NCBI GenBank assembly: GCA_017499595.2
Contig: CM039005.1
Location: 62,001 to 126,000, forward strand
Source of the DNA: Psilocybe cubensis
Lineage: Eukaryota
DNA: 64,000 nucleotides
Reading direction: 5' to 3'
The position numbers were made by a program, and so were the translations under genes. Below are positions 1-64,000 of the stretch, piece by piece. The notes below the pieces were generated by a model. That model was not told the origin of the DNA and searched no databases. It saw nothing but the letters and a program-made list of their open reading frames with translations. The stretch's first letter is position 1; every line of letters begins with the position of its first letter.

Positions 1-2790
1 GTAATAGCTTCGTTCCCAGTTGAATTGGCAGCGGAGGCACTTGTAGAGGGACAGGGATGGTAGAGGGGTGTATACATTTAAGCTGGGAGAGATAAGATGC
101 AGAGGACATGGAGGCCGAGAAGGGAGTAATGGAGGTCAGCGCACATTGTTGTAATCCACCGCCGGAAAAGAAGTTGAGAAAAAAACCTTCACTCAGCGTA
201 AGAGCAGGTATATTTCCCACTCTACACCAATCCATCAATGCGTTGTTGAAGATCGTACAAGCCTGAGTATTGAAGTATGTGCCAGAATAATGGGAAATTG
301 AGGGTGATGGCGGTGGAGTGGTGTGGGTTGTTGCGAAAAAATCAAGCACAAACCACTCACCTAACTTCCCACCTACTCATGCCTCTAACCCACTATCCCG
401 CGTAAACTCATGCCAGTTGTGCATTCTTGGAGTCCCGCAATGTTCGTGTTGCCATTCGAGTGGTTGGGGAAGAGAAGGTGGTGTAAAACAACAAATTTTG
501 CGTTGTTTGTCCCTGCTGTTGTCAGTGACATTCAACATCCGCACATAGCGGTGATAACACAGTAAGCCGTGTTGATCACTACTCCTTGCTATTCTCTTAA
601 AAACTCGTCGAAACTGAGATTCGTGTTGTTTTTACTCTAAATCTTTTGGTGGGTGCATCACTGTGTGCCCAAGCGCGAGTACTAATCAGTTCTTCTCACA
701 CAGATATTGTGAGCGCAAATGCGAGACTTTGAGGGTGAGGCAAGATTGGGGGTTCGAGTACAATGGTTGCAGTAATATACCCCAACCACTTAAGGTCATT
801 GGATGTCGGCGAATACCAATACAAATCAGTGGGTGTTGAGTACAATGTACGTTGTATACCAGTGGCTACCACTGGCAGGTCACAGCAATTGCTACTGGCT
901 GCCATTGACCACCATCTTGTACCATCGTGTAATGGTGAACATATCGCCACCGGAACGTGGTCGGACCCGCATCAGTCAAAAGATGGGCGTCTGAAACTCA
1001 CGACTCTCAATATGAGCCCATATATGCGCCAAGTTCAGCTGTACGATGGTGTGGTCTCGGATGCGTATGGGTTTCAAGTGAAATTTGTGGCGTGTCCTGT
1101 TGAGAGCAGAGTGAGAGTCTGGATGGACGAAGGTGATATTTGGGTGTGCGTGCATGTCGCAGTCGGCGATGTCGAGCGTCGCACGGAGGAGTCCTCAACG
1201 CTTTTCGTATATTCTCAGAAAGGGAGGTAATTGAGTGAGTACAAGTGAAATTTTTAAAAAGGAAAGGTACCGAGTATGATTGCACATCAGTAAGCATGTT
1301 CTTCGCCGCATGGAGCGCGATAGACGCGGGAGTCTCTCGGACAGAACCTCGTCTCCAAATGCCCAGTTGTGCTCGTTCTGGTGATCTACCTATTGCCTGT
1401 TTAAGACCACGCAACCTCATGAGTGAGTAGACACAGACAAAGATGCCGAAGCGGACGTTTAGGTGCATAAATAGGAGGAAAAGGGGGAGTGGTTTGTGGG
1501 TTGAGCGCAAGGTTAAGGGTAGTGGGTTAAACAGTGATTATAACGCACCAGCACTGAGGTGATCAGTAAATCCAGGTGAACGGGTGAAAAGAAGTAAAAT
1601 AGGGTTGCGAACTTTGGAAGGTTTATGAAGATGAGTCGATATCGTGTGGGCTTGAGAGCGTTGGGATGCCGACGCTGTGCTTGGAGTCACTCTATGTCAA
1701 ATTCAACGTTGTATTTGTTAATTCGCGCTCTTTCCCTTTGCAGTCGTGGATGTCTTTATTCAGCCCCTCCCTTCATTGTGGTGACCTCGTCACGATATCC
1801 TCCTCTGTTGTCGCTTTGTTCCCTTGTGTCTCAAGTCGAATCCACGGCTGCGGAACTCGTAGAGGGGCGGGTAGGTAGTGGGGTTGCATTTGATTAAGCT
1901 GAGAAGGATAAGATGCAGAGGACAGGGAGATCAGCGCACTTGTTGCAGTCCACCGCCGGACAAGAAATTAGAAAAAAAAAAACCTGACTCAACATCGGAG
2001 CAGGTATGTTTCTCACTCTACACGAATCCATCAATGAGTTGCTGAAGATCATACAAGCCTGAGTATTGAAGTAGTCGTTCTGTCTTGCAGGAGATTATCG
2101 GAACCTGAGGTCCTATGAGACGAGTGCACGTTGGGAGAGGGAAATAAAGTGTGAGGTGAGGGAGTTGTTACAAGAAGATGGGCGTAAACCCACTGGGATA
2201 AGACTAACTGTTCTGCCACCTGGCATTCTGATGACAAAATAACACCAACCCTCCCTCCATCTTGCACCGTTGGCGTAGAAGACACACACTTACCAGTCTC
2301 GGAGTTAAATGCGCCATAGTCACGCACGAGGTAGTAAGGAGCGTACACCTGTGCATGGAATGACATGACGAGCGTTCGCAAAACCCGCAATTTCCACTGC
2401 ACCGGACCCACACTTTTATCATCAGAGACGACGCCGACAGTACAACATGTCTTACATATATGTATGTGGACGCGCGTAGCTGCAGCAGCGTCAATGTTAA
2501 GTCTGTGCTGGCATAATGGGAAATTGAGGGCGATTGCGGTGGAGAGGTGTGGGTTGTGGGTGTCCTCGAGTCGCGAAAAAATAAAACACGAACCAGTCAC
2601 CTAACTTCCCACCTACTCTGTGCATCTAACCCGCTATCCCGCGTAAACTCTTGCCAGTTGTGCATTCCTCAAGTCCCCCAATGTCCGTGTTTTGTTCGAG
2701 TGGTTTGGGAAGAGATGGTGTGGAAGAAGACAAATGCCGTGTTGTTTGTCCCTACTGTTGTCAGTGGCATTCAACCTCCGCGCACCACAC
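1..2790. repeat. Degenerate direct duplication (~1-545 vs ~1830-2790), with related fragments at ~3090-3370, ~12700-13000 and ~15340-15450
   Basis: Shared blocks such as GATAAGATGCAGAGGACA, ATCCATCAATG..TACAAGCCTGAGTATTGAAGTA and CTATCCCGCGTAAACTC.TGCCAGTTGTGCATT occur in both copies; the second copy has ~430 extra bp (~2075-2505). No intact ORF; probably decayed copies of an unidentified gene or element. Confidence 0.6.
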
Positions 2791-5700
2791 GAGTCTTGCC
2801 TCACTGCACCTCACTTTTCTTGAGTTCCTCATTGCTCATGCAGTAAGCATCGCTATGCCTATCACTTGGCGTTATTCAGATTGGTGTGTTGGTGGTGTAG
2901 AAGAACAAGTGTACACACCATGTTGACACCATACTGGCGCACGGAATCCATCTACTCTCAGAACATTCCCCATGGCTATGCACAGCTGAATACCTGCTCC
3001 AGGACCTGTCGAGAACTTTGTAAATGCCACGTCAGTTGGCTCATGACACTTGAATGTCGCTCTGGCACGCATATGGGCTCTGCAATCTCTAGTTAGCTCC
3101 TCCCTGACAACGAAAGCGCCGCAAGCTCGTCAGAAACCGTATGTGATATAGTTATATACGAGCGAGAAAGGACGAGTGTGATCTTGCGGTATTTGTCCTT
3201 AGTGTATACGACGCCGCGAGCGAGTTTTATGAGAGGTTTTGACTTGTCATGGTTTTCACCTCAATCGCCCTCATCAGCGAGAGTTTACGTCACCAATTCA
3301 ACACAGAGTGTCTTTCTTGGTGGTGGTGCGGGTGTTGTGCTCGGTGGGACAACTTTGGGTGCTGAGAAATTGCATGCGCAGGAGATTATCCGGGAACGGC
3401 GGTGAGGATGGTGAGCGCCAGACAGAACGTAACCACTCACATTCTTATTAACACCCACGGACTCGCGTGCTTCCTTCTCAAACCATTGTTCACAAGATTG
3501 AGAACGCTAAGTAATGCCTTGTCGGGTTAAAAAAAAACACAGAACACAAAAAAAAAACGCGTAAAACGTACCTGCTCTCAACACTCTGCCTCTCCTGCCC
3601 AACCTACTCTGCATGATACTCAATCTTGACGATGGAGTAGGACTCGAGAACGCGCTTGATGCTACCTTTGAGGAACGCCTCGTACAGCTCGGGGAGGTGT
3701 GTGGGGATTGTTGGGTCGGATTGGAGTTCTGTGGGTGGTGTTGTGGGAGGGGTGGTCCGTGGTCCGTGGTCCGTATTACGTGGGTTGGGGTGTGGGACTT
3801 GGAATTGGAACGTAGGGTGTGGTGTGGGAGGTGCGGTATGTCCGTGTGGTCTGTGGCGAGGTGTGGTGTGGGTGAGAGGATGAGAGGAACGAGATGAGGA
3901 CTGGCAATTGAAAAAAAGAAAAGGTCTTCAGTAACTGTACCGCATTATAGTCATAGAAGATAGAAGAAAAAGCAAAGAAGCACCCAACCAACCAATTACG
4001 ACAAACACGAGAACACAATAATACAATCACCCGCGTCTAAGCACACATACAGCGCGTTCCATTGCGCATTCAAGCATCCATGGGAACCGTTAGCGGGCTA
4101 GGTGCTTGTGTGTTGGGCTGTGTGCATTGCACTACAATTGTGTATTATGCATTACTCACTACACGCATAAACGCTTTGGACCTGCATGTATGAGATGCTG
4201 TATAATACGCAACGCAGCGGCTTCGTGGCGAGGGGTGCGATAGGGACGACGATGACGATGGTGAGGGGATGCTAAATGAATGCCCCCAGAAAACGAAAGA
4301 AAAGGAAGCAATGCACAACAAAAGGAAAGAAGAGAAGAGAAGAGACGACGGACGTACCATTGCGATGCTCCCTCAACACCTCGCCAAACTCTTTCAAATC
4401 TCTTCCCCGATGCGCACGCGCAACGGCGTGCATGCTCTGCACGTCTCTTGTCTGAGCGTAGGTATTGGCGAGTTTGAGCGTGAGGAGCACGTTGACGTCT
4501 TTCGACTTTCATTTTCACGGGTGGGGTGAGCTGATAAAGACGTGAGGCGAGATAAAGAAGGGACGTACGAGGTTCAATAGGACTTTACACAGCAGCATGA
4601 ACTTCAACGCGGAAAGTATCAACCAACTTAACCCTGCTCATTCTTCGTATCCCCTCCAACCTCCATCGCCCCGACCTCCTTCTTTATCCTGAACTTTGCC
4701 ACCATTCGCGGAAGGACCTTTCACGCCCGCGGCTCTGAGATTCTCGAACGCCTGGAAGAAGTAGGAGTAGACAGTGCAGTAGTCTTTGCCTTTGGCGTGC
4801 AGGATGCCGGATTGCATGTCGGTTTGGGATTGGAGGTAGGGTGGGCCATAAATTGAGTTTACGGCGGTGCAGAGCAGGTTAGGGATACGGATATGTGCCT
4901 ATGTGTGTGCGTGTGTGTGCGCGTGTGCGTTGGAGGGTGGATGAGGCAACGAGAGAGGAAGGCTGAGCTGTGAGAAGTGTCTCGATGAGCGCGAGCGGAC
5001 TGTCATAGTTGGCTTTTTAGTGGGCATGGATAGAGGTACTTGGGTTAGAAACACGTACAGCGCGACAAGCCGTGTTTCGAGCAAATGTTAGGGTGTTGGC
5101 GCGTGCGAGAATGTTGAAGACGGAGGTTGGGGTGGCAGCCGTGGGTAAACCAGAGCTGACTCATCGCCCGAGTTCAGATTCGCTCTTTCTTCAAGTTAAA
5201 CTCCTCCCTTATCGAAAGTTCCGTTTGTTCTTTCTGATATAAAGCGTATAATCTTCCAATAACGACTTTACAAAACATACAATTGCCGATGAAGTAGTGC
5301 TCCCACACCCAAACCTCCTGCGTCCTGCAAAGCTCTTCGTTCTCTCCAATTCTGCCCTCAAACATCTGCACGAAGCATGCCGTGTGCTCCTCGATAGTCT
5401 CAAAGAAGATCGTTAGTCTCAGCTTTTTCTTATACATACTCGCAGTCCACTTACATGAACTTGCACACCTATACACACACATAAATGGGTCCGTATTACC
5501 ACACACTCACGTCGTCCCATCATCCCCACTCCCGTTGGACGCTGCGTTACTGGAGAGTATGAAAGCGTAGAGCAAGGCAGAGCTGGAAATGCTTGAAGAG
5601 TATCCGGCAGAGTCAGAAAACATGGAAGGGGAGAGTGTGAGATCAGACACGAGCGAAGTATTTGACGAGGATTGTAGACAAGATACGCCTCGCTCCTCCT

Positions 5701-6049
5701 ACTGCTGTATGTATGCATCTAACATTGACATGTGTATACGTGCAGGAGAAGTCATTAGCGGCATGGAGACTTGCGCTGAAGAAGTCGCCTGGACTTTGGT
5801 CAAGGATCGATATCACGCTCACGATTGTGTGCGTTGCGTTTTTGTTCAACGATAACTCATCCATGGCGCTCATCCGTGTAGCATCTTTGTAAGAGCCTTT
5901 GGGCATCTAATCAAGTATTGCAGGCTCTTGGCAATATACACTGTTCCCTCCATAAACTTTATTGTCAACATTTGTTTTCTAAGTGTAAGAGACGTTACGC
6001 AGATTTTCTTAAACACTCAACCTTACATTGATATCTTTACTATCAAAGT

Positions 6050-9000
6050 TTTTTACTCACTATTGTATGTAATTTGTGTATGGTTTCCTGGCTGTATAAG
6101 GTAAACGCTTCATCTGGCTATCATTATATGACGGGAGAAACAGGTAATTTGCATAAATATTTGTTGAGATGTACAGCAAATTGGTACAGTGTAAAGTAAT
6201 GTCCAAGCAGAAATGTGAACTAAGGCCAAAGCTGTTACCTCATCGCTGGGTTTTCAGGCATAGTTTGAAGCGGGTTTGATGTCTATAAATAATGGTTACA
6301 AGGGTAGAAGACAACCTCATGAAATATGCAAACTTACACTTTCTTTATGTGTGGAATAAGCAATACGAAGTTCTATCTGTAGGTGAGGATTTCCAATACA
6401 ATCCAGATAGTCCAGTGAGGTCACTTTAGCACCATGGCTCAAGAGCAATTGAATGACTTTTTCGTGGTCTTTGGAACATGCTGCCTGCAGAGCATTGTCA
6501 AAGCGACCGGCAGAAGTGTTCATGTCTGCCCCATTGCTCAAAAGGAGGTCCACAATACTATGTTGGCCTCCGTGAGAGGCCGCCTGGAGCGCAGTGCCAT
6601 ATATGCCACCCACAATATTGACATCTGCATTATTTTGTAGGAGTGTTTCAACCACCAATGTATGACCCATATAGGATGCTGCTTGGAGTGCAGTGCCATA
6701 CTTGCCACCCACAATATTGACATCTGCACCATGTTGCAGAAGGGTTTCTACCACCAATTTATGTCCCATAAAAGATGCTGCCTGAAGGGCAGTACCATAT
6801 TCACCTCCCACAATATTGGCAGCAGCACCATACTGCAGGAGGGCTTCAACCAACAGATTATCACCAATAAAAGATACTGCCTGAAGTGCATTGCAGAATC
6901 TGACATTTTGAACAATGACATGGATGTCTACTGGTCTGTATTTTAGAAGTGCTTGAACAACATATTCACTTTCTCCATATAATGCTGCCTGGAGTGCAGT
7001 ATGAAACATGCCACCCACAATATTGACATCTGCACCATGTTGCAGAAGGGTTTCTACCACCAATTTATGTCCCTTACGAGATGCTGCCTGGAGGGCAGTA
7101 CCATATGCACCTCCCACAATATTGGCAGCAGCACCATGCTGCAGGAGGGTTTTAACCAACAGATTATCACCAATAAAAGATACTGCCTGAAGTGCATTAC
7201 AGAATGTTGCATTGTCAACAATGACATGCATGTCTGATGGATTATATTTTAGGAGTGCTTGAACAACATATACTCTTTTATTATATAATGCTGCCTGGAG
7301 TGCAGTATAATACATGCCACCCACAATATTGACATCTGAACCATGTTGCAGAAGGGTTTCTACCACCAATATATGACCCATATAGGATGCTGCCTGGAGG
7401 GCAGTACCATATTGGCCTCCCACAATATTGACATCTGCATTATATTGTAGAAGTATTTTAACCAACCATGTATAACCCATATAGGATGCTGCTTGAAGTG
7501 CAGTGGCATACTTGCCACCCACAACATTGATATCTGCACCATGTTGTATGAGTGTTTTAATCACCAAATTATGGCCCATATAGGATGCTTCCTGCAGGGC
7601 AGCACCATACTTTCCTTTCACCCTCATGGATTTTTCCATCCAGCTTATATTATCCATGTTATTCAACAGGTATTCCACAACACCAACAAGCCCTAGACTT
7701 GATGCCCAAACAATTGTTCTAGCTTGGGCATTTTCTGTATTCATGTTAATGGTATATGGGCCAGGAATTAAGTCATCATTCCATTTTCTAGAATCTGCAT
7801 ATCTTAAGAGACGGACAACTAGCTTGCATATGATATTGTCTTTATCTACACCCTGGCATTGAACATGGGAATGCCAGTACTGTATAGCATAGGACTGGAG
7901 CGGAAAAGCAGAGGGGTCAAGATCCTTGTTGTTAAGGGTGGCTGCAGAAGTCTCCAAAAGATATAATAACAATGTTTTTGAGATTTTAATTTGTGAAGTG
8001 GTCTCCATCAGATGAAATGTGCTTTGAACTCGACTAGAAATGAGGTATTCCTTCACTGAAAAATGGGACAGCTTGATGTAGTCCTTGTTCTGGTTGTCTG
8101 CTTTGTCATCTCTTACTGTTACTACTAGTCCCCCACATAAGTCAAGAATATCAGCAGGATTGAAATATCGTTTGTTGGGATTGTAGGCTGGTTCATTTTC
8201 TGGAGTGAATTCAATTGTAATGATCTCAGCAAGTGTCTCAAGTGTTACATCCTTCATAGAGAATGAAAGGAACTGAAGGAATCTTTGAAGATCCAAAGCC
8301 TTTTTGGAGTCGCATTTACGCAGAATTTGTCCATATATTTCATCAAGATCCTTTGGCATCTCAGTCAATGTTGTCTTCAACATGGCCAGGTTTGAACATT
8401 TTTCCACTTCATTTAGCATAAGTGCAATGTATCTAAATCTTGGGGTATTATCAGTATCATTGTGAAATGGAAAGGGTAGACCTTACGATCCATCGGCACA
8501 AGACAATAATTTTTGCTTTATCTCAAATTGATGCTGTTCATCAAATTTCCGCAGATTGTCTGATTTCATTTTCTGTGTGATATACTGCTCAATATCTTTG
8601 TTTTCAGAGTTAACAAGATCAATGTGGTCACCCCTGAAATTGTGAAAGATGTTGCTGATATCTGTCTCTCGTCGACTTGTGATTATCAGATGAATGTTGG
8701 TTTGCCCATGGAACTTGGTCAGGAGTTTTTGGATCCAATTAAGAGTCCTTTGGCGATCCGAGCATTCATCCAGTGCATCAATGGCCATAAATACATCATC
8801 AAATCCCTCCAGGATCCTTTGCAGTGTCTCTTCCAATTGTTCATCCAATGGTTGTGAAGACCCACATTTTGTGTAAAGGTTGACCAAGTCTTGTGGAATT
8901 CCTCCATGGCGGAAATCACATAGCTGGTGAATCATAGATCGTATAAAGTTCATATGTAACTGTAAATCTGTTTGTCCGTCTCGAGCATCAAAGAAGAAAT

Positions 9001-12000
9001 AACAAATTCCAGTTGAAGAATTGGCGTCCGGGAGTTTCTTGATAATTAAGGACCTAAGTGACTCATGAATTAACTTTGCATTTATCTGAAAATTTTTGGT
9101 TCATACATTAGAATTGTCTTTCCGCATCCCGCTATTCTCCCCCAATCAATGACATTCTCATGTTATAGCATAAGGATACTTACCTTTTCCATAGACCCAT
9201 ATAAAGCCAGAGTGATGTAACCATTGTCCGAATCTCTCATCCTCAAGAAACCAGGAACATGTTTCTCCTTGACGCTTCTTATTAGCTTCATTGTAGTTTT
9301 GGGAAAAGTTGAGTGGGGGGCCGGAATGCCATAGCCACTCAATAATCTTTTTTTCTTCATGTTATTAAGTTTAAAGCTGGTCTTAGACGCGTATAAAGAA
9401 TAAAAAGTGACAATCACATACCTAGGGCGTCGTCCTTGACCTTGGTAACCTCTTTCTTTACATCCTTTATCATATCCTCTGTAGCACATATTTGATTCAA
9501 CAACAAATTTTATTAGACATAGAATACACATACGATTTTCTTTTACAGCCTTATTCATCTCAAGCTGTACTCTCTCGTAGAACCTTTTGTTGAGAGCTTG
9601 TAATTTACTTTGGCACTCTTTAATCCGTTTACCCAGATTACCGGTGCTTAAAAACAATGTTCTTTCTGTATACACAGGTCAATTGGAATTATCAAGGCAA
9701 GACATAAGACAATTACTGTTGTAAGACAATTGTGTGTACTCATGCATTATTGATGCAACCTGCAAGGAATGCTGTCCAATTTGCTTGATTATGTCGACGG
9801 CGTTGGGTATCTTTGGCAGGTCGAGTTTCTCATTCGCAGTAGCAAGCATTTCGCGTAAATTTTCAGCCAACTCTCGGATTGATTGGTCCTGGATCTCCGT
9901 TTCTTGTGTCGCCTGTTATAAAGAAATATTAATATGTATACCCTGCACATATGAAGAATCATACATCGTAGATATTTGAAATAAATTTCCATGATATCTT
10001 GAGTATCGGATGCGCCTAATTGTAGGTTCAATAAATGAGTTTGCAGTAACACTGTACCCAATACAAGTTACTTACATCAGCAACAGTGTCCATCAAGGTC
10101 TTTGTACTCTGAAGAACAGGCCCAAGAATTGACAATGCCAGTTTGCTGATGCCATCAATGTCTTTCAGGTTGGTAACATCACGGTCAACCTTCTTCATGA
10201 AGTCCGAGATGAACTCATTCGGTGTCTCTGATAGAAAAAGAGACATATTGATCTGTGCAACACTTTGCTCCTTTTTATCTTTCAATTCGAATAATGCGGA
10301 GCCTATACACAAATTTTTAATATGAAAAATTCCAAGTTTAAGATCATACACACTGTTGTCGAGCAACTTCTCAATTTGCTCCTCAAATTGTGCTACGTGT
10401 ACAAGGATTTGACGGAATTTGTCCATGGCGCTGCTTTTGAACCCGCGATAGAGTTCAATTCTGACTACCGACGAAGGCGAGAAATAGCTGAAACACAAAT
10501 ATGCAACAGAACCAACAAAAACTGATTTGAAGCGCTCACATTTTGGTATCCGAACCCCATTGCCACGAAAGCTTGTCAGAATGAGCCTTGATTTTATCCG
10601 ATTTGATGATTTCTTGGTTGTCGACGTAGATCTGAACCCAATAGAATGATCGATGTTTATTGCCGTTTAATATATCGCCTTTCACATCGATTTCTAGATA
10701 GTAAATCAGTACGTACATTTATTGGCAACAATGTCGGCTACTCTCTTACAAGATAGAATTCCACTGAGAAGAAGCTGGTTTCCGGGAGGCATACTCAGTT
10801 AGACAGGGGGAAATACAGGTAGGCAAGAAATGCGTATGAGTGGACTGTGGAAGCTAGAGGGGAAGGAGGGAAGGCGAGGAAAACCCGTAGCGAGGGTGGG
10901 AGTCCTACACGCAGGCTGTGTTGGTCATGAGGATACCTCGAGGCGATGCTCACCCGTTCATTTTTAAGTTATGTCGCACGGCGTATTTTTATTCTTTCTG
11001 TGAGAAACCGAGTTGAAATGTACTATTAACTGTATCTCAAAGTAATAGTGGACTTGCGCTCTACAACAAAGAATACATAGGGATACTGGTCTCTACAATA
11101 ACCCTAGTATCACGGTAGGAAAGCTTCACGGCGAACAAAACATGCGGTCAATTGGGACGGACGGTGGTCAGCGGTCTGTGTGATTTTGGTGAGTATATAT
11201 AGCCACAACGTGTTATCTATTGCTGTGGGGGGCGACACACCTGTCGTCGAGGATGCCGAGATGCAGCAACCGGGAGACAGTGGCAGGGAGAAATTGAGGG
11301 GATGAGGTTGGATAATTTTAGGACCGGGCGTGTTAATGTCCGAGTTCTCGATGCCTTCATGTTGGTCCTCTGACACCGTATGGGTAGACATTAATCACTG
11401 TGTAATAAGCTTGAAATGTACAACTTGAAATGGAACTTTACATGTTCCAAACCTAGTCAGTAACATAATCCTGCGCATTCTATGCTCAATGTTCGCACTA
11501 TGCAGCGCATATGATCTACTTAAGTCAACCATTATGCAAGCGGACACAGGTAAACATGCTACACTATGCGATATTGTTTGCTTAAAAAGCGGGGATGAGT
11601 GGCACTGCTGATATTGAGGCTAGGTTAAGCAACCCGTGTAAATCAGCCTCCGACTCACCCTCTGCATGTACATCTCCTTCTTATATGTCCCTCCTGCACA
11701 CAAACACCCAAATCCACACACCCACAAACCAGCGACCGAAAAAGGTGTCCATCAGCATACAACTGCCAAATTGAAATGCGCCACAACAAGTACAAGACTT
11801 GCCGCGCGCACCGTATCAAGACACTCATTGTTTGAAGTGAGAAATGTGCATAAGCTGGTGCGATGTGATAGGACAACTGGAGTGTCAAAATCGCACTGTG
11901 GGATATACGTGACACAGCAAGATATATGACTCAAAGTCGGATTAATGCCGTGAACATATATTGCAAAGATGCAACAATTGAAGACTGAAGAACATACCGT

Positions 12001-13270
12001 TTATTCCGCCTCTCAACAACCCGTGCTCTTCACAATGAGAATATTCGTGATACTTTCGAAGCAAACATCGTGCACAACTTTGGATGCATGCAGGGCCTTT
12101 GCAGGTAGTGCCACCGCACAGAGGGAGGTGAGGAAAGAGGAAGAGGGTTAGCTCTTGTTGCACCAAAGGGAATCGTTTAAAAAAATGTCAATCAATGAAT
12201 GGAAAATGACGAATACGGCCAAGATGACCAACCATCCAGAAGCTTTTAATGAAACGAAACATATGGCGATACGACAACCTCCCCCCGCAACAAAAAGCAA
12301 CAAAAGCTGAGCTGAATTAAACACTCACCTCACTCATCAACCATCAAAAATTATATTGCCTTGTTTGTTCGGGTGGGAGTAGACTGTCGATTGAGTAACA
12401 TAGATGTTAAAACAAGCGTATACCATCGACAACAAAAAGGGGGCAGAGTGGGATTGGGATTCAGAGAGGTAGGATGCTGCATGGGGCGTGGCTAACGAGG
12501 CGAGTAAAGAGTATGTGGTATTGGTGGTATACGCACCATGTCGTAGCATGTGGCCGAACGTGATCCCTCTACCCTTGAAAAATTCCCAACGGCTATACTC
12601 AGGTTACTACCCGCTCACAAAGCCGTCGAGAACACCCTAAATGACATGTCAGTTGGCGCATGAACCTCAAATGTAGTGGAAGGGTTTAGGGATTGCGTAC
12701 GGGCACTGAAATCCAGGTGGCTCCCTGACACGAAAGCGCCACAACTTCATCGTACCACACCTCATCTTCCTCCGACAGGAGAGGACCTCAGGGGATGGAA
12801 ATAAGAGGGAGAGGGACGAGTGTGCTGTCGTTTTTACATTGATGCCCGATATCGTGAGATGAACTGGTCGACTCTCAGTTGCGTTTGTCTGTATGTTCTT
12901 TGTATGTTCTCCGGGACATTTTGTTTGGGTCAAAAATTCAGCAAAGGGTGCCTTCCTTGGTGGTGGTGCGGGTGCCGGACTCGGTGAGACAAATTTGGGT
13001 GAGCAACAGACAGAATATAACCACTTCTTCGCAATCACCTACAAACACATGTACTTCCCTCTCTCAGAACCCATGAGATGACGCCGATATTGTCCAAAAT
13101 GTCGACAGCATGATTGATCCTCACCTCTACCTTATCCCCCCGCCAGACCCACACGCATATACAGAGGCGTACATCCTGTCGAAGTTTATATATGCGTTCA
13201 TAGCACCTCAGGAGTCTCGTTGCGTGATGTTTTCTTGTTCGTATTTCGCCTTTAAGTTCCAGTTTCACTG
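6050..13270. repeat. Left arm of inverted segmental duplication (partner ~55400-62588)
   Basis: The NLR gene, its 3' flank and upstream blocks (10.7-12.1 kb, 12.66-12.84 kb, 13.0-13.27 kb) match the reverse complement of 56.6-57.8, 55.87-56.04 and 55.4-55.65 kb. Boundaries approximate. Confidence 0.85.
6317..10792 (-). CDS. Fungal NLR-like protein (C2-like/helical N-terminus, NACHT, ~12 ankyrin repeats), multi-exon; possibly inactivated by a split-codon stop
   Basis: ATG at 10792 (MPPGNQLLLSGILS). Pre-NACHT motif RQGETCSWFL; Walker A GK|AGCGKT split by an intron; Walker B FMAIDALDEC; winged-helix LSHFSVKEYL; 12 ALQAAS-type ankyrin repeats in ORF 6317-8419. GT-AG introns of ~50-60 bp. The exon1/exon2 junction reads T+AA. 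Confidence 0.88.
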
Positions 13271-16200
13271 CGCTCAAATAGGAAAGACGAAAAGAATAAA
13301 GCCGGTGTACGAGGTAATGACAACACACCACCTTTCTCTCAGGGGAGGGTACAGCAGCAATAGATGAGGACGACGGTCAGGAAGAGGAGGTGGTGAGTAA
13401 GAAGACCGCTGAGTCGGCTGCGAGCTCGGATGACGGGGTGAGAGCGTCTCGGTGTTAGCGAAGGTCGAGATGGGAATTGACTTGAGATGGGATTGATGGT
13501 ACGCAAACGACGAGAACTGGGTGGACACGCGGGTTTCAAGGGAAGTGTGGGTGTTGTGGGCCGCGTCCTTCGATGGGGATTTTGGATTGAGAAAAGAACA
13601 GTGCTCACCGCACACCTCATCTGACATCCCTTCCTGCCAAAACATGTCCTTCACGACGGGGTCTCCATGTTGATTCTGGGCGGATCATTTATTCGTCAGT
13701 CTGTGCAGGTCGTTATCATGGCAAAGTCAATGTGCGAATAGTGCGAAAGAGAAATGCTCACAGAGTGCCTCAAGCTACGTTTTGGGGTGCAGATATGTCC
13801 TGCCCACGTCGGATGTCGTCTATATTGTACATCGTTGCAGACATCGCTATTGTTGTCGCGCCATGCCCTGTAACTCGTCTTGTCATTTGTAGGTGATGTG
13901 CTGCGCACACTCTTTGCAGTACCAACATAGGACGGATTGAAAAGGTGTTATAATTGCCTCCAGGTGCATAAGCACCGAGTCTTTCACGCGTGCAGGTATA
14001 TCGTACTTGATTTTTTTCAGTTTCATGCTTTCTGTATGCGCACAGGCGTGCAATGACAAAAAGCAAAATCTGCATATGCAGAGGAACACACGAGAGGCAG
14101 ATCGGTTGGATGGTGGATGGTGGATCAGGCAGTGCTGTGAAAAAAGAGGAAGCGGAGGATGCATGTGGGCAAGTGCACACACAGAGGAACACGCGTACAT
14201 AGATGCGACCAGCCAGGGATACACAGACACATAACAGCCCACGCAGAACAAGTCGAAGTCATGAAAACGAGCATACAACAATCCAGCAGAATATCACCAA
14301 AACATGTTGCGCTGTGTTTGGCTTACTTCGCTTTGTTGCTAAACCAGCGTTGGGGTGTTGACCTCAGAGTAATCGCGTCCAGTGTCCTGTGAGTGGACAT
14401 CAAGCCAGACGCAGAGAGGTATGAGAGACTCATTTCTAACCAGTCAGAGACACAGACTAAAACCATCCAGACATACAGAGGCAGTTCCTGTGAAGCAGGG
14501 TCTGCATGCAGTTCCGAATAACCGCATCTGCACTATTCCCCTGAAACCCATTCACATGAACTGCCCTTGAATGCTGAGGTACATATATGCGCTCATCTCG
14601 AGGCAGGGAAATCCATCGCACAGAACCCTCGTCTCTGAATCTCGCTTGTGCTCGTGCAAAAGATTTGGCACTGCGTGTGCGTGTGCATTAATTTTTCAGT
14701 CTTTGTTGTGGTCTTGTTGTTGTTTAACACCACACGACGCTGCGCATAGGGGGTGTGGAAGGTGAGCGGACACAGACAAGGATGGGGACACTGACGGATT
14801 GACACATAAATGTGAGGGAAAGTGGGTGAGTGTGGGTTGCGGGTGAGCGCGATGTGGCACGCAGTGCGTTCGTGTTGATGTTAACGGTGGTTAGTAAAGA
14901 GAGGGACGCACTTACCAGCACTGAGATAATCGCAGAATCTAGCAAACGGGCGAAACCGGGTGATAGAGGGACAGAGTTTCGTACTTGTATGCGGAGAAAA
15001 GAGATGGATGAGGGAAGGGCGGACATGCGCAGTCGTCGTCGTGTGGGTTGGGTGATTGTTGGTGTGCTTGGCGTCTGTGGCGAGCTGGATGTCGCGCTCC
15101 TGAACTCACGTTCACTATCATGCATTGCCCCTTACAATTGCGACCCGGTGTAGCTTGCGCCGCTTCGATACCAAGTATGTGCCAGTGCAATGGAAAATCG
15201 AGGGTGATAGCACTGGAGAGTCGAAAGCCGGGTCCTGCACCAAAGCGAAAAAAAAAACATTGAACGCGAACTACTCACCTAGATGACCCTCCTCCTTTGT
15301 TCCTCGGCCTCGATATTCCCGTTCCCTCTCCCTAGTTTGCGTACATGCGGAGTCCGTTGGTGTTCGAATGGCTGGGGAAGAGATGGTGGTGGTCGAAAAC
15401 AAATGGCGTGTTGTTTGGCCGTTGTCAAGGATATTCAAACTCCGCTTTAACTCTTGAAGCGCACGATTATGCATACTCGGAGCAATGTACGATGCTTGGG
15501 CTGGCTAGTTTGTTGAATAAATACTATTTCTTAGCGTGAATATATATGCCGCATGTAGAGCGATCTGAACTAGCCGAGTCATGAGAGGAGCCATGAACCA
15601 TTGCGAGACAGTCGAGACGACACGGTCTACTACATCAAGACCTTGCTTGCCTTGACTCTCGTCGCTCTCACCACTACAACTACACTCGGTCTGGAGACAC
15701 CAGTCAATCTACGGTAGGACCATCCACCATCTCCATTACACTCACGCACTGACATTGAACATCCCAATCCGTTGCGTTTGTGATCATTTAGTGGGCATTG
15801 CCTGTCCACTATTAGGGGTAGTTCGTGCGTTACACCCAGTCAAAATGAAAGGCATGTGCGTTTCACCTCTGTAGTCCGCTATATATTCCGCTTATCTGTG
15901 CTCTGTCCAGTCTTTAGCCCTATTACATTTATAATCTGATGTGCATTTGATATTAAAGACAAGCAAACCGGGGTTTATACCAAAGGGGTAGAGTGTGTGT
16001 CCAAGATACGCTTACTGGGAAATAGAAATGATTCTCTGTTTCAAAATTGGCTGGTATAGAACCAGCGCAGTGCGCTCGCTAGTGACACCAGGCTGGGAGA
16101 CCCGGATATCAGCAATGGATTGGTGGACATTTATTCGTGCCCGCTGGAGTGCTGTATAACCATACTTATCTCGTGAATTGACATTGATTGAGAGATTGGT

Positions 16201-16368
16201 CAGGAAAAATCACATTATGTCAATATGGCCTCTTACTTCTGGCTTTGCAAGTGCTGTTTCCCCCGGCTAGTTTGGAGATTTACATCTACCTACGAGAAAC
16301 GAAGAATGGCAGTCTCGATTAAGCAGTCACCATGATCTGAGGCATATATGAGGGCCTTCCACCCCTCG

Positions 16369-16734
16369 TTACTCTGTGTATTGATATGAATCTCTTGGAC
16401 AGTGTTGAACCACGTTGATATGACCTCCCAACGCTGCCACTGCAAGTGCTGTGTTACCATCTTTGTCTTGTATATTTACCTTCACCGCCGGGGAGCGAAG
16501 GATGGAATCCGCAACAGAACAGTAACCATGCAATGATGCACATACAAGGGCCGTCCATCCATTGGTATCTTGTATATTGATATTTATATCCTGGGCAGAC
16601 AACAACCGCTGAATTACATCAAGATGACCTCCAAATGCTGCAAATGCAACTGTGAATCCGATGTTATTCTGGGTATTTACATCCACCTCCTGGAAGTCCC
16701 CACAGTCAGAAAATCCCAGTTCTGAAGCGTTCAC
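16369..16734 (-). pseudogene. Ankyrin-repeat gene fragment, a different repeat type from the NLRs
   Basis: INIQDTNGWTALVCASLHGY and VNIQDKDGNTALAVAALGGH; frame breaks on both sides, with decayed repeats continuing toward ~16.0 kb. Confidence 0.7.
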
Positions 16735-17672
16735 TAGAGGCGAAATCCAAAGATTCTATGCTTCATTTAAATGTCCTTCTTGAGTCGGGTGAGACTCCGC
16801 CTTACTCCAACTCTTATAATTTCTTGCATTCAACTCACATTCGGTCGTCAATGTGCACAGCAATGCAGTTGGATAGTTACAGCAAACACACACGCCGTTA
16901 TTAGCTTCAACTCTGAGGAAGCGTTTGCAACGGTACAAATGTTGCACCTGTGAGACAACGTTCATGTTGTTAAATCAATATTAATTTTCCACCTATATCC
17001 GTGTTTATTAAGTAAGTGTGCAATGCGATACCTATTCGGCACCAGAAGCCTCCTAATCCGCCATAACGTGTGTTGTGTGGGAGACACCGTGTCTCTGAGT
17101 AGACTGAACGGACTGTTCATCCATCACACCGACGAGCAGACAAGCAGGCACGCCAACGACCAGCCAACTAGACACACAGATACACGCCACTAACCCAGAA
17201 CATGTTTAAATTATCAAAACTCGAACACATAGAATTCCCCGCCACACTACACATTGTGGTAAAAAGACCCAAGTGTGTTACAGAACTAGAGTGGGGGAGC
17301 AGTCGTCAAGGTATTTACGGGCATACAGAAATCAGCGTGGCTGCTCGCGTGCGTGCGTTTTTGCGTGTGCCTGCGTGACACGCATTTTTGCGCAACAACT
17401 GTGTTCTGCACACATATTGATATGTTCTGCACGCAATGTCACAGCTGTGTCACACGTAGGATTGTAACGTAACAGTGGTCGTTAGCGTTCATTTATAATT
17501 ATTTGGTGTGTAATAATGTATTGTCAGTATGCCCTTGTATTATACTAACTTCATGTGCAGCCACCACCACGGATATCAAGCAGTTAGGATGTAGAGATTA
17601 TTACATGTCTATACTGTATTTGAATTAATCAACATATATGTCTTTAACAGTCTACAATACATGGTAAGTGTA

Positions 17673-17717
17673 CATCATAAAAAGTGCGGGTAGATTACAA
17701 AGCATTGTAAACCCAAT
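17673..17717 (+). repeat. Left terminal inverted repeat of the Plavaka element
   Basis: CATCATAAAAAGTGCGGGTAGATTACAAAGCATTGTAAACCCAAT; aligns to the reverse complement of 47139-47182 with one gap. Confidence 0.85.
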
Positions 17718-18084
17718 TAAATATTTTTTTATTCGAAATTCTCACACTGCATTACAACCCTCTTGAAATGTTGTGAGAAACCGGAAATATTGCAGTGTGA
17801 ATAAATTAATTTGAGGTTTACAATATTTTTGGGTATTGCAATATGAAAGAATAAGCAGCTAGTTTATAATTTCAACAAATTACTGTATGAGATGACAAGG
17901 AATCAAGAGTGTTATAAAACATTGCGAGAATTTATTGGGTTTCTCAATGATAAGGAGGATTGAATGGGATTTTGAGGCACCCAGCAGATTATAATAGAAC
18001 AAATTTATTTATTCAGTAATAAAAGTACAGGCATGGTATGTAAAGCAGGGCAGAGCAGAGCAATAATTACAGCAATGAGAGACA

Positions 18085-20207
18085 TCAGAATTTCTTAGCC
18101 TTACGTTTGATAGGTTGGCGCGTTCCCTTGGCCTGGGTCCTGGCCTTTTTAGCTGGTGGTTCTTCACCGTCGGCGGCGGTGGCGTCAGAATTGGGAGCAG
18201 GAACGGCATCAGCGTTGGGAGTAGGCAGGGCCTCATCCCCGGTCTCAAAGGGGTCTGAAGGTGGTGCCTGTAGCTAATATGAGCCCTAAATAGAGAATGT
18301 AATAGATACACTCACTTCTTTGCGCTTTGGACCAGGGCGGTGTGGCGCCGCTTTCCTCTTTGCAGGGAGCTAATCATAATATTAGTGTAATGAACCAATC
18401 TCGAGTGAAAACGCACCTTGATCTTGATCGGGGCTGGTGGGGAAGGGGAGCGTTCGTTTTCGGAAGAAAGAGAGGAAGAATCCTCGGAAGAGAGGTCAGG
18501 GGGGGATTCTGAAGGGATCCTAATCGCGTTTAATGCCATTCGGCGACGGGAGACTTGTTGAGGCACAGGTTCCGCCAGTGAAACAGCTGCAAATGCTTTA
18601 GCTAGCACTGGTGCAGACCCATTATCTGGGGCGGGGTGGGAGGAGGGTGCGCGTGCTTGAGGAGATGCAGGTGCGGGTGTGGGTACACGAGCAGGTTCGG
18701 GTGTGGGTGCACGAGGGGGTGCGGGTGCAGGTGCACGAGCAGGTGCACGAGCAGGTGCAGGTGCTTGAGCCGCAGCGGCCATTTGAGCTTTACGCCGTTC
18801 TACCGGGTCTCTGAGGCGTCCGTCGCGTGCACTACCTTCCAAAGGGGACGACTTCTTGTCATGATCCACGGGCTCAGATGGCAAGATAATGTTCCTAGAA
18901 ATTCATTAGCATAAAATCAAGCGCGTAAGGCACGCTTACTCTTGCCACCAAGCCACAGTCTCCTTGGCCCACGTATCGTCATCAGAAAGACCCAACAGAA
19001 GCGTCAGAATAGATGCGTAGAGGCGGTCGGCCTTCAAAATGCTCTTCGCCTCAGGCCAAGTCTTACCGCTGATTGCAATGACAAGCTTTGAAGGAGGTTA
19101 GCACTGACAGACTACTGGCAATGTCCACTTACCATCATGCAATAATAACATATGAGTCTTATCGTTAGTTCATATACTTTGTGAATCTGTCCTTTGCTGG
19201 CACGTCCTCCAAGCCTGTTGGCCTCGCCTACAAGCATACGTTGGACGAACTAGAGTGCTAATATGTATCAATGACATGTCAAAACATAAAAAAAAACTTA
19301 CTTGGGGACCCAAGGGTGGTCGAAACAGACCTTGGACCTCGTCGTCTATGTCAAATGGGATGTCAGGGTCATACAAGCAAGCTGGCCAATCCAGCGCGTC
19401 TCCATTTTTGGTATCGGCTTCGAGTGATTCACATCGCACCCTATCCACAAATAAATCAACTCATATTCGCAGAAAATAACAAGCCGACTTACAGAATTTC
19501 ACGCGCATTGAGGTCGGCGAGCTCGGCGAACTTGACACGCGGGATTAAAAGAGCGGCGTATGCAGGGTGTTTATAGCCCCGGTTCACCCTGGCACAGGCC
19601 AGTTTGTAGGCCTGTAGGTCAAGTGGGACCCTCAGATCAAATGGGATCAACTCCGGGATCAACTTATGTGCCTTGAAGAGATCGTCGGATCGCGAATGAG
19701 CTGCAGCACTCGATACCTTACAAGTATGGTTAGTCGATCTGTACATGCGACCTCACAAAATTATTACCAAATCAATGACTTTGCCAATCAAAGCAGAATT
19801 GTCCTCGCACTTCTTGATGATATCCATAAGGTCGGGCATCAAGTCCTGCATCTCATAGAAGGACCAGAGCTTGGGTTGTAAACTAATATATGCATAAATA
19901 AATGCCCCAGAAAAAAAAAGGCGCATATACTTACTCCAATATTTGTTGTCGGGTCATACCATCCGTTATATGGTTGGCCAGAAACTCGAGACCCTCTTGG
20001 ATGACGCTCTTTACGTTCATAAATGGGTCGATGGACTGGTGAATCCATCTCGCGCCCTTCAGAGTGTCTGCTAGTTCGGGGCATCTACAAATAACGTTAG
20101 CGGTTAACGCGCACGGGGACGGGGGAGGGGGGGATTCAGGCTTACTCGAGTTCTTTGTTGGTGTCAATAGCCGTGAGGGCTTTTTCAATCTGGGTTGGGG
20201 TGAGCAT
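18085..20207 (-). CDS. Passenger gene A of the Plavaka element; multi-exon hypothetical protein, tentatively DUF6698-like, with Pro/Ala-rich basic tail
   Basis: ATG 20207 (MLTPTQIEKAL). Exons encode RWIHQSIDPFMNV, DWPACLYDP..GLFRPPL, DDDTWAKETVAWWQ, PAPARAP repeats and a ..KRKAKKF stop at 18085. Family recalled from motifs of TE-associated Agaricomycete proteins. Confidence 0.7.
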
Positions 20208-20509
20208 GGTGGTGGATGGTGGTGGTACGGGAAGAAAAGGGATGAAAAAAACTCCCTTCCGCATATACCGAGCGCAGTGGTTATGTAATGGACACCTGAG
20301 GAGGTACAGATGTCCGCGCTATTCCGCGCCATTGCCATAACTAGCGGGCGAAGGAGGCGCGATCGCAATCGACAGCGAGCTGTCAGAGGATAAAAATAGC
20401 CCACCGCGAATTACCATAGGCAGGAGGTAGCCACCCAAGACGCCCCAGGTATACCCGTGCGTTGAAGCTTGTGGCCAGGGCTTTCGACGACGAGAAGGGG
20501 TGTATACGC

Positions 20510-20945
20510 GCACCGAACGAACCCCCAGGTATCTCCGTGGGTTGAAGGGGGCTGGTAGTCCGTAGCAGCGACAGGAGCACCCTACAGAGTACAGAATTGC
20601 CATAGTCAAGCAGCCGCACCCAACGAACCCTCAGGTATTTCCGTGGGTTGAAGGGTGTGAGCACCGACTTGAGCACCCTACAGAGTACAGAATTGCCATA
20701 GTCAAGCAGCCGCACCCAACGAACCCTCAGGTATTTCCGTGGGTTGAAGGGTGTGAGCACCAACTTGAGCACCCTACAGAGTACAGAATTGCCATAGTCA
20801 AGCAGCCGCACCCAACGAACCCTCAGGTATTTCCGTGGGTTGAAAGGTGTGGGCACCGACTTGAGCAGCCTACAGACTACAGAATCACCGTAGTCAGCAG
20901 ACTGCTACCCAACGAACCCCCAGGTATTTCCGTGGGTTGAAGGGT
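20510..20945. repeat. 96-bp tandem array (3 near-identical units plus degenerate flanking units) between divergent genes A and B
   Basis: Unit CCTACAGAGTACAGAATTGCCATAGTCAAGCAGCCGCACCCAACGAACCCTCAGGTATTTCCGTGGGTTGAAGGG.. starts at 20581, 20677, 20773 and ~20869. Confidence 0.9.
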
Positions 20946-21077
20946 GGTAGTGGTGCGGAAGTCAACAGAGCCAACAAACGGAACCCTACCCAAATTCAGA
21001 TTCTGCCTGATGGCAATTTCAAACTCCGACACACGTGGTGATCTCAACACGTTCCTGCGTCATTGGTTCTTCTTCGC

Positions 21078-21270
21078 TACCCAGGCTCATTGTTCAGGCA
21101 GCCTCACTACCCAGGCTCATTGCTCGGGCAGTACGCGCAACCTACCCAGGCTCATTGCTAGGGCAGAACGCTTAAACTACCCAGGCTCATTGCTTGGGCA
21201 GAACTCATAAACTACCCAGGCTCATTGCTAGGGCAGAACGCTTAAACTACCCAGGCTCATTGCCAGGGCA
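21078..21270 (+). promoter_or_regulatory. Array of six 23-nt stem-loop motifs (core CCAGGCTCATTG) just upstream of gene B
   Basis: Cores at 21081, 21111, 21146, 21181, 21216 and 21251; the array ends 45 nt before ATG 21316. The regulatory role is inferred. Confidence 0.6.
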
Positions 21271-21315
21271 GTACGCACAGATAAATTGGAATTCCTGCTC
21301 CCCTAACTGTCCATA

Positions 21316-24300
21316 ATGCCCCCCGTATGTATCTTACAATATCGAGGTGTATTTGGTTGCTAATTCTACGTACAACAGACTACGCCCTCCTTTGACTGGT
21401 CCCAGGGCTCCGTCTTCCTACAAGACGGTATAATTTACTACTCTCCCAATTGTAACCGACCAGTCCGTATCAAGGCCCCAGAGCGGAATCACCCCCACCC
21501 ATTCCCTGAACGTGCAGAGCCAGATCCCACCTCTGTCAAGCATCCTGTCTGGTGGACAGACACCTTTGGGTGGATGTCCTTCATACCGCTCAACCCATCC
21601 TTTATCTCCGACCCCTTCGACACCTTTACCTGGCAGCCTGAGCTGGATGTAACTCCTAGCTATAATACTCCACCCGGTCCCCACTCTCTACCAGCTCGAA
21701 ATTCATACTATAAAGCATTGGCGGTTTAAGGAACAATGTTTACTGGAAGCTGCGCACAAAATGAAGCTATGGTACCACGTACCAGCCAGTCAACCACCTC
21801 CGCCTTCCATCTTTAAATAGGATGAGCCCTACACATCGAAAGAAGAAGCTTATCGCCAGATTAAATTGGCGCGAGATTGGTTTGCCGTATGGATGGGATT
21901 CTTTGCATATTTCGCTGCGTGTGCAAAGTATGACAAGTATTGTGCAGGAAAGATGGTGAGAGAACAGGGCGAGTTACTACCCCGATGGTATACCAGGCTG
22001 CTCGAGGAGGTTCCGATGCTACAGCAATCCTGGTTGGACAGGCTTTTAACATCGCCAGCGTGTGTATTCTCACCCGACACTCAGCGTGCAGGGATAGTTA
22101 TTCCCTGGTATGAATATGACAATCGGAGGCCCGAGATACAGTTCTTCCTGGACCAGCAGATTCCTGTTTTCTTTCCGTGGTGTGCCATCGCAGAACAGGC
22201 CATCATAAACAACCCCACCCTTCGCTATCTTGAGCCTCCTGCAAACCTTGTTCGGGATGCCCTTGAGAAGTTTCTGAACCGATTCCCCAGTGTTCCTCTC
22301 GCTGGCCTAATCCTTAGGTCCTACTTTCGATTTCATGATTGCCCGCTGCACTCCACCAAACATATATTGAGAATGAAACACAGTACGTCGTTGGTCACGA
22401 AATATATGTATGAAAAATTTGCCTCGCAAACCGACAAGGTCAAGGCGGCTATGGAGGAGAACCAGGTGGAGGCCACGGTTGCAGAATTGAGGGAGATAGT
22501 AAGCCGAGCCATGGACATGGACCTCGCAGAGGCCGAGCGAGCCATAGCAAATCTCCCCACTCACGATTGGATGGACAAAGGTGACTACCACCGGAGAGGA
22601 GAGTTGTACGACCACGTCTCGATATTCTTGGAGAAACGCGAGAGAAACCAGCGCTTTATCATTGCGACTGAGACCGAGGACGCAAAGATCAAAAGGCTTC
22701 AAAGAGAGGAGGCCCTCCCGGGGTACAACACATCGGTCTATAGGTGGAAAAGTGTCACGACGCCGGGGGGGAAGGAATTATACATGCGAGTTCGCCTCCT
22801 TCGATCAAAGCACGAGAGACTGTTCGCAAAGGTGCCTCCCTCTCAACGAACATACAATGCAGTCTCAAACGAGTGGGACATTTTTGATGAAGTGGATTTG
22901 CCACGAAAATATCTGCAATTTGTGGACCCCCCTCCTAGGAAGGACGGTTATATCTACGACTATCCTATCCAAGCCGCCCGCATCAATCCCCAGTCCATCA
23001 TCCCCGACAACGATGTACCCCGTGTGGAATCCGTTCCCGTCATCCCAGAACCCTGTGTAGACTCTTCCTCGGGTGGTGCGACTTCCCCTCATGAACCTCA
23101 GTACGAAACATTCCCCATGGACACGGAGGAATTTTAGGAGAGGCCTTCCCAGCCTCCGGTACATCGTCCAGAGCCGGGCCCCTCCACCATGAATACCGAC
23201 ACTGATGAAGCTTCGAAAATCCATGATTACGATTGGGACACCGCCGACCTCATCTCCAACTTGCGATACAGCTATGGATTCGTAGCCTTTGTAGTCCCGA
23301 AGAAGGAGGATAAGACACCGGAAGGCTGGAAACACGCCTGTCAACACTTTGGGTTTAGGAAGGATGGGGCAGAACAGTTTGTCTCAAACACGGATCGTCA
23401 ACTCATCTGTCAGTTTCATGACGGTTTGATGGGGTCAACTGACCGTCCGCTCCCTCAAGACATTCACGATCTCCACCCGCAAAATTACCTATCCCTTCAA
23501 GTTTTAGGGAATCTCAGCCTCATCCATCGGCCCATCCCAAATCTATTTGTTTTCGCTCATCACGACATATGTGCACCTCAGGAAGAGTCCGACAGAATGT
23601 CTGCTGATTGGAGTATTGGAGTCGAAACCCCAGAGGCTGCTTTATATGTCTTACGAGTCTTCCAGTCCCATCCTGGGCATACAGTTGTCAGTGTGGCACA
23701 CAGACTTTTGTCCAAAGGAGTGCAGTTTCGAACTCTTGTCGGGCGTAAAAATGTGGTTCAGGTGCATCAACCCTACAAGGAAGTTACCTTTTACCGCAAA
23801 GTCAGTTACAAGTTTACCAACGACGACTATGAGTCCTCGATGCTAGCCTGTTGGCAGATACTGGACCAACAACGCGGTCGTGCAGCGCTACTCATGGGTG
23901 GAATAGTAGGACGAATCGCCAAAGAGTATCTGAGCACAGAGTCTGTTCTCCAGGGCCCATCAGTGGAATTGCTGAGAAATGGAGGCGGATATGTCGCTAA
24001 TCTAGAGGCCAAATTGCTGGCTTACTGCGATGACGGGCTTACAGAACACGATATTGCGATTATTATCGGGTCGTATTCTCTCATGACGGGTAAGTGTTCA
24101 CTACATTTAACTGATCGCTCTATTTAATGTCGTTTTTAGATTTTAAAAATCAGGTCGGAGTCAAGTCTTGGTTTCCTCCCCCGGCGGTATGGAATGAAAT
24201 CGACAGGAATGGGATAGGATGGCTGGAATGGACTGAACGCAATGAGTACTGGTACCAGACTAGGCTGGAATTAATTCGAAATGGCAAAGCGCAACCTTTA

Positions 24301-24426
24301 ATGCTTCAAGACTGGAAGAGCCTTCTCAAAAATAAGCCAGTCCGTGTTCTAAGGGAATCAGTGCGAGCTCGATCAGCGGCATTTGTCCATGAACATATCC
24401 CCGTAACCAGGAATCCTTGTAGATAG
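21316..24426 (+). pseudogene. Passenger gene B of the Plavaka element; large hypothetical protein, now disrupted
   Basis: ATG CCC CCC|gtatgt intron, then YYSPNCNRPV, WWTDTFGWMSFIP, ARDWFAVWMGF, RAALLMGGIVGRIA and SWFPPPAVW..WTERNEYWY (motifs recalled from TE-linked Agaricomycete proteins). Probable frameshift near 21680; in-frame TAG at ~21818 and 23135. Confidence 0.72.
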
Positions 24427-24734
24427 GTAGCACATTTTTCTTGTTTCTTCATTCACGGATCTACACCACTACTCACAGTGTATTTTTGCCTTCGTACATA
24501 CTACAAAACAAATTTTATGTATACTATCTATATTTCTTCGTACAAACTATTGGTCAGATATCATGTATACCACGGAAAAAATTGTTTGGAAATTCTGAGC
24601 CCAAAAAACATAAAAAAAACATGAGATTGCTTACAGTAAGCCGGTTAGGCCAATCAAAACTCCACTAAGTTTTGAACTCCGACACCGCGCCCTATCACGC
24701 CTGAGGTTGATGTCTGCACTCTCCTTATTCGCTC

Positions 24735-24839
24735 TACCCAGGCTCATTGCTCGGGTCAGAACGAATCGGTGGCTCGCTATCCAGGCTCATTGCCGGGATA
24801 AGAGCTTCCTATCCACTGTCCAGGCTCATTGCTAGGACA
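24735..24839 (+). promoter_or_regulatory. Stem-loop array upstream of the transposase, left half (split by the copia insertion)
   Basis: CCAGGCTCATTG cores at 24738, 24781 and 24820; continues at 41233-41332 once the copia is removed. Confidence 0.6.
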
Positions 24840-24853
24840 AGGATTTTCTACCC

Positions 24854-25228
24854 TGTTGTAGGGACGTACCAATCCAGGGTACAGCGCCTATCAAAAGCAC
24901 AAGCGGACTTGGCGTCGCTATACGTGCACGGCAGGCGCATCAAGCGCCTGCATCCAAAAAAGGACAGCGAGGATGATCGGGGAGGTCTGCCTCCCCAAAG
25001 GAAATTTTCATCTTTGTTTACTATTATTTCTCAGTGACTGCTTATAACCCCCACTCAGTCTATTCAACCACCTCAGTCGTTTACCATACTGACTGAGGTG
25101 GGCTTTACATTATCTTATCCCATTCAGTATATATTTACTTACATCTTACTACGTACAGTGCCTTGTACAACAGGTAGTCTAGATCAATATTAGTCGTTTA
25201 CCATACTGACTGAGTGCCTTGTACAACA
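24854..25228 (+). repeat. 5' LTR of copia 1
   Basis: TGTTGTAGGGAC..GTACAACA; differs from the reassembled 3' LTR at two positions seen, both CpG>TpG. Confidence 0.95.
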
Positions 25229-28200
25229 GGTTATGGGCCCCGTAGCCTAACGACTTGACACTCGACAAAGCGACTCACCTGAACCCAGACAATCATTGAA
25301 TTCTGACCCCCGATTGCCATACTGCAACCCGACTGGCGTCCTTATTGACGACCCGATCCCAAAAAAATGTCCAGCGCAAATCCGTTTATCTTGCCAGACG
25401 AAGAGAAGTACGACGGCTCCAACTGGATCCAGTTCAAAGCAAAAATCCGTGCTGTAGCCAAACAACGAGGCACCCTCGGTTACCTCGATGGTACCATTCA
25501 AAAACCCAGCCTGGACGACCCAAGTAAACTCGCCACACCAACCACCTACTGGGGAGCCGAAAACCCCACCCTTGACGAATGGAGACAGCGCGATAGCTGG
25601 ACACAGGGCCTAATTACTCTCAACGTCAAGAACGCCATTGGACTAGGCGTGAAGATGGAGGGGACGGCAGCTGAGACATACCGCTCCATAGCAGACGTTA
25701 AAGACGCTACAACGGACCTTGGGTGTATCACTGCTGAAAACGCCCTGAACGAAATCAAGTATGTCGAAGGGTCGAGCATGGAGGACCACATTAGCAAGCT
25801 GAGAACAGCGTGGGCCTACGCCAATGCACAAGGTGCCGACATCAAAGACGCCAAGTTCAGAATGATCGTTCTCCGATCCATGCCAACTAACTGGCTACCG
25901 TTCATTGGATCACTGCACGCCGAAACCACTTCATCCGACGTCATTGCCAGACTCATAGCCCATGCACAATTCATCAAATCTATTCAGCCGCCTTCCATGC
26001 CCACCACACACGCACTCGCAACCCAACACCGTCAGGTCCGTAACCCTCATTTAAAATGTTCCAACCCGGCATGCGGACGTATAGGACACACAATCGAGAA
26101 ATGTTTTAAGGAAGGCGGGGGAATGGCCGGACAGTACCCAGACTGGTGGCGAGGAAGGAAAAGTGGAAATAACGGACCCACGTCAACGGGAGGAGGCGCA
26201 CCAGGAGGCTCAAACAATAAGCAAATTGCAGCAAGTGCGGTAGCACCGGCGGTGACGGACCCAGAATTATTCTACGCATTCTCAGCCATGGCCTTTTCAG
26301 CACACGAGACAGACGATCCATCCATTGAGACATTTGCGGATTCAGCTGCCAGCTCCCACTTCTTCCCTCGTCGCGAGGACTTCACTGACTACCAGGAGAT
26401 CAATATGGAGCCAGGGACGACGGCAAATGGTGGCAATTTTTATATTGCGGGAATCGGAAAGGTCACTAAACATATTGTGTATGAGGGGAAACTGGTTACT
26501 ATCACCTTCGAATCAGCGTATCACACCCCCAACTTATGCCACAATCTCATTTCCATCGGACAATTGCTCAAGCGCGGGTATGAGGTTAGCTTCAAAGGGG
26601 ATCGAGCAGTCTTTATCAACCAAGCCAGCGTACCGTTTATGGAGTCAGAGCCAATGGGCGATGGTTCAATGTTCCGTCTCCACTTCTCCCACACAGTGCT
26701 GGTAAAACAACATGCCTACTCGGCCCGCTCCCTATCTAAACCCACAAACATCGAGCAGTGGCACCGGCGCCTAGGCCACGTATCCGAAGACACTATCCGA
26801 ATGATGACGTCCAAAGAACTGGTGGAAGGACTGACGATAACATCGGAGAAGGCGACTGGGATGTGCGAGGATTGCATATTCGGCAAACAGCACCGCCGCC
26901 CGTTTGACGCTGACGTCGAGCCAGAAACGGAGGCTAACTTGCATGCACACTTTGACACCTGGGGTCCGGCTACGGTGGCCACGCTTGGGGGTAAGAGGTA
27001 TATGCTGGAGGCAGTTGACGGAGGGACGGCATATGTGCAGGTCTTCTTCCTAGAGAACAAGGAAGCAACAAACACCCTGAAATGCCTTGACACGTACCAG
27101 AAACGGGGTGAGCGAATCACTGGGAACAAGCTGGTATTCGTACGCACCGACAACGGCACCGAATTCAAGAATCAACTATGGGAAGAGTATACGAGAGACC
27201 AAGGGATTACTCACGAGTTTATACCAACTTACTCCTCGGCCGCTAACGGTGTCGCTGAACGAGGGCATCGTACCATCCTGGATCGGGTACGTACCATGTT
27301 GCATGATGGTGGACTCGATGGGAGGTTCTGGGGGGAAGCAGCTGCGACTGCTGTTTACTGCAAGAACTTACAGCCGTCAGCCAGACACCCTGGTCCCACG
27401 CCGTCAGAACGATGGCACGGCAAGAAGCCCGATGTCAGCCACCTTCGCCCGTTTGGGTGTGTGGCATACGCAAAGATCCCTGATGCCATCAACTCGGGAA
27501 AATTGGCACCGCGGTCCATCAAATGTGTTCTGCTTGGCTATGCTGGAGTTGGAGAATACTGATTGCTCGACAAGGAAACAGGGCGTATATTCACGTCCCG
27601 GGACGTGATATTTGAGGAAGGAACTCCCCATCGTACCACCAGCACCACCGACGACGACGATGATATCGATATCAACTTCGGTGGCCCATCAGAACCAGAA
27701 GAACCAGAACTTGACAACCCGAACGGCACACACCATGAGAAATCCGAGGACATTGCTTCTACTCCAACACCATCCTTACAACCCTCAGTGCTCGTCGATG
27801 AACAGGCCACTCCTACAGGCACGGTTACTGCGGCTGCTGGGTCTGAGGAGGGGACTGTGACGACGCCGACAGCCAACGACCAACCAAAGACCTCGCGCCC
27901 ACGAATCAAGTACCCACCTGCGTCAAGATCATCCGCTAGGCTCAGGTCCATCAATACAGACCAGTCACCACCTTCCATTGACGACGGTACTGGCAACTCC
28001 TCTATGCCAGGGGAACTTGCAATGGCCAGCCAGGCGGCTGACGACGAGACGTGGGTGCCAACATCATATAAGCAGGCGGCGCAGCGACTGGACTTATGGG
28101 GGCCAGCTATGGACGCAGAGATGGAGATGATGCGACGCATGGGCGTCTGGAGACTGACTGAGCGGCCCAAGGGTGCTAGGGTCATGGGTACAACATGGAC

Positions 28201-29606
28201 ATTTGCAGTCAAACTGGACTCCGACACGGGCGCGGTAATCAAACGCAAAGCGCGAATGGTGGGTCAGGGCTATACACTTGTGCCAGGGGTACACATTGCA
28301 GAATGCCATGCAGCCTCCGTGCGGAATGAATCCCTACGCGCGAATATAGCGGTTGGAGTCGTTAGAAGAATGTTCATATGGCAGGCCGACTACACAAGCG
28401 CATACCTGAATGCTCCAAACAAAATAAAGATCCTTATGGAACAACCTGAAGGATACAAGGTCACGTCGCTCTGTGGTTACATCCCATGTCCTGACAAGGT
28501 CCAGATCCCAAATCCTTATGGGCCGGTTTACGAAGTCACCGCGTATGTCCCCGCTGGAGGAGAAGTTCACAAGGTCGTGGACAACCCAGGTTACTCCGCA
28601 CCGGCAGACGCTGAGGACAAGCTCGACCTCGTCGCAGTACTAGACAAGAGCCTCTATGGAGTTGGGGACAGCGGACGGAACTGGTTCAAGACCCTCCACA
28701 AGTCAATGTCCAAACTTGGTTACTACCAATCCCGAGCAGACCAATGCGTTAGGGCAAGGGTAATCAATGACGAACTAACCATTACCTGCACCTACACCGA
28801 CGACGTTACAGGTATGAGTGACACCGAAGAAGGATATAGGAAGGCGGTGGAGGAACTGGGAAAGGACTTTGAATTGAAGGATTTGGGGGAGCTGAAGAGC
28901 GTGATAGGGTTGGACATCAAGAGGGACTGGGACAACAATGCCATCACCATCTCGCAGGAAGCATACATCAAACGATTCCTGAAGAAGTACGGTTTTGACG
29001 AGGCGAAGCCCAAATACACTCCCTTACCTCCGGGAATCGTTCTCCTACGCAGCCAGTCACCAAGCACCGACGATGAGCGACAATTCATGAAGGACAAACC
29101 GTACCGCGAGATTCTGGGATCCATCATGTATGCCCAGATGGGAACGAGGCCTGACCTATCCCATGCCGTAGCCTCGCTCTCGCGATTCGCATCCGACCCG
29201 GGTGTGGAACATTGGAAAGCACTTACTCATGTATTACGCTACCTGCGGGCCACATCGCACTTCAAGCTTCGCTATGGAGGACCGAACGTCAACTCCTTCA
29301 CTCCCTCAATATACGTCGACGCTGATTATGCAGGAGATTCCGAGAAACGGCGATCTATGGACGGGTACATTGCTATGCAGGCGGGCGGACCAACATTGTG
29401 GAGTGCTAAGTACCAACACACAGTTGCAACATCAACCACGGAGGCGGAATACATGGCGCAATCGAGGGGTGCCCAACAACTTATGTGGATGTACTCATCC
29501 CTGGACGAGATCGGTCTCCAACAACCCCGACCCGCGCAGATGTACGGAGATAATCAATTGGCTTGCCACATTGCGAACAGCAGCACGGGAACATCGAAGG
29601 TCAAAC

Positions 29607-32600
29607 TGTTGTAAGGATAGTGCGCAGTGGTGGTAAAAGGTATCAATGTTCACGACGTAACTATACACCTGTACCTACAGTAGCTACGGAACCTGTAGTA
29701 GAATGATCTAGAAAAATATGATAAGATAACTACAATAGAAAGATAATGACTTAGCGACGAAGTCGCTCGCCGACTATCATTCCAACACTCCCCCTTAGTC
29801 GGCCAAAACTCCCAACTGCAAAATGAAACCGTCGTGTGCAACTCGAGGTAAGGCCTTTGTAAATATATCCGCCAAATTGTTTGAAGTGTTGATGTAAACC
29901 GTGTCGAGCGTCTTCTTCTCCACCAAGTCGCATAGGAAATGAAATGCAATGTCAATGTGCTTCGTACGGGCATGGAATTCTGGATGATGCGCAATCGAAA
30001 TGGCTGCCGTATTGTCGGTAAAGATGGTTGACGTCGACGGAATGTGGAAACCGAGCTCCGTAAAGAGTGAGTGGTGCCATAAGACTTGCTTCGCCGCATG
30101 CGTTGTGGAAACGTATTCTGCTTCAGCGGTTGAAAGTGCGACCGTATTCTGTTTCTTTGAGCTCCATGCCACAGCGCCGCCTGCTATCGTAACCACGTAT
30201 CCGCTGGTTGATTTCCGATCGTAGTTTTCAGCCCAATCGGCGTCGCAATAAACATTGAGATTTACGTCCAAAACTTGCAAATCGCCGCCGTAAGTGAGTT
30301 TGTGATTGCGCGTGCCCTTCAGATAGCGAAATATACGTTTGACAGCGGTCCAATGAGTCGATTTCGGCTTGCTGGTGAATTGCGCAAGTTTGTATACCGC
30401 AAACGCGATGTCTGGACGAGTTCCGAGTGCCAGATACATGAGCGAGCCGATGACCGTTGCATAACTGAATCCTAAACGCGAATTAACCTCCCCCTGACCG
30501 TCTCCATCCTCCCGAACACCTTCATCCTTATCCAATCGCACGTTTGGGTCCATAGGCGTCGAAACGGGATTTGCGTCTTGTAAACCAAACTTCTCGAGGA
30601 GTTTGTCGATGTAGTGTGCTTGCGAGAGCGAAATGTAATGGTCCTTTTGCTCGAGCTTGAATCCTAGCATCATCGAGGGCTGACCCATCGATTTAACGTC
30701 GAATTTCGAGCCTAATTCTCGCTCCAGCTGGTCGTTGAGCGAGTCGTTCGTTGAGAAACTGATTATGTCGTCCACCCAGGTAACTAAAATCGTAAAATCG
30801 CCGTTTTCAGCTCGACGGATGTAGCAGCAGTAATCGCTCTTGAGTTTCGTAAAACCGAATGAAGTGAGAGCGTTATCGAGTTCATGGTTCCATACGTTTC
30901 CTGCCTGCTTGAGACCGTAAAGCGAACGAATGAGACGGCATTCCTGACCAGTGCCATCGTCATAACCGGGTGGTTGGACCATATAAATCTCCTCCGAGAT
31001 GTAACCGTGCAAATATGCACCCTTTATATCGAATTGACGCATCTTGAGATTGTGTACGGCCGAATATGCGAGTAGCGAGCGTAGCGTGTCGAATCGCATG
31101 ACTGGTGCGAATGTTCCGTCCTTGCTGTAGTCTGTACCAGGTCTCTGAGAGCATCCCTGAACGACTAGTCGGGCCTTGTACTTGATGACGTTCCCGTTTT
31201 CGTCCCGTTTCTTCGCGTAGACCCAACGGCATCCAACCAGTTTCCTTCCATCCGGAATCTTCATCATCTCCCAAGTACCCATCCGTAAAAGCGTCTCGAT
31301 TTCTTCGTCCATAGCTGCCTTCCACGCAGCTGCCTCACAGCTTTCCAAAGCTTCTTCAAGTGTCCGAGGTACGTCCGATTCGCGCATGGCGAAGACACGT
31401 TCCGAATCGTCTAAAATCGCGCCCCACAGCTGTTCTTTGACAATGTTTGCTTGCTCTGTTGCTGTAGACTTTGCGCTCGAGGTCTCGGTCGATTTTGTAG
31501 CGATTTGTGGTGCGTTTGGAGTCGTTTGGGATCGTGTAGTCGGTAAACGAGCATTCGGGTTGTTTGCCTTCTTGTAATCGATGAAATTGTGTTCACGAGC
31601 TGATCGACGTATGCTGGGCTGTGGAATCGGTGCTGTAGACGAAATAGGTTCGTTCTTGACGGTTTCTGGCTCGTTTTCGCTGGATTTAACGTCTGTCGAT
31701 TCGTTACGCTCCCCCTCAGACAATAATCCAGGAATTTCGACGTTCTGCGGCGTTTCGTTTTCATTAAACGATACGTTTCGCGATGACTTCACTGTGCGCG
31801 ATTTGGGATCGTAATAACGCACAGACTTCGAGCCTTCATTAAAACCAACGAATACCTTCTTCTTCGACCGTGGCTTGAGCTTCGAAAGCCCCTTCGTCTC
31901 GTCTAACACCCATACATCGCATCCGAACTCCCGAAGGTGAGAAACATCCGGTTTCTTATTGTGCCAGCCTTCATATGGTGTCTTGTCGTCGAGTGCTCGA
32001 GTAGGCGCGCGGTTGCGTAAATAATTCGCGTAATTGACCGCTTCGTCCCAGAGAAAGAGAGGTAAATTCTTCGCAATAATCATCGCACGTGCTAGCTCCA
32101 ACAGCGTACGATTGTAGCGCTCTGCGACGCCGTTCTGAGATGGGGAATATGGCGCCGTCGTCTCGATTTCAATGCCTCTCTCCGCCGCCCACTTCTTAAT
32201 CCGCTCGTTCACGAGTTCCTTGCCATTGTCCATGCGAATGTACCTCGGATACTGCCCAAACCTCCTCTTCACTCGCTCCCCATGATTCTCAATCGCCTTC
32301 GCCGCCTCCTTCTTGTCCTTCAAGAAAACCACGCCGTTGTATCGCTTCGCGTCGTCCATAAACGTAATGTAGTAATAAAATCCATTTACCGAGCGTGTTC
32401 CGATAGGACCCCATATGTCGCTCATGGTTCGCTCTCCAGGAACCGTGGATCGATTTTCTGCTTCTCCAGGGAAAGGATTATGCGTCTGCTTCGCTTGGAT
32501 GCACGCCTCGCACGATGGGGATGGAATAGATGTTTCGTCCACGGAAAGACCAACGACGAGATCGTTCCGGACGAGTTTCTGCAACGACGACACTGAGATA

Positions 32601-34241
32601 TGGCCAAAACGACGATGCCATTGATCCCAGGTGAGTTTTGGCGAGACGTAGTTGACCTGTTCCCCTGAATTAAGCTGAGCGCGAGCGTGAAGAATATACA
32701 TCTGACCGCGTTTCGACCCTTTTCCAATAACCTTATCCTTCGCATCCATCAAAAGAACCTTCCCATTCTTAAACGACGAGCTCCTCCCATCCCTCTCAAA
32801 CCTTCCGAGCGACATCAAAGCATTTTCGGCTTCAGGGATGTGTAAAACGTCTTTCAAACGATGAGTAATCGTCTGCCCGTCGACATCGAAGTTGAGGATG
32901 ACTGTTCCGCGGCCTGCAATGATAGCTGGACTCTTTCCGACACCACGAACGGAGGAATTAACGAGTGGCATATACTCGATGAAGGCTTCACGGACGGGAC
33001 AAACGTGACTGGTGGTTGCAGAATCGTAAAGCCAGTCGTAACGAGAAAAGTTCGACGTCGAGTACGTGTGGTACGCAACCTCATCGTTGAGCGTAGTGTT
33101 GACGTCCTCCCGAGCCTGATTCGTCCGCCCTCTATTCTTCGTCTTCCGCCCCCTCGGACCCTTTCCTTCACGACCTCCGCCCTTCGCCCAGCAATCCTTC
33201 GAAATGTGCCCCATCTTGTTGCAATTATAGCACTCCTTCCCGCCGCTGCCATCCCTCGAACCATTACCCTTTCCATCCGACGACCCTTGACCTCCACGAA
33301 CTTGAAGCGTAGTCCCTCCGGCACCATCACCTCCACGCTCCTTCCGACGACGAGCTTCTTCAAGAAGAACACCAACGAGCTCCTGCGAAGTGAGAGTAGG
33401 TCGGTTCCCACTCGAGCCCAAGAAAGATGACGCATAGTTCTCCCAAGATTCCGGCAGCGAGGTGAGCAAGATCATGACGAAATCTTTGTCCGAAACAATG
33501 CTGCCCATGATGTGCAGCTCCTCCTGGAATTGACGTAGCTTTGCGATATGCTCTGCCATGTCGCATCCCTCCTCTGCGGTTGCCCGGAAAAGTGCTCGTC
33601 GTGTCGCCAAAACACCAAGTCGTCCCTTGGATTCCTTCACTGTGCACAACTGCGTCCACATCTCGCGTGCCGTGCGCGCTCCCAGGACGTGTACCATTTC
33701 CGCATCGCTTAACGCGAGTTCGATCCTGCATCGCGCTTTCGCATCTCCCTTATCCCACGCTGTCTGAGCTGCGATTTCTTCCGCCGTGGGTGCGTTCGGT
33801 TTCGCTGATCCTGGTCGAAGCGACGTGCCGTCCACGTATTTCTCCAGTCCGAGGTCCACCAGTACTGCTAGCATGCACCGCTTCCACGGCATCCAATTGT
33901 GGGCCTTCAGTGTGTCGATGCGATATCCGCCGATGTTGACTTCCGCGGTTGTCGAGTCGGCCATTTGACTTCAAGTGCGAGTTTAGATATAGATCGATAA
34001 GAATAGAACGAGTTTAAAAACAAAGCAAGCTTTAGTTATGACCTTTCGGGGCCCATAACCTGTTGTAAGGATAGTGCGCAGTGGTGGTAAAAGGTATCAA
34101 TGTTCACGACATAACTATACACCTGTACCTACAGTAGCTACGGAACCTGTAATAGAATGATCTAGAAAAATATGATAAGATAACTACAATAGAAAGATAA
34201 TGACTTAGCGACGAAGTCGCTCGCCGACTATCATTCCAACA
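29607..34241 (-). mobile_element. Ty1/copia LTR retrotransposon 2, inserted antisense into the RNase H of copia 1
   Basis: 181-bp LTRs at 29607-29787 and 34061-34241 (2 G/A differences seen), TSD CAAAC (29602-06, 34242-46), PBS GGTTATGGGCCC (minus, 34049-60), PPT AAGGGGGAG. Confidence 0.97.
29795..33964 (-). CDS. Copia 2 gag-pol polyprotein, 1389 aa, open frame
   Basis: CYNCNKMGHISKDC, YDSATTSH, WHRRFGH..CEAC, DNGKE..NGVAER, KARLV, SLYGLKQAG, WVDD, DADWA, KHIDIAFHF, ADIFTKAL. Confidence 0.96.
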   Translation of the reverse strand: MADSTTAEVNIGGYRIDTLKAHNWMPWKRCMLAVLVDLGLEKYVDGTSLRPGSAKPNAPTAEEIAAQTAWDKGDAKARCRIELALSDAEMVHVLGARTAREMWTQLCTVKESKGRLGVLATRRALFRATAEEGCDMAEHIAKLRQFQEELHIMGSIVSDKDFVMILLTSLPESWENYASSFLGSSGNRPTLTSQELVGVLLEEARRRKERGGDGAGGTTLQVRGGQGSSDGKGNGSRDGSGGKECYNCNKMGHISKDCWAKGGGREGKGPRGRKTKNRGRTNQAREDVNTTLNDEVAYHTYSTSNFSRYDWLYDSATTSHVCPVREAFIEYMPLVNSSVRGVGKSPAIIAGRGTVILNFDVDGQTITHRLKDVLHIPEAENALMSLGRFERDGRSSSFKNGKVLLMDAKDKVIGKGSKRGQMYILHARAQLNSGEQVNYVSPKLTWDQWHRRFGHISVSSLQKLVRNDLVVGLSVDETSIPSPSCEACIQAKQTHNPFPGEAENRSTVPGERTMSDIWGPIGTRSVNGFYYYITFMDDAKRYNGVVFLKDKKEAAKAIENHGERVKRRFGQYPRYIRMDNGKELVNERIKKWAAERGIEIETTAPYSPSQNGVAERYNRTLLELARAMIIAKNLPLFLWDEAVNYANYLRNRAPTRALDDKTPYEGWHNKKPDVSHLREFGCDVWVLDETKGLSKLKPRSKKKVFVGFNEGSKSVRYYDPKSRTVKSSRNVSFNENETPQNVEIPGLLSEGERNESTDVKSSENEPETVKNEPISSTAPIPQPSIRRSAREHNFIDYKKANNPNARLPTTRSQTTPNAPQIATKSTETSSAKSTATEQANIVKEQLWGAILDDSERVFAMRESDVPRTLEEALESCEAAAWKAAMDEEIETLLRMGTWEMMKIPDGRKLVGCRWVYAKKRDENGNVIKYKARLVVQGCSQRPGTDYSKDGTFAPVMRFDTLRSLLAYSAVHNLKMRQFDIKGAYLHGYISEEIYMVQPPGYDDGTGQECRLIRSLYGLKQAGNVWNHELDNALTSFGFTKLKSDYCCYIRRAENGDFTILVTWVDDIISFSTNDSLNDQLERELGSKFDVKSMGQPSMMLGFKLEQKDHYISLSQAHYIDKLLEKFGLQDANPVSTPMDPNVRLDKDEGVREDGDGQGEVNSRLGFSYATVIGSLMYLALGTRPDIAFAVYKLAQFTSKPKSTHWTAVKRIFRYLKGTRNHKLTYGGDLQVLDVNLNVYCDADWAENYDRKSTSGYVVTIAGGAVAWSSKKQNTVALSTAEAEYVSTTHAAKQVLWHHSLFTELGFHIPSTSTIFTDNTAAISIAHHPEFHARTKHIDIAFHFLCDLVEKKTLDTVYINTSNNLADIFTKALPRVAHDGFILQLGVLAD

Positions 34242-34915
34242 CAAACACATCGATATACGGTCACACTACGTTCGGGAATGGGTCGAAGAAGGCGACATAC
34301 GAATCGACTACATTCCTAGCGAAGAGAACTTAGCCGACCTCCTAACAAAACCATTGGGAAGATCACTCCACTGGAAATTCTGTGCTGCCATGCGTCTATG
34401 CGACCCGAGCGATCCACTTATCCGCCGTACTGAGGATTAGTCCGTCGGGGGAGTGTTGTAGGGACTGTCAGGGCAACACTATAATCAGTGTGACAAGGCC
34501 ACCAACAAAGATTAAGCAAGAGAGAGAAAGAGAGAGCAGAGGGAGAGTAAGAGAGCAAAGAGAGAATAAGAGAGTGAGAGAGATTCAATGGTTCTAAGAG
34601 ATCACACCAATGATAGTGGATATCCTAAGAGATTGAAGCTGAAGCTACAGCTACCTACAAGTCCAGTATTTATACTCTACAGCTATTCTAGAATATTCCC
34701 TACATTACATCATAAAGGAAGGTTAAAGAATAAAAGTGACATCATATAGAAAAAGGATGAGTAAGACTAGGAATCATATAGAATTTACTAGAAAGAAGTG
34801 GAGCAAGAAGGCTGTGATGAAAGAAATAAACTATCTAATCAGATAATTGATAAGATAATGAAAGAATAAGATAATTCTGTGAAGATAAAGAGGGGAAACT
34901 GGAGAAACCCTGACA

Positions 34916-37900
34916 TCACCCCCTCTCTAAGGCACATTTTCCACAATGTGCACATGGATGGGTTAGTTTAGAGGGTTTAAGAAGAGGAGGAGGTTCAGTA
35001 AAGTTAATAATAGGAGTGAAAGAAAGTCTATCAAAGGTCACAGCAGAAATCCTTCTAGGTGCTGAAGGATGTTTGGCATGGAAGTCCTTGATAGCCTTAG
35101 AAGCATTTTTCAAATGCTCTGCAGGCTCCCAAGTGCATTCTTCATTAGGATAGTTCTTCCACTTGACCAAATATTGAAGTTTGTTTCTAAAAAGTCTGCT
35201 GTCCTTGATAAATTCAACTTCCCACTCAGGATTTTCTCCTTGAATGACAGGAGGTGGTCTAGAAGGAGGCTTTCTTCCTACAATATCTGGGTGATAAGGT
35301 AGAAGTTTAACCACATTGAACACTGGATGGATTTTTATGGTAGATGGCAGCTTAAGCTCATAGGCATTAGGGCTAATAACTTTGGTAATTTTGTAAGGCC
35401 CATATCTTTTATCATCCAATTTCTTGGAGGGCCTATCAGTTTTGAGGTCCTTGCCATCTAACCATACCAAATCCCCAACTTTGTACTGAGTTGGAGTACC
35501 TCTGTGTCTATTATAGAATTTAGCCATGTCATCAGAAGCTTTTCTAAGTGCAGACTCTGCTTCTTTCCTGGCTTCTTCCATATTTTTCACAAAGGTATCC
35601 ACAGTGTCCATTTTACTATCTCTAAGGGGTTCAGTGCCCATTCTGGGATGTCTGCCATTATTGAGCATGAATGGTGTCTGCCTGGTTGAAGCCTGAACTC
35701 TATTGTTATAAGAGAATTCAGCTAGAGCTAACCATTCAACCCAATCATCTTGTCTATGGTTTATAAAGAGTCTAAGATACTGCTCAATTTCTTGGTTAAC
35801 TCTTTCAGTCTGACCATCAGTTTGGGGATGGTAGGCTGTAGATGAGGCTGTCTGGATACCAAGTATTGAGTTGAGTTCTTTCATAAACCTTGAGACAAAC
35901 TGTGGACCTCTATCACACAGAATTTTAATGGGTAAGCCATGGTGTTTCCAGACATAATCTCTGTATAGTCTGGCTGTCCCTTCAGAAGTGACTTCATCTG
36001 TAGTAGGGATAATGTGGATCATTTTACTAAGTCTATCCACAACCACCATAATAGCATTATACCCTTGACATTCTGGTAACCCCATAATAAAGTCCACAGA
36101 GATGCATTGCCAGACATCAGAGGGAATCTCAGTAGGAATTAAAAGGCCAAGAGGTTTGGCTGGAAAGGTTTTGGTTCTGTTGCATCTATCACAACCTCTG
36201 GTATAGGCTGCAATAAAATGTGACATTCCTGGCCACCAATAATTCCTAGAGACTAGCTCAATTGTCTTCCATTTCCCTGGATGTCCAGCAATGAAGGCAT
36301 CATGGTGCAGTTCCACAATCTTTCTTCTAAGATCTTTGTCCTTGGGAACATACACCTTCCCCCTGTAGAGAATAAGGCCTTGTTCTTCTGACCATTCCTG
36401 TCCTTCAATCTTCTTGGTAGAAGATTTCTTGAGCTCCTGAACTGCCTTGACCACCTTTTCATCCATCTCCTTAGCTTCTCTAATCTTCTTAAGAAGATCA
36501 TTTTCTGCACCAGTAATGGTAGCATGACCCTGCTTGAGAGCCTGGATTTTAAAGTAGGAAGGTTTGAGGAGAACTACATTTTGGTTATCATTCTCTCCCT
36601 TTTTATGATCTGGTCTCCTAGACAAAGCATCTGGCTTAAGAGATCTTTTACCAGGCCTATGATGAAGAGTAAAATCAAATCTGGACAGGAAGAGTGACCA
36701 TCTGGCTTGCCTTCTGCTGAGCTTTTGGGCAACCATAAAGTACTCTAAGTTTTTGTGGTCTGTCCAAATCTCAAAGGAATGTTGGGTTCCTTCAAGATAA
36801 TGTCTCCATTCATCTAGTGCTCTGATAATAGCCAGCATCTCTTTGTCATGGATCTCATAATTCCTTTCTACTTCAGATAGACTCTTAGACATAAAGGCTA
36901 CAGGATGCCATTTCCCATCTGATCCTTCCTGAGATAAAACAGCCCCAGTAGCATAATCTGAACTGTCTGCTTCAACTTTATATGGCTTGTTATCATCAGG
37001 GAAAATCAAGACAGGTGAAGAAGTGACTTTCTTCTTTAACTGGTCAAAGGCTTCCTGCTGTCTAAGACTCCATCTCCAGACTGTTCCTTTCTTTGTCAAT
37101 TCATGAAGGGGCTTAGCAATGTCTGCAAAATCCTCTATGAACCTTCTATAAAAATTAACAAATCCCAAGAATGATTGGACATCCTTGACATTTTCAGGTT
37201 CAGGCCATTTAGAAACTCCCTCTACCTTGACAGGATCCATCTCAATCCTGCCTTGTGAAATGATTAGTCCAAGATATTCAATCTTTTCCTTTTCAAATTC
37301 ACATTTCTCTGCTTTAAGGTAGAGTTTGTTCTGTTCTAAGATTTGCAGAACTTGCTTGACTACCTCTCTATGATGATCAAGAGTCTCAGTGAAAATTAAA
37401 ATGTCATCCATGTAGACAATGACAACATTTCCATCAATGAGCTCAATAAAGATATCATTCATCATAGTTTGGAAGGTAGCAGGACTATTGGTTAAACCAA
37501 AGAACATGACCAATGGTTCAAACAGCCCTCTATTGGTTCTAAAGGCTGCTTTCCATTCATCTCCCTTTTTGATTCTGACATTGTTAAATCCCCACCTAAC
37601 ATCAAGTTTGGTGAAGTATTTGGCTTTGCTGAGTTTGGTGATGATGTCAGAAATCAATGGAAGGGGGTAGGAGTTCTTGATGGTCATTTCATTCAGTTTC
37701 CTATAGTCCTGGACAAGCCTAAGAGATCCATCCTTCTTCTTGACAAAGAATACAGGGGAGGCCATAGGTGACTTGGAGGGTCTAATCCTGCCAGACTTCA
37801 GATTTTCCTCTAAAAAGGCATCAAGTTCCTTTTGTTCATTGGGAGAAAGAGGATAAATCTTGGATCTGTAAGGTTCAGAACCAGGTTTCAGCTCAATAGC

Positions 37901-38785
37901 ATGATCCCAAGGCTTTCTGTCTGGTAGCCTATCAAAAGATTCCTTTGAAAAAACACCTTTAAACTGATGATAGTGCTTAGGAACAGTTTCTTCAAAGGTT
38001 TTCTTAGGGGAATCAGCTTGCTGATGAGACTCTTCTGCTAATCTTTGAGACATAGTAGAAGTAGCATTAATAGACTGCTTCTGAGGATGAAGGTATGAGA
38101 TAAAAATTCTATCCTCAGGCTCAATCTCAGAATCAGAAGAATCTTCAATAGAATCATCTTCTTCTTCATCAAATTGAGGGAGTTTCCTCCTTTTGACTGC
38201 AGCTATTCTCTGCCTCTTTCTTCTGGCTCTTTTGGCTTCCATTTGGCAGTCAGAGGGACATCTAATAAACTGGACATCCCCTGTCTTCCAATCAACATCT
38301 GGATTATGGTGCCAAAGCCAAGTATGTCCAATGATAGCAGATTTGTCTCCCAAGTCACAAACAGCAAAGGTGGCCCTTTCTGTATGGTTTTTGTGTACCA
38401 TAATTAAGTCTACTTCCTCATGGATAGAGCCACTCTTGTTGAGAGTACCATCAACATTATAGACTGGAATGGCTCTAGGAAGTTTCCTTGTGTTGAGATT
38501 ATGATACTTCACAAAACCAGAATGCAGAAAGAGGCCAGTAGCTCCAGAATCAAGCAAAGCATCAACAGATAACCTTTTCTCTGTGTCCATTGTCTTTAAG
38601 ATGACAGACAAATGGGTAGAGGTTTTAGGATTATGGTTGAGGATGTAGATCTTTTCAGGGAAGGTAGAAAGAGAGGAAGAAGAAGACATGATTTCTGCAC
38701 CAGAATCTGAAGACTGAGGATCAAGTCTGTCAATTTCATTTTCTAGTACATTAAATCTATTCCATTGGGACATGTCTTTCACCAA
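34916..38785 (-). CDS. pol: Gypsy Pol (PR-RT-RNaseH-IN-chromodomain), probably expressed by -1 frameshift from gag
   Basis: LLDSGAT, YMDDILI, DSSDYATGAVL, H..H..CDRC Zn finger, DRGPQF..GQTER, GPY motif, chromodomain EWEVEFI..YLVKWKNYPNEECTWEP. Confidence 0.96.
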   Translation of the reverse strand: MVKDMSQWNRFNVLENEIDRLDPQSSDSGAEIMSSSSSLSTFPEKIYILNHNPKTSTHLSVILKTMDTEKRLSVDALLDSGATGLFLHSGFVKYHNLNTRKLPRAIPVYNVDGTLNKSGSIHEEVDLIMVHKNHTERATFAVCDLGDKSAIIGHTWLWHHNPDVDWKTGDVQFIRCPSDCQMEAKRARRKRQRIAAVKRRKLPQFDEEEDDSIEDSSDSEIEPEDRIFISYLHPQKQSINATSTMSQRLAEESHQQADSPKKTFEETVPKHYHQFKGVFSKESFDRLPDRKPWDHAIELKPGSEPYRSKIYPLSPNEQKELDAFLEENLKSGRIRPSKSPMASPVFFVKKKDGSLRLVQDYRKLNEMTIKNSYPLPLISDIITKLSKAKYFTKLDVRWGFNNVRIKKGDEWKAAFRTNRGLFEPLVMFFGLTNSPATFQTMMNDIFIELIDGNVVIVYMDDILIFTETLDHHREVVKQVLQILEQNKLYLKAEKCEFEKEKIEYLGLIISQGRIEMDPVKVEGVSKWPEPENVKDVQSFLGFVNFYRRFIEDFADIAKPLHELTKKGTVWRWSLRQQEAFDQLKKKVTSSPVLIFPDDNKPYKVEADSSDYATGAVLSQEGSDGKWHPVAFMSKSLSEVERNYEIHDKEMLAIIRALDEWRHYLEGTQHSFEIWTDHKNLEYFMVAQKLSRRQARWSLFLSRFDFTLHHRPGKRSLKPDALSRRPDHKKGENDNQNVVLLKPSYFKIQALKQGHATITGAENDLLKKIREAKEMDEKVVKAVQELKKSSTKKIEGQEWSEEQGLILYRGKVYVPKDKDLRRKIVELHHDAFIAGHPGKWKTIELVSRNYWWPGMSHFIAAYTRGCDRCNRTKTFPAKPLGLLIPTEIPSDVWQCISVDFIMGLPECQGYNAIMVVVDRLSKMIHIIPTTDEVTSEGTARLYRDYVWKHHGLPIKILCDRGPQFVSRFMKELNSILGIQTASSTAYHPQTDGQTERVNQEIEQYLRLFINHRQDDWVEWLALAEFSYNNRVQASTRQTPFMLNNGRHPRMGTEPLRDSKMDTVDTFVKNMEEARKEAESALRKASDDMAKFYNRHRGTPTQYKVGDLVWLDGKDLKTDRPSKKLDDKRYGPYKITKVISPNAYELKLPSTIKIHPVFNVVKLLPYHPDIVGRKPPSRPPPVIQGENPEWEVEFIKDSRLFRNKLQYLVKWKNYPNEECTWEPAEHLKNASKAIKDFHAKHPSAPRRISAVTFDRLSFTPIINFTEPPPLLKPSKLTHPCAHCGKCALERG

Positions 38786-38793
38786 TGGTGCTT

Positions 38794-39903
38794 CTAAAAA
38801 TTTTTCTTTTCCTCATCTTTCTGCTCCTTGCCTTCCAAGATTAATTTCCCAAAGTAGTCAGCCAGTTCTTCATGGGTCATAGCATTGATGTTAACTGATG
38901 ACCTGCAGTTTACAGCCTTATGACCAGGCTTTCTGCACTTGAAGCAAACAATTGGCCTAACTGACTTCCATCCAGAGTCAACCTCCATGGGAACTACATC
39001 TGGTTGCTTTGCCTGAGCACCAAAGGTCCTTGAGCTGCTGTTGGAAAAGACTGGAGGATTTGGAGTAGGCTTAGGAACAGCCTTGGGAGTTGGGGCTTTA
39101 AGGAAGGGAGAAGAAGAGGAGGAGGAAAGAGACTTGGTAAAGGCCTCACTCTGTCTCCACTGCCTATCTAGCCTAGTACTCCATTTAATCCATCCATCCA
39201 AGGTTTTGGGCATGTCAGGAACATAGTAGACTGCATTCCTAAGATTTTCATTAAGCCCAGCCTTGAATTGGTCTACCAAAGCAGCATCATTATACCCAGT
39301 ATCTGAGATCAGAGCCCTGAAGCTAGCAACATACTCATCAGCAGTCTGTCTGCCTTGCTTGAGCATGTGCATTTTATGCTTAGCTGTGTTGGAGGGGTCT
39401 GGATCTGCAAACACTTCCCTAAATTCATAAACAAAGTCAGCCCAAAGACCTTCTTGGGACTGAGCATTGTCTATTACTTTAGTCTTCTCATATGCCCACT
39501 TCCCAGCAGTACCTCCTTTCATATGAGATAGAGCACAAATAACTTTCTGAAAGTCATCTGTAATCCCTTTCCCATAGAAATATAATTTAAGCTGACTGAG
39601 GAAGTTTTCTGCCTTCTCCATAGAACCATCAAATGGATCTGGAGGTGAAACTTTAATGGCAGAGTGTGAACAGGAAGGGGCAACATGAGGGGTAGGGAAA
39701 GAGTGAATATCTAGAGCAGCAGGTGGTGGTGGTGGTGGTGGTGATGGTGACTGACTGACTGGTTGCTGAGGGTGTGGTGGAGTGGATAATGACTGCTGCT
39801 GCTGTCTAAGAAAATTCAACTCTTGGGTAAGGAGCTGGACCTGATGCATGAGCTTTTCCACAGAAGGAGTGGTGGGAGGCAATTGGGAGGGGTCCATGTC
39901 CAT
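38794..39903 (-). CDS. gag: Gypsy Gag, 369 aa
   Basis: PDPFDG, LKQG..ADEY, PMEVD and Zn knuckle CFKCRKPGHKAVNC; ends A AAT TTT TAG. Confidence 0.94.
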   Translation of the reverse strand: MDMDPSQLPPTTPSVEKLMHQVQLLTQELNFLRQQQQSLSTPPHPQQPVSQSPSPPPPPPPAALDIHSFPTPHVAPSCSHSAIKVSPPDPFDGSMEKAENFLSQLKLYFYGKGITDDFQKVICALSHMKGGTAGKWAYEKTKVIDNAQSQEGLWADFVYEFREVFADPDPSNTAKHKMHMLKQGRQTADEYVASFRALISDTGYNDAALVDQFKAGLNENLRNAVYYVPDMPKTLDGWIKWSTRLDRQWRQSEAFTKSLSSSSSSPFLKAPTPKAVPKPTPNPPVFSNSSSRTFGAQAKQPDVVPMEVDSGWKSVRPIVCFKCRKPGHKAVNCRSSVNINAMTHEELADYFGKLILEGKEQKDEEKKNF

Positions 39904-40394
39904 GGGTAGGGGTAGGTAGGCTCTCTGATGTGTGTGTGGGAGAAGCTATCTACTGAAAGTGCCCTTGAAACTATACTAAGTATTCTAAAAAAATATCTAT
40001 CTACTGGATACCCAGTTGTCACACCACTCAGGGCTCTAAACCTAGGATCACAGGGTTACTGGATATTTCCTAGACCACCAAAAACAGAACACTAGTAGGA
40101 CTGTGTCTGCCCCAACAGTTGGTATCCCTATCTACTAAGTTCACACACAGCACACAACAGAGAGTAGGAAAGATGATGAGCCAAAAGTCTTGAGGAAAGG
40201 TCTTGAGGAAAGGTTTTGAGGAGGATGTTGAAGATTGGTGGAGATGTAGAGATTGGTAAGAAGATTGGTGAAGAGGTTGATGAAGAGGTTGGTGGGTTGG
40301 AAGTGGAGGAAGAAGGTTGAGGTGATGGTGTTGAAGAGGTTGAAGAGGTGAAGAGTTTGGTGTTGAAAGAGAGATGGTGGAGTTGTCTTGAGAG

Positions 40395-40405
40395 AGCTTC
40401 AATCT
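40395..40405 (-). other. Self-priming PBS of the gypsy element
   Basis: Sense AGATTGAAGCT, 2 nt after the 5' LTR, is complementary to sense AGCTTCAATCT in the LTR (40572-40582), which starts 27 nt downstream of TATAAATA (40609-16). Confidence 0.8.
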
Positions 40406-41232
40406 TCTGTCAGGGCAACACTATAATCAGTGTGACAAGGCCACCAACAAAGATTAAGCAAGAGAGAGAAAGAGAGAGCAGAGGGAGAGTAAGAGAGCAA
40501 AGAGAGAATAAGAGAGTGAGAGAGATTCAATGGTTCTAAGAGATCACACCAATGATAGTGGATATCCTAAGAGATTGAAGCTGAAGCTACAGCTACCTAC
40601 AAGTCCAGTATTTATACTCTACAGCTATTCTAGAATATTCCCTACATTACATCATAAAGGAAGGTTAAAGAATAAAAGTGACATCATATAGAAAAAGGAT
40701 GAGTAAGACTAGGAATCATATAGAATTTACTAGAAAGAAGTGGAGCAAGAAGGCTGTGATGAAAGAAATAAACTATCTAATCAGATAATTGATAAGATAA
40801 TGAAAGAATAAGATAATTCTGTGAAGATAAAGAGGGGAAACTGGAGAAACCCTGACAGGGACGTACCAATCCAGGGTACAGCGCCTATCAAAAGCACAAG
40901 CGGACTTGGCGTCGCTATATGTGCACGGCAGGCGCATCAAGCGCCTGCATCCAAAAAAGGACAGTGAGGATGATCGGGGAGGTCTGCCTCCCCAAAGGAA
41001 ATTTTCATCTTTGTTTACTATTATTTCTCAGTGACTGCTTATAACCCCCACTCAGTCTATTCAACCACCTCAGTCGTTTACCATACTGACTGAGGTGGGC
41101 TTTACATTATCTTATCCCATTCAGTATATATTTACTTACATCTTACTACGTACAGTGCCTTGTACAACAGGTAGTCTAGATCAATATTAGTCGTTTACCA
41201 TACTGACTGAGTGCCTTGTACAACATACCCCC

Positions 41233-41332
41233 TATCCAGGCTCATTGCTGGGATAAGGGTGTCGTTCGCCTGCCCAGGCTCATTGCTTGGGCAAGGATTT
41301 TCTACTCCCTATCCAGGCTCATTGCGTGGATA
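41233..41332 (+). promoter_or_regulatory. Stem-loop array upstream of the transposase, right half
   Basis: Cores at 41236, 41274 and 41313; ends 24 nt before ATG 41357. Confidence 0.6.
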
Positions 41333-41356
41333 GTTGTACTTCAGCAGGCCGTAATT

Positions 41357-44300
41357 ATGTCCGACGAAAAAAGACCCTGCTTAGGGTGCCATAAACTCTT
41401 TGTACCAGGTCGCTTCTTGAAGCAGCATACCAACAAATGTAAAAAATATCCTGCTGCAATGAGCAAGGTCCTGAAGGGGTTCCAGGAAAACTTCAGCAGG
41501 CAGAATCAGAACAGTAATGTTGCCAGTGGTTCTTCGCACCAGGCAACCCTGAATAATGAGCCCGGGCCTATGGACGTTGATGTCCATCATGAGTATCTTG
41601 ATGTGGATATGGTACCACCTCCAATGCCCCCTGCGCCTCCACCTAAATCACCAACACCACCACCACATCCCCCGACACCACCACCTCCCATTGAACGGCC
41701 CAGAGGACTTCCTCCACGCGTTATTAGATTGCCACAGCGCTTCCGAGACGAGGTCCCACCCAAACCTCCTCTAATTATACCACCAGTCGTGGAGGAGGAA
41801 CCACCTCAGCCTCAGGAACCTCCATCTGTGGAGAGTCTGTATCGAACACCAATGAATGGCTATGGGATATTTCGAGAGTATACCTATGGTCCCCCTTCTA
41901 TTACTCCTGACGAACATTTCACACTGTCATCAGTGTCCGATTCTCCAAATATTGCCAAAGACCCAGCCGACTCTTTGAGAAAGGCGTCAGAGGGAACACC
42001 AATGGCCCTACCTTCGGATTGGTCCTTGGATTCTGAGCCAAAAGACGACAAGAGCTTGCTATTCAAAAATCGTTCTACTCAACTTATCATGTCTTGGTTT
42101 TACAACGGCCACGGTACTAAATCCTACGCTGATACCGACAAATTGATTCACCAAGTCGTACTGGACCCGGATTTTGACCCCAAGGACTTTGATTCCTCCT
42201 TTTCTACTGCTCGAGAGGCAGCGCGTCTGGACGAAATCTCTACCCAAAAAAATTCTACAGATCCTACTTTGTCAGAAGTGTGTCGACCGGAAGCTGGGTG
42301 GATCAAGGGCAGCTTTTCAATACCAGTGCCATGCGACGGTTTCATATTCGATTCGGAAGAGGAGGCTCCTCAATTTGTTGTTGAAAACGTCATGTATCGA
42401 AAACCTCTAGAAGTTATCAAACAGGCCTTTGCAGAATGCACCTCTGAGACGTATATGACCATACCGTACAGAGAATTTTGGCGTCCCTCACCCGACGAAC
42501 CACCCAAACGCTTATTCTCAGAGTCCTACGTGGCGGACATTTTCAATGAAGAGTATGAAAAGATCAAGTCAGAGCCACGCACAGGTCCCCACAGACACCT
42601 GGAGCCCTTTGTCGTTGGTATCGGGATTTTTTCAGATTCTACCCACCTGACCAGTTTTGGCGATGCTTCTATATGGCCGATCCTTATGTATATCCTCAAC
42701 CAGTCAAAATACACCAGAGGGAAACCTAAAGAATTCGCTGCGCATCATATTGCGTATATCCCTAAAGTAAGTTTGTATTGACTGGCATGTACTATTCATA
42801 TTAACGTTTGGGTCATAGCTCACAGACACTTTTCAAGATTGGCATCAGCGACAGTTTGGCAAAGCTGCGACATCTGAAATGCTCACCCATATGAGACGCG
42901 AGGTCAATACAGGCGTGTGGGGGCTATTACTTGATGAGGATGTCAAACGAGCGTATGCTGAAGGAGAGGCCGTAGAACTGGCCGACAGAGTATGTCGAGC
43001 TATGTATCTCCGTTTTATTTTTAGTTCAAATGACTACCCCGAAAAGTAAGTCAACATCTACTCGTTATTTCGTTTGATAACTAATGTACAAGCAGAATGC
43101 TGCAGTCCTGCTGCAAGTGTCGCGGCACTTGCTTGTGTCCACGTTGTTTAATTCAAACTATGAATGTCCCAAAGGTTGGATCAAAGATGGATATGCGAAA
43201 CCGGCTCAAGCTAGCTCGCGTTGACAGCGAAACTCGTCAATTTGACATCGAAACTGCCCGTAAAGCATTGTTCTTGGGGAAAAAGGTTAACAGCAAGGCG
43301 GTTAATGGCTCGCTGCAACAGACCTCTGCTTTTCCAACTCGGGTATATTTTTATTTCCTCATATCTACGTATTTTGTCTAAGAATATTACATAGAACGCT
43401 TTTTCCAAGGCTTTATTTGAATATGGCTTCAACTTTTATCGGATGTTTACTGTCGACTTCATGCACGAAGTGGAACTGGGTGTCTGGAAGGCCCTATTTA
43501 GTCACCTACTCCGGATTCTTTATACCTCTAGCAACCAGAACGCCATTGCAACTCTGAACGAAAGGTATTGTCGTGATATCTCGATTCTTACTCAAACTAA
43601 CTATAGATTTAGATACCGCCAAGTCTCCCCTTTCGGCCTCACAACTATCCGACGTTTTGCTAGGAATGCTTCAGATATGAAGAAACTGGCAGCACGGGAT
43701 TTTGAAGATCTCCTTCAGGTAGGCCTCAATTGCGTGTGATGTTTGATTTTAATTGTTAATGATTCCATAATAGTGCTCTATACCAGTCTTTGAGGGCTTG
43801 TTGCCAGAACCTGCACACAATAAAATTATTCAAAACCTCTTGTTTGAAATGGCAACATGGCACGCCCTAGCCAAGCTTTGACTTCACACCGATACCACTC
43901 TGGACGAGTTGGGGAATTCGTGTACTCGGTTATGTGATCTCCTTCGTCAGTTCCAAAAGGAGGTTTGTAGTCAGTACGCCACTCGCGAGCTTCCATCAGA
44001 AACAGCCGCTAGAGGAAGAAGACAGGCAGCCAAGGCCAAAAAGGCAGCGAGTGCGGGTCTGCCAGTACCTCCGACTCAACCCAATGAACCCAAGACCCGC
44101 ACGTTCAATATGCAAACGTACAAATTGCATTCCCTTCCCGATTACGTCGATTCCATTCGCCAATTTGGCACCACTGACGGCACGAGCACTCAGATGGGCG
44201 AAAGCGAGCACAAGAGAGCGAAACTCTTCTACAAACGGGTCAAGAAAGGTGATCATATTCAAGGTATCGCCAAACACATCTACCGAGAATGTGTGGTACA

Positions 44301-45528
44301 CCGCACTAACCGTGTCGAGATACGCAAGCTGCTGCGTGAGGACAGGGAGTTACTGGAGCCCACTCCTCCTGATTTACATTATCACATCTCATCAGACGTG
44401 CGTCGAAAGTTAGATATACTACCCTGGATGTCACAAAACCAAAACGATCTGGCAACAAGGGTAAGCCGGATTTTTTGCTTGTTTTTATATACTCAATGTC
44501 GTATTTAGGACTTTATGCTTCGTCTCAAAACTCACCTTTATGCCCGCTTATCAGGGGTAAACGAATTCAGTGATAGCATTGGTACCCATGAGCGACTCCA
44601 AATCACAATACTCGATGACCGAATTTACAAACATCAGGTTCTACGCATCAACTATACTTCGTATGATATGCGTCAAATACAAGATACCTTGAAGCCAAAC
44701 TCTTCCCGATGTGACATCATGGTACTTGCTAGCAACAAAGGTGCAGATCAGCAGGTTCATCCTTATTGGTATGCCCGTATCATTGGAATCTACCACGCCA
44801 ATGTGGTAATATCTACCCCTGATGATTACTACCGTGCCTCCAAGCACAAAGTGGATTTTCTTCATGTCCGATGGCTGGGTGTTTGTGAAGATTGCCATTA
44901 CGGTTGGAAATATAGAAGGCTTCCACAGTTGGCGTTTGGTGATATCAATGACTCTGCGTCGTTTGGTTTTGTGGACCCATCCCTCGTAATTCGTGCAACC
45001 CATTTGATCCCTCGCTTCATTCTTGGAAAAATACCGACTCTCGGCCCATCTGTAGCTTATAGAAGCAAAGAAAATAATGAAGGGGAAGAATGGGAGAGAT
45101 ATTATGTCAATTTGTGAGTACATTTAGTCACTTCTTACCCTTTACTAATTTTTTACAGTTTTGTGGATCGCGACATGGTCATGCTGTACAGAGGGGGTGG
45201 AGTTGGCCACGCTAGCACGCGAGCCGCTACCGATTCTCTTAGGCAAGACCGACGTGCAGACGACATTGCCTCTCGCAAAAAATGCCGCGAGGCACATGAA
45301 GCTCCCGATCCTGATCTGGAACCAGATGGGGCCTCAGACCAGGAGCAAGACGCTCAGGACCAGGCTGAAGTGGCACCTGAAAACAGCGCCGATTCTGATG
45401 ACAATGAAGACGACAGCGACCAGCATACCGATTCTGAAGAGGAGGAGGAGGAGGAGGAGGAGGAGGAGGAAAGCAACGAGGATGAGGTCCGGGGTGACCT
45501 AGATGAACTCAGGTTCGCTGAATACTAA
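41357..45528 (+). pseudogene. Plavaka-family transposase (multi-exon) with a nonsense mutation
   Basis: N-terminal CxxC..H..C finger; SDSTHLTSFGDASIWP, NQSKYTR, DYPEK, CPRC, VDFMHEVELGVWK, KLAARDFEDLLQ, TYKLHSLPDY..FGTTD..STQMGESEH, RINYTSYD, YWYARIIGIYHANV, FGFVDP..IRATHLIP; acidic tail. WHALAKL*LHTD has TGA at 43879 (expected CGA). Confidence 0.9.
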
Positions 45529-45954
45529 CTGTAGCTTCATGTGAGTCTGTCGTGATTTCTCTTGTACCTCTACTAACACCTTTTTAGATGTATCCTTGTC
45601 TTGGCGAGTAATACACGTATCTTTTCTTGATTTTCGCGTGATTCGGTAAGGAAGTGTATTGATATTTAACTAAAATTTTATTGTAACTTGCCTATATTCG
45701 CATTTGTACACTCAACCAAACTCGCACTCAAGTCCCCACATTCCATCGCATTCACATCCACATACTTTACAACAATATCCACACACGTACGCGTACCCAC
45801 GCCCTCAATCACAGTTTCCGCCTCCTTCAACCCAGAACCAGAACTACAGGACAAGCTCATATGTGTCCCCACCCCCACATCCTCACTATTCAGAGTTTGA
45901 CGTCATGTCTTTGTCGCCTTCTCATGAATATAGGGGGAGTGGGAACGGATATGC

Positions 45955-46072
45955 ATCAAACGCGCATGCGCGCGTCCACGCGTTTGATGCGCATGCGCAT
46001 GCGCGCGCGTTTGATGCGCGCGTCCACGCGTTTGATGCGCATGCGCGCGCGTGTGATGCGCATGCACGCGCG
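45955..46072. repeat. CpG-dense alternating purine/pyrimidine repeat
   Basis: Iterations of GCGCGTCCACGCGTTTGATGCGCAT; lies within the unsupported ORF 45704-46135. Confidence 0.7.
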
Positions 46073-46227
46073 GAGTCCGTTGAAGGCCTGGCAGAGTGTA
46101 CAGGACATATCGAAGGAGGACGCGCGGGGTTATAATGGCTCTCCCCAGTCTGTTTAAACGTGTGTTGTATTCACAAGAGTAGATTTGGAAAAATAAAATG
46201 ATATTTCATGGTTGTACAACGGACCCT

Positions 46228-46611
46228 TTACTCCATCTCGATGTCCTGATCATCCCCCTCCCCATCGCGCATCTCGACGTCGCTGTCTTTGACGGTCCCC
46301 GAGTTCTCGATACGATTTTCGACTGCGACAACCTGTTCCTCCCGCTCTCGAATTTCGCCGTGGGTCGAAACGACGGGTTCGGTGTCGACTCGCCCGGTTG
46401 CGGGCTCTTCTACGCTGACAACGATCTCGACCTTGTTGTCGGTATTGACGTTGACGCCGATTTTTGCGTGCCCGTTGCGGCCATCGACGGCGACGTTGAG
46501 CCTGAGGCCGTCGCGATTGATCGCGAGGCCGAATTGTACTCCTGGGAGTGCAAAAAAAAATTAACAGTTAGTTCATGCTTTTAATATTGAAAACTCACCA
46601 TTCTCATCCAT
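46228..46611 (-). CDS. Passenger gene D: small two-exon protein (108 aa), beta-rich N-half and acidic C-half
   Basis: Exon1 46611-46599 (ATG GAT GAG AAT G), 57-bp GTGAGT..CTAAC..CAG intron, exon2 46541-46228 in frame: MDENGVQFGLAINRDGLRLNVAVDGRNGHAKIGVNVNTDNKVEIVVSVEEP..DQDIEME*. Absent from the ORF track. Confidence 0.62.
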
Positions 46612-46674
46612 TTCCAGTCTTCGGTGATCTCGTTATATGATGGTGACGAGTTGCTGGCGCGCTGTGGCGGGTTT

Positions 46675-46719
46675 GGTGGTGGTGGTGGTGGTGGTGGTGG
46701 TGGTGGTGGTGGTGGTGGT
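46675..46719. repeat. (GGT)15 microsatellite
   Basis: Direct reading. Confidence 0.9.
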
Positions 46720-47138
46720 GATGGTGTTGAAAAAAAGAAGCGCGCCGCCATCGTTGACGACTGCGGCGCGCTTTTCCACGCCCGTTTTGGTCATCGTCGT
46801 CGACGATGAGCTCGATATCGACGATTTTTTAACGGATTAGCGTGTTTATTTTATGTATACGTATGGAAATACAACGCTTACCGTGTGTGAAACTTCAAAT
46901 GAGCGATCATATGTTATATTTAATACACGCGCCGGGGCAAGACATTCGGCCCCTATGTTGACCGGTTATGTAATGGCCGGTCAACCGGACTTGTCGTAAA
47001 CATACGAAAATTCTTACTTGATTTTGCAGGGTAAAACAAATAATTGTTTGGATATTGTAAAGCTAATAAAAATATTACTTAACATTGTAAACCGGGCCCC
47101 GAAATTTGGGTGCATTTGTAAGACAAAAAATTTATTGT

Positions 47139-47182
47139 ATTGGTTTACATTGCTTTGTAATCTACTGTCTGTTTAGTTGATG
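47139..47182 (-). repeat. Right terminal inverted repeat of the Plavaka element
   Basis: ATTGGTTTACATTGCTTTGTAATCTACTGTCTGTTTAGTTGATG followed by TA. Confidence 0.85.
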
Positions 47183-47929
47183 TAGGTGTTTGGCTCTCGG
47201 AACCAGTAGAACTTCAATGAAACAATTTGGTGTTTAGAGGGGCCATACAAACAATGAGCTTGTGGGACGGCTTGGTATGCCGTGTCCCTCGGCGTGGCCT
47301 TGCAATAATCTCCGACTCCGCAACCAAGATTTGGCAATACGATCGGCAACGGTTTATGATCGGTAATATCCAATCAAACGGTGAACTTGGAGAAAAACAA
47401 CAATTTTGTCAATTTGGCATGCAATTCATGTTGTTGAACGACCACCAGCGTGACACCACAGCACGCTAGGTGCACTCAATTGCACGCATTTACCACGCAG
47501 GCAGCACGCGACCCACTTTCCCACGAGAACGCGATGGCACGCGACGGCACGCAATAGCACGCAACCCAATTAAGTGCGTGCAATTGGCACGCAAACAACT
47601 GTAATCTGCACGCGATGGCCCCGCAAGCAGTTTATTCTTGCACGCTAGTACGAAATAATGCGTTTTGGGGTAGTTTAATGCAAAAATACGTCCGGATGTA
47701 CCATTAGATAGATTGAACTTTGATTTTGGCATTAATGTTGAATGTTTGAAAGATCTCAAATAAATTAAAAGGTGAAACTCAATGAATTCGTTAAATGAGT
47801 ATCTTGTGGTATGCATTTGTGTTCCTGTTTGGGATCTATGTGTCTTGTTCCTCGAGTTTCACTACCTGATAGCAGACAAGTCTCTGAGTGCAGGTATAAG
47901 CTCCACGCTCAGTTTTTTTACACTATGAA

Positions 47930-48454
47930 ATGACAATGCTTTATTTTGAGCGAGATGGAAGATCTTACTCTTTCAAAGAAGCCTTTACACAAACGAATTT
48001 GACGAGGAAGAGGAGTTTTGGCAAAGCATGGATCATTCTGTTATCCCGCTCGTTTAATTCATCTGAAGAACAACAAGGATTTATTTGGCGTACGCTGGTG
48101 GCGAGGTTGCCAATTCAGGATCCTGGAGTAAAACCTGATACTGTGAGATTTGTGGGTCAATCAAATATAGTTGAATCTTTGTGGGGTGATAGATACAGAC
48201 TTTGTGAGATCCAAGTCAGGTCAATTTGGGAACAAGCATGGAAGATCCCCACAGACAATGATATACTGTCTGATCCATCATTAACTCTTTATTCATGTGA
48301 AGTAGACAAGGCTCTTACACCGGCAAAGAAGAAAATGTATGACCTTCTAGGCGACCCAGAAAAAGTTTATTCAAACCTTGTTCCTGCAAAAGGTTGGCTG
48401 GAAAGCAAGAATAAGGACATCTTCAAAACCATTATGTCATACAAAGTAGGATGA
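47930..48454 (+). pseudogene. Coding remnant inside the outer TIR element
   Basis: 174-aa ORF whose 3' half (CEVDKALTPAKK..PAKGWLE..DIFKTI) is homologous to ~63620-63930, where the reading continues further. Confidence 0.5.
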
Positions 48455-50847
48455 CCATTAATTACTTAGTCCAACTGGATGCATAGCATACTACAATTCT
48501 TGCAGAAAATAGCTTACTATACACTACTCTTCATGTGAGTTTTATACGGAATTTTGCACGCAAATAGCACGCTACCTCAATAACACTGCACGCGTTTACG
48601 TTCCATGCACACGCAACATGTAGCATTTCGCACGCAAAGTCATGTGAAAGACACGCAAATTTGCTGATTCGCATTTATGCGTGGCACGCAAAAATAGGTC
48701 GCACGCGGGCTAACCACGCTGATTTCCTGGTGCCCCGTGGGATCCTGTGCATTGAGTGATTCATGGTGTTTCTACAGATGGTGCTATGTACAATACAGTG
48801 CTATTGTTCTCTTGAATCCACCCTACTGTAGTCGTAAGTAGCGGAAAGCGCAGTTGAGCATGACTTCACCCCGAGTACTAGACTACTCAGCATACAAAGA
48901 ATTGATCCACGGTTGGTCTGCAAAGTGTTGGAGATGGAAAATAGTTTGAACAGGAAGTGAGTGTTGAAAAGCGTACAAAGGGAGATGAAGTGAGTGTCTT
49001 CTGTGAGCTCAAGTGAAAATGTATACTGACCAATTGTTGAGTGCCTTGGCTGATTCTGCGTACAGAGGTAATGTGTCACAATGTTTATTATACACCCCGT
49101 ACTCCCGTTTAACTGATGTGAGTACATTACACGGTGTACAAACAGTAAGGAGCAGTAAAAAGACAATTGGATAATTACTACGCAGATGAGAATGTCAAAA
49201 ACGCTGCCGATAGCGCAACCTTAGTGCCGTCTACTCTTCCTCCCAGATGTTTCACTCGAAAACCCATGCAATTCATATTTTGTGCCCCAATTATAAGACT
49301 AATTCAATCCGTCAGATACTGCTACTGCGTAAACTGTGCACAGCGCGTCGCCTACAAACGCAACGCAAGTTAAGAGGGCAAGCTCAAGGCTGTTGGCATG
49401 GCCCGAGCGCGTGAACATCACCGGCTGACTAATCCTAGCCTCGCGAGCCAGGCCTTCTGTGAATCTCGTCTCTTTTCTAGATAAGGCAGGTACCGAGTGA
49501 TATGTTTGTACAAATGTTGTCTTTATTTATGTCGTCAAACATTGATCGGAGTGCGAAAAGAGAGAGATTCACAGAAGGCCTGGGACAAACGGTTTGGATT
49601 TGAGGGAATCCTCGTTTTGTGACTCGGACTTAGTGAAAAAAACACGATTTGCCTCAACAACAACCTTCCACAACTTAAAAAAAAGTTGTCTACAGAATCA
49701 TTTAGATAGGTTTCTTTTATAATAAAATTCATTTTTACAAGGTCACGAAAAAAATTTTTTTTGAGAAAAAAATGACTTGTAATTTGAGCCAAAAAATCAT
49801 ATATCATGGCGCAGGTGAACTGCTTCTAAGATTAGATGGCAGGTCCGGGCGGTTAATGAACCCAGTCTCTGCAGATAAAACAGACAATGAAAGGGACATA
49901 CCTACACATCCCACCTCCATCAAAATTGAACCTCTGGATACCCAGATTGTCCCAAATACAGTCTCTACATCCTCTGTAAATTCAAATTTCAAATCATGCT
50001 TCAGCTTCAGACAGTATGGGCGAGTCTAGCATGCAGGGTTTGACCTTGACATGGATCTTGAGGAAATAGAGGAGGAGTACGATGTTATTGAGGATTCAGA
50101 GGATTCAGAATTTTGAGGGGGAGGAGGACGGGTAGTGGTCGCAATCGAGTACGACGCGGGGTAGTTGGTGACGTAGTTACGAGTCTTTACGTAAGTAAAG
50201 ATGAGTTCTTTTATCCCCACAACCCAGCGAGCAAAAATGTCCTCGCCAATTGTCCCCATCAAAATATTATTGATGCGATCAATGTCGTTACCGCTATTGG
50301 TATTTTCCTTAAGCGGTCACCGGACCCCCTAAGCAACCCCTTTCCAATTCATTCTACGACTTCTTTTTACCATTGGTTACTTTAAAGGTTGTTTTTGATT
50401 TGTTTTGATCGCAATGTGAATGTGCGTTTCCATAAAATTAATTATACCCAACAACAATAGTCCTACTCAATTCACTTTTTTGCATTGTTGTTTAATTTTT
50501 AAAACCATGTGGAACCGTCTAGCCAACGTGCTTATATATTGTACTAATACTTAGAGATGGAACAAATGCACTCTTTGAACTATGGGTCTGAAAGGTTGGA
50601 AATAGAACTGTGCAGGCACACACGTTCCTTGATATCGGTAGCTTCATCAATCAGAGTTCAAATAGAAATAATTATGCGTTCTTGGGTTCTGGGCGTTCTG
50701 TACTATTTGAATTTGATTTTCTGATTCATGATCGTTTCTCACGCATACCAATTTGTTCTTCCCCTATGTCGGGCGTCTATCGGCTTACGGTTAATATATT
50801 TATTGACGTAGTATAGACAATGCACTTTTCTCCGCACTGTTTTACCC

Positions 50848-53803
50848 ATGGCTTCCGCGTTATCCCCCCGTTTCCAACAGTATGTTCACTGTTTTATCTC
50901 ATTTGGTTATTACTTATTTTTTAGAGTCTTTCCGCCTCCCATGGACGATGTGTACATGGATCAGATGGATCTGAAAACCCTCTACCGTTTCTCTTGGACT
51001 TGCAAGGAGCTAAACAACCGCGTTTCGGGCTATATGCGCCGCGCCTTCCGTCCCAAAAATTTATTTGCTCTTATCTTCAAACCCAATGAACATTTGCTGT
51101 TTCGTCTTCTCCAGTTCAAGACTGGCCTGGTTATTTCAGGTTCTACCGTTTTGCATTTTACTTGTTTTAGTGGTCCAACGCAAAGCGTGGCATGACAAGA
51201 CTTTACATCTCACAATTGTATAAAATATTTTTTAATCTAGATTTATATAACATAGTTAATATATATTAATATGTTCTGAATGCACAGCCAGATACTGGGC
51301 AAGGTTATGATTAATTACTATGACTTAGGTCTACTACAAGCTTAGTTGTGTCAGACACAAAAAATAGCTGCACAGGTTATAAGGCCTAATTGTAAGGAAG
51401 AACTTGTCTATTATAATTTTCATACCTGCTAAATATTGAAGAATTCCAGATCTGCTGGGAGAATCCCGTATGGAAAACTGATGGAAGAATGCTCATGTGT
51501 ATGGCTGCCCAAGTGGGGACATATTTCCCATAAATATAATTTTCTTATTTTTGAAAAGTGCATCAAGAGTGAAACAATATTGTGTGCAAAAACATTTGTT
51601 TGGTGCGCATATTTCTTTTTGGCATAGTTTGATGTTGCTGTGAACACAATTGGCTGTGTGAAAACATATTTCAAGCATAATTTGCAAGTGTTAGTGCATT
51701 ATTTCTTCCCCAAAATACATTCAATGCATGGAAAACATTATTCAAAATGACCATCTCTTGACTAAAGTGGCCAGTGCTCAATGCAAATTGAGTGTAGTGA
51801 CCGTGGGAATATCCTGCGTACAGTGTGCGCAGGATATTCCCACGACCTGCTTATTAATTCACGGCCAGTACAAACACCACAGCAAGTAAAATATAATAAG
51901 ATCATCTAAACTAGGACTGAAAATAATTATTATTGCCAAAAATACTTGTATTTTACCTAAAGTATATGCAATGCATCTCAGTAATATATCAGGAATTACC
52001 AGAGAAGTTCAAGTTGCTCAATGCAAAGTGCGGCAACCGTGAGAATAACTTGCATACACTATATGCAAGTTATTCCCACAGTCTGCTTATTAATTCATGG
52101 CCAGTATGAACAGCACAACAAGTTTAATATGACAAGTTATTTGAAGTGGCATTAAAGATAATAGCTAGATACATAATGTTTATTATTCTTTATTCTATGC
52201 CACCACAGTCTGCTAGTCATTCATGCTAAATTTTTTTTGATAACAATAAAGCATTCTATTTACCTCTACTTGCCGTTAGAGGTGTATAAAGCATGCAAAA
52301 CAGTTGGTATGTAATTGATTGTGACTAATTAATGGCCTTAAATCAGTTGAATGAGGTCATTATTATAAAATTTTTGGTTATGAGCGATGATTATCTGCGT
52401 CAAAATGTTTAACTTGCAATTAAAAAGTCATAATGTAATGGTATCTAATTTTGTTTTCTACCATATGGCAGCTAACCTATCTACCTAGCTAATATCTAGT
52501 ATTTTAATTTCCATATCCCCTTGGTAGGAACAAAAACTAACAGAAATTCTATGATAGTAACCGATTATTAAGTCAAGCATACCGGTTAAGTAAAAAACCG
52601 GTATTAATCACGCAATTTTGATGGCATCAATGATTTACTGATGGGGACAATTGGCAAGGACATATTTTTGTACAGTGGGTTGTGGGGATAAAAGAACTCG
52701 CTTTACTTACATAAAGTTTCGTAATCAATCGTGCTAATATATGGATTCCGGGTGACATGGACATGTATGTCGAGCACAGATATGCTCTTCCCGTTCTTTC
52801 CTGGATGATGTCCATTGGATTTACTATCATGCCGCATCCCAAATATCCGGACAACACCACAGCGGAAAAAATTTTGAAAATGGAAAAAATCGTCCTTCAG
52901 AAACATCCTCTTCATCAACATTACAATACCACTGGAGTGGTCGTTAACCTATGGTGCCAAGGTTCTTTTGTCCAACTGATTACGACTTGTCAATCGGTGG
53001 TAGAGTGCATTTTGGGGTATCATAGCAGTATGTCCCCAATGTCATGTGTCAAAACAATGTTAACTTCAATTTTGTTCTACTGCAGCCAGCGTCATGAATT
53101 TTGTTACCTTTGAGAAGGTGTACAGCTTGTATCCAAATGCTACCTTTGGACATCAAGTCTCTCTGTTGCAATCTTCCGCCGACCTCAAGCGCGCGCAAAA
53201 ATTTCTTGCAAAATATCATTCCCGTGGCTTGAAATTTGTTCTTTCTATTCCATCGCAAACTTTGAAAATGGACTGCCATATCCAAAGCAGAATACAGTCT
53301 ATCAGGGACAACATAAATGTTGGGTATAGTTCATCTCGCGGTCATGTTCTCGTTGTGCTGGATTACGATCCTTATCCAGAGTTGTTCTCTCCTGGGATTA
53401 GACGGGTTGGCAACAGGCATTGTTGGGTTTATTCTTTGCCTCTTTTACCCAAAGCAAATCAGACTTCCTTTGTTGAAGCCAATTCGTGGGCATTGTTGCT
53501 CAATGAATTTGATTGTTTGCATTTTGGTGTCCGTCGCATCAGCGGTATCGCATTAGATTTTCACTACACAGCGGCAGATGTTTACCAATTACACAAGCGT
53601 GTCAAAAAAGCTATCAAATCCTGGGAAAGGGGTATAAGGTGTGTGCTCTTTAGTTTTAATATTTGTCAATTTAATTCCTGTAATGTAGGCAAAAAGATGA
53701 CCGTGTACATGCAACTGTTTTGTATTTGCTATCCAGAAAGGCAGATATTTTTTGGTTGCATCGCCCTCAACCACAAAGCCTCTTGTGGAATGGATATTTG
53801 TAA
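50848..53803 (+). pseudogene. Hypothetical gene with F-box-like N-terminus and GS..DxD nucleotidyltransferase-like motif, split by an insertion
   Basis: Joining 51160 to 52725 restores ISGSTVLHF-I-NRANIWIPGDMDMYVE in frame; downstream VQLI..ILGYHS..VMNFV..YSLYP..KYHSRG..RRVG. Confidence 0.65.
51161..52724 (-). mobile_element. Non-autonomous Helitron-like insertion (1564 bp, AT-rich)
   Basis: Inserted between A and T with no TSD and no TIR. On the minus strand it starts TT and ends with hairpin CCACGCTTTGCGTTGG (51175-90) ~14 nt before CAAG (canonical end is CTRR). Confidence 0.55.
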
Positions 53804-53899
53804 TTTCTTCCATTTTTAGTCAAATTTTTGTTCGAAATAAACTTGTGTTCTCGTCCTCATTCTTTTTGTCTTAATTTGTAAGTTTGACTTGCGGGTGAG

Positions 53900-54082
53900 C
53901 GTGGGAATATCCTGCGTACAGTGTACGCAGAATATTCCCACGGTCAACCTCTCCCGATATTCAGCCGAGTGTGGGAATATTCTGCGTATAGTGTACGCAG
54001 AATTCTCCCACGGACTTCCTCGCCGATATTCAGCCGAGTGTGGGAATATTCTGCATACAGTGTACGCAGGATTCTCCCATGG
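53900..54082. repeat. Three tandem ~70-bp units, each containing a ~41-43-bp palindrome
   Basis: CGTGGGAATATCCTGCGTACA-G-TGTACGCAGAATATTCCCACG at 53900, with variants at 53971 and 54040; the same palindrome occurs at 51802 and 52038. Confidence 0.85.
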
Positions 54083-57000
54083 GGTGCCAACTAAAACGCG
54101 TCGTCTGTCTCGTCGTCTCGTCTGGCTTCAGCGGCGCCTCCACAAACGACCCTTCGTTATTAGTACGTGTCCTTTTGGTTCCTGTTTTACTGTAACTGAT
54201 ATGTCTGATTTAAATGTCCCCTTTTCGAAAATCAATATCTCCACCGCCTCTTCATATTCGACTAGGGATAACTGGTGCATACAAACGCAAGAATAACGGT
54301 TTCTGTTACGATGCACAATGTATACACTACCGTGTATGCACCCCAAAACGAAGCTTGAGCCATTCTGTGCGTGTTTCTCTTTTTTCGCACTCTCCGTCCG
54401 TTGATTTGGCCATAATACCAGCCTGTACAGGCTGAGAAATAACGATAACAATGTTCTGGAAAAACCAACAAGACGACCACTATCGCGAAGGATATGTTTG
54501 TGCTGGAAGGGATACCAGATGCAGTGTGCGGTGAGCTCTTTTCCTTTTCTCAATACAAAACCCCCATCCAAAACCGCCCACATCACCTACACTTCTAATG
54601 AAATCCGCACGTCCCACCAATGCCCATCATCTGCGTACCATCCATCCCATCCCGATCCTAACACTTTCCGACACCGGGATGCTCTCACACCGAGTCATCT
54701 CGACCTTCATTGTGACCAAATCGTGTAATAACAGCGCAACCTTGAATTGCGTTGTCGACACGAAGTGGCACGCTTTGCAGCTCGAGAAGATTTTAGGAGG
54801 GGAGCGCGGGGAACTACGTGTGCTCAACGGCGTGCTGCTGCACAAGATTTTACACACCCGATACATCACCCACGGCGGAATATTCTTCCAGGTTGTCTGT
54901 TCGAGTGCGGGAAGGGGATCCAACCGAACTTCATGATCACGGAGGAGGATTTATTTGGTGCGTATCTTTGCCTCAGCTTCTCTCTGAACGATGCATATTG
55001 TATGCAACAATCGCTTAGTGCATTTGTGCCACGTATGCAAGTTATATAACACCCGCATAATGCTCTGTGTTGGGCCCACCATTATCAACACCCCAAAGCG
55101 CTAGTTCGAACAGAGGCTCAAGCAAGAGAGCGCGAGCGCGAGCGCGGGTTGATTTCAATGGAAGAATCGGTTCTCAACAAGGACACCAAGCACACTGATA
55201 ACTCACATTAACGCTCAGAAAAACAGCTCTTTGGAATGCTGCATGTACGCACCACCTTCATCGATCCAACGTTCCACCTCCACCACCTCTGTTTCTCTAC
55301 GTCCTCGCCCGACCTGGCCCTCGTCAACTGCATTTCCACATCCTCCCCTATCCCCTGTTCTTTTCCTCGGTCTCCCTGGCCATTTCAGTTAACGGGAACG
55401 AAACTGCGAGTATGAACGAGAAAAGGTAAGTCGCGCAGCCAGACTCCCCGAAGTGCTATGAACGCATATAGGCACTGAGATCTGAGTCGACGGGTTGTAC
55501 GCGAGTGTAGATGCATGTAGATGCGTGTGGGCCTGAGGGGGGTTAGAATGGGGGTAAAAATGCAGTAAGTTGTCGATCTTGAGGATGACTCGGGTGTTAG
55601 CCCACGGGTTTGAGAGAGGGAGGTATGCGTGTTTGTGGGTGATCGTAAGTAAGCCTTTATACTCTGTCTGATGCTTATAATCTTCACCGCTATTCCCCGT
55701 CTTCAAATCTCCTTCGCATGCGATTTTTCATCATTCAAATTTGTCTCACCGAGTCTGACACCCACACGAAAGCCAAGGAAAACACTCGAGCAGACTTTGT
55801 GACTTAAACAAAACGTCCAGAAGAGCATACATACGAATGCGACATCATTGAGGTGAAAACGACACCACACTCGACCCTCTCCCTCTTATTTCCATCACCT
55901 GAGGTCCTCTCCTGTCGGAGGAAGATGGGTGTGGTGCAATGAAGTTGTGGCGCTTTCGTGTCAGGGACGAGCTAGCTGGATTACAGTGCCCGTAAGCAAT
56001 CTCGACCAAACACTAAACCCTTCCACTCCATTTGAAGTTTAACCCATCTTCTACACCACCAACACCACTTCCTCTTCCATAACCTCGTCAGCTGCGCCTC
56101 CTGTAGCATCACGCTGCTCTCGATCCCAATCCCACTCCGCCCCTTTTTTGTTGTCGGGGGTATACACTTGATTCAACATTGTTGTTTATCAAACAACAGT
56201 CCACTCCCACTAGAATAGACGAGGTGACATATTCTATTACTGTCTCGTTGATGAGAGAGGTGAGCGTTCGATTAAGTTGAGTGTGTTCGTTGGTTTCTTT
56301 TTCTTTTTCTTTGCAGGGAAGTGTTGTCGTGTCGTCTTGCATTACGTTGCGTTGCATTGCAGTGCTTCTGGATCGTTGGTCTGGTGAGCCACATTTGTCT
56401 TTTTCCACCAACTTATAGAGATGTAGTGTATCGATTCGATTGTATATAACCACCACTAACTCTTCCTCTTGCTTCCCCTCCCTCCTTATCCCGCTCATCT
56501 CATATGTCCTCTCATTCAGCTGGCAGGGTTCTGCAAAAAATTTGTGGCATTGCCTGCAACGTCCTGCAGGCATCCAGGTTGGTGCATGGTGCGCGCTTTG
56601 AAAAGTATCACGAATATTCTCATTGTTAAGAACGTGGGTTGTTGAGAGGCGGAATAAATGGTATGTTCTTCAGTCCTCAATTGTTGCATTTTTGCAATAT
56701 ATGTTCACGGCATGAAGCCGACTTTGAGTCATACATCTTGCTGTGTCACGTATATCACACAGTGCGATTTTGACGCTCGGGTTGTCCTATCACATCGCAC
56801 CAGCTTATGCACATTGCTCACTTCAAACAATGAGCGTCTTCAACGGTGCGTGCGGCGAGTCTTGTACTTGTTGTGGCGCATTTGCATTTGGCGGTTGTAT
56901 ACTGATGGACACCTGTTTCGGTCGCTGGTGTGTGGGTGTGTGGATTTGGGTGTTTGTGTGCAGGAGGGACATATAAGGAGATGTAAATGCAGAGGGTGAG

Positions 57001-57777
57001 TCCGAGGCTGATTTACACGGGTTGCTTATCCTAACCTCAATATCAGCAGTACCACTCATCCCCGCTTTTTAAGCAAGCAATATGCACTGCATAGTGTGAA
57101 CAATGAGCGTAGAATCTGCAGGATTATGTTACTAACTAGGTTTGGAACACGCAAAGTTCCATTTCAAGTTGTACATTTCGAGGTTATTACACGGTGATTA
57201 CTGTCTACCCATACCGTGTCACAGGACTAACATGAAAACATGCCCCGTCCTAAAATTATTCGACCTCATCCCCTCAATTTCTCCCTGCCACTGTCTCCCG
57301 GTCGCTTCATCTCGGCATCCTCGATGACATGTGTGTCTCCCCCCACAACAATAGATAATACGTTGTGGCTATATATACTCACCAAAATCACACAGGCCGC
57401 TGTCCACCGCCCGTCTCAATTGACCGCAAGTTTTGCACGCCGTGAAGCTTTCCTACCGTGATACTAGGGTTATTGTAGAGACCAGTATCCTTATGTATTC
57501 CTTGGTGTAGAGCAAAAATTCACTATTGCTTTGAGATACAGTTTATAGTACATTGCAACTCGGTTTCTCACAGAAAGAATAAAAATATGCCGTGCGACAT
57601 AACTTAAAAATGAACGGGTGAGCATCGCCTCGAGGTATCCTCATGACCAACACAGCCTGCGTGTAGGTCTCCCACCCTCGCTACGGGCCTTCCTCGCCTT
57701 CCCTCCTTCCCCTCTAGCTTCCACCTCCCCCCACACATATTTCTTGCCTACCTGTATTTCCCTCCGTCTAGCTGAGT

Positions 57778-60700
57778 ATGCCTCCCGGAAACCACCTTCT
57801 CCTAAGTGGAATTCTATCTCGTAAGAGAGTAGCCGACATTTGTTGCCAATAAATGCACTAATTTGCTATCTAGACATCGATATCAAAGGCGATATATTGA
57901 ATGGCAATAGAAATCGATCATCTTATTGGGTTCAGATCTACGTCGACAACCAAGAAATCATCAAATCGGATAAAATCAAGGCTCATTCTGGGAAGCTTAC
58001 GTGGAAATGGGATCTGGGTACCAAGATGTGAGCGCTTTCAGTCAATTTTGGTTGGTTATGTCGCTTAGTTGCGTCTCAGTCATTTCTCACCTTCCTCGGT
58101 AGTCAGAATTGAACTCTATCGCGGGTTCAAAAGCACCGCCATAGGCAAATTCCGTCAGTTCCAGGTGCACGTAGCACAATTTGAGGAACAAATTGTGCAG
58201 TTGCTCGACAACGGTGTGTATTATGATCTTACAATTGGGATATTTTATATTGAAAATGTTACCTACAGGTTCCACATCATTCGCATTGAAAGATAAAAAG
58301 GATCAAAGTGTTGCAGAGATCAAAATGTCTCTTTTTCTGTCAGAGACACCGAATGAGTTCATCTCGGACTTCATGAAGAAGGTTGAGCACGATGTTGCCA
58401 ATCTGAAAGACATCGACGGCGTTACCAAACAGGTATTGTCAGTCCTTGGGCCTGTGCTGAAGAGTACGAAGACCATGATGGATACCTTTGCTGATGTGAG
58501 TGAATTGTAGCTGGCATAGTGTTACTGAAAACTCATTTATTGACCCTACAATTAGGCGCATCCGATACTCAAGATATCATGGAAATTTATTTCAACTATC
58601 TACGATGTATGATCCTTCATATGTACAAGGTATACAAATTAATCTGTCTTTATAACAGGATACACAGGAAACGGAGATCCGAGACCAATCAATCCGAGAG
58701 TTGGCAGAAAATTTACGTGAGATGCTTGCTACTGCAAACGAGAAACTCGACCTGCCAAAAATCCCAGAGGCGGTCGACATAATCCAGGAAATTGGACAGC
58801 ATTCCTTGCAGGTTGCGTCAATCATCCACAAGTACACTCAATTGCCTTACAATGGTAATTTTCTCAAGCCTTGCATCGATAATTCCAATTGATGTTTGAC
58901 GTTTGTACACAGAAAGGACATTGACGTTAAGCACCGGTAATCTGGGAAAACGTATCAAGGAGTGCCAAAGTAAATTCCTAGCTCTCAAGGAGAGATTCTA
59001 TGAGCGAGTACAGCTTGAGATGAATAAGGCTGTTAAAGAAAATCGTATGTGTATTCCATGTTTAATAAAATTTGTTGTTGAATTAAATTTGTGCTGCAGA
59101 GGATATGATGAAGGATGTAAAGAAAGAGGTTACCAAGGTCAAGGACGATGCCCTAGGTATGTGATTGTCACTTTTTGTTCTTTATACGCGTCTAATACCA
59201 GCTTTAAACTTAATAAAATGAAGAAAAAAAGATTATTGAGTGGCTATGGCATTCCGCCCCCCCACTCAACTTTTCCCAAAACTACAATGAAGCCAATAAA
59301 AAGCGTCAAGGAGAAACATGTTCCTGGTTTCTTGAGGATGAGAGATTTGGACAATGGTTACACCATTCTGGCTTTATATGGGTCTATGGAAAAGGTAAGT
59401 ATCCTTATGCTATAACATGAGGATGTCATTGATTGGGGGAGAATAGCGGGATGCGGAAAGACAATTTTAATGTATGAACCAAGGTTTTGCAGATAAATGA
59501 CAAGTTAATTCATGAGTTACTTAGGTCCTTAATTATCAAGAAACTCCCGGACGCCAATTCTACGACTGGAATTTGTTATTTTTTCTTTGATGCACGAGAT
59601 GGAAAGACAGATTTGCAGCTACATATGAACTTCATACGATCTCTGATTCACCAGCTATCTGATTTCCGCCATGGAGGAATTCCACAAGACTTGGTCAACC
59701 TTTACACAAAATGTGGGTCTTTGTAACCATTGGATGAACAATTGGAAGAAACACTGCAAAGGATCATGGAGGGATTTGATGATGTTTTCATGGCCATTGA
59801 TGCGCTGGACGAGTGCTTGGATCGCCAAAGGACTCTTAATTGGATCCAAAAACTCCTTACCAAGTTCCATGGGCAAACCAACATTCATCTGATAATCACA
59901 AGTCGACATGAGACAGATATCAGCAGTGTTTTTCATGATCTTGGGGGTGACCACATCGACGTCCTTAACTCTGAAAACAATGATGTTGAGGGGTACATCA
60001 GGGAGAAGATGAAATTGGGCAAACTACAGCAACTCAATGAAAATTATCGGTCTGAAATAGAGCGTAAATTACTGGATTGTGCCGACGGATCGTAAGCTCT
60101 ATCCTTTCCATTTGACAATGATACTGATAATAGCCCAAGATTTCGATACATTGCACTGATGCTAGCCGAGGTGGAAAAATGTTCAAATCTGGCCATGTTG
60201 GAGACAACATTGACTGAGTTGCCAAAGGATCTTGATGAGATATATGGACGAATTCTGCGTAAATGCGACTCCAAAAAGGCTTTGGATCTTCGAAGATTTC
60301 TTCAGTTTCTTGCATTCTCCATAAGAGACATAACACTTGAGGAACTTGCCGAAATTATTACAGTTGAATTCACTCCAGAAAATGAGCCAGTTTACAATTC
60401 CAACAAACGATATTTCAATCCTATTGATGTCCTCGAGCTATGTGGGGGACTAGTAGTGACAGTAAGAAATGTCAAATCACACAACCAGAACAAGGACTAT
60501 ATCAAGCTGTCCCATTTTTCGGTGAAGGAATACCTTATGTCTAGTCATGTCCAAGACGTGTTTCACCTGGCCAAGACCACGTCTCAAATTGAAATCTCAA
60601 AAACATTGCTATCGTATCTTTTGGAGACTTATGCCGCCACCCTTAATATCAACAACCTTGGCCCTTCCAACTTCCCACTCCAATCCCATGCTATAAGACA

Positions 60701-62366
60701 CTGGCATTCATATGTCCAATGCCAGGGTGTAGACAAAGACAACATTGTATGCAAGCTGGTAATCTCTCTCTTAAGACTTGGAGATTCTACAGGATTTAAC
60801 AACCAAGTAATCAATATCCTGTATAATAAAGAGTTGAAGACTAAAACAGCCGAGTCTAGAATGATTTGCCAGGCATCAGTCCTAGGCCTTTGTGGTGTCG
60901 TGGAAGTCCTATTGAAAGAGGTGAATGATATAATCCTAACAAAGAAATCCATGGATGGAAAAAATCTACACCAGGAAAGGGTAAATGGGAAGTATAGTGA
61001 TGCCCTGCAGGCAGCATCCTGTATGGGATATGGATTGGTGGTTGAAACCCTGCTGCAGCATGGTGCAGACATCAATGTTGTGTTTGGTACTTATGGCACT
61101 GCACTCCAGGCGGCATCCTATATGGGCCATAAATTGTTGGTTGAAATTCTTCTGCAGCATGGTGCAGATGTCAATGTTGTGGGTGGCAAGTATGGCACTG
61201 CAGTCCAGGCGGCATGCTATATGGGGCATAGATTGGTGGTTGAAACCCTCCTGCAGTATGGTGCAGATGTCAACATTGTGGGTGGTGATGACGGAACTGC
61301 ACTCCAGGCGGCATCCTATATGGGCCATAAATTGTTGGTTGAAATTCTTCTGCAGCATGGTGCAGATGTCAATGTTGTGGGTGGCAAGTATGGCACTGCA
61401 GTCCAGGCGGCATGCTATATGGGGCATAGATTGGTGGTTGAAACCCTCCTGCAGTATGGTGCAGATGTCAACATTGTGGGTGGTGATGACGGAACTGCAC
61501 TCCAGGCGGCATCCTATATGGGCCATAAATTGTTGGTTGAAATTCTTCTGCAGCATGGTGCAGATGTCAATGTTGTGGGTGGCAAGTATGGCACTGCACT
61601 CCAGGCGGCATGCTATATGGGGCATAGATTGGTGGTTGAAACCCTCCTGCAGTATGGTGCAGATGTCAACATTGTGGGTGGTGATGACGGAACTGCACTC
61701 CAGGCGGCATCCTTTTGGGGCTATGAATTGGTAGTTGAAACCCTCCTAAAGCATGGTGCAGATGTCAATGCTGTGGATGGTGAGTATGGCACTGCCCTCC
61801 AGCTGGCATCCTATAAGGGCTCTAAATTGGTAGTTGAAACCCTCCTAAAGCATGGTGCAGAGGTCAATATTGTGTGTGGTGAGTATGGCACTGCACTACA
61901 GGTAGCATCCTATATGGGATATGAATCGGTGGTTGAAACCCTCCTAAAGCATGGGGCAGATGCCAATATTCTGGGTGGCAAGTTTGGAACTGCACTCCAG
62001 ATAGCATCTTATGCGGGCTATGAATTGGTAGTTGAAACCCTCCTGCAGCATGGTGCAGATGCCAATGTTCTGGGTGGCAGTTATGGCACTGCACTCCAGG
62101 TGGCATCCTATATAGGCTTTAATTCGGTAGTTGAAACCCTCCTGCAGCATGGTGCAGATGTCAATGTTCTGGGTGGCAAGTTTGGCACTGCACTCCAGGC
62201 AGCATGTTCCAAAAACCACGAAAAAGTCATTCAATTGCTCTTGAGCCACGGTGCTAAAGTAACCTCACTGGATTATCTGGATTGTATTAGCAATCCCGCC
62301 CTTCAGGTAGAACTTTGTATTGCTTACTCTGCACATAAAGAAAGTGTAAGTTTGTATTTTTCATAA
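57778..62366 (+). pseudogene. Second NLR-like paralog (C2-like/helical, NACHT, ~13 ankyrin repeats) with an in-frame stop in NACHT
   Basis: ATG 57778 (MPPGNHLLLSGILS-H-IDIKG); same exon structure as the left copy; TAA at 59724 where the paralog has CAA (CGSSQPLDE); ankyrin ORF 60159-62366. Confidence 0.88.
61098..61713 (+). repeat. Three near-identical 198-bp units (two ankyrin repeats each)
   Basis: Units start at 61098, 61296 and 61494; only one substitution seen (TAVQ vs TALQ). Confidence 0.93.
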
Positions 62367-62588
62367 AGTTGTCTTCTACCCTTGTGACTATTATTTATAG
62401 ATATCAAACCCACTTCAAATTATGCCTGAAAACTGAGCAATAAGGTGTCAGCTTCGGCCTTAGTTAACATTTCACCAATTTGCTGTACATCTAAATAAAT
62501 ACTATACAAATTATCTGTTTCTCATGTCGGAAATTGACAGCCAGATGAAGCGTTTACCTTATACAGTGAGGAAATCATACACAAATTA

Positions 62589-64000
62589 CGGGCATACAGA
62601 AATCAGCGTGACTGCTCGCGTGCGTGCGTTTTTGCGTGTGCCTGCGTGACACGCATTTTTGCGCAACAACTGTGTTCTGCACGCATATTGATGTGCACGC
62701 AATGTCACAGATGTGTCACACGTAGGATTGCAATGCAACAGTGGTTGTTAGCGTTCATTTACAATTGTTTGGTGTGTAATAACGTATTGATAGTATGCCC
62801 TTGTATTACATTAATTCCATGTTCAGCCTTGTACCACTGTGACAGGTATCAACCAGGTAGGATGTAGAGATTATTACATGGTTATACTGTATTTGAATTA
62901 ATCAACACATATTCCTTTAAAAGTCTACAATACATGGTAAGTTTAGATCTTTGAGGCTTGGAACCAGTAGAACTTCAATGAAATATTTTGTTGTTACAGG
63001 GACCATACAAACAATGAACTCGAGGGATGGTTTGGTATGCCGTGTCCTTCGGCATGTGCCTCGCAACAATCTCCGACTCCGCAACCAATAGTCGGCAATA
63101 AAATCGGCAACGGTTTATGATCGGTAATATCCGATCAAATTGTGAACTTTAAGAAAAATGTCAATTTTGTCTTTTTGACATGCAACTTATGTTGTTGAAC
63201 GACCACCAGCGTGACACCACAGCACGCTAGGTGCACTAAATCGCACGCATTTGCCACGCAAGCAGCACGCGACCCACTTTCCCACGTTAACGCGATGGCA
63301 CGCGACGGCACGCAATAGCACGCAACCCAATTAAGTGCGTGCAATCGACACGCATACAGTTGTAATCTGCACGCGATGGCCCCGCAAGCAAATTATTCTT
63401 GCACGCTAGTATGAAATAATGCGTTTTGGAGTATTTTACTGCAAAAATATGTCTGGATGTACCATTAGATATATTGAACTTTGACCTTGGCATTGAAGTT
63501 GAGTGTTTTAAAGATCTCAAATAAATTAAAAATTTGAAACTCAATGTCAATGAACTCGTTAAAGAGTATATTGTGGTATGTAGTTATTTTTCTGTTTGGG
63601 ATTCATGTTCCTTCTTTGTGGGGTGATAGATACGGACGTCGTCAGATCGAGATCAGTTAAATTATGTGGCTGAAACAGTCCTACACATACTCACATAGTT
63701 GTAGCTCGGAAAATGGGAACAAGCATAGCAGATCCCACAGAAAATGATATACTATCAGATGCATCAACAACTCCTAATTAATGTGAAGTAGACAAGGCTC
63801 TCACACCAGCAAAGAAGATACTGTACAACCTTCTATGTGACCCAGAAAAAGTTGATTCAAAGCTTTTTCCTGCAAAAGGTTGGCTGGAAACTTGAAAGCA
63901 AGAATAAGGATATCTTCAAAACTATCACACCATACACCGGTCCACTCACAGTCATTGAAAGAGCAAAAATATCCAATTGGTTTGAACCTAAGATCACGAG
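62589..64000. mobile_element. Second copy of the outer TIR element family, running off the window end
   Basis: Begins TA|CGGGCATACAGAAATCAGCGTG. The paralogous empty site near 6070 reads CACAAATTA|CATACA. Colinear with 17318-17670 plus 47185-48440. Confidence 0.8.

Follow-up and report, generated by a model that had tools for sequence, protein, structure and literature searches.

Two forward genes of one DNA transposon in Psilocybe cubensis are preceded by arrays of hairpin units that look like control modules and seem not to have been described previously. The core of the unit, CCAGGCTCATTG, has 12 exact matches in the window (the whole 64-kb stretch of DNA that was analysed), all of them on the + strand. 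Six lie before gene B, which starts at 21316, with core starts at 21081, 21111, 21146, 21181, 21216 and 21251. The other six lie before the transposase gene, which starts at 41357, with core starts at 24738, 24781 and 24820 and, beyond an insertion, at 41236, 41274 and 41313. Alignment of the units gives a full length of 25 nt and the consensus CTRYCCAGGC-TCATT-GCYNGGRYAG. The initial annotation had reported six copies in one orientation ahead of each plus-strand gene, and its count, orientation and placement hold; its coordinates agree within 1–3 nt with the following spans.

21077..21271, + strand: array 1, six units of 25 nt, starting at 21077, 21107, 21142, 21177, 21212 and 21247
24734..24842, + strand: array 2, left half, three units, starting at 24734, 24777 and 24816, with the arms, in order, TACCC/GGGTcA, TATCC/GGATA and TGTCC/GGACA
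41232..41333, + strand: array 2, right half, three units, starting at 41232, 41270 and 41309, with the arms, in order, TATCC/GGATA, TGCCC/GGGCA and TATCC/GGATA

Array 1 is 195 nt long with periods of 30/35/35/35/35 nt (TRF: period 35, 5.9 copies), and array 2 is 223 nt long with periods of 43/39/39/38/39 nt once the LTR insertion is removed. A search with CCAGGCTCATTG allowing up to two mismatches gave 19 matches vs. 5.94 expected from shuffles, a total that none of 100 shuffles attained; the seven inexact matches are scattered and at chance level. A covariance model scored the 12 units at 35.5–44.2 bits each and detected no 13th unit in the 64-kb window, where the best other match had 11.9 bits and an E of 0.4. 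The earlier claim that the motif is element-specific is thus borne out over the 64 kb. The same search of the window found no array of this unit type at gene A, and Rfam 15 gave no family match across either array at E up to 1.

The arrays lie within a cut-and-paste transposon of the PlavakaB type, and Plavaka elements abound in mushroom-forming fungi. The layout of this copy is as follows.

17673..47182, + strand: PlavakaB transposon, whole, 29,510 nt (13,133 nt with the LTR nest removed)
18085..20207, − strand: gene A (DUF6698), divergent from gene B
21316..24426, + strand: gene B, PF28437 family by the database's precomputed label
24854..41225, no strand assigned: LTR nest, a copia carrying a second copia and a Ty3-type element
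41357..45525, + strand: Plavaka transposase gene, several exons, PF18759

The transposon begins with CATCA (17673–17677), ends with TGATG (47178–47182) and is flanked by a TA target duplication (17671–72 and 47183–84), in agreement with the definition of PlavakaB in the main text of PMC12730594 (termini CATCA..TGATG, target duplication of 2 or 3 bp). An empty paralogous site at 62944–62949 has a single TA, and an imperfect 23-nt inverted repeat is found at 17690–17712 and 47144–47166. The left end matches the PlavakaB-1_PsiCub consensus over its first ~400 nt, the part compared; together with the termini and the target duplication this fits the same element, the consensus being 13,577 nt long vs. 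13,133 nt for the present element without the LTR nest. In the main text of PMC12730594 the description of complete Plavaka elements covers only the ends and proteins, and hairpins, stem-loops and internal arrays have no occurrence there. The subterminal repeats of the transposon carry a different motif, TTTACAA/TTGTAAA. In the two 300-nt ends TTACAA is enriched (8 times) and the hairpin unit is absent; the units are distinct from these repeats, and the arrays start 3,404 nt (array 1) and 7,061 nt (array 2) from the left end. A further tandem repeat of the transposon lies at 45939–46082. Within array 2, the LTR nest interrupts the spacer that separates units 3 and 4; it has LTRs ending at 25228 and 41225 and is flanked by a 5-bp target duplication, TACCC (24849–24853 and 41226–41230), which confirms the proposal that this cluster was split by a copia.

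Gene B consists of exon 1 (21316–21324), a 54-nt intron (21325–21378, GTATGT..GCTAAT..CAG) and exon 2 from 21379. Its start is backed by the N-termini of homologues (P0001, MPPTTPSFDW; the distant P0006, MPSAIEFDW), and this copy has an in-frame stop at 23135–23137. Gene B reveals no similarity to the transposase and no fold match in the PDB. The transposase matches PF18759 with an E of 2.9e-11 (43.6 bits vs. a cut-off of 26.3), this domain being present in 45/45 homologues found, and its first ~30 residues contain a conserved C2HC zinc finger. Both transposase models annotated for Psilocybe cubensis begin further downstream, at a Met corresponding to window residue 35; therefore the start codon used here is backed by distant homologues and not by the closest annotation.

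Both arrays adjoin start codons: 44 nt separate the end of array 1 from that of gene B, and 23 nt separate the end of array 2 from that of the transposase. The + strand is free of ATG for 303 nt (gene B) and 267 nt (transposase) before these codons, lengths that are rare in the window, where just 10 of 1000 ATG-free gaps extend to 250 nt; on the opposite strand each unit contains an ATG. Both arrays are non-coding, with periods that are not consistently multiples of three and, in array 2, a stop in the transposase frame. This position suggests that the arrays are transcribed as 5′ leaders. Upstream of each array there is a box, and the exact 11-mer AACTCCGACAC occurs only in the first of these boxes and at 24675.

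21017..21032, + strand: conserved box TTTCAAACTCCGACAC, lying 60 nt upstream of array 1
24670..24685, + strand: conserved box TTTTGAACTCCGACAC, lying 64 nt upstream of array 2

The units are conserved against drifting spacers. Mean pairwise identity is 0.49 in the spacers vs. 0.83 in the 25-nt core for array 2, and 0.68 vs. 0.96 for array 1 (c2–c6). In the six array-2 units only columns 3, 4, 18, 19 and 22–25 vary, the remaining 17/25 being invariant. The TCATT loop and the 5′ inner strand CCAGGC are invariant in 12/12 units, whereas the 3′ mirror of the latter, GCYNGG, is variable; column 18, which faces the invariant G8, is a pyrimidine in 11/12. Units c9 and c11 of array 2 derive from the duplication of a 77-nt, two-unit segment, have a spacer in common and differ by a double change from T-A to C-G.

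The arms occur in four variants (TATCC/GGATA, TGTCC/GGACA, TGCCC/GGGCA and TACCC/GGGT(c)A). Among 11 distinct rows, pair 4-22 is CG in seven and UA in four and is never unpaired; pair 3-23 is AU in four, GC in two and unpaired in five, all from array 1. Both pairs are Watson–Crick in 6/6 array-2 units, and all four combinations occur. Paired cells amount to 80.9% in the real register vs. 22–46% in slid registers, and the covariation score of all 12 units is 0.178 vs. 0.120 in shuffles, with 0/500 shuffles as high. Block permutation of the array-2 arm pairing gives 6/720, or 1/24 with each arm type counted once. The outer flanks form further helices of unrelated sequence (ATTCG/CGAAT, GGCTC/GAGCT, ATCC/GGAT and TACCC/GGGTG; permutation 22/720). 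These are modest statistics from a single locus, which has four arm types and units related by duplication. Covarying arms had been claimed in the initial annotation; the four variants and two covarying pairs stand, but the covariation is weaker than its title implied because there are only four arm types at one locus (1/24 to 6/720 permutations), and pair 3-23 of array 1 is mismatched as A.C in 6/6 units on the + strand (G.U on the opposite strand).

Folding shows no net preference for either strand. Array 2, joined across the insertion, folds with z = −5.1, and as a whole it reaches −108.4 kcal/mol on the + strand vs. −109.6 on the − strand; array 1 as a whole is no more stable than its shuffles on the + strand (z −0.01) vs. 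z −2.2 on the − strand. For single units the more stable strand is + in 6/6 of array 2 and − in 5/6 of array 1. Folded as RNA, the units have −7 to −17 kcal/mol (the degenerate c1, −2.6), and folded as DNA, only −2.4 to −8.3 kcal/mol (c1, −0.5), a difference that speaks for the RNA reading given below.

Element-specificity, the positions, the common 11-mer, the conserved cores and the compensatory pairs are together consistent with a duplicated cis-regulatory module. The co-regulatory role first proposed is backed to that extent, with covariation contributing less than had been claimed. We tentatively prefer, at somewhat less than an even chance, the reading that the units are protein-binding stem-loops in transcribed leaders that co-regulate gene B and the transposase. 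The module duplicated ahead of both forward genes would then comprise, in order, the upstream box, ~60 nt, six stem-loop units, 23–44 nt and the ATG. As RNA, a unit is predicted to form an outer helix from U2-A24 to C6-G20, then an unpaired A7, and an inner helix (G8.U18, G9-C17, C10-G16) with the invariant UCAUU as its loop. CCAGGCUCAUUGC, the invariant 5′ strand and loop, could be what an RNA-binding protein specific for both sequence and structure recognises, and six units per array might provide avidity. Since the last hairpin adjoins the AUG, a protein bound there could gate scanning, stability or export, in whichever direction, and the outcome would be joint production of the gene B product and the transposase. 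Counted against this reading are the array-1 A.C mismatches, the + strand z of −0.01 for array 1, the lack of a net strand preference and the origin of the covariation from one locus. Furthermore, an RNA-binding domain was found in none of the element proteins, and the known regulators of related transposons, according to bioRxiv 10.64898/2026.08.24.746577, act on DNA and not on RNA.

The lack of strand preference in folding would suit a duplex DNA operator or UAS cluster that switches both promoters on or off together, which we consider possible but rather unlikely. The binder could be a host factor or an element protein, either the transposase, through its N-terminal zinc finger, or another one; the conserved C2HC finger speaks for the transposase, and bioRxiv 10.64898/2026.08.24.746577 supplies the precedent of TnpA clusters in Spm and of transposases as sequence-specific regulators. 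Plavaka and EnSpm fall within one broad clade (main text of PMC12730594), the unit approximates a dyad of 10+10 bp, as is common for the sites of dimeric DNA binders, and the common upstream 11-mer implies that the whole promoter region was duplicated. However, a symmetric dimer predicts equal half-sites, and an invariant 5′ inner strand with a variable 3′ partner fits it poorly, while a monomer on the 13-nt core would leave the compensatory outer arms and the flank helices unexplained. The subterminal repeats, which are the expected transposase target, carry the other motif, a transcription start downstream of the arrays would leave leaders of ≤23 and ≤44 nt, and the 35–43 bp spacing corresponds, by arithmetic, to non-integer helical turns.

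An origin as neutral minisatellites is improbable; slippage would have expanded a hairpin-prone unit within a duplicated promoter region, and quasi-palindrome correction, not selection, would have produced the covariation. Paired changes are known to arise by template switching within short inverted repeats, which counts for such an origin, as do the young and near-uniform array 1 (core identity 0.96, period 35 nt), the recent 77-nt duplication within array 2, the other tandem repeats of the element (20432–20957 and 45939–46082) and the dead state of the copy (gene B stop; array 2 split by the LTR nest). Yet neutral decay should be even, and array 2 keeps 17/25 core columns invariant between spacers at 0.49 identity; the same core precedes two different genes at like distances from the common box and the ATG, and correction should also have mended A7/N19 and G8/Y18, which are still imperfect. 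A role in RNA processing, i.e., alternative leader splicing or cutting by a structure-specific nuclease, appears very improbable. CTAYCCAG|G, present in 12/12 units, resembles a 3′ splice acceptor (pyrimidine run plus CAG|G), a donor-like CA|GTACGC follows c2 and c6 in two array-1 spacers, and the confirmed 54-nt gene B intron lies just downstream. However, the putative acceptors have no branch-point consensus, array 2 has no donor-like site, and splice signals do not need paired arms.

Among known systems, protein-binding RNA stem-loops with a conserved loop and a covarying stem are represented by the IREs of ferritin and the transferrin receptor, HIV TAR and the phage MS2 operator. The present units likewise have an invariant loop and one unpaired purine, their stem keeps pairing and not sequence, and several copies lie in each putative untranslated region near a start codon, where a bound protein can block scanning; a conserved loop and a stem kept by compensatory changes are thus found here at modest strength. 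They differ in having no sequence or Rfam match and in residing in a cut-and-paste DNA transposon, for which we know of no such RNA operator. Mouse L1 monomers and LTR enhancer repeats are 70–200 bp units with host factor sites and no hairpin covariation. They too are tandem units directly upstream of element frames, in which slippage can alter copy number, whereas the present units are 25 nt in 35–43-nt periods.

Spm motifs occur in direct and inverted orientation, whereas the units described here are on the + strand in 12/12 cases. The likeness to En/Spm (CACTA) lies in a dense, short, element-specific motif beside the element's own genes, here 12 units in two arrays. Spm clusters are subterminal at both ends and act as duplex DNA, while the present arrays are internal, hairpin-forming with compensatory arms and duplicated ahead of two genes, and the ends carry another motif. 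The two elements share the broad clade CMCT (main text of PMC12730594), and bioRxiv 10.64898/2026.08.24.746577 reports that TnpA recognises a short cognate motif packed at high density in Spm, that it activates the element's genes, and that the element needs these clusters for self-regulation.

A common 25-nt module ahead of both forward genes is a concrete handle on gene control in Plavaka. If the module acts as RNA, structure-based autoregulation, known from retroelements and viruses, would now include DNA transposons; if it acts as DNA, the principle of motif clusters bound by TnpA or transposase, as in Spm and Mutator of plants, would carry over to a fungal clade, with the clusters placed internally instead of terminally. 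Under either reading, the arrays mark promoter and leader locations of the element, which aids annotation.

Fungal UAS elements of the Gal4 type have the consensus CGG-N-CCG, a dyad of inverted triplets at fixed spacing. The present units lack such a dyad: their invariant arms are CC..GG without CGG/CCG, and CCGGG is found only in c8.

Directly upstream of array 1 there is one more repeat, in which neither of the open frames across it contains a Met.

20432..20957, + strand: 96-bp tandem repeat

It may be part of the same control region as array 1. A more far-reaching and improbable version of the preferred leader stem-loop reading is a DNA transposon with RNA operators of its own, in which the stem-loops would be read by the gene A, gene B or transposase protein for post-transcriptional joint dosing and the 96-bp repeats would form a second tier. 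To our knowledge, a circuit similar to Tat/TAR or IRP/IRE has not been described for DNA transposons. The 96-bp repeat unit itself folds as a two-tier hairpin, CACCC..AACCC-YCAGGTATTTCCGT-GGGTT..GGGTG.

The Psilocybe cubensis window contains a hairpin-repeat module that is real, element-specific and selectively maintained, heads the two forward genes of a PlavakaB transposon that is already known and, as far as searched, is undescribed. The 12-nt core of its 25-nt unit, CCAGGCTCATTG, occurs in 12 exact copies in the window, all on the plus strand. Twelve same-orientation copies, six before each forward gene, with the second cluster split by a copia element, had been described in the initial annotation, and this arrangement was borne out: array 1 (units c1–c6) precedes gene B, array 2 (c7–c12) precedes the transposase, and the copia sits between the third and fourth units of array 2.

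Features of the element (window coordinates)
17673 and 47182: element termini, CATCA and TGATG, with TA flanking both sides
about 20207 to 18085, minus strand: gene A, DUF6698 protein
20432–20957: 96-bp tandem repeat, directly upstream of array 1
21017–21032, plus strand: upstream box TTTYRAACTCCGACAC, 60 nt before array 1
21077–21271, plus strand: array 1, ending 44 nt before the gene B ATG
21081–21262, plus strand: exact cores of array 1 (n = 6)
21316–24426, plus strand: gene B, with a three-codon first exon
21325–21378, plus strand: gene B intron of 54 nt (GTATGT, GCTAAT branch site, CAG)
24670–24685, plus strand: upstream box TTTYRAACTCCGACAC, 64 nt before array 2
24734–24842 plus 41232–41333, plus strand: array 2, ending 23 nt before the transposase ATG
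24738–24831, plus strand: exact cores, left half of array 2 (n = 3)
24854–41225: LTR nest, copia with TACCC duplication, inserted into array 2 in the spacer that separates units 3 and 4
29603–29788 and 34057–34242, minus strand: LTRs of a second copia inside the nest, interrupting the outer copia
34465 and 40407: identical 300-nt repeats of a Ty3-type element in the nest
41236–41324, plus strand: exact cores, right half of array 2 (n = 3)
41357, plus strand: start of the transposase (N-terminus MSDEKRPCLGC...)

NACHT-ankyrin genes occur in this fungal window together with two copia elements and one Ty3-type element, and a reading frame carries the Plavaka transposase domain (PF18759). A paralogous stretch at 62586–63936 aligns with 17315–17676 and then jumps to 47183, so that about 29.5 kb is an insertion relative to the empty site 62944–62949. 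Both element flanks (17315–17676 and 47183–48443) are duplicated in this stretch in direct order with 84–88% identity and with the element absent, which provides a natural empty site and the exact ends with a TA duplication. The element agrees with the PlavakaB termini and the 2–3-bp target duplication described in PMC12730594, the supplement of which lists the family PlavakaB-1_PsiCub with a stated length of 13,577 nt. The left end of the element matches the first ~400 nt of PlavakaB-1_PsiCub, compared over that stretch, and the transposon is therefore assigned to this catalogued family; without the LTR nest it measures 13,133 nt vs. 13,577 nt. The two 300-nt element ends are enriched in TTACAA/TTGTAA, with 8 occurrences, which lie within an imperfect inverted repeat of 23 nt and additional copies. 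A reading of the arrays as subterminal repeats was ruled out, as the element ends carry TTTACAA/TTGTAAA instead. The nest has three levels; the outer copia LTRs reach 25228 and begin at about 40851, and the long repeats of the Ty3-type element suggest that its insertion is recent. The right part of the transposon also contains a tandem repeat (45939–46082) whose periods are 21/27 nt and in which the palindromes GCGCATGCGC and ACGCGT are frequent; a (GGT)n tract (46655–46735) lies beside it.

Alignment of all 12 units gave the consensus CTRYCCAGGC-TCATT-GCYNGGRYAG, in which 15 columns are invariant across 12/12 units. With up to two mismatches allowed, the core search returned 19 matches vs. 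5.94 expected, a number reached in none of 100 shuffles; the 7 inexact matches are dispersed and at chance level. When the 12 units were used to build a covariance model and both window strands were searched with it unfiltered, all 12 were recovered at 35.5–44.2 bits. The remaining matches score at most 13.9 bits, the top few being the units' own reverse strands, and no further diverged unit was found in the window by this model (best match elsewhere 11.9 bits, E 0.4), in keeping with the element-specific module proposed in the initial annotation.

All units but c1 fold into a hairpin in which an unpaired A7 lies between the outer helix and an inner helix of three pairs and the loop is the 5-base TCATT, with energies of −7 to −17 kcal/mol as RNA and −2.4 to −8.3 as DNA; the degenerate unit c1 has −2.6 kcal/mol as RNA and −0.5 as DNA. 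The 12-unit alignment has 80.9% paired cells in this register, compared with 22–46% when the register is slid. Its covariation score reaches 0.178 vs. 0.120 shuffled, with 0 of 500 shuffles as high, a test in which kin sequences may beat shuffles even without structure. The signal is carried by two pairs. Among 11 distinct rows, pair 4-22 is always paired, with C-G in 7 rows and U-A in 4; at pair 3-23, 4 rows have A-U, 2 have G-C and the 5 distinct array-1 rows have A.C. The covariation of the arms proposed in the initial annotation is seen in array 2, where both pairs are Watson-Crick in 6/6 units and all four combinations are present; array-1 units have A.C at pair 3-23. When the 3′ dinucleotides of array 2 are permuted, 6 of 720 orders preserve the pairing, or 1 of 24 if each arm type is counted once. 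Units c9 and c11 have the spacer AGGATTTTCTAC in common, which identifies them as copies from a 77-nt two-unit duplication, and a double change from T-A to C-G sets them apart; this is a compensatory event postdating the duplication.

Identity is 0.83 in cores and 0.49 in spacers of array 2, and 0.96 and 0.68, respectively, in array 1 (c2–c6). The only variable columns of array 2 are 3, 4, 18, 19, 22, 23, 24 and 25 of 25, which correspond to the two covarying pairs, to the positions that face G8 and A7, and to the 3′ edge. All 12 units read CCAGGC on the inner 5′ strand, and the partner strand GCYNGG varies; column 18 is a pyrimidine in 11/12 units, so that G8 can still pair as G-C or G.U. The flanks of array-2 units form extra helices from sequences unrelated to one another, and their observed stability is reached in 22 of 720 permuted orders. 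The folding z-score of the joined array 2 is −5.1 on the plus and −6.1 on the minus strand; for array 1 the values are −0.01 and −2.2, respectively.

Unit periods are 30/35/35/35/35 in array 1 and 43/39/39/38/39 in array 2. Since these are not all multiples of three and the transposase-ward reading frame is interrupted by a stop inside array 2, the arrays are non-coding; a coding-repeat reading is ruled out by the same two features and by the lack of ATG. The plus strand is ATG-free over 303 nt ahead of the gene B start and 267 nt ahead of the transposase start; ATG-free gaps of at least 250 nt number 10 of 1000 in the window, a statistic that lends moderate support because repeats inflate it. 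On the opposite strand every unit contains an ATG. The exact 11-mer core of the upstream box (also referred to as the AACTCCGACAC box) has only two sites in the window, one per array. The box includes CCGACAC, with which the 12-bp motif of maize TnpA begins; this may be a coincidence. The 96-bp repeat has 4.0 copies with 93% match at 20564–20946 (TRF) and two more diverged copies on the left. Each of its units forms a two-tier hairpin (−20 to −21.6 kcal/mol, z about −2 to −2.5), the layout of which, CYACCC .. AACCC-YCAGGTATTTCC-GGGTT .. GGGTG, loosely resembles the 25-nt unit. The plus strand is ATG-free here over 697 nt, the longest such gap of the window, and both open frames across the region are without Met. 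A Pertussis_S2S3 Pfam match on a frame across the repeat (24.7 bits, cut-off 27) was rejected as spurious, since this frame lacks Met and is repeat-derived.

Taken together, the data support the arrays as a duplicated cis-acting module heading both forward genes. It is possible, though short of probable, that the units lie in the transcribed leaders of gene B and the transposase, where they would be recognised as stem-loops by a protein. We favour this sequence-based proposal because stem changes are compensatory, conservation is asymmetric, column 18 opposite G8 follows a pyrimidine rule, the units lie in sense orientation beside start codons, the leaders are ATG-free and stability is far higher as RNA. 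Against it stand the sense-strand A.C mismatch in 6/6 array-1 units, folding without net strand preference (energies compared, with G.U vs. A.C pairs), modest statistics from a single locus, and the fact that no RNA-binding domain was recognised in the element proteins.

The absent strand bias would be accounted for by the main rival, a cluster of duplex-DNA operators, which we regard as rather doubtful. According to a preprint (bioRxiv 10.64898/2026.08.24.746577), dense clusters of cognate motifs drive the element-specific regulation by Spm TnpA and the Mutator transposase, a rule that such operators would follow; however, neither the arm covariation nor the unequal half-sites are explained in this way. 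A neutral minisatellite with quasi-palindrome correction agrees with the young array 1 but not with the core-versus-spacer contrast of array 2, and appears improbable. The acceptor-like CAG|G in each unit is the sole basis for a splicing or processing role, which is very improbable indeed.

A protein reading the proposed leader stem-loops might be sought among the products of the element. The annotated P. cubensis homologue of gene B (P0001) shows 99% identity across the 438-aa gene B query and begins MPPTTPSFDW; a Pholiota relative with 31% identity has the N-terminus MPSAIEFDW. The copy in the window has an in-frame stop at 23135–23137. The family is large and uncharacterised, with 1176 representatives found at E ≤ 0.001, and has the precomputed label PF28437, which is missing from the local Pfam. 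Gene B has no Pfam match in that library and no PDB sequence match; its AlphaFold model is confident (pLDDT 80.4, pTM 0.77), with no match among PDB folds (best E 0.74). An atlas search of gene B gave no lead (best score 0.75), and gene B shows no similarity to the transposase. Distant transposase homologues from Agrocybe, Bondarzewia and Athelia likewise have a Cys-x2-Cys...His-x4-Cys finger in the first ~30 residues, with the caveat that in P. cubensis the two annotated models closest to the transposase begin 34 residues downstream. Related PlavakaB families in Agrocybe, Pholiota and other Agaricales have transposases with 35–45% identity.

In their proposed working the arrays are most like TnpA-type motif clusters or protein-binding RNA operators, and they are a member of neither. 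Spm clusters are subterminal and occur in two orientations, unlike the arrays. IRE, TAR and MS2 are protein-binding RNA operators; the arrays have no matching Rfam family, and the initial annotation likewise recognised in them no described family. In the main text of PMC12730594 the terms hairpin, stem-loop, subterminal and tandem repeat do not occur. The unit motif has 0 matches in the first ~400 nt of each published Plavaka consensus, a stretch that is uninformative on internal arrays. Literature searches by sequence with four 10–12-mers gave, among the matches listed, unrelated subjects only (e.g., HIV Gag, human genes), and a search for a transposase with tandem stem-loops and a leader gave one unrelated prokaryotic match. 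A DNA scan of bacteria and archaea for two cores 18–34 nt apart returned 6 loci. The 4 inspected turned out to be a microsatellite of the 12-mer and other simple tandem repeats and were rejected as relatives because the hairpin unit is absent. In a Steroidobacteraceae MAG (L001, 3001–3103) the core is repeated about 9 times as a perfect microsatellite, and in a Lachnospiraceae MAG (L004, 3001–3120) it lies within a 36-nt tandem repeat; both are chance look-alikes, unrelated to the arrays.

Elsewhere in the window, a large inverted duplication (6200–12056 / 56602–62473) of NACHT-ankyrin (NLR-type) genes, 76–93% complementary and with a 99-bp ankyrin-repeat periodicity, flanks the entire transposon-rich region. 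Outside the Plavaka element there are two inverted-repeat pairs (50203–50282/52618–52699 and 51798–51844/53900–53946), and palindromic 60-nt units (GTGGGAATATCCTGCGTACAGTGTACGCAGGATATTCCCAC) are repeated across 53884–54082. These inverted repeats and palindromic units within 50203–54082 resemble the termini of further small DNA transposons or of foldback elements.

Follow-up and report, generated by a model that had tools for sequence, protein, structure and literature searches.

A young, intact Ty3/gypsy chromovirus of Psilocybe cubensis belongs to a clade with almost no CpG dinucleotides

Introduction

Mushroom-forming fungi mark their transposons at the DNA level chiefly by CG methylation, and partial CG depletion is usually taken as a scar that this defence leaves on dead copies. 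A 2017 study by Clutterbuck in Fungal Genet Biol (104:16) reportedly describes CG-deficient transposons and repeat-associated CG mutation in Basidiomycetes, and is said to tie partial depletion to the inactivation of copies. Host defences that read CpG also act on RNA: CpG-suppressed vertebrate RNA viruses and HIV-1 evade ZAP, an RNA sensor. In Pleurotus ostreatus, methylation falls mainly at CpG, with strongly methylated and repressed Gypsy families (PMC6191308). CpG transitions are more frequent than expected in transposons of Agaricomycotina, three species of which gave no clear sign of a RIP-like process (Horns et al., 2012; PMC3318451), and CpG-biased hypermutation is reported from Rhizoctonia solani (PMC4014442).

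Here we describe a retrotransposon copy from which CpG is missing altogether. The window analyzed is a 64,000-nt stretch of Psilocybe cubensis contig CM039005.1 (assembly GCA_017499595.2, positions 62,001 to 126,000 of the forward strand), and all coordinates below refer to it. As in the CG-deficient Basidiomycetes transposons, a CG deficit is accompanied by an excess of TG and CA (81% of the missing CpG), and the LTRs of neighboring copia elements differ mainly at CpG; unlike in those transposons, as they have been cited, the depletion is total, clade-wide, kept through saturated synonymous divergence and found in intact, multi-copy elements. Post-duplication damage leaves copies that differ at CG, many of them inactivated, whereas here the LTRs are identical, the ORFs intact and the CpG-free state older than the insertion. 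The element resembles Microbotryum transposons under TpCpG hypermutation, a lineage from which the motifs that the defence attacks are lost where a hit would be non-synonymous; Microbotryum differs in its subphylum, its TCG target and its partial paucity, while here all CpG is gone, in every context and codon position (Horns et al., 2012; PMC3318451). Ascomycete RIP likewise aims C-to-T change at repeats, but it prefers CpA, raises TpA and breaks reading frames, whereas in this element only CpG is missing, CpA stands at an observed/expected ratio (o/e) of 1.14-1.21 and TpA at 0.69, and the frames are intact. Like the ZAP-evading viruses, the element would be a parasite that replicates under a host defence able to read CpG, although in their case the defence is an RNA sensor, the suppression partial and the hosts different, and here DNA methylation or mutation would be the defence. 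A literature search turned up no description of a fungal LTR retrotransposon, or of a clade of them, that is free of CpG; overlap with the 2017 Clutterbuck study is possible.

Results and Discussion

A Complete Chromovirus in a Nested Transposon Cluster

The element at 34466-40857 is a complete, young Ty3/gypsy chromovirus (Metaviridae) on the minus strand. Its 5' LTR (40408-40857) and 3' LTR (34466-34915; both in element sense) have TG..CA ends, are each 450 bp long and are 100% identical to one another; base 451 also matches between them by chance, the true LTR length being 450 bp. A 5-bp target-site duplication, GGGAC, flanks the 3' LTR at 34461-34465 and the 5' LTR at 40858-40862. The gag gene (38794-39903, minus strand) encodes 369 aa with Pfam matches to Ty3_capsid, Retrotrans_gag and zf-CCHC, the last a CCHC zinc knuckle. 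The pol frame (34916-38812, minus strand), open from 38812, encodes 1289 aa, in which a DSG protease motif (residues 79-81) is followed by reverse transcriptase (RVT_1, 348-509), RNase H (RT_RNaseH, 597-703), integrase (Integrase_H2C2, 816-873; rve, 893-987), an SH3-like domain (SH3_Tf2-1) and, at the integrase C-terminus, a chromodomain (35075-35224, minus strand; residues 1188-1237, Pfam Chromo, E 2.5e-15). The LTR ends with their duplication, the PR-RT-RNase H-IN order, the chromodomain and a gag with capsid and CCHC domains are all those of Ty3/gypsy chromoviruses.

Pol lies in the -1 frame relative to gag with an overlap of 18 nt, and a candidate -1 frameshift heptamer, A AAT TTT (38797-38803, minus strand), which obeys X XXY YYZ, stands directly before the gag stop. 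The pol stop codon (34916-34918) adjoins the 3' LTR, and just before both, in a position that suggests its function, is a putative polypurine tract, AGAGAGGGGG (34919-34928, minus strand).

The copy sits inside the LTR of another element, within a nested cluster of transposons. Its host, copia 1 (24854-41225, plus strand), has a 3' LTR that the chromovirus splits into 34454-34465 and 40863-41225, and the empty site is verified by the paralogous 5' LTR of copia 1, where the same sequence runs uninterrupted (24854-24873). The body of copia 1 is interrupted by a second element, copia 2 (29603-34242). Presence of a chromodomain, claimed in the initial annotation of the locus, was borne out together with a setting among nested transposons. 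The domain can be aligned with those of CDY, SUV39H1 and HP1, which are H3K9me readers, and carries aromatic residues (W, W and Y) at the three cage positions.

Raw reads indicate that the element belongs to a high-copy family with many different flanks. Read depth is 1377-1868 on the chromovirus and 137-184 on copia 2, a roughly 10-fold difference that gives copy number relative to neighbors only, as the 20 kb covered by reads contain no single-copy baseline; the chromovirus family has the highest depth in these 20 kb. At each LTR end, 368-659 reads continue into unlike flanks, with consensus agreement of 0.34-0.37; the empty-site joint was not found among the 15 of 62 read joints that were listed. 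Identical LTRs, the target duplication, intact gag and pol, the high depth and the varied flanks all fit the initial proposal of a lineage that is still active, and the element is young and recently inserted.

Absence of CpG from Every Part of the Element

The 6392 nt of the element (GC 0.41) contain not one CpG, against 267.1 expected from base composition. Appreciable CpG on counting would have spoken against the initial annotation, which had guessed an expectation of a couple of hundred after line-by-line reading; the computed count is zero. Mononucleotide shuffling of the element, repeated 1000 times, gave counts between 225 and 313, and the Poisson probability of zero is ~1e-116. No CpG occurs in the LTR, the leader, gag or pol. 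GpC is close to its normal frequency (215, o/e 0.81), and the 64-kb window as a whole has a CpG o/e of 0.80. The nearest flanking CpGs, at 34446 and 40862, delimit a CpG-free gap of 6416 bp whose limits lie no more than 20 bp and 5 bp from the element ends; the second-longest such gap anywhere in the 64 kb measures 735 bp.

Both ORFs are open and the LTRs identical, as had been claimed, and the prediction that every Arg codon must be AGR was confirmed in pol (79/79) and gag (12/12). At codon ends that precede G, pol uses C in no case and T in 178.

A sequencing or assembly artefact, for instance miscalling of methylated CpG, is refuted by the raw reads and by independent metagenome assemblies, and we consider it to have next to no chance of being right; no support for it was found. 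Illumina reads of run X19 cover the element (93,836 over the 20 kb, 51,820 of them at least 99% alike), its relatives in independent metagenome assemblies are equally CpG-free, and the frames are intact with coherent codon use.

The surroundings present a different picture. Copia 2, described initially as CpG-rich and about 220 bp away, is intact, ends 223 bp from the chromovirus (LTR end 34242) and has an ORF CpG o/e of 1.37, so that not all active elements are stripped by pressure from the host. The same annotation spoke of CpG-damaged neighbors, which holds in part. The LTRs of copia 1 are 99.45% identical over 363 bp, both differences being CpG/TpG, and those of copia 2 are 98.4% identical over 186 bp; of the five LTR-pair differences found in these two neighboring copias, three are CpG transitions, a rate ratio of ~17 (CI 2-206), which indicates that the host mutates CpG in its transposons. 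Bins up to 10 kb away, on the other hand, have CpG o/e of 0.5-1.47. Among the internal repeats of an ankyrin gene, CpG transitions make up 83 of 1147 differences.

A CpG-Free Clade Among CpG-Bearing Relatives

To place this copy among its relatives, we compared it with 98 metagenome loci (80 plus 18 further ones). Six of the 80 have a CpG o/e of 0.019 or less, and these six, and no others, reach 68% pol identity; values for the remaining 74 range from 0.38 to 1.26. The 18 further loci have values of 0.05-1.21, so that the remaining 92 of the 98 span 0.05-1.26. An alternative named in the initial annotation, that siblings are CpG-rich and this copy an individually mutated outlier, is not what the six loci show: all carry 0-3 CpG each and are about 70-75% nucleotide-identical to the window element in pol. 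In a tree of 98 sequences the seven CpG-free elements group as a single clade (support 0.997), and no CpG-bearing locus falls inside it in a tree of 230 sequences. Seven members are established from their DNA, and a further 57 proteins, among them those of Psilocybe cf. subviscida copies, fall inside at the protein level only; the proteins P0042, P0045, P0046 and P0048 are sisters of the clade. Scans of viral and genome contigs yielded relatives outside the clade only, at 59% identity or less.

Pooled over 32,827 nt, the clade contains 7 CpG where 1552 are expected (~0.5% of expectation). Its members are 67-80% identical in nucleotide sequence, with dS from 1.1 to saturated and dN/dS of 0.05-0.15. 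The CpG-free state is thus inherited and has been maintained through complete synonymous turnover under purifying selection, and because it is common to elements at saturated dS, the loss of CpG predates this insertion. Since the element and its diverged relatives alike lack CG, the whole lineage is without the sites on which fungal DNA methylation acts.

Codon usage in the clade reflects the same constraint. Across the clade pol frames, none of the 1046 C/T-ending codons before G ends in C, while elsewhere C and T are about equally frequent (1485 vs. 1454). CGN accounts for 0 of the 79 Arg codons in this pol and for 39-89% in the 14 intact CpG-bearing relatives tabulated. The residual coding CpGs of the clade number five (three in L002, two in L066), and all lie in CGN Arg codons. 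Arg CGN is the one class that a C-to-T change cannot silently remove. Of the 362 clade cells at conserved Arg columns, 247 still have R, 48 have K and 18 have Q.

The products of CpG transition are in excess, TG and CA having a pooled o/e of 1.18 compared with 0.94 in 16 intact CpG-normal relatives, from which the coverage of the missing CpG given above derives. A rival idea is that CpG is lost through a specific process in the replication cycle and not on chromosomal DNA, for example by a host deaminase that attacks the cDNA or by an RNA sensor that degrades transcripts containing CpG, as ZAP does for vertebrate viruses. Such a process could account for a trait that tracks the element lineage and not the neighborhood, with a CpG-rich intact copia so close by, and for a depletion far beyond that of decayed relatives. 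Deamination of minus-strand cDNA predicts an excess of CpA, however, and the sense strand shows no clear asymmetry (TpG 1.21, CpA 1.14); the copia, a retroelement as well, is unaffected. Fungi are not known to possess such a CpG-specific sensor or deaminase, and we regard this explanation as improbable.

CpG-depleted copies do exist outside the clade, as in L093 (o/e 0.05), and might suggest that a single copy was stripped after insertion by RIP-like or deamination decay. The longest ORFs of such loci (o/e 0.05-0.36) span just 177-530 aa, in line with the initial expectation that decay alone should break ORFs, while in our element the ORFs are intact and the LTRs have not diverged. Moreover, TpA is not raised as it is in ascomycete RIP products, and the CpG-free state is common to six elements that have diverged by 25-33% in nucleotide sequence. 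Family contigs from three other runs match this copy at about 99.5-99.8% of positions; a sibling with normal CpG content would differ by ~4%, so that contigs differing at no more than 0.5% of positions are not CpG-normal, although the within-family variants that the reads reveal are known in part and rare CpG-bearing sibling copies in the host are possible. Stripping of a single copy is ruled out by the clade loci, the family contigs and the divergence, and we give it hardly any credence.

Elsewhere among the relatives, another lineage shows CpG loss in progress. Compared with L015, L013, which has an intact ORF of 1371 aa, has lost CpG at 170 sites, with 8 changes in the opposite direction, and it still uses CGN in 75 of its 99 Arg codons.

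Origin and Consequences of the CpG-Free State

We consider it probable that a CpG-directed host defence and purifying selection have together sieved out a lineage that cannot be CG-methylated. In such a sequence of events, the host would methylate transposons at CG, and methylated CG would mutate to TG or CA; a lineage landing repeatedly in methylated heterochromatin would lose every synonymous CpG by neutral C-to-T change; copies losing an Arg CGN codon or another constrained CpG would die; and the only survivors would be lineages with Arg recoded to AGR. With no CG left, the end product could not be CG-methylated and would be without CpG mutational hot spots. The zero count, the clade-wide pattern, the saturation under purifying selection and the TG and CA excess are observed; that methylation brought the state about, and that the element thereby escapes silencing, is what we infer.

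The strength of the bias may be more than this process delivers by itself. As synonymous sites are too saturated for polarized counts on terminal branches, we used an equilibrium odds argument, by which the odds against C before G in the clade are at least 356-fold (95% bound). The estimate from the neighboring copia LTRs (~17) and that for L013 (17.5) are lower, and the bias thus seems stronger than ordinary methylation-driven decay gives, pointing beyond passive deamination to selection on each CpG or to a far higher mutation rate in the lineage. Direct selection, in which any CpG seeds CG methylation and silencing and mutation is secondary, would agree with this excess over both estimates. 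It would also agree with the complete recoding of Arg to AGR, which needs C-to-A transversions that are not a deamination product, with the lack of CpG in the non-coding LTR and leader, and with a family read depth that is the highest in the 20 kb. The placement of the residual CpGs tells another story: all five coding ones are in Arg CGN and none is at the more numerous codon junctions accessible to transitions (0 of 1046), which fits fast neutral removal by C-to-T change and not position-blind selection. A single CpG in 6 kb may also be too little to matter for silencing. We hold direct selection as the main cause to be unlikely, though well short of negligible.

A broader reading, which we put forward tentatively and with less than even confidence, is that a widespread Agaricales chromovirus clade has evolved a fully CpG-free genome as a counter-defence, its chromodomain leading it into H3K9- and CG-methylated heterochromatin, where it would offer the CG-specific methyltransferases no substrate, stay transcribable and be spared mutational hot spots. 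Insertions there may do little harm, and, to the same limited degree of confidence, selection as well as mutation might remove each new CpG.

Whatever its cause, the extreme CG-depletion signature belongs here to living elements that have kept their genes, regulatory regions and replication signals, and CpG depletion alone is unusable as a marker of transposon inactivation. Dating by LTR identity will understate the age of CpG-free elements relative to CpG-bearing ones. The clade offers a natural test of whether CG methylation is needed to silence fungal transposons, of the strength of CpG-directed mutation in repeats, and of whether recoding can let transposons escape a defence specific to sequence context.

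Putative Self-Priming

The element appears to initiate reverse transcription in another way than from a tRNA. Its putative primer-binding site (40395-40405, minus strand), which is 11 nt long and begins 2 nt past the 5' LTR, is the complement of LTR sense positions 276-286. These positions correspond to what is predicted to be the transcript's opening 11 nt (R start; 40572-40582, minus strand), and the predicted transcript start lies 27 nt downstream of a TATAAATA box (TATA box) at 40609-40616. This arrangement predicts Tf1-like self-priming, in which the transcript would supply the primer from its own 5' end; the model is presumably the mechanism of the Tf1/sushi group, represented by Tf1 of fission yeast, where RNase H cuts the folded-back 5' end to yield the primer. 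With this group the element has in common the 11-nt primer site next to the 5' LTR that pairs with the predicted transcript start, SH3_Tf2-1 and a chromodomain after the integrase; absence of CpG is not a described property of the group. If the counter-defence reading is true, self-priming would also free the element from a primer site complementary to a tRNA. The same layout of box and R start recurs in L001, L003 and L004, and base pairing with the primer site persists in L001 and, by way of compensatory changes, in L003 and L004, which makes four of the four elements with LTR sequence.

A chromovirus without CpG

The Ty3/gypsy element at 34466-40857 (-) (6392 nt, GC 0.41) contains no CpG by direct count, against 267 expected from base composition, which bears out the initial annotation's reading of a CpG-free stretch of about 6.4 kb. 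CpG is zero in each of the LTR, leader, gag and pol, while GpC is near normal (observed/expected ratio, o/e, 0.81) and the entire 64-kb window has a CpG o/e of 0.80. The closest flanking CpGs lie at 34446 and 40862, leaving a gap of 6416 bp that is nearly ninefold longer than the second-longest CpG-free gap in the 64-kb window (735 bp). We obtained 225-313 CpGs in 1000 shuffles of the element, and the Poisson probability of zero is ~1e-116. Codon usage follows the same rule: all arginine codons are AGR (79/79 in pol, 12/12 in gag), as had been proposed, NCG codons are absent, and codons ending in C or T end in C in 0 of 178 cases before a codon starting with G, vs 236 C and 306 T elsewhere.

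In every test this is a structurally ordinary chromovirus, and its composition is the unusual part. The LTRs (34466-34915 and 40408-40857 (-), 450 bp each, TG..CA) are 100% identical, as previously claimed; a 451st base returned by the repeat finder is a chance match. The element is flanked by a 5-bp target-site duplication (GGGAC), and its insertion point lies 12 bp inside the 3' LTR of copia 1, an older copia element whose 5' LTR displays the empty site as the same 20 bases, unbroken, at 24854-24873. The gag gene (38794-39903 (-)) encodes a Ty3 capsid domain and a CCHC knuckle. Overlapping it by 18 nt in the -1 frame, pol encodes reverse transcriptase, RNase H, integrase zinc and core, Tf2-type SH3 and chromodomain regions, with a DSG protease motif seen in translation; a canonical X XXY YYZ heptamer directly upstream of the gag stop is a candidate -1 frameshift site. 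The chromodomain, already mentioned in the initial annotation, is alignable with those of CDY, SUV39H1, HP1 and Rhino, with W, W and Y occupying the aromatic positions. The pol stop codon abuts the 3' LTR, with a polypurine run just ahead.

Read from sequence alone, the primer site lacks the initial TGG that the complement of a tRNA 3' end would have. Eleven nucleotides, starting 2 nt past the 5' LTR, form the complement of LTR positions 276-286, a stretch located 27 nt downstream of a TATA box. The related metagenome element L001 has the same pairing and two others, L003 and L004, retain it via compensatory changes, so that it is present in 4/4 elements with an LTR in hand. Tf1 primes from its own transcript rather than from a tRNA, and the primer site here is predicted to be of this self-priming type.

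A CpG-free lineage

Of 8000 candidates scored in a protein search, 3003 were relatives (best identity 84-85%), and at least six full-length copies annotated in Psilocybe cf. subviscida belong to the closest cluster. Together with a Plavaka transposase fragment beside the element's locus, this cluster puts the host among agaric mushrooms. By pol alignment, a metagenome scan recovered 80 loci, six of which have a CpG o/e of at most 0.019 (counts of 0, 3, 0, 2, 0 and 2 in 2.5-5.7 kb). These are exactly the loci with pol identity of at least 68% to the query; the remaining 74 (identity at most 59%) range from 0.38 to 1.26. The possibility of CpG-rich siblings, raised earlier, found no counterpart among these six nearest loci, with 0-3 CpG each. 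The 14 loci found in the viral collection, like the four in prokaryote bins, all fall outside the clade, at CpG o/e 0.05-1.21. These 18 are fungal chromoviruses, 14 filed as viral contigs and four sitting in metagenome bins labelled Pyrinomonadaceae and Alphaproteobacteria, likely through mis-binning.

The seven CpG-free elements group as a single clade (support 0.997) in a tree of reverse transcriptase-to-integrase cores built from 98 of 99 sequences; L097 was left out because its coverage was low. With database proteins added (230 rows) the clade comprises 64 tips (support 0.991), of which 57 are proteins and seven have CpG counted at the DNA level; no CpG-bearing locus falls inside it in this tree. 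Pooled over the seven elements there are 7 CpGs vs 1552 expected in 32,827 nt (o/e 0.0045). Three CpG-free contigs are circular permutations of whole elements, collapsed onto one LTR, which means that CpG is absent from their LTR, leader and gag as well. The assemblers give these (L001, L003 and L004) as permuted circles of internal region plus one LTR, a form also seen in a joint from 40406 to 34465 in sequencing run X1; LTR collapse is the simplest explanation, the alternatives being one-LTR circles or tandem copies.

The CpG-free state is maintained. Pol nucleotide identity among clade members is only 67-80%, dN/dS is 0.05-0.15, and synonymous divergence starts at 1.1 and reaches saturation. 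Since members split, turnover has thus reached all synonymous sites, and without continuing constraint CpG would have come back. Across clade pol frames, codons ending in C or T before G end in C in 0 of 1046 cases, and elsewhere the counts are 1485 C vs 1454 T. CGN accounts for 39-89% of arginine codons in the 14 intact CpG-bearing relatives that we tabulated. In non-clade loci at CpG o/e 0.05-0.36 the longest ORF reaches only 177-530 aa, in keeping with the earlier argument that decay breaks reading frames.

How CpG was lost

Several observations point to C-to-T change. The TG+CA excess amounts to 81% of the missing CpG, with 16 intact CpG-normal relatives as yardstick. L013, a chromovirus of a separate lineage with an intact frame (1371 aa), has been stripped of most synonymous CpG: it has TpG or CpA at 170 sites where L015, a relative of L013, has CpG, with 8 in reverse. 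Its codon-junction CpG is reduced to 20/202 and arginine CGN still stands at 75/99; L013 seems to have gone part of the way along this route. The host mutates CpG in transposons, as CpG transitions account for 3 of the 5 LTR-pair differences in two adjacent copias (2/2 in copia 1, 1/3 in copia 2; rate ratio ~17, 95% interval 2-206). The coding CpGs that remain in the clade all belong to CGN arginine codons (5/5), with none at the more numerous codon junctions, the pattern that fast neutral C-to-T removal under purifying selection would leave.

Passive deamination alone seems insufficient, however, since the odds against C before G in the clade are at least 356-fold (95% bound), exceeding both the 17.5 of L013 and the upper limit of the copia LTR ratio (206), and since a CpG-rich and intact element of opposite composition, copia 2 (o/e 1.37), lies 223 bp away, much as had been described. 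Given both the C-to-T signs and this excess, we favor a sieve in which CpG-directed methylation and mutation would remove CpG while purifying selection acts alongside. An extra push would be required on top: each CpG might be selected against, or CpG might mutate at an unusually high rate in a lineage targeting heterochromatin. Escape of the element from silencing is a putative function, drawn from sequence.

Basidiomycete transposons are reportedly CG-deficient in part (Clutterbuck 2017, as described in PMC11451569 and listed among the references of PMC10787394), whereas the deficiency in this element is complete. A full-text literature search found no description of a clade that is completely CpG-free, intact and proliferating and is kept so through saturated divergence. 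The premises of the sieve are backed by published work: methylation in Pleurotus ostreatus is CpG-predominant, with Gypsy families strongly methylated and repressed (PMC6191308); CpG transitions are over-represented in three Agaricomycotina species with no clear RIP-like signal, and target-site paucity under hypermutation is noted for Microbotryum (PMC3318451); hypermutation is biased to CpG in Rhizoctonia solani (PMC4014442); and a Masc2-like, methylation-based CpG process is proposed for basidiomycetes (PMC4352252).

Activity and spread

Raw DNA reads from run X19 (both directions summed) reach a depth of 1377-1868 over the element vs 137-184 over copia 2, about one tenth, and 320-380 over the right flank, with the lowest bins at ~20. 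At each LTR end, 368-659 reads run on into sequence foreign to the locus with a consensus agreement of only 0.34-0.37, and these unlike flanks indicate many insertion sites. Three other runs contain contigs covering it at ~99.5-99.8% identity to the element, which excludes CpG-normal siblings as the source of these contigs. No RNA run is among those listed as carrying the element. Runs X1-X13 hold near-identical copies (0.76-0.91 of 31-mers) under five organism labels; closely related taxa are the simplest reading, because the flanking repeats are also shared at ~96-99% identity.

The surrounding window

The region 24854-41225 is a three-deep nest, in which copia 2 (29603-34242, LTRs 98.4% identical) and, within the 3' LTR, the chromovirus break up copia 1 (24854-41225, LTRs 99.45% identical). 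Copia 2 carries an intact 1389-aa polyprotein ORF at 29795-33964 (-). Right of the nest, an ORF at 41216-42781 (+) has a partial Plavaka transposase domain, and several joints in X19 reads that go back at 41226-41298 suggest a short duplication of variable kind. A trinucleotide repeat at 46675-46726 matches 28 nt of gag (element + strand 5258-5285) through low complexity only. The window's remaining CpG-poor spots are two open ankyrin-repeat ORFs, ~75% identical to one another and strongly enriched in TG+CA, at 6317-8419 (-) (700 aa, CpG o/e 0.15, TG+CA 1.55) and 60159-62366 (+) (735 aa, 0.27, 1.53). This gene family may be under repeat-associated CG mutation; internal repeat units of the second ORF are 80-88% identical, and CpG transitions make up only 83 of their 1147 differences.
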